NCBI RefSeq assembly: GCF_040938485.1
Contig: NW_027272057.1
Coordinates: forward strand, 1-64,000
Direction of reading: 5' to 3'
Length of the DNA: 64,000 nucleotides
Source: Diadema antillarum
Taxonomy: Eukaryota
The notes below the pieces were generated by a model. The model saw only the letters and a program-made list of their open reading frames with translations, was not told the origin of the DNA and searched no databases. This document shows, piece after piece, positions 1 through 64,000 of the stretch (positions are counted from its first letter, which is position 1; each line of letters opens with the position of its first letter). The translations under genes and the position numbers were made by a program.

Positions 1-832
1 AGTCACATGCAGTTAACCCGCTGGAAGTACGTATGCTTGCCCGTAGATCTGTGCCTATACACCGGACATGCATGAAATCACAGCTTGTCATAATAGTTTT
101 TTACACAAATTAAGTCTTCCAGTTCTTAATCAAACGTAATTATGACCAATCAATAAATTTTTTTTTATGCATATCAAAATCAGACTTATAGTCATTTTAA
201 AGGTATTCATCAGAGACAAAAATTATGTTTGAAAATTTTGTAGCTAAGTAAACTGAATTTTTCTTCAGCCCCTTTTTTTTTTTCCTTTTCTACGCGATCT
301 ATGGGACACGTGAGGTGATGACTCCACCAGTTTATATTCATTCGCATATTCATATTAACTACTGTTCAGGTGCTGCTTAACCACTTTGTCAGAAAAAAAA
401 AAGAACTTTAACGTGTTTTTTTTTTTGTAACGTCCTTCCTTCTAAACCAATCTAAACCAATCTGATCATTTTTCACTGTTGTGCTTGTAAAATTATACTC
501 TTTTTATTAGAAAAAAAAACAACTTTAAACTCTCCCGGAATACACTTTAATACGACCAAAGTACAGTGGAGTCGAAAACAAGATTACAAAGTCTATTTTC
601 ATCAGTAAGTTTTGCTTTTTTAATATCGACAGTCCAAAGTAAGTGTGTATGTATGTGTGTGTGTGTTTGTGCAATGTAGCGTGTGGAGGAAGTGCCAAGA
701 GTGCAATTGATGAAGAATATGTGTCGCAAAGTTGTAAATACTGTACATTGTCATCTATAAAGTTGTTTCTTGACCGTTGTGGAGTATTCATCGTTCTTTA
801 TTGCGTTCAATATATTAACGCACAGAACGTAC

Positions 833-833
<1 letters not shown>

Positions 834-883
<50 letters not shown>

Positions 884-913
884 ATACACATACACACACA
901 AACACACATACAC
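834..913. repeat. (CA)n microsatellite upstream of copy 1; a homologous tract lies upstream of copy 2 at ~22494-22538
   Basis: Seen directly; both follow the same gtacgacacac anchor. Many other CA, TA and homopolymer tracts occur across the window. Confidence 0.95.
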
Positions 914-1112
914 ATTTCAGTAAGAAAGGGGCGGGTATTTAAACAAGTGCCCCCCCCCCCCCCCCCCAAAAAAAAAAAAAAAAATGTCCTGTGACATTAA
1001 GGGTTTCGAATTAAAGGGTGGGTGCGGGTATAGGGACCCTTTCATCCAATCACCCAAAAGTACTACTCCCGTCACAGGACCTCTGGATGTACTGGATACC
1101 CGAGCCGTTGAA

Positions 1113-1156
1113 TATAAAGCGTGAAATATTTCAGACTCGTTACATATCATTCAGAC
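1113..1156 (+). promoter_or_regulatory. Candidate core promoter of SLC7 copy 1 (TATAAA plus Inr-like TCATTC)
   Basis: TATAAA at 1113-1118 and TCATTC at 1147-1152, 50-90 nt upstream of the ATG. The flanking block is homologous to the sequence upstream of copy 2. Motif evidence only. Confidence 0.4.
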
Positions 1157-1200
1157 TACAGACCACAAGACGCTACAAAGATCTGAGCATTATTACTAAA

Positions 1201-4200
1201 ATGGCACACCATCGATCCAAAAGAAGTGATACTAGAGAGGAAAAATCAGCGCTGAATCTTTCAGAAGATGATTCTGTCCGTTTGTCTCGTCAAGTCACGT
1301 TACTTGACAGCATAGCTTTCATAGTTGGAGCAGTGATAGGATCGGGAATCTTCATTTCTCCTACCGGCGTCCTAGCCAACACAGGAGGAATAGGATGGGC
1401 TCTACTCATCTGGGTGTTCTGTGGGATTATATCCATGCTCGGCGCTCTAACTTACGCCGAGCTTGGGACGACCTTTCCCGTTTCCGGCGGAGATTTCTCA
1501 TTTATCCTTGAAGCCTACGGTAAAGTTCCTGCTTTTCTCACTGCTATCAGCCGTTTTATAGTGAGAAGCGCAGCTATGGCCATTCTTAGCCTGACATTCG
1601 CTGCCAACGTTCTCCTGATATTTTATCCTGACTGCCCGGTCCCAGAGACATTAACACAACTTGTAGCCATTGCCATGATGGGTACGTACAGACCTACAAG
1701 CCACGGACATTATTATTTCAGTGTGAATTGACACAGTATGCATACTCGACGTGACGATCTTCTTCCCTCTTTTACGTTTCATTATTAAAAGTTCAAAAAT
1801 CTAAGTACATGTTGCAAATACTATTGATGTTGCCAGTGTACTTGATACCGTATGATATAAAGATTTATATATAGTTAGGACTAATAACAGTTAGTGCAAG
1901 TAAATACACGTACGTGGGTGTATATGGGGGTGGGGTGAGTGCTCTATTTCAATCCATCATTCAGTATAAAAATCAATTCACATTTTGATGATTGTAAACA
2001 TTGCCTAAAACAGAATAAGAATCTTATTATCTTCTTTTTCCAAACAGTTAAACCTCTTCAGTTTTAACACTGTTCTATCATTGTTCTACTGTACAAGTTT
2101 CAAGAACTTCGTTTTCAAAAATCAGTTAGTCAATTCGACCAAGCAGTGGTGGCAATTTTAGATGCAGATGGGATTATCGAAGAACAAGCAAAGGGTTATT
2201 CTTGTATAATACAGTATGTATCAAACTTAAATTATCTTCCGTCAAGACGCAAATCCTTGATTCTTTACACATATTTCTTACTGTATATTTATGAAAAAAG
2301 TTGTAATTTAGAACTGTCTATGATAATATAATAATGACCACAGGAAGAGGGAATCAGCCAGAAGTATTGCACTTATTCACATTCAGTGTCTTTATTACCA
2401 ATTACGCTTCCGACAGTGTTACCTATCTTTCGCAGGGTTTGTAAAATTCAACATAGTAGAAATCAGTCTAATTGATTTTAAACCGGAATGATTATTACAA
2501 ATGTCAATATATTGTTGGAGAGCATATTGATTCATTTTATGGCGATTCGTTTTGCTAATTCGATAGAATTGCATGGTTACGCTCTGTGATGTTGAACTTC
2601 AAAATCACATACGAATTTCGGTCAAAATTTCGTCGGAAGTTTGGCAATATCACGCTACGTCCATCTGGGTCCTTCATCCCGTTATGTCCGTTGCAACTAT
2701 ACCAAATGATACAGTGCTAATCACGTTCTTGGCAAATTATTTTTTTCTTGGTATAATATATAGGCCCTACCATTTTTTCTCTTTCTCTGGCGATTATCCT
2801 ACCAATTCTGCTTAAATTTCTTTTCTTTTTTTCGTTAGGGGGAGTGGTGTTTGCAAACAGCGTCAGTGTACGTGGAAGTCGCTATATAAGCGTTCTGATG
2901 ATGATCGCAAAACTCTTGGCTTTGGCAGCGATCATCATTGCAGGCATGATTAAACTTGCCCAAGGTAATTCTTTTGGGTGCACGTCACGAGACCGAGACC
3001 CACGACTCATATAGCGCACGAGTTATACAGCTCACAAGTCACCCACCCACTACTTAAACAAACCACGAGTTCGACAAAGCCCATACCCCGGTAGTGCAAG
3101 AGTTCGACATCAGCCCACGAGTCATACAGCCCATTAATTCGACACTCGACAAATAAAGCCCATGAATTCGACACTACGCAAAAAAGGCTCACTTCGCATT
3201 CACGAGACTGACACTCGGCGAACACAGCCCACGGGACCGACATTACGCAGAAGAGGTTCGCTCACGAGACCGACATTAAAAAAAAAAGCCCACGAGACCA
3301 AAAGGATAAACGCGTACGTATTGGTCTCGTAAGCGTAGGCCTTCAAGTCTTTGCCTAGTGTCGGTGTCGGACGTGGTCCTGTTTTGCGTACGTAGTCTCA
3401 ATTGCGTAGCGTCGAACTAATGGGCAACATAACTCGTTGGCTGTATGACTCATGGACCTACTTTCAATGTCGGTTGTCGTGGGTCGTATGACTTATGGGT
3501 GTTGGTCTCGTGGGATGGCCCCATTCTTTAGTGTACGCTTCGTCTTCACATCAGTTAAACAACAAAAAAGCATGAAATAAATGTGATGAAAAGGACAACG
3601 AGAGTTTTTACTGCTGTTAATCCTCGTTGATAGCAGCATCACTCGTTCGCCGTAGACGTCACGACCAAGAATATGGCTCATCATTGTAAGCTCATCTATC
3701 AAAATCGACATAATCGACTTGAATTGTCTTAATGATAGTTATTGACACTACTGTCGTCTCTCCTTTTGAAACGAAATCATAATTTTGATCAGTAGCTGTA
3801 GTCGTTGTCTTTCATGACATAAGGTTATATTTTATGAAGCTGATAAGAGGGGCTATGATAATCCATGCCAGGCCAGTAGCTGCAGATGGATATTCTGATA
3901 GTTCTGAAGACCCCAATATTTTTTTAATTCTAACTTTAGTAGACATACCTTCCCCCATGACCGCACTCCGACAACGGGGAATCATTGATTGAACAAATTC
4001 AAATATATTACTCAAAGGTGCGGTCCACATCTTTGAATTTCAATCCTAAAAATGCAAGAGCTCCTTCACGCCCCTGCTTTCTCTCTGTCGTCAAACTCGG
4101 ATATTAGATTACCAAATGGTTTAAACAGTGGATGAGAAATCACGCAACGATTTAGGTTTTTTTTTTTTGTAAAACTTAAGATATTAACTTATCACGTCAC

Positions 4201-7200
4201 TTTTTTGCTTGGAAATTTTCGCATATTTCACTAAATAATTATGTGCATCAGATCGTTTCAATTGATGAACTCACGACTAGGACTGACTGTTAACAACGTA
4301 GAATTTCGTCTTTCATTTTCTGTATCTATTTCATAAAATCACAATCTCACCATAAAGTAATCTTTTTTTCATTTCAGGCAACACAGAGAATTTTCAAAAT
4401 GCATTCGACCCGTCCGAATTCAACTTTAAATCGCTTCCGCTCGCAATATACTCCGGAATGTACGCCTATACTGGCTGGTATGTTCAATAAAGTACAATGT
4501 TGCGTGCTAAGTGATACAAGCTGTGCTTTTGATTTAGGCTCCTCACTTTGTTTCTTATGATTACTACTCATCTACCATTTGCTGCAAATGTACATGTTAT
4601 TAGCTTTGCGTTTCGATTATTTTTTGTACAGTTCGACCTCCTTCGATTATCCAGCCTCCTTTTATCCGGAAATCTCTATTATCCGGACGCGTTCACGCAG
4701 TGGACTTTTTTTTTTCATCCAAAAACTGAGAAAAAACAGTGACTTTAACATCTTTTTATGGATCTATTTCACTAATTTCATAAGATGTGCATGATAGGTT
4801 TCTCAATATCTAATGAGGTAAAACATGTATGATTTTCACATAAAGATAAACTCTATTTTTTTGAAGAAGGGACTACAATTTTGCGCAGGCTAGAATAGAT
4901 TACACCACCGTTGCGGGGTACGCTACCTACCTAGCTGCCAGTGCACTGGGACGGCAGCTTGGACGGCAGCTATATACATTAACATCGTGTCTCCCATATC
5001 CGGCCAATTCGCTTATCCGGATGAGCGCCGGTACCGACATGGCTGGATAATCGAGGTCGAACTGTACATATACTTAAAAAGAGAGAAAGTGTTACTGTGT
5101 AGTCGTAATCATTGCAACTTGATTATGTTTGTTTCTTGTTCCTGTGAATAAAAAGTAAAAAAAAAAAAAAACAGCCAATGCATTAAAACATTTTAAAAGA
5201 TTTCATTAAAGGACAAGTCCACCTTCATAAACATAAGGATTGAGAGAATGCAGCAATATTAGTAGAACACATCAGTGAAAGTTTGAGGAAAATTGGACAA
5301 TCCGTTCAAAAGTTACGAATATTTTAAGTATCTGCGCAGTCACTGCTGGAAGAGAAGACTACTACAGTGTATGATGTCACATGCGTACAACTATATAAGG
5401 AAAATAAAAAGAGAATTTCACAAAACTTTACTTTTTGAATAAAGTGCACATTTCTTCGACTTGCTAGTGACGTATGTTAAGGGTAATATTATTCCCCCTG
5501 CCTTCTGAAAGAGAGAAGTCGAGTGCTCTTTTGTTATGCGAGAAAAATGGAAATATGTTGAATTTTCTTTATTCTTTCTTTATATCGTTGTACTCATGTG
5601 ACATCACAAGCTATAGTAGTCTTTTCATCCAGCCGTGACTGAGCAGAAACTTCAAAAATTCATAACTTTTTAACGGATTGTCCGATTTTGCTCAAACTCT
5701 CACTGATGTGTTCTACTAATATTGCTGCATTCACTCAACCCACATGTCTATGAAGGTGAACTTGTCCTTTAAGATATTGCGCCCATATTGAGACATTTCA
5801 AGTGAACTGCGATCACACTATGGACATGAAACAATAAATTGTGAATCTTATCAAGTTTTACTTTGATTGTATCTTGCAGTTGATGGTACGAAATATTAGT
5901 ATTATTAGATTTTTCTTGTAAATTCTTTAAAATATCTCTTACATATGTATATTATATATAGAATTAGTATGAATTTCAAACTGGCCTCCTGCCTATGAAA
6001 GACGGGAAAGAAACAAAAGTGAATAATATCTACAGACAGCCTTAAAATAGTGTGCTTTTGATATAATCGCTATAATGCGCATTTCTTGTCAACAACTCTG
6101 CCTGAGATGGTAATTTACTGTCAACATTTCCTTGTTTTATCCTCACAGGAGTTTTCTGGTTCAATTGACTGAGGAAATTATAAATCCTTCAAGGTAATTA
6201 AACTTAACTTAATATATCATATGATCAGTAACCCTGGTTTTAGGTGAATCATGAAATAGGACAGATAGTTTGCTTTATTCAGTGTCATCTATTTCTCCAA
6301 CAATGATGCTTAGAATTAACAGTCAAGAAGATTAAGATAGAGATTTGTTTGTTATTATCATTATCATCATTATTGTAATCAGTATCATCATCATAATCAT
6401 TATTATCAAACTTGAACACGTCAATCTCGTCAAACATGTTTGTACAATAAAATGAAAATTCAGAGCACTCGTTGAGCCGGTATCGCAATAAGTTCAATGT
6501 TCTATTTGGTATGCTATGCATTGCGACGTTTGTTTTGGTTCTTGATTTTTACAGAACGATCCCAAAAGCTGTCTTTATATCTTTGACGTTAGTAACGGCT
6601 GTATACTTGCTGGTGAATATCGCTTACTTTACGGTTTTGTCTCCTGAAGAAGTTTTATCTTCCACTTCAGTATCTCAGGTACGTGCATATTTTGTGTGTT
6701 TTCATGCCACTATAATCCGACAGCGCATTACAATCCAAATTCCAGTTTAATCGGGTGAATTGTGATCTGAGTTTAACTTTAAAAGATAATTCTAATAAAA
6801 TATTTTAAGTGTAGCTCTTCAACTCTGTTCCTTTACATTTCAAATACGATCGTCTCTTATAATGATGTGAATTATGTGTATTTTGTTTTGTGATACATGT
6901 GTTGTTTTATGCTGTATTTAGTCGATATACGTACTCAATGAAAAACAACCAAGAGCCTGATTGTTTTTAAAATCCTGTTTGAGATGAAATTCATTTTAAG
7001 TAGAGTTTGTAAACGAGGCCGTGAGGTGTGGCTTTTAATGTGAAGAATGATTTGAAATTTGAAATGATAACCCATTTGAATTATATGTCTGATTCCATTT
7101 AAAGTATTTTCATCGATATAAGTATGCCAGACGGTAAGACTGTGTAAATAGGAGAAATTTATAAGCCACCAAACTGTAATCATTCTGATTTTATGTCAAT

Positions 7201-10200
7201 CCTTGAAATTATTTTAGATTCGCCCTATCTCCACAACAAGCACAGTTATATAATGGGTGACTTTAATTTAGACTTACTCGATTATGGAAAGCCACAAACA
7301 CGTGATTTTCTACATACCATGGTATCATCCTTTTTCACTCCTTGTATTACCAAGCCAACAAGATTATCTGGAACCTCCGCAACACTGATTGATAATGTAT
7401 TCTCAAACAATCACACTTATGTTGATCAATGCATTGTTATGTTAAACAGACATATCAGATCATTTTCCCGTTAAAGTTTCTTCCAATCCTGCTATACCCG
7501 AATCACAGAAACAATAGATGTGTAATAATCTATCGCAAACACGAATATTCCCTGATTATAATATCCACTGTTTAAACATAGTTTATCCGCAATTGACTGG
7601 AATGAAGTTTTTGATGCCACTGACCAGAACGATGCGTATGATAGATTTATGAACACCTTGTTACCTTTATTTCACTCACACTTTCCACTGAGAAATCAAA
7701 GAGGAAATTTTAAAACAGTTTAACGTTCACCTTGGATAACTAAAGCCTTACTTAGATGATCATTTTTGTTCTTTGTTTGAACATCATACGTCAGATGTAA
7801 ATCTACTTGGTATATAATTAATAATGTTATTCATAAACATGAAAATAAAAGTGTCATTGATAAGATCGTCTGTGAAGGCAAGAATATAACGGATGATGGG
7901 GAAATTGCGGAAGCATTTAATTCTTTTTTTCGTTAACATTGGTCCGAATTTGGCACGTAACATTTCATGTGTACACAGACCTTTCCACTCATAATTGCTA
8001 AATTCTAATTCGCAGTCTTTAATTTTTCTCCCCGTAGTTGAAGCAGAGGTCTTAGATATTGTCAATTCCCTATACCCCGAGAAGAGTGCAGGTCACGATG
8101 GGTTTTCTAATCATCTTATAAAATGTATTATAAATGAAATACTTTCACCATTAGTCCACATTTTGAATCTGTCTTTACTTACTGGCACTGTGCCAACTCA
8201 AATCAAAATTGCCAAAGTTTTACCAATTTATAAGAAAGGTAGAGAGGATGAGTTGGGAATTTATCGACCAATATCTTTACTGTCTTCTTTTTCTAAAATA
8301 CTCGAGAAGGTGGTTTATAATCGTTTACTTAAATTCTTAATGAATGTGATATTTTAGCTGATAATCAATTCGGGTTCCGGAAAAAACATGCAACCACCGA
8401 TGCTATGTTATTACTTGTTGAGAAAGTTGCGAATGCTACAGACTCAGAGTCGCATACAGTCGGTCTGTTTCTGGACTACTCCAAGGCCTTTGACACAATA
8501 GACCACGAAATACTTTTGTACAAATCAAAATCATTACGGTATTCGTGGAAAGGCCTTGGAGTGGTGGAGAAGTTATCTTACCGGAAGAACTCAGTTTGTA
8601 CCTAACTGTGAATAACCATGACTCTGAAATAAACTCGATTTGCTGTGGCGTTCCACAGGGCTCCCTCTTAGGTCCTCTTTTATTCATTCTTTACATCAAT
8701 GACTTTCGCAACTCATCCTCTCTGCTGTCTTTTCTTCTGTCTGCAGATGACACAAGTCTTTTTTATTCTCACTCAGATCCTTATGTGTTGCTTGATACCA
8801 TGAATAACGAGCTGCAATTGGTATTTGAATGGATTCAGGCGAATAAATTATCGCTCAATATAAATATAACTAATAATATGGTTTTCAGTAATACAATAAA
8901 GTTTCTTCCAGGTTTAGTATTAATGAATGGATTGCAGTTAAATCAAGTAGATTCAACAAAAATGTTAGGTACTTATATTGATAACAATCTTTCTAGGAAG
9001 GTTCATGTTGATTATTCATGTATGTTATTGTGTAAAAACGTTGGAGTTATTCACAAATTGAGATACCTCTTCCCAAAACTAATATTGCATTCTCTCTATT
9101 CAACTCTATTATTACCTTACTTAAATTACGGAATATTGGCCTGGGGGAATTGCTCAAAGTCTAAAATTGATTCGTTATTTTTGACACAGAAAAAGGCCTT
9201 GCGGATTATAAATCGTGCACATTTTTTGGATCATGCAAATGAATTGTTTGTTTCCAGTAAATTACTTAAAGTATCTGATTTGTATTTCAATCACGTTAGA
9301 ATTTTTACGTATAAGTTGAGCATTGGCGATCTTCCTAGTCTATTTTCCTCAATTTTTGTTAAAAACAGTGAAATCCATAATTACCCTACAAGACACTGTG
9401 GATCATATCACCCCCCCCCCCCCCCCCCGTTCGTACGGTTTTAGCCATTAAGACAATTACTTCTATCGGCCCTTCATTCTGGAATGAGTTAGATTCTGTT
9501 CGGTTGCAATCAACTTCTCTGAGTTCCTTTAAGCAAAATCTAAAAGCCATCTTCTTTTTTAGTCGTGTGTTTAATTACTTGCCGTGATCATTTGATATAT
9601 ATGTGCTTATTCGCATGATGCCTCGCTCGGGTGACTACATTTGCTTGACCAATATTGCAACTTTATATAGCACTGAAACCTTGAGTTTTATTATGAACAT
9701 TATAAACTGTTTTGTACATTCCGTAGATTTTTCATCATAATCTCGACATACTGAATTTCGCAAGTGTTTCGTCATTTTCGTGATTAGCATGTTGTACTAA
9801 ACGCTTATATTATTACTTAGGAACCAACATCCTACAAGCATTGCTTTTTAGTAGCTTCCTCATATTACACATCATTCTAATTCATATGTCCTTATACATT
9901 TGTGAAATTATGTCTAAAATTGACTATTGTGTTAAACATTTTAATTCGAAATCAAATGGCATATGAAACCTGAATATTGAACGTGGAATATGGAACATGA
10001 ATTAAAGAAAAATGACTTGAAACAGACGAAAATTTTAATAAATACGCGGTAGGATGAAAATGCCGCCATTAATTTGTGATGATGCCGAAATTTAAATAAT
10101 ATTTCTGCAGTCTGCAATTCATTTCTTTATCTATCTAGTTACCCCTTTTCGTGAGAGACAGGGCTTATATCACACATAACTTCACCTACGTATCATGGTG

Positions 10201-11474
10201 TTTGTCCCCATTGGTATTGTTTCCTCTTGCAACATTATCTATTATTCAGTGTTACTTGTTCTCCCTCTATTTTGTTTTTCTTGTTCGTTATAATTGCACA
10301 AGGAATTTGGTCAACGTGTTTTTGGAAGTTTCGCGTGGACAATGGGCTTGGGTGTGGCTCTATCTTGCCTTGGTACTATAAATGGTACAATATTCTCCAT
10401 TTCAAGGTAATTCTTTTTGTGATTTGATTTGATTTGATTTAATTTATTGGTTTCTGCATTATATAATTGCACATGCAGATACACATATTACATATGCATA
10501 CCGGGTGTCCCCCAAATAAGCGGAACGGTGGATTTTCAGTACCATGCGTTCTGAAAGTGATATATTCTATGACATCATTATAGAAAGAGCATCTTCCGCA
10601 AAAGACAATGATACCAATATCATTAAATTTGGTGCAGAACTCGCTATTCTACGCCCGATTCTGTAAATGCAGTCATTTTCAAATTTCGCAGGATTTTTAC
10701 GACGTATTAGCGAAGAATTTGGGTGCGGCACGCGTTCCATATACGGTGTATCGTGTAAACCCATTGATCCATGTCAACAAAAGATGCATTGGGCGCGGGC
10801 CAGGAAACAACAGTGTGTGTGTGTGTGTATGTGTGTGCGGGCCCAATTTGAAAGCTGGTATCATTGTCTTCTGCGGAAGATGCTCTTTCTTATAACGTCA
10901 AAAAAAAATTATATCACTTGTAGAACGCAAGGTACTGAAAATCCACCGTTCCGCTTTTTTTTTTTTTTTTTTTGGGGGGGGGGGGGAACATACATTGTTG
11001 ATGCTATACATACACATAAACATTAGTTGCTCACAAAATAAGTTTCTTCATTGCCCTTTCAATATACAGCAATACAGTTTCGTCATTGCCTTTAAAATGT
11101 ACACCAAAACATATCAGCGATGAAATGAATAATACAGAAGGGCTACAGCTTATAAGCATCGCTTGATTTGTATGCAGCCCTCGTACATAATATTGATTGA
11201 GATTGTATGTAAGAAATTGTCATTAATTGAATGTAATACTAGTAGAAGTGAACTTACGATTGAATCTATACACTGGATCTGATAAAGACTTCTAATATGT
11301 GCTCAGTATAGGTAAAAGAGATATTTCTTCAAAGTCACAGATAATTGTATGGACAATAGAGTCCTGAAAGATATTTTCAGCATTACTGCGCCCGGACTTT
11401 TACGTGTCCTATAACTTGATAAAAGGTTCAGCTGCATAGAAGTTTGGCCTTGTCTTCATAAGATCAGATATATC

Positions 11475-11536
<62 letters not shown>

Positions 11537-14040
11537 CTTGAAACAATATTCTTGTACGTATATACGATTAGGAAAAAAGATATCTGCACCTCCTCCCCCC
11601 CCCCCCACAAAAAAGAGAACATTTTTAGCTGTTACCTAGGAGAGTGTTGCTCTATATTCAGATGACATCCGTGCGTGGCCGATAATTTCTTCATTTCATA
11701 TGAATCTGAAAAGTTTTCAGAAATATTTAATTCTTGTTCTTCGTTCTGTTTTGGATCAATGATAGATTTTTGTTGGTTGCATCTCGGGAAGGAATGATGC
11801 CTTCTATTGCCTCTATGATACACGTGGACAGGAAGACACCTTTACCTGCTGCCGTTGTCATGGTGACGAACAATAGTTTTTCTTCCACATCAATGAACTT
11901 AGTACATACCTTGTACATGAGGATCACAATGTCCATGTAGCTTATTCCATACAATGGTTTAATCTTTACAGTGGTACTCTTGAACGGACTCATTTGTGCT
12001 TGTAATAAGGTACAATGCAGGAGGGGATTATTATACTTCTTTATTTTCTATTTAAAAATAGATAGAAATAATAGATAGGGGAGGGTACGTGTGCCCCCCC
12101 CCCCCCCTCAAATTTTGCAAAGGCGGCTCCTCTACGGAATTCCTGGATCGCCCCTGATGTAATATACAAATCATGTTCTTTGCTCTGAAAACAAACATGA
12201 TACCTCGGTCACAGTTATGGTTCATAGTACAGGTTTTTTTTCGGTTTTTTTTTTTTTTTTTGATCAAATAGGCATTTTCTGCTTTCCTTATGTAGTATAA
12301 GTAAGTCACCTGGTCTTAACTTATATCATTCTGTTCTCCGTTTCTCTTTCACAAACACTTATCATTCGGAGCTTACAGCTAATAAACAAGCTTGCTTTCC
12401 TGTAGGTCCCGTCATATTTCTCTTTTGTAAAACCCAAACCGAGATTTCAACGAGTTATCATTGTAATTACTGTGTATATCATGTATGTATATTTTTTCGT
12501 TTTGTATATTATTGCCAAGGAACAAGAATTTGTGCTTTCAGTTTGATGTAATATTGGTATATAATCATTAGAAGCATGAAATAAATCAAATTGAACTGAA
12601 TTGAACTGAACTGATTGCAGTGATGATAGCGATGATTATTAATCGGTGATAACACAACACACAACACGCGTCGTGGAAGGGATGTGCACTTATTTAAAAT
12701 AGAATCAAATCAAATTGTCTTCTTATTTCTTTATTACCCTTAGGTAAAATCATGAATTTCGTAAATCATAGAATCATAACAAGGTATTTCTTGCATATAA
12801 TGATATTTTTGTTGTTTTGTGTGTGTTTTTATTAGTTGCCTATTGGTATACTAATGGTACTAACAATCAGTGACGTGTACCGTTTGATCAACTTCTTGAG
12901 TACAACTGGATGGATCATGAATGGTATGACGTGTTCTATTGTCCCCTATATGAGATGGAAGCGTCCGGAACTAGAGCGACCATTTAAGGTTTGTTCTATG
13001 ATTAAACCCTTCACGCTACATTCTATCTGTTTTGCAGATTGCTAAATGATGTAAAGAATATGTGCAATTCATTAATTTATGTCTATCATAAACCTGCACC
13101 CTTAAGTGTAAGAGTTCGTGAGCTCCTACCATATAGGCCTAAATGAAGCGGATTTGCCGATATTGTTTAGGTAAACTATTTTGTTAAACCACTTTAATCA
13201 TTGTATAGTGTGCGAATCGTCTTTGATTGCCTTTCCAGTCATCACTACTGATGTACTAATTATAAATATTGTTTTCTGCACGATTTAGGATCCTTTTTGT
13301 AAATTGTTTAAAGTTTTGAAAGGTTTTGTAATGATTCAATTTCAACTTCATATTCAAATTTCATATTCATATTTTCATATTTCTCACAAATAGCACAAAA
13401 AAGTCTAATTATACCATACGAAAATTGTACAAAGCATGAATTAGATGAAACTTCACCGGAATGTAAAAAAAGTTTGTCTTGGTTTAAACACAAAAGGCTG
13501 TACACATGAGTTGAGCAAGGTCATAATGTGAGAAGTATGATGAGGCCTGATTAAAAGCAAGCTCATACAGCCGCAGGTCCCGTGATAAATCAGATTAGGG
13601 GAATTATGAAATACAAATATTCCAGACCATACTATGATTATTTGTTATAGGGGAACCAATTAAAAGAAAAATCCGATCAAATAAATGTCACTTGAACAAA
13701 ATACCAAATAATGCTCCTTAAAAAGGCGTAGTTTTGACAACAAGATGTACAAGTATGTGTTATTAACCTGTTAAAGACAGTATCTGACATCCTCCTGCAG
13801 GTGCCTCTGGTGATCCCTGTTGTATTCTTCCTGTTCTGCGTGTTCATCGTCGTCATGTCTCTCTACAGCAGTCCAGTGGATTGTGGGATAGGTTTGGCAA
13901 TCTTCTTTGGTGGAATACCTGTCTATTACATCTTTGTCTGGTGGGAAAACAAACCAGTCTGGTTCAACCAAGGCATGGGTAAGTGATCTTTTTTTTTTTT
14001 TTTGGGGGGGGGGGGAAGGGGTTGTTCCTTAGGCGATTTC

Positions 14041-14086
<46 letters not shown>

Positions 14087-14477
14087 GATATACGCAATAC
14101 AATGCCAAAAATATGCAACTCTACACTTTATGAGTAAAACAAAATGCACAACATGAATAATAGAATAGTTTGTCAATGATAATGAAGATTAATCATATCT
14201 TCAATATTGGTCTATATCCTTCATATGCATACATTTCAGGAACATCCTCATTACGGTAATGATATGGTGTTTCTTCCACGGCGGCTGAAAGGTATAAATG
14301 TACAAGTAAAAAAAGAAAGAATGTATTTGGAGTGTGTAAAATGATGATAAACATTGTTATTCCGTTATATGTTTACCTACTTGCATGATATCACCATTTT
14401 TATGAGGGGGCCCAGTCAAATACTTACAAAACCAACAAAAACAGTTTGTGTAGTATAAAAAACAATACAAACATTAT

Positions 14478-14531
<54 letters not shown>

Positions 14532-26886: not shown

Positions 26887-27135
26887 CGCTCATGTATAAA
26901 TGCATCCACGGACAAGCCCCAACCCAAATATGCAATGATATTGGGATGATTTTGACAGGCATGGGTTTGATACAAAAGCAGCTGATTCGTTGAATGTGGT
27001 ACCACCTAAACCCAAAGTAGAGAATTTTAAAAGCGGCTTTAGACATGCAGGAAGAAAGGAATGAAACTCACTACCAAATGTCTTGAAGAAATCAACGTCA
27101 CTATCAACTTTTAAAGAATTGTATAAGAAAATGCA
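26887..27135 (+). mobile_element. LINE ORF2 3' remnant
   Basis: Translation LMYKCIHGQAP...VPPKPKVENFKSGFRHAGRKE*NSLPNVLKKSTSLSTFKELYKK resembles the C-terminus of CR1/L2-group ORF2 (WNSLP mutated to a stop). Confidence 0.65.
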
Positions 27136-27763
27136 TTTCACTGATTTCATTTAACGCCCCGCTCTAGTATAGCATTACACTTTCTTTCTGTTATACCCGT
27201 TTATATGAGCCAATTTTTGCCGTACAATGTATATTGTATGGTGTTTGTGTGCATGAGTGCTTGAATATGTGATTTGGACATCCTTCTTATACTTGTCTTT
27301 TTGATGTTTGATTTTAGTGTGTATGACTGTTTGTATCTTTTCATTGTTAACTTTTATACAGGCACCTATTTTTGCTTTTCTATTGATTATTGTGCGAATT
27401 CAAGTTCCTGCTGGAAGAGTTTTAAGGTCATATTGTACGCTAGTGGCTTGATTGTATATACAACTTTATTTTTACTTTTTTTTTACATACGTATATGTTT
27501 TGTAATTGTTTTGTACATCCGGTTACAACTGACTTCAACTGGGCGTGTTGCTCCTTCACAGTTTTTTTTTTATATTTATGCAATGTGAGTTTACATTCTT
27601 ATAGGCCTATTTGGATTGTTCAGGACCTTGATGTAAAACAGCACTCACGTGCGAATCTTGTTATCCTGTCAAAATAATTATGTTGAAATAAACAGATAAA
27701 AAGGAATCATATCTTCCAGATAATAATATGAAATGTTAGTCTATATAATTTGATTGATGAATA

Positions 27764-27831
<68 letters not shown>

Positions 27832-29273
27832 CTGTGTGTGTCTGTGTGCGTGTAACTGGTTTTCTGCCGATGAAGCAATTACGAAGAAACAAAAGCGAAT
27901 GATTATTTACAGTTTGAAAATAGTTTGCTTTTCATACAATGGCTATGTATATGTCAATAGCTCTGCTCCAAGATGGTACTAAACCAGTCAATATTTCTTT
28001 GTTTCATCATCATAGGAGATATCTGCTTATAGTGACTGAGGAAATTATAGATCCTTCAAGGTAATTAAACTTACCTGAACATCTCATGGTCAGTAACTCC
28101 TGTTTTAGATGAATCATTCAGTGTCATCTGTTTCTTTAATATGGATGATAACAACAGCGAAGGGGATTGAGTAAGAGAATTTCTTCATTATTACTGTCGT
28201 TATTATCATCATTATTATCATTGCTACTATTATTATTATCATTACTACTACTACTACTACTATTACTGCAATTATTATTGCCAGTTAACTGGAACACTTC
28301 AACCTCGTTAATCATGACCGTTTACACTACAAGATTAATATTTTTCAGACTATTCGATGAGCTAATATGGGAATACCTCCATTTTCTCCTTGATACGCAA
28401 TATTTTAACCCTTGTTTTGGTTCTTGATTTTTTTTTCAGAACGATCCCAAAAGCTGTCGTTATATCTATGACGATAGTAACGACTGTATACTTGCTGGTG
28501 AATGTCGCTTACTTTACGGTTTTATCTGCTGAAGAAGTTTTATCTTCCACTTCAGTAGCTCAGGTACATAGACATTTTTGTTTGTTTCATGCCACTATAA
28601 TCCGACAGCGCATTTTTACATTCCAAAACTCCGTTTATTCAGATGAATTGTGATTTTCAGAGTTTTTAAAAAGCAACTTTGATAATTCATTCTAAAATAT
28701 TTAACCCGTAACTTCTATCTCTTGTTCTTTTACATTTTGAATATGTGAATATAATATATTTCTTTTCTGCTGCATGTGCTATTTTATGCTGTAAATCGAT
28801 ATACGGGCTCAATGAAAAACAACCGTGAGCCAGATAGTTTTTAAAATCCTTTTGGAAGTGAAGGGAAATGAAACAAACGCAAAAGATACAGATATGCGAT
28901 TAGGATGAGAATGCCCCCATCCACTTTGTCATTATGACGAAATGGAAACAATATCTCTGTAGTCTGCAATTGTTTATTTATTATATTAATTATTATTATG
29001 ATTAATCTATCTCTATTTGTGTGAGATGGGCCTTACTTTTATTGGATGCTTTGTGGTTCTATCATTGCATCCACAGTGTTGTTTCCACAGGCAACATAAT
29101 TATCTACAACGAATATTTTAGTGATTTGTTGTTTTTTATCTTTATTCTTTTCGATTTTCATTAGGAATTTGGTCAACATGTTTTTGGAAGTTTCTCGTGG
29201 ACAATGAGCTTGGGTGTGGCTTTGTCTTGCCTTGGAAGCGTAAATGGTACAATCTTCTCCTTTTCAAGGTACC

Positions 29274-29760
29274 ACTGACTGACAAATTGCCCTACATCGA
29301 CGTAAATAAGCACTGAATATTCGTCATTGTAGTACTATTATATATAGCCATGACAAAAAAAAAAATCGTGGGCGTAGGGGAGACCGGGTCTAGTTGTTAC
29401 AATTTTCACATTTTTAGGTCTGTACAAAAAACGAATAGAGGAATCGGCTTCATTTTTGCTTTGAGGATACCTTATTTCTTCCTTTACTTAAAAACAGTAC
29501 AAACTTTGGAAGTCCAGATAATATAAACAAGATATTACGTAATCAATAAACACAAAATTTTGTAACAACTTTCCCCGATGTTGGGGTAAGTTGTTACAGC
29601 ACATGGGGTACTTTGTTACACCGTAGAAAGTCAACTCAAATCGGGTAATGCAGATCTGACGTGTTAGGTAATTTTTAATATTAACCTGTCTGGGTGTGCA
29701 TGTTAGCCTATGCTGGGGTGTATGAGTGTGTTAAGTATGTGGGTGTGTGTGTGTGTGTGT

Positions 29761-29794
<34 letters not shown>

Positions 29795-30300
29795 CCATAA
29801 ATTCCATTGAAAGTGCATTGGGGTAAGTTGTTACACCACTCCATTCTCCAGACGGGTCAAGTTGTTGTAACAACTTGACCCAGTGCGTTTTCAAAAACTT
29901 TTCACACGTTTGGTCAATAAACAATCAAACATCACGTGTTGCTACTTTCACCAAAAGACAGCCAAAACACGCTTCTTTCAACCACATACTCATCACTTAC
30001 TGGAGAAGAATGGATTTGGTGTAATAAAGAAAAATCGAATTTTTCAAAATTTTACTCGGAGAGGTAAAAAAGTGTTTTTTGGACCTACCTTCTACATGTG
30101 ACGTCCAGGCAACGCCAGATTTCGCATGCAGAGATCGTTGGCTATACGTTTTGATTTGATATTACTTGTATAACGCCATCTTTTCATCATAATAGAGAAA
30201 ATGACAGTGTAACAACTTGCCCGTGTAACAACTAGACCCGGTCTCCCCTAAATACGCGAGCAGGATTTAAACATACGACCTCCTAATCTCCGGACAACAC
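29274..30300 (-). mobile_element. tRNA-derived SINE interrupted by a MITE
   Basis: Joining 29274-29376 to 30251-30300 reconstructs a copy of the 16135-16300 SINE. Confidence 0.7.
29377..30248. mobile_element. MITE with a perfect 25-bp TIR and TA target duplication (Tc1/mariner-pogo-like)
   Basis: TA-ggggagaccgggtctagttgttaca ... tgtaacaactagacccggtctcccc-TA; the tgtaacaact motif is repeated internally. Confidence 0.9.
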
Positions 30301-30314
30301 TAACTGTCGGGCCG

Positions 30315-30394
30315 GAGCTCGTTGGCCTAGTGGATAAGACGCCCGTCCAGTGATCAGGAGGTCGTAGATTCGAATCCTGCTCGAGTATGTACGC
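30315..30394 (+). mobile_element. tRNA(Arg)-like SINE head
   Basis: A-box TGGCCTAGTGG and B-box GATTCGAATCC are present, but the acceptor, anticodon and T stems are mismatched. Confidence 0.6.
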
Positions 30395-32119
30395 TGCAAC
30401 AACACCATAGCATATGATCACATTAGAAGAGAACAATTATTTTGATATCCGAATAGATTGTAAAAAATACATTAACAAAATCTTTCTGCATTATTAAAGA
30501 ATGGGAATGATAGAACAATTCTCGTACGTACGATAATGAAAGAAGTTCCCCATCCCCTCTCCCCAAAGAAGAAGAAGAAGAAGAAGAAGAAGAAGAAAGA
30601 AATAGAACCTGAAGAGCAGTTCCCTTTATATTCAAGCTAAGTAAATAATTATTTTCTTTGTCATTTCAGATATATTTGAAAACTAAGAAATATCCAATTT
30701 GTGTTCTTCATTCTGTTTTGATTAATGATAGATTTTTGTTGGTTGCGTCTCGGGAAGGAATGATGCCTTCTATTGCCTCTATGATACACGTGGACAGGAA
30801 GACACCTTTACCTGCTGCTGTTGTCATGGTGACGAACAATAGTTTTTCTTCCAGGATAACTTCTGTGTTCGTACCTTGTGTGGACGTTGCGCTCCTCATA
30901 TGAAATAAATTGCATATGAGGAGCGCAACGTCCATATAGCTTATTCCATACAATTATTTGTGGTTTAATCTTTGAAGTGGTACGCTTCAACAGACTCATT
31001 CTGTGCTCATAAGGTATTGTCTATTATGTAAACTCAAGACTGATTACGATGAGAGTACATGTACTGCCGATTGCAGTGATGACAGCGATGCTTTAATAGC
31101 AATCAATGATAAATCATCGTGTAGCCTCTACTTTCATTAGTGTTGTATAATCGTTACTCTTACTGGACTTAAAAGGTAACAAAATCCAAATAAGTATGTG
31201 GATTGAGTAAAATGTTGAAATATTTGATTTGAATTATATTATTGGTACCTGCATTATCATTGTACATGCACTATACATGTACACATACGTTGAATCAAAT
31301 CAATTTGTCCTTGTATTTCTTCACATAAGTGTCTTTCTTTAACATCACGAATTTCGTTAATCGTAAAACCATAACAGGTTATCGGAATGAGAATCTTGTA
31401 CAGTTTGCCAACATCTCATTACTAAGAGGTAAATTCGATTAATCGAACATGTCGCCACTGTTATACCCCCTGTACGTACGTAGGATGAATGTCAAATCGA
31501 AATGAATGAAACTGAGACGTAGCCAAATTTGTTCTCATATGGCATTTTCTTGCTTACAATATGCTCTTTGTTTTTCGCAGATGCCTATTTGTGTGCTTAT
31601 GATAATGAGCAGTGACGTGTACAGTTTGATCAACTTCTTGAGTATAACTACATGGATCACTGTCGCTGCGACGTGCTCCATTGTCCCCTATATTAGATGG
31701 AAGCGTCCGGAACTAGAGCGACCATTTAAGGTTTGTTCTACGATACGTTGCAATCCATCCATTTTGCACATTAATTGCTAAATGAAATGTAAAGAATATG
31801 TAGAATTTGTCATTAAGCCTACAGTCCATCATAAACCTGCTAGAAATCCAGTACAGGTTAAATCTATCTTGCTATTGTCCTGGGAACTACCCCCCCCCCA
31901 AAAAAAAAGACTTTAGTTCGTTTCTAGACTGACTAAAATGAAACAAAGGGAAATTGATATAATGATATCTCATTATATCTCATGACTGAAGGTGTCTCCT
32001 TTGCTTATCATATTAATCGGAGTTGGATATACACTCTAAGGAAACATGCTGAAACCTGAGTGTTGTCATTGATTCATATGACTTTCCACATTTCCACTGT
32101 TTTACAGAGGAGGGAGATT

Positions 32120-32735
32120 TCAGTTGCGAAATTTATCGCACATTCGCAAGTATCTCACTCCAAAGACAACTGAATGCGTGGTTCACTCTCTTATATCTTC
32201 TCGTCTTGACTTTGCAAATGTGAACTTGATAAACCTTCCAGATTACCAAATACATCGCCTACAGCTGATCCAACACTCTGCCGCTAGATTAGTAACTCTC
32301 ACGAAGAACACTCCACACATCTCTCATGTCCTCCATAAATTGACAAGCGAATTCTCTGCAGGATCTTGATCCTAATTGTCGGTTCACTACATGGCACAGC
32401 GCCAAGCTACCTTCAGAAACTATTCCAGAAGTACAAACCAACTAGATTTCTTTGTTCATCCACTGCGCATACCCTTCGAGTTCCCCGTACTCATCATTCA
32501 TGGGGCAACAGAGCTTTCACTCAGTCTGGCTCTTCTCTCTGCAACTCATTGCCTTTGAAACTGAGAATGCATGGAGACCTCATTAACTCTTTTTTTTTTC
32601 ACTAACTCCTGCGTTTCTTTTCGATCGTGGGTCTTTCCAAATGAAGCAATGTGAAAGGAGGTCTCACCCTATGTGACAGACATGGCGCATTAAAAGACTC
32701 CATTATTTTTTTTATTATCATTATTATTATCATCA
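32120..32735 (+). mobile_element. L2-like LINE 3' fragment
   Basis: Translation RNLSHIRKYLT..VHSLISSRLDFAN..RLQLIQHSAARLV..HGTAPSYL..LRVPRT..GNRAF..NSLP; ends in a ttattatt tail. In intron 8 of copy 2. Confidence 0.85.
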
Positions 32736-35105
32736 TGATTATGAAGAAAACCGACTTGCCGAAGTTGTTTACGTAAACTATTTCTTTTTTTATTAACCAT
32801 CGTGATTATTGTAAATTGTGATAATCGTAAAATGTATGTGATGGCCTCATCAGTCATCACCACTTACTTATTGGTAATAATTATTGTTCATCCTGCATGG
32901 CTTGTGAACCTTTTAAACAATTCTACTTGAACTCGCATAGTTTGGACAACGAGATTTGGGTGGTATTCACCTGTTCAACAATTTGACTTTCTTCTTTTGC
33001 AGGTGCCTCTGGTGATCCCTGTTGTATTCTTCCTGTGCTGCATGTTCATCGTTGTCATGTCTCTCTACAGCAGTCCAGTGGATTGTGGGATAGGTCTGGC
33101 AATCTTCTTTGGTGGAATACCTGTCTATTACATCTTTGTCTGGTGGGAGAATAAACCAATCTGGTTCAACCAAGGCATGGGTTAGTGCATCTTTCCTTGG
33201 TTCCTTAAACCATGTTAAACCATGTAAACCATATTATACTTGGTGGACATTGTCACAAGTGTGACAGAGCATTAGAACACAGTGTCGGTAGTATGAACAT
33301 TTATTTGGCACTTTTAAAATTATTATTTAAAGTCATAAACGAATAAAAGGTTTATAAATGGACCAATGTCGAGCTGGGAAGGAGTGATATTTACCCTCGG
33401 GAATGACTTGTCTGTTCACCAGAGATACCGTTAAAGCAGAATTCCAAACCAGCACATTTTACCAATAGCAGATCTATAGCATCCAGAAGCACATTGATCT
33501 ACAGCACATGAACTAAAGTTTTTTCGTGTGTGATGAGATTTTATGGCACACGATGATGATATTATTTTCTTGCTGGACTTTGTAATATTATTGAGCTCAA
33601 CAGTTAATCACCTAATTGACGAGTAGCCTCTGTAGACCAACACGTACCTCTCTTTGTGTGCGACTGTGATAAGGATCCTTCCTGTTTGTGTGTGTTTCAA
33701 TTTTAGATCGGGCGACGATTTTCCTCCAGCAGCTCCTCTGCGTCGTGCCTCCTGAACCCGAATCCGAGATCTGAATCCATGAGCCAAACTCGCCATCCGG
33801 CGAAATTTAAGATATCCAATAAGACCTCGGTCCTGTCTCAAAATCATAATTGGGTTGCCAAGTTTCTTCAGTTTGTTATTGTATTGGCTTGCTGATGCAG
33901 TCATAATCCACATCCATAATGGTCTTGTATGGTATATCAACCACGGCCGAGACGGTCATGCTATTATCAGAAGGAATGGCCTTCAAGGAGGATGTACCAA
34001 GATGAGTCAAAGGCATCACTTACGGACTAGTAAGGGTTGTTTGCAAGTAAATTGCTTACATTGCGTTTGCCAAATTAAAGGAGATCATTTCATTTAAAGA
34101 TCAATTATTGAAACACTTGTATTTGATATATATTTGTGACATCAGCTTTACCTAGCTTGACCCTTCCAAAACCAACGGCCCCTGGATATCTTCACGGATA
34201 ACTCCACATAAGTACATGTTTGCTAAAATTTGTCTTGTATCGAACACGCTGGTACATGTATATTGTTTGATGTTGGTAAATGGTTGAATCAGCGCTATCA
34301 CGTTTCCTGTTGTGTTAATAGAATAAATGTCAGCCGGCTTTGGCATGCTACATCTGGCTTTTTGCGACGTACTGCGAATATATATTTCGTCATATTTTGT
34401 TTACCCAGACAATGGACCCTATTTTAAACAATTTGCGCTGATGGTAGGGCTTAACGAAAACCCACAAGTCCCTTATCTTGCGCCCAATTTATTGAGTGGT
34501 ATCTGCGGAATGGCAAGTTGTGAAAGAAAGCAGTATATAGGAAACTGTATGAAACAAGCGGAAATGGCAATGAACGAAGAAAAATAAGGTGTGTTGAGTC
34601 TAATCACTTGCCCCCATCTCGTCGGCATTTTTATTTCAGCATGGCGTGCATCTCCGTATTCAAGTTGTAAGTAATTACAATTAAGGGCCATATATTATGA
34701 AGAGCGGTTCATCATCACATAAGTTAGTGGTGGACATCCGCATGAACACTTCGCAATGACGTTCGAAAAGCACAAGTTAAACCTAGAACGTATTCTAGTT
34801 TTTGTAGCGAACATATCTTATTGAATGATACATTTGTGGAAGGAGGCAATAGAGAACTTTACGAGGGACAAATGAAAATGACAAAGAATGTTGAAGAAAA
34901 TGACGAAAATGTGATGAGTGTAATCATCTAACAAATATATGTATGTCTAAGCGTTCATCTCATTATGTCGGCTTATGGTAGGTCGAAGATTTTGTTCGAC
35001 GAGGGCACAGGCACAGTTGTACATGTGATTGCTGACCATGATATTGCCAGTTATGACTGTATGAACTTCTGTAAGATTTTAAAGTCACATAATACAGAGC
35101 AAGGT

Positions 35106-37540
35106 TTAAAAATGATTGATAATACAAGTGTCCGAGCCGAATTCGAAAACATTGACGAAGCCGCATCGTGCAGAGTGATTGACACTCGAGTATGGCTTGG
35201 TCCCACCTGCAGAACCCCTACAAGAGCCCTGGGAGAGATCGCTCTCCCAGCCATCGCCGTTCTGGATGTACGCCTTGAGATCGAACCACCCGTCCTTGGT
35301 CTCATCACAGTTCATAGCAAAGTCTACCATCCAGTAATGCTCACCCCATTCGTTCAGTGGGGTGTAGCCGTAGCCGTCGGACTGCACGTTGGATGCTTTT
35401 TTAGGATCATTGGTGGTCCATACAAGAGGGGTGCCTTCGGCGAAGGAGCCACGATAGCTCCCTTGGTCGATTTCAGCTCCGTTCCAATCGAGAAAATCAT
35501 CACCTGACTTCCAAGAATTGAACTTTTCATTGCTCCCACCAATGTTGTGTGAGATAGGAATGCCACGAGCGTGATGGTTGGCTCCTCCCCTGATGAACAA
35601 GTCCTGTCCAGAAATCGCCTCTTTGTGCACAAATATGACAGTGCGTGCCCAACAGCGGGCGTCAATGTGAATAGCTGCCATAGGGTCATCACCGACGTCG
35701 ACATTGAAGTGTGCGAAACCACTGTTGTCAACATTGATTGTAGGTCCACTACAAGAGCCTGAAGTTGAATTGAAATCTCCCAGAATGATGTTACAATACT
35801 CGCCGCCTGGAAGACCGGTGTACAGCCATTCAGACAATGGGTGCGTGTCTGCATTCAGAACATAGAATGCTTTATTTCCACAACCGAATGCGATCTGATT
35901 ATGTCCATTGTCCCACCAGTTGGAGAGGCCCTGACCATTGGCGGTGTTGCGAAAACCAACCATGTTCCTAATCTGCCTCCAGCGATGTTCGCAGACCCAA
36001 TCCCCACCGCAAGTACCGTCAGGATTGATGGTTACAGAATCAGTGTTTCCGGTGTCGTCTAATGGCGGGCCCTTGTCAGTGTCGTGATGAAATTTGAAGC
36101 TGCTCATGAGCCGTGTCAAGCCATAGGGGTAGGCCAACATAAAGGTCGTTGCCATTTTGTACTCACGGGGATTTTCGTGAGTGATGATGTTGCCCCCTCC
36201 ACCGTGCCCTCGCTGGTTGTCATGGTTATCCACAAAGACAAGAGCAAAGTCATCTCGCAGCATTCCCCATGCCTCGCCAAAGTTCTTCAGATGTTTCATT
36301 TCATACCGGCCTAATTTCAATCGTTCACCAAGATGTAATCCGTACTTAAACTCAGTCACTCGACCGTAAGGAGTATACTCGCTAGCTTTGATGGGTTCAC
36401 CACCCTGATCAATAACTTCCTGAAAGATAAAGGGACGACTACCAGAAGGAAAGAAGTCTGTGTTAAGGTCGTTCAACATGCCAAAAATTGCGCCCAGGTC
36501 AACGGGCCACATGTGTTTGCAAGCATCGACTCTGAATCCAGCTACACCGATGTCAATTAGTTTATTCAGGTACTCGGCGATTTTTAGTCGAACATATTCC
36601 TTTTCAGTATCCAAATCTGGGAGGCCCCTCAGATTGCAATTCCTAACCTGCAACACGTAAATTGTCACGGACAAAACATATCGTAATAAAGGCGTATGAA
36701 TTGATCTTCCATTCCTAAGTAAGCTTATTCCAAGACTTCACAAGAATAATCGAACAGGGAATTACCAAACAGTCCTGACTTTATCGTAGGCTATGATATG
36801 AAATACAAATTGTATTCACATCCAGCGACATGAACACTATACTTAGTAGTTATAAAAGCAGATGCAACAAATGTTTTGAAATCAGAAAAAAAAAAAGATG
36901 ATATGGATTTCATCTTACATGTGAAAGGTATCGAGGACATTATTACAGGATTATGATGTCTGAATTGAATATATAACACTTTCTCTGTGTAAGGGAAATT
37001 CTATGATTGTTTCAAAATCCAATACCAAATATGAAACTACTTGTTCCCAGATGATTTTGTTTCTCACTTTTTGACCTCACCTCAAAGATATTAGTGTAGT
37101 CGGAAATTTCGCCATCCACTGTATTGCATTTTCCACTGTGCGTATTGAAGTCCCATGAACTGTAAGGAACATTTGGAAAGTTATTGTTCCCAAATCTGCT
37201 CCCTGACGTACCAATGCCAGACCCTGAGAATGAATGAAGCAAAAATAAATAAATAGATAAATAAATAAATAAATACATAAATACATAAATAAATAGATAG
37301 ATTAAGAAAATAGATGACACTATAGTGAATAAGGAGGGTGTGCGAGTAGTTAAAATCGCGACAAAGTGTTTCATGACAAGAATTTATTTTCCAGATGTGC
37401 GGGACACGTTTGAAGCCGGTGCTTACATTCAAAGGTGTATTTGCCACTCGACAATGGTGAAAATGAAATTGTTACCAGTATATAACAGAATTATGAACTT
37501 TTGAAAACAATCTCAGAGATTAGAACACTGTAACTTTAAG

Positions 37541-37584
<44 letters not shown>

Positions 37585-39752
37585 TCAAGGCACACATTGT
37601 ACACGTGTACATTGTTTCATATTTCTCTTAACAGTCTGTCTGATCTCGTACGTACAGGCTCTTATATTTACCATGTATACACAGTCCTTCCTCTTTTAGG
37701 AAAGAAAGACTTTTATTATGGTGTGATATGTTTCTACTCTCACTCTCTTGTTGAGTGATACAAGCCTATTGTCACCACGAGTGAGAGAAAAAAACAAAAC
37801 GCCTTCTTGAATCAATTGGTTAACGGCAACTTCATTCCGTTAGGTACACTGTAATCTGGGTTTTAGGAAAATCGGCCTTGCTTCTTCTTCCCTTTTTTTT
37901 TTTTTTGTATGATAGAAGAGTAATCAGGCTTTGATAGAAATAAAACAAACTAAAAAGAAGACTGGTCTTTTCCATAAATGAGATCTTGTTTTTCTGAGTC
38001 TCACATCAAGTCATGTATAAATTTCGATTCATACTGTGTTCTAACCCACCTGAAGCATCTCCCTTCTACAATATTCATTTGTCCAAATTTCGTGATATTC
38101 TTATGTTATCAGATATGTCGTATGCACTTAGGATCAACACAAGTAATTTGACATTGACCTTCTGGGGGAGGTTCTAAGACCCAGAAATCATGAACTCTTC
38201 CTTGAATCACAGCTTTGTAGATTTTTATCATAATTCTAGCATGTTTCTTCCGGAGGGCTTGACCATTATCCTACTTCATACTATAACCTGGCATTTCCTG
38301 GTAAAATTTCGAATTAGTCTAGAATGATGTTAGGGTGAAAGAACTTGCGTAAGTGTGAACGAGCCCGGCAGTATAAAGGCTCCACAATCAACCCATCAGG
38401 CATATACCACCATTCTCATCCAATGTTAGTTCAACTGATCGTGACTTTCGGCAAACAGATTTGCATTCACACGAGGCATACATTTGGAAAGAGAAACAGT
38501 TTTGGAAAGAGTTTTGAGTTCAGTGGTGTTACCTTGCGCCATGTGGTTGATAACAGCATCGGCATAGATTCGCACTCCGACGTTGTTGCAGCGCCTCACC
38601 ATGTCTCGGAGTTCTGCATCGGAGCCGCTCCGGCTGTCCAGCTTGTAACTAACCGGCTGGTAGCGCTCCCACCAGGGTCTGAAGGGATCCAACACCACAC
38701 GGTGCTCATTGGGAGGTGAAATCTGCACGCCGCCGAAACCATAGGGGCCTAGGAATCTATCAAAATGGAAAGGGGATACAGGTATAGATGCAAGGCGGAA
38801 ACATGGCAGTTATAAATGAGGTGAAGAACAGAGAAGAAGTTAAACTCATATGAAATACATATAAATGGTTTAAAACTCCCAGGAGTGTTATTATACATTG
38901 CTCCTAATCACATTTCTCTTATTTTAAGCGTTGATAACACATCACAAAGTGAATAGAAAGGCCGAGTCTTAAAAAAAAAAGAATGAAAGCAGAACGTAAT
39001 ACGATCACTATAAGCACTTATCGAAATCTATCTTGAATCTCCCATCAGGGTAGCAAATCTCACTTTCATGCCGTGACAATAATGATTGGGACCAAAATCT
39101 GAAGTTGAGTTCAACATCATCACTCACAACGCTTACTTAAAAACGGGGTTAAAGGGTTAAACAGGGTCAAGGTAATTAACAATGACTTTCGGAAACCGTC
39201 ATATTCTCAAATAACAACAACAACGAAAACATTGTCTGCACAGGACACGAATGGGCATTCAATACAATATAACAGGTCTCAGAAAACATGGAAAATGCTC
39301 ATTTGCACTTCTCTAAACTTCTCAGGACATTAAGCAATATCAAAGAAAATTTTGGCATTTATATGGAAGGAAACATCGGAAACAATGAACTGTGCACACG
39401 TGTCATATCAAAAACCGGGGATTGTTTCACCAGAAGGCTATGAACAGTTTAAGTGCACATCTGAGAAGCAAAGGATTTCTTTTCAGTGAAGTGTCTCAGA
39501 CATTTTAATATTCTTCATCATCTTGTAGCGTACTTGTCGAAAGTTTCCTGTCTCAATTTGCCGTCCAGAATTTTGAGAAAATTTGGGCGAAGTAAAACAC
39601 TGGTTCACGTACCTTTCGCATTCCTTGGTAATGTCTGTCCATTTCCACTCGAAAAGATGTACTATGGTCTGTTTATTCTCCAATGTATTTGGATTCCATT
39701 GGCTCAGGCAGGAACCAATTAGCATCGAGAAAATAGCCAAAGATCCGATCAT
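35106..39752 (-). CDS. Amy: Secreted alpha-amylase (GH13, animal chloride-dependent type) with an extra C-terminal domain, ~682 aa, 4 exons
   Basis: Exons on the minus strand: 39752-39613, 38756-38533, 37223-37081, 36647-35106 (2049 nt). Signal peptide followed by QWNPN; [39 protein letters not shown]; catalytic motifs [15 protein letters not shown] and [12 protein letters not shown]; YGLTRLMSS (chloride-site Arg); WVCEHRW. Confidence 0.96.
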
Positions 39753-40750
39753 CTTGCATTGCTGTTTATGGACCAGCAGAAAATATTACCTCCAGTCAAG
39801 GCTTTTGTCACACTTTAGTAGATAATTAATTTGTCGTTGTTGTTGAAGTTCAGGGTATTTCTTTAAAACGCAAGATTAATTCAAGTTACATTCGCAATCT
39901 TAAATTTTGTTCTGCATGTGTGGCTGTCGTTGAATACAAAGTCTTAAATATCAGTTTTGCAATATTTCAATCCAAATATAAACAAACTTTCTTTGATAGA
40001 GACACAGCTCAAGACAATGTGTATATATTGTTAAATTGTCTTTGAATTATATTGTAATTAATATCAATTATCTGTCCTCACGGCAAATTCATGTTCAAGT
40101 TAACAAACGCACATGTATCAATATAGCGCCTTTAATACATGGCAACAGAGCACGAAACTGCGCATTATGGTCCAAAGACAGAAATAACCGTTGCCTTTGA
40201 AACAAATACTCCAGGGCCGTTATTACAGTGTTTAGTCGACATTGACAAATTAGTTGGGTGTATATGATAGTTCTTTACCGTACTCCAGCCCAGCAAACAC
40301 ACGTGCTACATGAATTAATGTCGGCCTATATACAACGAAGAAGAAAAAGCGCCAAAGGAGGAGATGGATAAAAACAGAAACAAAGAAGGACTTTTCGGCT
40401 AATAATGATTTAAGATAGAAACCTATAGCTATGGTAGAGTTGCAAGCTAAAACTCCATACAGACTGCATACAGACGGGGACTACTTACCAAAGAACCGAC
40501 TCAAGAAACAGCCAGGAACAGTTCAAAGGGTTTAGTGAGCAGTACTGATATAGCGCAACTTAATATATAGGTTCAAACATAGGGATACTGGTAGTTCGAA
40601 CTTACTTTGATTCATTATTACATTATTTCATTTTTTTTTTTAATAGTCACACAGACGGGAAAATGTCCATACAGAGGGTTCGCCTGTGACTTCATTGATT
40701 TGTACTTTTTACTTCGGTCTACATATTTTTCAAAAGGTAAGTCTATAAAA

Positions 40751-41000
40751 ATGATTTCAGACAGAAGAAAATAAACATTGCATAAAGTTCATATTGCTGT
40801 TGACATGAAAGTTACACTATTGAAACATTCTCTCTATCTCTCTCTCATAAATGATTTAGAACTCAGCTGTGCTATACAGAATGGTTTCAGACAGGAAAAG
40901 ATAAACATTGCATATAGTTCATATTGCTATTGACATGAAAGTTATACTATTGAAGCATTCTCTCTCTCTCAGAAATTATATAGAATTCAACTGTGTTATT
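40751..41000. repeat. Tandem duplication, 2 x ~130 bp
   Basis: atg(a/g)tttcagacag..ataaacattgcata(a/t)agttcatattgct..tgacatgaaagtta starts at 40751 and again at 40881. Confidence 0.85.
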
Positions 41001-42057
41001 GTTCTTCAGGATATTAATGCTCAGTAAAAGTAACTTTAAACATTTACCGACTCCTATTGCATCGATTTGAATAATAATGTCTCAAAACACATCATTTGCT
41101 TTCTGCGGGTTGCGAAACATTGATTTGCACTCTTGCTTTGCTTACACTGCTGGGCAGGTCAGTTAACATTACACGTTTTCAAACAGCAGGTGTATTTCTA
41201 TAAAGTATGTGTTCGCTTGACAGAAAGTCAATACAGGCACCCCTACTCTTCCATACTTTTTCCTTCTCAATAATGTATTATCAAATGATGAATTGAAGTA
41301 CCTGGTTTTTACACCACTCCTGCTACCTCACCTATAGCATGGTTTATAAGACTAGTCTATTGCGGTCAGACAGTATCAGAAAAGGTTAGTCGTTTTTATT
41401 TGATCTTTGTTATTAGCCATTGATTGTTATTTCACTTCTCATTCGTTATAGTTGTTTATTCTGTTATAATCGTTCCTTTTCTCGAGCGCATAACGACATA
41501 CAAAGTTATGTGTTATGAGCTACCTATGTAAGCGTTTTTAATACTGTTATCGTCATCATGACGTCCGTGAAGATCCGCACCCTTCCACGGGGGAAAAAAA
41601 TCATTACTTAGCAAATGATTCATTGATACAGAGGACACTTAGGGCTTTTTTTTTTAGTCGACGTTTTCTTTTCACAAAATTTCAGTAGTTCAGGAGCTTC
41701 TTTACAGAGGTTAAGATTTTAAATCCTTGATATAAACAAAGAATCGACACTTTTGGTAAATATGCGTTTGCCATAAAGCACAACAAATCGGTCTCATTGC
41801 CAGAATCTATCCTATTTGATAATAAGAAGTAATTTTCTTTTCCCAAGTAAGAGATTCATTCATTCTTTGTTCTCGCACACAAGAAAATATCGGACATAGC
41901 ATGCACAAAAAACAACCAACATTGAATACAATCAATTATAGTATGTGTCTCGGTATACGCCTTTGTGATTGATAGCGAGAGAGAGGGAGGAGAGAGAGAG
42001 AGAGAGAAACCGATCGGTGTAATGCAATAAATACAGTAAAGACTATTGTCTATCAAC

Positions 42058-42443
42058 AGGTAATGTTCGTAATTCTGAAAGTTCGTTAATCCAAAAATGA
42101 CATAACGTTTGTTATTCCGAAGGTTCGTCATTCCGAACCATGCAAATTCGCTATACACCTATACGTTTGTTAATCCTAAAATGAAATAGGGTTCGTTGAT
42201 CCGAAAATTTGAGGTGTTGTTCCGAGCGTCTCCGAAGGTTCTTAATCCCAGAAATGAGAGAGAGAGAAAAAAAAAAAATCTAACGAACGTTCGGAATTAC
42301 GAACATAATTTCGTTTTCGGGCTAACTAATCTTTAGAATAACGAACCTTTCTTCTTTTTTTTGTTTTATTTTCGGATTAACGAACCTTCGGAATAACGAA
42401 CTTTTTTCATTGTCGGATTAACGAATCTTCGGAATAACGAACT
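42058..42443. mobile_element. Palindromic non-autonomous DNA element built of gttcgttattccgaa / ttcggaataacgaac motifs
   Basis: The motif faces forward in the left half and reverse in the right half; same family as 49177-49792. Ends are approximate. Confidence 0.6.
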
Positions 42444-42837
42444 GTCAACAAACCAGGTGCTAGTATACAAGACCTAACAAGGCATGCAATCTCACACTCT
42501 TTACTGTGTGGTGTTGAGACTAGCATTCAGCCTTTATACAACGTTATCATGTCTTCATTGCTTATTATCAAAGTGATGAAGCTAAGTAATGACCACAATC
42601 AAATCCGGCACCAAAAGGCACTTACATAACTGGGTCAGGATGGCCTTCGAAAACAGTCCCGAGGTGCACAAAGTGGATGCGTCGTAAACATCGAACTTTG
42701 GTCTCATCAGTGATCCCTGCTCTATAAAAAAGCGATATCAATAAAAGAGGATATCTACTGCTATGATAATTGCTATTTAGCGAAAATAATGACGCTCATA
42801 ATATTATCACGGAAGAACTACAGAGCAAGAGTAATCA

Positions 42838-43410
42838 GGGTGCACGTTACAAACTCAACACAAACGAGTCATACAGCCCACGAGTTATACAGCCCACGAG
42901 TCACACAGCCCACGAGTAATACTGCCCACTAGTCATACAGTCCTAGAGTTATGCAGCTCACGAGGTCATACAGCCCACGAGCTATAGTCACTAAATGAAC
43001 AAGATCCACGAGCTCGATATAAATTGAAGTATAGGCCCACGAGCTATACGGTCCACGAGCTAAACACTAGGCAAATAAGGCGCATGCATGGGCTCGACAC
43101 TAGGCAAACAAAGCCCACGAGCTCGACCCTATAGACCAAAAAAACAAAAAACAAAACAAAAACAAAAAAGATCCACGAGCTCGACATCACATCATGTCGC
43201 TTAATGTACGCAGTGTTGAGCTCTTGGACCTTTCACTTATTATCGACCTCAAGGGCCATATTTGCCTAGAATGCCTCGCTCAGTACATTATGGTCATGTA
43301 TCTTATGATTTGTAGCTAGTGGGCTAGTACTTAACTTGTTGTATAGCTAATGGGCAGTATGACAAGTGGGCTGTATGATTAGTGGGCTGTATGACTCGTG
43401 GGCTAACCCC
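42838..43410. mobile_element. cagcccacgag foldback element (third copy)
   Basis: gggtgcacg ... ctcgtgggctaacccc with many cagcccacgag sub-repeats; gagtaat repeated in both flanks; ~480 bp upstream of the copy-3 ATG. Confidence 0.75.
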
Positions 43411-43888
43411 GAGTAATGTTAGAGTATAGTATCAAATTGTAGATTTCTTTTTCATTATCTATCGATAATGACAATTAAGCAAAAGTATATGAGTCCAAAA
43501 TGGGCATTCATAATATTGTTCCTCCAATACAGTATCTGATGATGTTCATTATACAATGACATCCCTGACATTTTGTATGGTTACAGTTTGCATTTACACC
43601 CGTCGATCTCTGATTCCGTCAGAAATTAGGGTAAAATATTATCTATAATTCGCATTGTCATTATGTACAGTATCATATCTCACCGATGTATACGATGTCG
43701 TATTTTTTATATGTTTGGTCAAAAACGGTAGGAACAGAAAAATACCCTGTATGACGTTCCTAATAACCCTAATCCAATATTTACCACGTCATAAAGTATG
43801 GGCTCATGATCTCCAGGAAAATAATGATAGCGCGCATTATTATATCGTAGCACAACTCACTGGCAAAAACTAGACACAGATAGTGAAA

Positions 43889-46800
43889 ATGGCTCTACGT
43901 GGAACGAAGAAAAGCCAGAAGTCAGATAGTGAATCGTATCTGAATACTAAAGATGATGACCCTATCCGTTTGTCTCGTCAAGTCACTTTACTTGACAGCA
44001 TATCTCTTATAGTCGGGGGAGTGATAGGATCGGGAATCTTCATTTCTCCTACCAGCGTCCTGGCCAACTCAGGAGGAATAGGATGGGCTCTACTCATCTG
44101 GGTGTTCTGTGGGATTTTGTCCATACTAGGGGCTCTAACTTACGCCGAGCTTGGGACGACATTTTCCGTTTCCGGGGGAGATTTCTCCTATCTTCTAGAA
44201 GCTTGTGGTCCAATCCCTGCTTTTCTGCGTTTGTGGAGCAGCATTGTGGCTTTGAGAACTGCTCCAGTAGTGGTTCTAAGTCTGACATTCGCCTCCAATC
44301 TCCTTCTTCCTCTCTATGTTGACTGCTCTAATCCTGAAGTCACTACCAGACTTACTGCAGCCCTCATGATGGGTAGGTACACATGGTTCAGTTAAGTTCA
44401 GTTCAGTTCAGTTCGAGTTTATTTCTGCATATTTTCAAGGAAATCATAATGAAATGACAACACGTGTATGTCACAACAGAATAGGAAAAAACAATATTAC
44501 ATTCATAGTATGATAATCACCATGACGACAATGAGATCAAAAGAATTGACGATACACTTGTTTCCAAGTAAAGAGGAAGAAGAATGCAGGAGCCTGCCGT
44601 CGTGCACATGCTTGATAGTGATGACAGTGATGGTCTAGGTGGGAATACGTATTACCATTATTACTGCTAATTACGTTCAGTTTAAATTACTTCAGATACA
44701 TTAAAGGATGACACGCAGTCACACTTGCTGACTTTTCTCCTGAAATTTCAAGGACATGATCTTTCTCATTAATTTCATCTCTTTTGTGAACCGCATAAAG
44801 TATTTATTTGGTGTTAAATACTTACAGGAGTGATATTCATCTTGAATAGTACCAGTGTGCCCGGAAGCCGCTTTGTGAATGCATTCATGACTGTAGCAAA
44901 GCTTGCGGCCTTGTTGGTGATCATCATAGCTGGGATCGTTCAACTTGCCCAAGGTAATGTTTCAGAAGGCTAGGAAGTTACTTTCGTAACAGTGTTAATG
45001 ATGAGCATGATGAGGAAGTTATCACGTGTCATGTGAACGTGTCATGTCTCTATTCTTCTGAGCAATTTAACAAGACATCATTCTCAAGTTTACTAATCAT
45101 ATTCAACAACTATAGTTAACTTACATCTCATAACTACTTGTGCTTCACTTGTGTTGCACCATTTTGGCTTATAATATGAGCTCTTTACAAACCATAAGAG
45201 CTGTATAAGATCAATAAAATATTATAACTACTAAATGCAACATCATAACTACTTGTACGGCACTTGTACAGTACTTGTTTTCCTATCTATACAATTATAC
45301 TATAAATGAGAGCCCTGTCTTTATTACAGTTGGGCTTAAAGGGATTGTATAGTTTTGGTTGAGTCCTAACTCCAGGTTTCTAACATTTTTTCGTGAGATA
45401 ATGAGAAACCTCTTATGAAATGTAATAGAGCATGGAATTCCAAGAGGAATTCAACGTTTATTCGATAAAAATTGGTTTTGATATAGTAGAGATATCCAAA
45501 ACAATGCAATCCCAATAAAAGATGGGACCAATCTTTTATTGGGATCATCTCTTTAACTTTGTTTTTAGACATCTCAGCCATTTCACAAGGGATTTTCATA
45601 AAAGAAACTATGAATATCTCTAAAATGGTATGCTCTGTATCATTTCAGAAGTGGTTTCTTGGCATTTCACAAAAAGCTAGAATTCTCATTTCCACAAATA
45701 GTACTATACCATCCCTTTAAGTCAGCTTGTAATCTTGTTTTCTATTTTTCATCTATTTCTTTCTAGGTAATGTTGCAAATTTTACCGGTGCCTTTGATAC
45801 GTCAGATTTCAGCTTTCGGACGTTTCCCTTGGCGGTATATTCTGGTCTGTTTGCTTATTCTGGCTGGTAGGTATTCTGAAAATATTCACCTTGGTTACAT
45901 TGCTTGAAAGAAAAACGAACAAATAATTCTACAGAAGGTTATATGCCTTCCAATCACAATATCAAAATAGATATGTATATGAATAATACACCTGTATATT
46001 TTGTAGTATCCTAGATGACCATCTCCTCCCTCCCCCCCCCCCCCCCCCTCCCGTAGATGAGAAGATTCTCCGAACAGTAGGCCCTACTCTGGAAGTCGAG
46101 GGTTTCCTTTGTGTTTTCCCCTTTATGTTCTGTCTCTTCTGATATTAAAAAAAAAAAATCACAATTTTGAGGGTTGCATCCCCATACTCTGCAGCGCCTA
46201 TCCCCTACCTCCGTTTTTTATTTGTTCCGTGGCCCCTTGAGGAAGTACTAGGTGTTTCAAAAAACATTTTCCACTTTTGATCCTTAATAGTTCAAAAACT
46301 ATTTATCCGATAAAAATGTCATTGATATGAGTAATAGCTGGGTAGTGTACAATTTGGTTGGAGGTAATTTGCACGTGAAAGCATAAATCAATTTCATCAA
46401 ATCTAAGATTGATTTTGAAGTAAGATTTCAGATTTTGATCAAATTTTAACCCTCTGTACAAAAACTGAACTTCGCACAGGAACCAATGATGTGCATGTGA
46501 GTGTGTGCTGACAATGGCCCTGAACAATGGACATGCCTGAACCACCTGTTGACTAGGCGTCAGTCTCGCGCTCCCTGGCACATGAATGCTTAATCAATAA
46601 TTCATGTGGATTGCCCTGGGCACTGCTAGTCTGAATTCATGCACGGTAGAAAGTGCTTGCAGACACCACATTTCATTCCAGCTGGCAATCATTTTCAAAT
46701 TTTGCTTCACATATCACTAAATTTGGGATGTAAATAAGCATAAATGATCTAAAGTTCCTCATTTTAATACAACTGTCTACTAATTAAATTGTCTGACAAA

Positions 46801-47447
46801 ATTTTTCGCTTTTTCGATAAAAAGCGATCATCTTTGGTAAAGAGTTCAGCAGCATTTACCATAAGGGCGATTTGTTTCACAGTAGATTTATTTAAGGCTC
46901 CATATACACAAAATATTATATACTGTAATTTCTTTTCTTTGCTTCCTGTCACGACGTTTACGATAGAACAGAAGGTATTCATTGTAATTCTGTTTTTCAG
47001 AAGTAGGGAGAGCACTGTCGCGACTCAACGACAGTATCGACAGACGTTTGACTTTACACAGATACTGCCAGAGGCTGTATAAAGACTAGCTGTGATAGTG
47101 GAATTTCTCATGAATAAATAATGAAGCATTCAAACTCTGGCCATTGTTCAGGATCATTGTCAGGGTGTTAACCACACACTCCCATACACACCCATTGACC
47201 CCTGTGCAAAGTGAAATTTTGTACAGAGGATTGATAATAGAGCAAAGTCTGGAACCTATTAACTGTGAAATTAATCATGGATTTCATGAAACTTATTTAT
47301 GTTTTCATATTTAAACCACCTTCAACCAAATTGTACACTATCTAGCTATCACTCATATCAATCACAGTGTTATCTGATACATAATTTTTGAATTATTAAG
47401 AATCAAAAATGGGAAATGTTTTTTGAAACACCTAGTATAAGCCTATA

Positions 47448-47483
<36 letters not shown>

Positions 47484-50400
47484 ACACTGTGTCGTCTCTG
47501 TAGTGCTGACGCCTTTCTAGATTCGTTTTAAGTCAGATTGCATGAAAATAATGATGGATGTATACACTGTCAGCTGCGTTTAAACAACACGTATTTCATG
47601 ACAGGTAGCCAGCCTGGTATGCAGCCTGACTGGTATAACTTAATATGTAGAGATGAATAAACCTCTGCTTGTTTTGATTCGCACCCTCGTCTTTAGGCAA
47701 TACCTGCCCCAGGTGACAGAAGAAATCATCAATCCATCCAGGTATTTGTATACTTAACTCGATATCCGTATTAAATTAAATCACCGCAAATTATTCCTTT
47801 TGCTGTTTTATTTTTGAAACCTTCTTGTGTGATTTGTTACTGACATTTGAATGATTTTCGTTGCGTAGACCTTTTCATTTCTAACGATGGTGGCTTATCG
47901 ATCGTCCTGTATGCAGAGAGCGTAACCCATAGAGTGTTCTCCAGGTTGCAATGGTTATTACTCACCAAGCACACACACAAACACACACACACACACACAC
48001 ACACGTACACACACACGTACATACACTCACACGCACACACACATTGTTTGATGCTTTATTAAAAGTTACCAGTAGAAATCCTTGAGACTGTATGTGCGGT
48101 GAGCAATAATGTTTTTTAGCGTATAATCGTATTTTCACTTTGTTTCGTGCTCACTAACTCAGTGCGACATTTCATTGAATTACCCTGGATTTTGCATCTG
48201 CACCTACAATCCGCTCTTTCCATTCTGTGTAAAATTAACCATCTGTTTTCTTTTCTTTCTATTTATCTAGTTATATCTCTTTCTCTTTCCTCTTTGTTAT
48301 TCTTTTTTTTTTATTACAGGACAATTCCATTAGCCGTCATCATTTCCATGACAATAGTAACGGTTGTGTACTTGTTGACTAACGTCGCGTATTTCACCGT
48401 GTTGTCTGCCGACCAGGTTCTCTCCTCGAGCTCAGTAGCTTTGGTATGATACCTCCCAAAAGATCTGTCATTTATGATACAATATTCTTCAAAAGAACTG
48501 TATACTGTTTGCGTTCGGTGCCAGTTTTTGTTCTTAAAAATAATCAAAGATTATACGAGGGAAAAGCGGAATCACCTTCTCAAAAAAAAAAAAAAACACC
48601 AGGTGATTCAGATAGACTAATACGTTATGTTTATAGCCGTTTTACGTTATATCAGGTTGAATATTTCGTAATAAAGCCGCAGTGACAATAAAAAGGGACT
48701 TTGAAATTTATTTTTTGTATATCAGGACTTCGGTCGCATTGTTCTGGGGGATTGGTACTGGATTTTGGGCATTGGCGTGGCTCTATCATGTCTCGGATCA
48801 AGCAATGGCACTGTATTCTCCTTCTCAAGGTAATGCAGTCTGCGAACAAAGAATGATCTCAAAGTGCGTTAATAAAAAAAAGTGATTGTTTGTATGCTTG
48901 TTAAGTAGGCCCACTTTATAGACTCACGCTAACTTACCATTCATCTCATTTCGTTAGACTAAGGGACAAGGCAAAAGTCGCAGTCAACTCTAGGCGTACT
49001 GCATGTTCGGGTTGTGAAATGATGAATATTGAAATACCATTTAATTGATTTGATTCACTTGTTGATTAATGAGTCACTTTTTCGATGAATCACTGAATGT
49101 TTTAAGCGACATGGTTTCAGCCAGAATAATCGTTGTTCCACTTAGAATTGAAATGTATTGCTATGTAGGGTTAATGGGTGATGTTCGCTATTCAGAAGGT
49201 CGTTAATCCGAAAATGAAACAAGCTTCGTAATTCTGATGGTTCATTAATCCGGAACACCTTATTCCCTATACCTAAATGTTCGTTAACACTTGTGACGTT
49301 ATTCCGAAGGTTTGTTGGTGCAAAAATGAACTAAGGTTCATCCACGTACTGAAGGTTTGTTATTCCAATATTGAAACATTTAATGACCTTTACTCTGAAA
49401 ATGAAATGAGTTTCGCCAGTCCCAAGCAATCCACTGGGAAGTTGGAAGCCGGTTGGAAGGGACACGGGGGGGGGGGGGGGGGGGTGGATGGGGGAATAAC
49501 GATTATGTCGAGTGTGGAAAGAACTTACACTAGTATCTAATTTTCAGATCAACGAACCTTATGGAAGTAATGAACCTTTCTTTCACTTAATTGCGCTAAT
49601 GAACCTTCGGAATAACACGAACCCTATTTCATATGCGGAATTATAAACCCCCGGATTAATGAATTTTCGGAATAACGACCTTAGAAATAATGAACCTTAT
49701 TTAATTTTCGGATAAACAGCCATTCGGAACAGCGAACCTTATTTCATTTTCGGAATTACGAACCGTTGGGGTGACGAAATTGCGGAATAACGCACTTTAT
49801 ATCATGACTGGTCGATAAACAAGTTTCTGATATCTTGCTATTGGGTGCTATAATCATTATACTATAATTTCGTTAATTCATCTGTCATTTAAAATGAAAA
49901 GTTATATATTTATGTGAATATGTGAATCTAGACGTACATACATGAGGACTATAGCTTTTGATTTTATGTGAATCTATTTTTGGACTGATTTTTTATAGAG
50001 TCCTATTGGTTGCATCTCGGGAAGGAATGATGCCTTCTATTGCCTCTATGATACATGTGGACAGGAAGACACCTTTACCTGCTGCTGCTGTCATGGTGAG
50101 GAAAACAATTTACTCACTTTGGAAAATCATACGAGGTGTTTGTGTGTGTTTGTGTATGTGTGTGTTTGTGCGTGTGTGCTTGTGTTTGCGATTGACATCA
50201 CGTTATTCACGTGTATTTACTGAAAGCATCACAATCATTTCGTTCTCTGTGCATCTGTATTATAGGCACCTGTTTGTCTGGTAATGCTGATCGGTGGCAA
50301 TGTCAACGCCTTGATTAATTATCTGAGTGTGACTCGCTGGCTAGTTATCGGCGCAACCTGTGCCATCGTCCCATATTACAGATGGAAGTATCCAGATCTA

Positions 50401-53400
50401 GAACGACCATTTAAGGTAAGAACCATTATTTCCGAGAGTCAAAACATGTTTTTTAATAGTCTACATATTTACCTAATAACGTGATATGGTCTTGAGTTGT
50501 ACATCAGTTTGTCTTGAGCAAATGGTAGGCCTACTAAGAAGTATGGACAAACACTTAGGATCTATAATCACAATATGTCAGCTACTAGAAGTATTATTGG
50601 AAAGACGGTATGGACAGACTATGCGGGTCCTTGAAAGTGGTATGTGCAGAGTGGCTTTACCCTATATGTGAAAATTATCGTCTTCATCCTACACATTGGA
50701 CTGCACCCTATCAGACCTATAATTCCGTATTTAGCCTGGTATAATCGACTTATTTTTCAACAGCTTCCGCTTTTGTGTTTAGCTCAACACAACAAAATGC
50801 TCGACGTACGATCAGCAACTATGATATGGGCCCTAAATATGCTCCGTCTTATATTGTCATACGGTGTCCTTGGGCATAAATATGTTCATGTGCTAATCCT
50901 ACACACGGCCGGTTTGAAGCGCTCGGGTCAATTTCACCTTTCTCCTGTTTGACCAGAAAGGGACTATGAATATTAGGGCCCCGTGGCAATGTCCATAAAA
51001 CGACCAAGAAGACAACTACTAAGGCTATTAAAACGGCGACCTATTAGTTGCATTGTGCACGTGTGCATGAATAGGCCTAGATGTCAAACGACATTTCTTT
51101 TTACAGATGATGCAGCTATGTACGGGTAATTATTTTGAAAGCCTTTTTGTATTCTCCATGTAATGGCCTTAAAAAGAAAGAAACCGCAAAATTACTTATT
51201 TGGTCAAGCGACTGTCCATGGGAGTGTCCAAAGGCCGATTAGAGTCTCTTAATTGTTCCAATCGACTGTGAACACATCGGCTTTTTTTTCATATTTGTCA
51301 GCTCTAGATTCAATTTCTCAACTTCTATCTCATTTCGGGGGATCTCTGTAAGATTAAGGGTTATACATAATAGTCCGAGGCTCTAACAGAATGTCGAAAA
51401 GGTGTGATAGTCCAAGGGTGCTAGACCGATCAAGGCAGGGGCCGCCGAACCATTGGGTTTAGGGGAGGGGCTGCAGCCCCCAGAGTTTTTGAGTCTGAAA
51501 AAAAGAGAAGAAAAAGAAAATCGGACCAAAAAAATAACATCGGACGTTTGAGTATAGCAGGTCTACAGTGTCCCTGCATCGATAATGAATACACACACCA
51601 ACAACGTGAGCACCTCCCGGCACATACACCCACATAACGCGCACTCTCAGACAGCACTGATACACAATGAAACCGTGAGATATTTTTGTTTTTCTTCTGT
51701 CTTGTGTGTGTGTCACTGTGATCTGCTGAAATTTGCTATAAAAAGCCTGTTCCTTTTTTCGAAGGTGTGGAAGGACAGCAACTTTTTTTAAACGAAAATG
51801 AATGGTAAGGTAGAAGTCAAAAAGCTTTGAATTAATATCTACTTGTTAAATTCTTTAAAAAGCAAGTCACAATGAAATTATAGAGAGTGTGTGTATCACC
51901 ATATCATCATTTTGTTTTGTTTTGTCCGCAGGTGCCTCTGGTGATCCCTGTTGTATTCTTCCTGTGCTGTATGTTCATCGTTGCCATGTCTCTCTACAGC
52001 AGTCCAGTGGATTGTGGGATAGGTCTGGGAATCTTCTTTGGTGGAATACCTGTCTATTACATCTTTGTCTGGTGGGAGAATAAACCAATCTGGTTCAACC
52101 AAGGCATGGGTAAGTATCAATCAATGATTGTAGTTGAATCTTATGTTAGCTCTTACAACAAAACTTAAAATAAAAAGAAACAAAACAAACTGCATGGAAT
52201 TTACACCACTTATAGTCTTACTACAGCTACTCAACCAAAGCATCTTCACTTCGACATACACTTTGGTCTTGATGAAAGGGAGTACGTATCTCTCCACATC
52301 GTATGGTAAAGATTTGCTTTTCTTGATCGATCGATGCAAACATCCTCACCCAGTCTTCCTTATAGGAGAACCCTGCTCTAATATCCGCTCATTTCTTTAG
52401 TGTTGGCAGAAATAGACTAGACATAGTCAAATAGCGTATTTTGCGTGTGAACTTAAACTAAAAACACATCAATGAAAACGAACATCTTTTTGTAAACCTC
52501 ATTTGCAGGCAAAGTAATATACATATTTTTTGCCTTATACTGATGAACTTAGTGTCATCATGCTTTAAAGACGTATTAAAATACTTTAAATGACAACATA
52601 GCCTGAATAATCTTGAAATGTAAAGCTTTTTATGATTATGTTACATAACATCCAATAAACAATCTCCAACATTTTTCGATATTTTTCACATCTTTTATTT
52701 TAAAGTGTTCTTAGCCATGAACTCAGTCTGTCGGTTGCTTTCATGGGCATACTTCCTTTACTATAAGTAAAGTAGTACATGAAATTCAATTGTTCTCAAA
52801 ATATCTTTTCCATATAACCAATTCATTGTAAATCGACAACGACAAAGCAGAAAACATGAAAACGTGAGTCATAAACTGTCCCCACCAATATCTTCTTAAA
52901 ATGTTAATTTTTATTCTCACCCATCAATTTCTGCAATTATATCAAATCAACAACACTAGCAGAAACAAAGAGAATGCATGCCATTGCACAAACACCCATG
53001 ATCACATCGCAGTGATGATTTCTATGACACTTTTACACAGTATTTTGGGACGTACTTGATCTTGAACTTCACTCAAACCATTTCATCTCTGTTCTACCCT
53101 CCACCTTTCCTACACCCATACATCACTAGATAAGTTATACGACAAGGGAAGTAATCACATGCAGATCATTTTTTTATATTAATCTTACTGAATGTGTTTG
53201 CAAGACAGTAAGCTATGGTAGTCAGGGTATTTGCCATTCGTGAGATCATAGGTATTCTCATATCAAGAGATTATCCACATTCAAGTAGACACATTTTCTC
53301 AATCGACAGTTATCTATTTTCAAAACAAAGGTGTACGGGTTGATCATCGACACTTGAATATCATTTGACGGATTGTTGTATAAGGAACACGAAAAGTGAC

Positions 53401-64000: not shown

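Follow-up and report, generated by a model that had tools for sequence, protein, structure and literature searches.

The window, a stretch of 64,000 nucleotides from Diadema antillarum (contig NW_027272057.1, positions 1 to 64,000 of the forward strand), holds three tandem paralogues that are predicted to be SLC7 transporter light-chain genes of the LAT/xCT type. Gene models predicted from the alignment of the paralogues place ten coding exons in each copy, with AG/GT splice borders at all junctions in the three copies. The nine-exon structure given in the sequence-only reading therefore has to be extended, as each copy contains a tenth coding exon. The genes, their exons, and an assembly gap are arranged as follows.

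1201-16793, + strand: copy 1, intact, ten exons, 508 codons, predicted SLC7/LAT-type (from reading frames, AG/GT junctions, and Pfam AA_permease_2)
1201-1681, 2839-2964, 4378-4477, 6149-6193, 6555-6678, 10303-10406, 11766-11862, 12836-12988, 13801-13978, 16675-16793, + strand: exons 1 to 10 of copy 1
20078-20222, no strand: assembly gap, intergenic, belonging to none of the three genes
22891-33774, + strand: copy 2, ten exons as in copy 1, frameshifted in exon 3
22891-23371, 24707-24832, 26574-26674, 28016-28060, 28440-28563, 29165-29268, 30732-30828, 31581-31730, 33003-33180, 33707-33774, + strand: exons 1 to 10 of copy 2
43889-53958, + strand: copy 3, intact, ten exons, 505 codons, an old and conservative paralogue
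43889-44372, 44828-44953, 45767-45866, 47697-47741, 48320-48443, 48726-48829, 49999-50095, 50266-50415, 51932-52109, 53849-53958, + strand: exons 1 to 10 of copy 3

Exon 3 of copy 2 contains one additional base near 26589, after which the frame runs into a stop, and copy 2 is frameshifted in both assembled haplotypes, each of which has a frameshift of its own. Copy 1 ends with its stop at 16793 and copy 2 starts at 22891, so the gap interrupts no exon or intron; the sequence on either side of it is collinear with the contig of the second haplotype.

Family searches were run exon by exon. Exon 1 scores 62 bits (copy 1) and 59 bits (copy 3) against PF13520 (AA_permease_2), for which the cut-off is 27, and exon 5 aligns to profile positions 218-256. 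The best matches of the exon peptides are LAT1, xCT, or b0,+AT, with E values down to 1e-42, and exons 1, 7, 8, and 9 match these proteins collinearly (positions 36-176, 351-380, 382-430, and 423-488). A cysteine of copy 3 in the TM3-TM4 loop aligns with the xCT cysteine and is found at the same place in copies 1 and 2. In the light chains of heteromeric transporters (HAT), the cysteine of this loop forms the disulfide to the SLC3 heavy chain. The best matches and the loop cysteine thus liken the three genes to the HAT light chains SLC7A5 (LAT1), SLC7A11 (xCT), and SLC7A9 (b0,+AT); unlike these, they are predicted from sequence alone, and copy 2 is frameshifted as assembled. The same ten-exon layout occurs in a Lytechinus gene named cystine/glutamate transporter-like by NCBI, and in exons 1, 5, and 8 copy 3 is nearer to the Lytechinus homologue than copies 1 and 2 are. 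In a search with the exon 1 peptide, Lytechinus was the best match (63%) among the fragments and exon-sized ORFs returned, and the exon 9 peptide gave no match in a word search.

Three coding stretches are nearly identical in all copies. Their positions are given below, with transmembrane segments assigned by alignment to LAT1/xCT.

1276-1500, + strand: block 1 of copy 1, exon 1 bases 76-300, TM1-TM2
22966-23190, + strand: block 1 of copy 2, exon 1 bases 76-300
43964-44188, + strand: block 1 of copy 3, exon 1 bases 76-300
11773-11862, + strand: block 2 of copy 1, exon 7 bases 8-97, loop after TM8 and start of TM9
30739-30828, + strand: block 2 of copy 2, exon 7 bases 8-97
50006-50095, + strand: block 2 of copy 3, exon 7 from base 8, the first seven bases (49999-50005) being diverged
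13801-13978, + strand: block 3 of copy 1, whole exon 9, TM11-TM12 (LAT1 residues 433-488), seven private changes
33003-33180, + strand: block 3 of copy 2, whole exon 9, no private changes here and one or two in the other haplotype
51932-52109, + strand: block 3 of copy 3, whole exon 9

The suspicion that the middle of exon 1 is shared as well is borne out by bases 76-300 of that exon. Exon-restricted sharing, as originally described, applies to all of exon 9, but the block edges fall inside exons 1 and 7, and the process is therefore not strictly exon-wise. The blocks are the most conserved segments of the protein (dN 0.02-0.04), and ordinary purifying selection accounts for some of their low total divergence.

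The earlier hand counts for exons 7, 8, and 9 were reproduced exactly. In exon 9, copies 2 and 3 differ at 3 of 178 bases, copies 1 and 2 at 7, and copies 1 and 3 at 10. Copies 2 and 3 differ at 7 of 97 bases in exon 7, where bases 2, 4, 5, and 7 of the exon account for four of the differences, and at 52 of 150 in exon 8. Synonymous sites are homogenized too, as had been claimed. Synonymous differences per synonymous site (pS) relative to copy 3 reach 0.59-0.98 in exons 2-6 and 8, whereas exon 9 shows 0.03-0.13 and exon 7, from base 8 onward, 0.09. For the blocks versus the rest, Fisher's test on synonymous sites compared with copy 3 gives p = 1e-22 to 5e-26. Block dS is 0.166 between copies 1 and 2, 0.161 between copies 1 and 3, and 0.141 between copies 2 and 3; in the remaining coding sequence, the corresponding values are 0.189, 1.66, and 2.13. 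A GENECONV-type run test on the three genes, as had been suggested, detected long identity runs with copy 3: the Sawyer-type permutation on third positions gave P = 0.0002 for both the copy 1-3 and the copy 2-3 runs and P = 0.17 for copies 1-2.

The introns complete this pattern. All nine introns of copies 1 and 2 align with each other, at 71-84% identity. The dissimilarity noted earlier for the introns flanking the shared exons of copy 3 extends to the whole gene: local alignment of whole introns revealed no similarity between any copy 3 intron and its counterpart in copy 1 or 2, including those abutting exons 7 and 9. With its introns unalignable and its synonymous sites saturated outside the blocks, copy 3 is an old duplicate. 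Private changes in copies 1, 2, and 3 number 19, 9, and 10 in the blocks, forming a star, and 61, 36, and 273 in the rest, where copy 3 is the outlier. Per site, the copy 3 branch shrinks 14-fold in the blocks and those of copies 1 and 2 less than 2-fold. Neighboring segments of these genes thus carry different genealogies.

Copies 1 and 2, the younger pair, provide an internal clock by which recent copying can be told from slow evolution without an outgroup. Between copies 1 and 2, synonymous differences amount to 18/121 in the blocks (pS 0.149) and 37/222 in the rest (pS 0.167; p = 0.76). Since their silent divergence is equal inside and outside, the blocks are neither mutationally nor selectively slow at silent sites. 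The locus is a mosaic of ages, and its shared parts are free of special synonymous constraint.

We propose that homology-limited interlocus gene conversion, near the time when copies 1 and 2 arose by duplication, generated the three shared blocks, and we assign this explanation a probability of roughly 0.8. Copy 3 parted long ago from the ancestor of copies 1 and 2, which split from each other much later (dS ~0.19). Coding stretches of approximately 225, 90, and 178 bases would then have passed, by non-reciprocal copying, between copy 3 and the lineage of copies 1 and 2. By that time the introns had become unalignable, so strand invasion and heteroduplex formation may have been possible only inside the best-conserved coding stretches. 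Tracts would consequently end on an exon border, or only a few bases from it, on both sides of exon 9 and on the 3' side of exon 7. The exon 1 block, on either side, and the exon 7 block, at its 5' end, would stop within the exon, where similarity drops. Conversion tracts extend over tens to hundreds of bases (10-100s) and depend on identity (PMC3924818), and the block sizes fit both properties. GC3 is 0.51-0.53 in the blocks and 0.43-0.48 outside them, a weak rise against that expected from biased conversion.

We infer this timing, the homology-limited mechanism, and the number of events; dating and event number are loose because the counts per block are small (2-12 synonymous differences). 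The sequence-only reading attributed the blocks to interlocus gene conversion, and this attribution stands. Its further elements, namely repeated conversion that keeps modules uniform, a switched relationship in exon 9, and an escape of the exons with pocket residues, are not supported. All pairs are equidistant within the blocks (dS 0.14-0.17), close to the distance between copies 1 and 2 elsewhere (0.19), and one episode near that duplication is therefore sufficient.

Conversion could alternatively be frequent and ongoing, with selection favoring a uniform scaffold and removing conversions from the exons that form the substrate pocket. The side-chain pocket of LAT1 is lined by TM3, TM6, and TM10 (PMC11828871), all of which are located in the diverged parts. 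Exon 9 also appears young between copies 2 and 3, with 0-1 synonymous differences where the block average predicts ~5.6, and at base 39 of exon 9 the copy 2 alleles differ, one having the copy 1 state and the other the copy 3 state (two haplotypes only). However, all pairs in the exon 1 and exon 7 blocks (pS 0.17-0.20 and 0.09, respectively) are about as distant as copies 1 and 2 elsewhere, implying no homogenization there since about the time of that duplication, and copy 1 retains its seven private changes in exon 9 in both haplotypes. The loss of homology alone accounts for the diverged exons no longer converting. Moreover, TM1 is part of the pocket and lies inside a shared block, which by alignment to LAT1 includes the unwound segment that binds the substrate backbone. 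We therefore regard continuing homogenization as unlikely.

The switched relationship in exon 9 should be viewed in the light of the rate of copy 1. Exon 9 has seven private changes in copy 1, present in both haplotypes, and none in copy 2 in this haplotype. However, copy 1 evolves faster than copy 2 in nearly every exon, with 61 private bases outside the blocks versus 36 in copy 2, and 37 private residues versus 10. Given this bias, the 7:0 split has a probability of ~0.04, and a comparison of three sequences carries no topology. The generally higher rate of copy 1 thus leaves the evidence for a switch weak, and a more recent exchange between copies 2 and 3 in exon 9, though possible, has weak support. 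With Lytechinus as an outgroup, which is too saturated to polarize the changes in exons 7 and 9, four of the seven copy 1-private sites appear derived and two ancestral.

It is also conceivable that no exchange took place and that purifying selection, acting on silent sites as well (through splicing enhancers, RNA structure, or editing sites), preserved the ancestral letters. This would agree with the location of the blocks in the most conserved protein segments, with the ending of two of them at exon borders, and with private changes on the copy 1 and 2 branches whose density in the blocks is about half that in the rest. Such constraint is nevertheless already contradicted by the silent divergence between copies 1 and 2, which is the same in the blocks as in the remaining sequence. 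Relative to the Lytechinus variegatus homologue, moreover, exons 7 and 9 have a pS of 0.59-0.76, and their silent sites are as saturated as those of the other exons. The copy 3 branch in the blocks is no longer than those of copies 1 and 2, and the copy 2 alleles differ at 3 of 178 bases in exon 9, no less than elsewhere. We accordingly consider this explanation very improbable. An antisense ORF across exon 9 was rejected as a cause of silent conservation, the silent sites being unconserved both between copies 1 and 2 and versus Lytechinus.

Another variant, to which we attach only a very slim chance, places the origin of exon-bounded tracts in the repair of double-strand breaks with a paralogue's spliced transcripts or cDNA, and not its DNA, as the template. 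Tracts copied from such a template would necessarily end at exon borders. Both cDNA-templated and DNA-templated copying are compatible with the edges inside exons 1 and 7 and with an exon 8 that stayed unconverted between exons 7 and 9.

Finally, the uniform exons could be an artefact of assembly or polishing, in which reads of similar exons were mixed into consensus letters, but we find this scarcely credible because the second haplotype contig, independently assembled and 93-99% identical, gives the same letters and the same pattern, and short-read contigs reproduce it: contigs from two samples run from copy 3 intron 6 into exon 7, and a contig from an independent sample joins the final 80 bases of copy 3 exon 9 to intron 9. 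Short-read polishing is able to homogenize very similar paralogous stretches, the contigs that reach the 5' border of exon 9 carry only 26 exon bases, which is below the bridging threshold, and one sample (X1) may be the source individual of the assembly. Copy-specific differences nevertheless persist within the shared exons, and these exons are set in unique introns, so that a long-read assembly would not collapse them.

Homology-limited conversion at this locus has close parallels. The primate L/M opsins, as studied in gibbons, are likewise tandem paralogues composed of homogenized and diverged segments, detected by GENECONV-type analysis, with the residues that set specificity in the diverged segments (PMC3213168). 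In the opsins, however, the introns are homogenized, and the tuning exons stay distinct through purifying selection that acts against conversion (PMC3213168), whereas here the introns are unalignable and exchange affected only the best-conserved coding stretches. Patch-wise conversion between old paralogues, with persisting islands of divergence, is described for the GOT1 paralogues of the copepod Tigriopus (PMC3728101). There, as here, short, identity-dependent tracts are set between diverged parts of duplicated genes. The present case differs in that it concerns another family and phylum, involves a very old paralogue (dS >1.6) alongside a younger pair, and includes an exchange dated approximately to the younger duplication. 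The process is ordinary gene conversion, known from other systems and found here in a new gene family, and it involves no new mechanism.

The mosaic has consequences for dating. Trees or dS estimates based on exon 1, 7, or 9 would wrongly make copy 3 a young duplicate, and a whole-gene dS is an average of two very different ages. The copies also form a natural set of chimeras, with the same TM1-2 and TM11-12 and different TM3, TM6, and TM10, which could guide specificity swaps.

The window carries three tandem SLC7/LAT-type transporter genes, all on the + strand. Exons were located by translated comparison between the copies and then refined on nucleotide alignments. All exon junctions show AG...GT, and the reading frames are continuous by numeric coordinates.

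Transporter copies and neighboring features in the window
1201-16793, + strand: copy 1, ten coding exons, 508 codons, intact
20078-20222: run of N, 3.3 kb past the copy 1 stop and 2.7 kb ahead of the copy 2 start
22891-33774, + strand: copy 2, ten coding exons, one extra base in exon 3 near 26589
35106-39752, - strand: alpha-amylase gene with Pfam domains Alpha-amylase and Alpha-amylase_C, lying between copies 2 and 3
43889-53958, + strand: copy 3, ten coding exons, 505 codons, intact

The extra base in exon 3 of copy 2 (26574-26674) leads directly into a stop. Exon 9 of the sequence-only reading ends at a GT donor, and the C-terminal tail is encoded by a tenth exon 0.5-2.7 kb downstream. Since the N run falls between the copy 1 stop and the copy 2 start, it touches no exon or intron discussed here, and a second contig of the assembly carries both flanks in unchanged order and orientation. 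Another gap, at 57067-57206, lies downstream of copy 3. The final exon of the alpha-amylase gene is a 522-codon open frame. Intron 5 measures 3.6 kb in copy 1 versus 0.6 kb in copy 2 and 0.3 kb in copy 3, and at 7193-9444 within that of copy 1 there are open frames that by eye resemble reverse transcriptase.

Exon 1 matches Pfam AA_permease_2. Taken one at a time, exons 1, 7, 8 and 9 all hit heteromeric amino-acid transporter light chains (LAT1, xCT, b0,+AT), and their hits are collinear; a loop Cys aligns with the xCT Cys. Identities were compared exon by exon, with a length-filtered word search in which the top relative was a Lytechinus variegatus 'cystine/glutamate transporter-like' fragment (63% identity). 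The Lytechinus variegatus locus has the identical ten-exon layout, which makes an echinoid the most likely source of the window.

A recount on aligned exons reproduced all the hand counts that had suggested exon-restricted homogenization. Four of the seven copy 2-3 differences in exon 7 fall at exon bases 2, 4, 5 and 7. The suspected sharing of mid-exon 1 was borne out by a sliding window, which delimits a common core at exon bases 76-300. We compared the shared "blocks" (exon 1 bases 76-300, exon 7 bases 8-97 and the whole of exon 9; 121 synonymous sites) with the remaining coding sequence, the "rest", using Nei-Gojobori counts for dS.

Differences and silent divergence between copies (copy 2-3; copy 1-2; copy 1-3)
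Exon 9 differences: 3/178; 7/178; 10/178
Exon 7 differences: 7/97; 2/97; 7/97
Exon 8 differences: 52/150; 24/150; 57/150
dS, blocks: 0.141; 0.166; 0.161
dS, rest: 2.13; 0.189; 1.66

Synonymous sites are thus homogenized as well, with dS to copy 3 of 0.141-0.161 in the blocks versus 1.66-2.13 in the rest (p = 1e-22 to 5e-26). None of the nine copy 3 introns aligns locally to copy 1 or copy 2, a lack of similarity already noted by eye for those flanking exons 7 and 9, whereas all nine align between copies 1 and 2 (71-84% identity). This rules out a whole-gene event as the source of the young blocks; only short tracts were exchanged. Slowly evolving silent sites in the blocks can likewise be rejected. 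The copy 1-2 pair serves as an internal control, and its silent divergence is equal in blocks and rest (p = 0.76), so block silent sites are under no special constraint. Compared with the Lytechinus homologue, pS in exons 7 and 9 is 0.59-0.76, as saturated as in other exons. Private changes in copies 1, 2 and 3 number 19, 9 and 10 in the blocks, a star, versus 61, 36 and 273 in the rest; from rest to blocks, the per-site length of the copy 3 branch falls 14-fold, and those of the copy 1 and copy 2 branches each less than 2-fold. A Sawyer-type permutation on third positions gave P = 0.0002 for both pairs involving copy 3 and P = 0.17 for copies 1 and 2.

Mis-assembly of similar exons finds little room in the independent sequence. 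The whole cluster is present again on another contig of the assembly (93-99% identical), probably the other haplotype, because most family members are found twice. There, exon 9 differs at 4/178 positions between copies 2 and 3 and at 10 between copies 1 and 3, with 7-8 differences in exon 7 and 52-57 in exon 8. Short-read contigs were available from two samples of the same organism, one of them independent, and from a related organism (~2-3% diverged in introns). Contigs from the two samples join the shared exon letters to copy 3-specific introns: intron 6 to exon 7 is bridged in both, and exon 9 to intron 9 in the independent one. At the 5' border of exon 9, contigs reach in with 26 exon bases only, under the bridging rule. 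Contigs break within the shared exons, as expected when several loci carry the same letters. In the related organism, contigs resembling exon 7 and exon 9 likewise lie within 0-3 letters of copy 3.

Interlocus gene conversion limited by homology is the best reading of the shared blocks. With introns already unalignable, pairing would have been possible only in the best-conserved coding stretches, giving exchanged tracts of ~225, 90 and 178 bases, sizes that agree with known conversion tract lengths and identity dependence (PMC3924818). Two block edges in exon 1 and one in exon 7 lie inside exons, a pattern that fits the ends of tracts better than exchange exon by exon. Within the blocks, every pair is about as distant as copies 1 and 2 in the rest, which would place the exchange at roughly the time of the copy 1/copy 2 duplication. 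Interlocus conversion itself is well supported, but nothing in exons 1 and 7 demands that it be ongoing. Of the situations described so far, the primate L/M opsins are among the closest: their introns are homogenized and their tuning exons escape (PMC3213168), whereas here the introns of copy 3 cannot be aligned to copies 1 and 2. Similarly close are other duplicated genes in which conversion acts in patches and leaves islands of divergence (PMC3728101). The present genes offer a clean, well-controlled case of a process already known, here in a new gene family.

The counts behind a switched relationship in exon 9 stand, but three sequences yield branch lengths without a topology: 7 for copy 1, 0 for copy 2 and 3 for copy 3. 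In nearly all exons copy 1 evolves faster than copy 2 (37 private residues versus 10, with copy 3 as the reference; 61 versus 36 private bases in the rest), and given this bias the 7:0 split has P ~0.04. Silent differences between copies 2 and 3 number 1 in the window haplotype and 0 in the other, versus ~5.6 expected, and one copy 2 polymorphism, at exon base 39, has the copy 1 state in one haplotype and the copy 3 state in the other. A more recently exchanged patch between copies 2 and 3 in exon 9 is therefore a tentative possibility.

In LAT1, TM3, TM6 and TM10 line the side-chain pocket, and unwound parts of TM1 and TM6 hold the substrate backbone (PMC11828871). Here TM3 (3' part of exon 1), TM6 (exon 3) and TM10 (exon 8) lie in diverged parts; the shared blocks correspond to TM1-TM2 (mid-exon 1), the stretch following TM8 (exon 7) and LAT1 433-488, TM11-12 (exon 9). 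A constant scaffold with a variable pocket therefore appears roughly right, except that TM1 sits in a shared block. Lack of homology is sufficient reason for the absence of conversion in the TM3, TM6 and TM10 exons, whether or not selection also acts against it. Between copies 1 and 2, exon 4 shows 7 non-synonymous changes but 0 synonymous ones, and pN exceeds pS in the TM3 part of exon 1, which suggests possible adaptive change in pocket-lining helices of copy 1.

Several local features of the assemblies may be recorded. At 51984, a copy 3-private C (exon 9 base 53) is T in the sole contigs there from the second sample and the related organism; the C may be private to the assembled individual, or the contigs may derive from copies 1/2. 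The related organism, in which exons 7 and 9 are present, has no contigs at 90% likeness over 50400-51356 (intron 7-exon 8-intron 8) or 52311-54000 (intron 9-exon 10) of copy 3; either filtering or a difference in structure could account for this. A very high-copy repeat is present in 49064-49827 (copy 3 intron 6), with contig depth in the thousands in 4/4 runs from both organisms and numerous joints and loose ends in short-read contigs. Near 45147 (copy 3 intron 2) the second haplotype has ~4.2 kb more, the alignment offset moving from -509 to +3706. Haplotype identity is 92-96% over copy 2 (20223-31991) versus 98-99% over 1-16985 and 32129-55767 (copy 1, amylase gene, copy 3). In the second haplotype, an exon 5 T run of copy 2 is one base short, and there is a 13-base tandem duplication and a lost stop in exon 10. 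As assembled, copy 2 is thus broken differently in the two haplotypes, owing either to decay of the gene, with multiple null alleles, or to indel errors.
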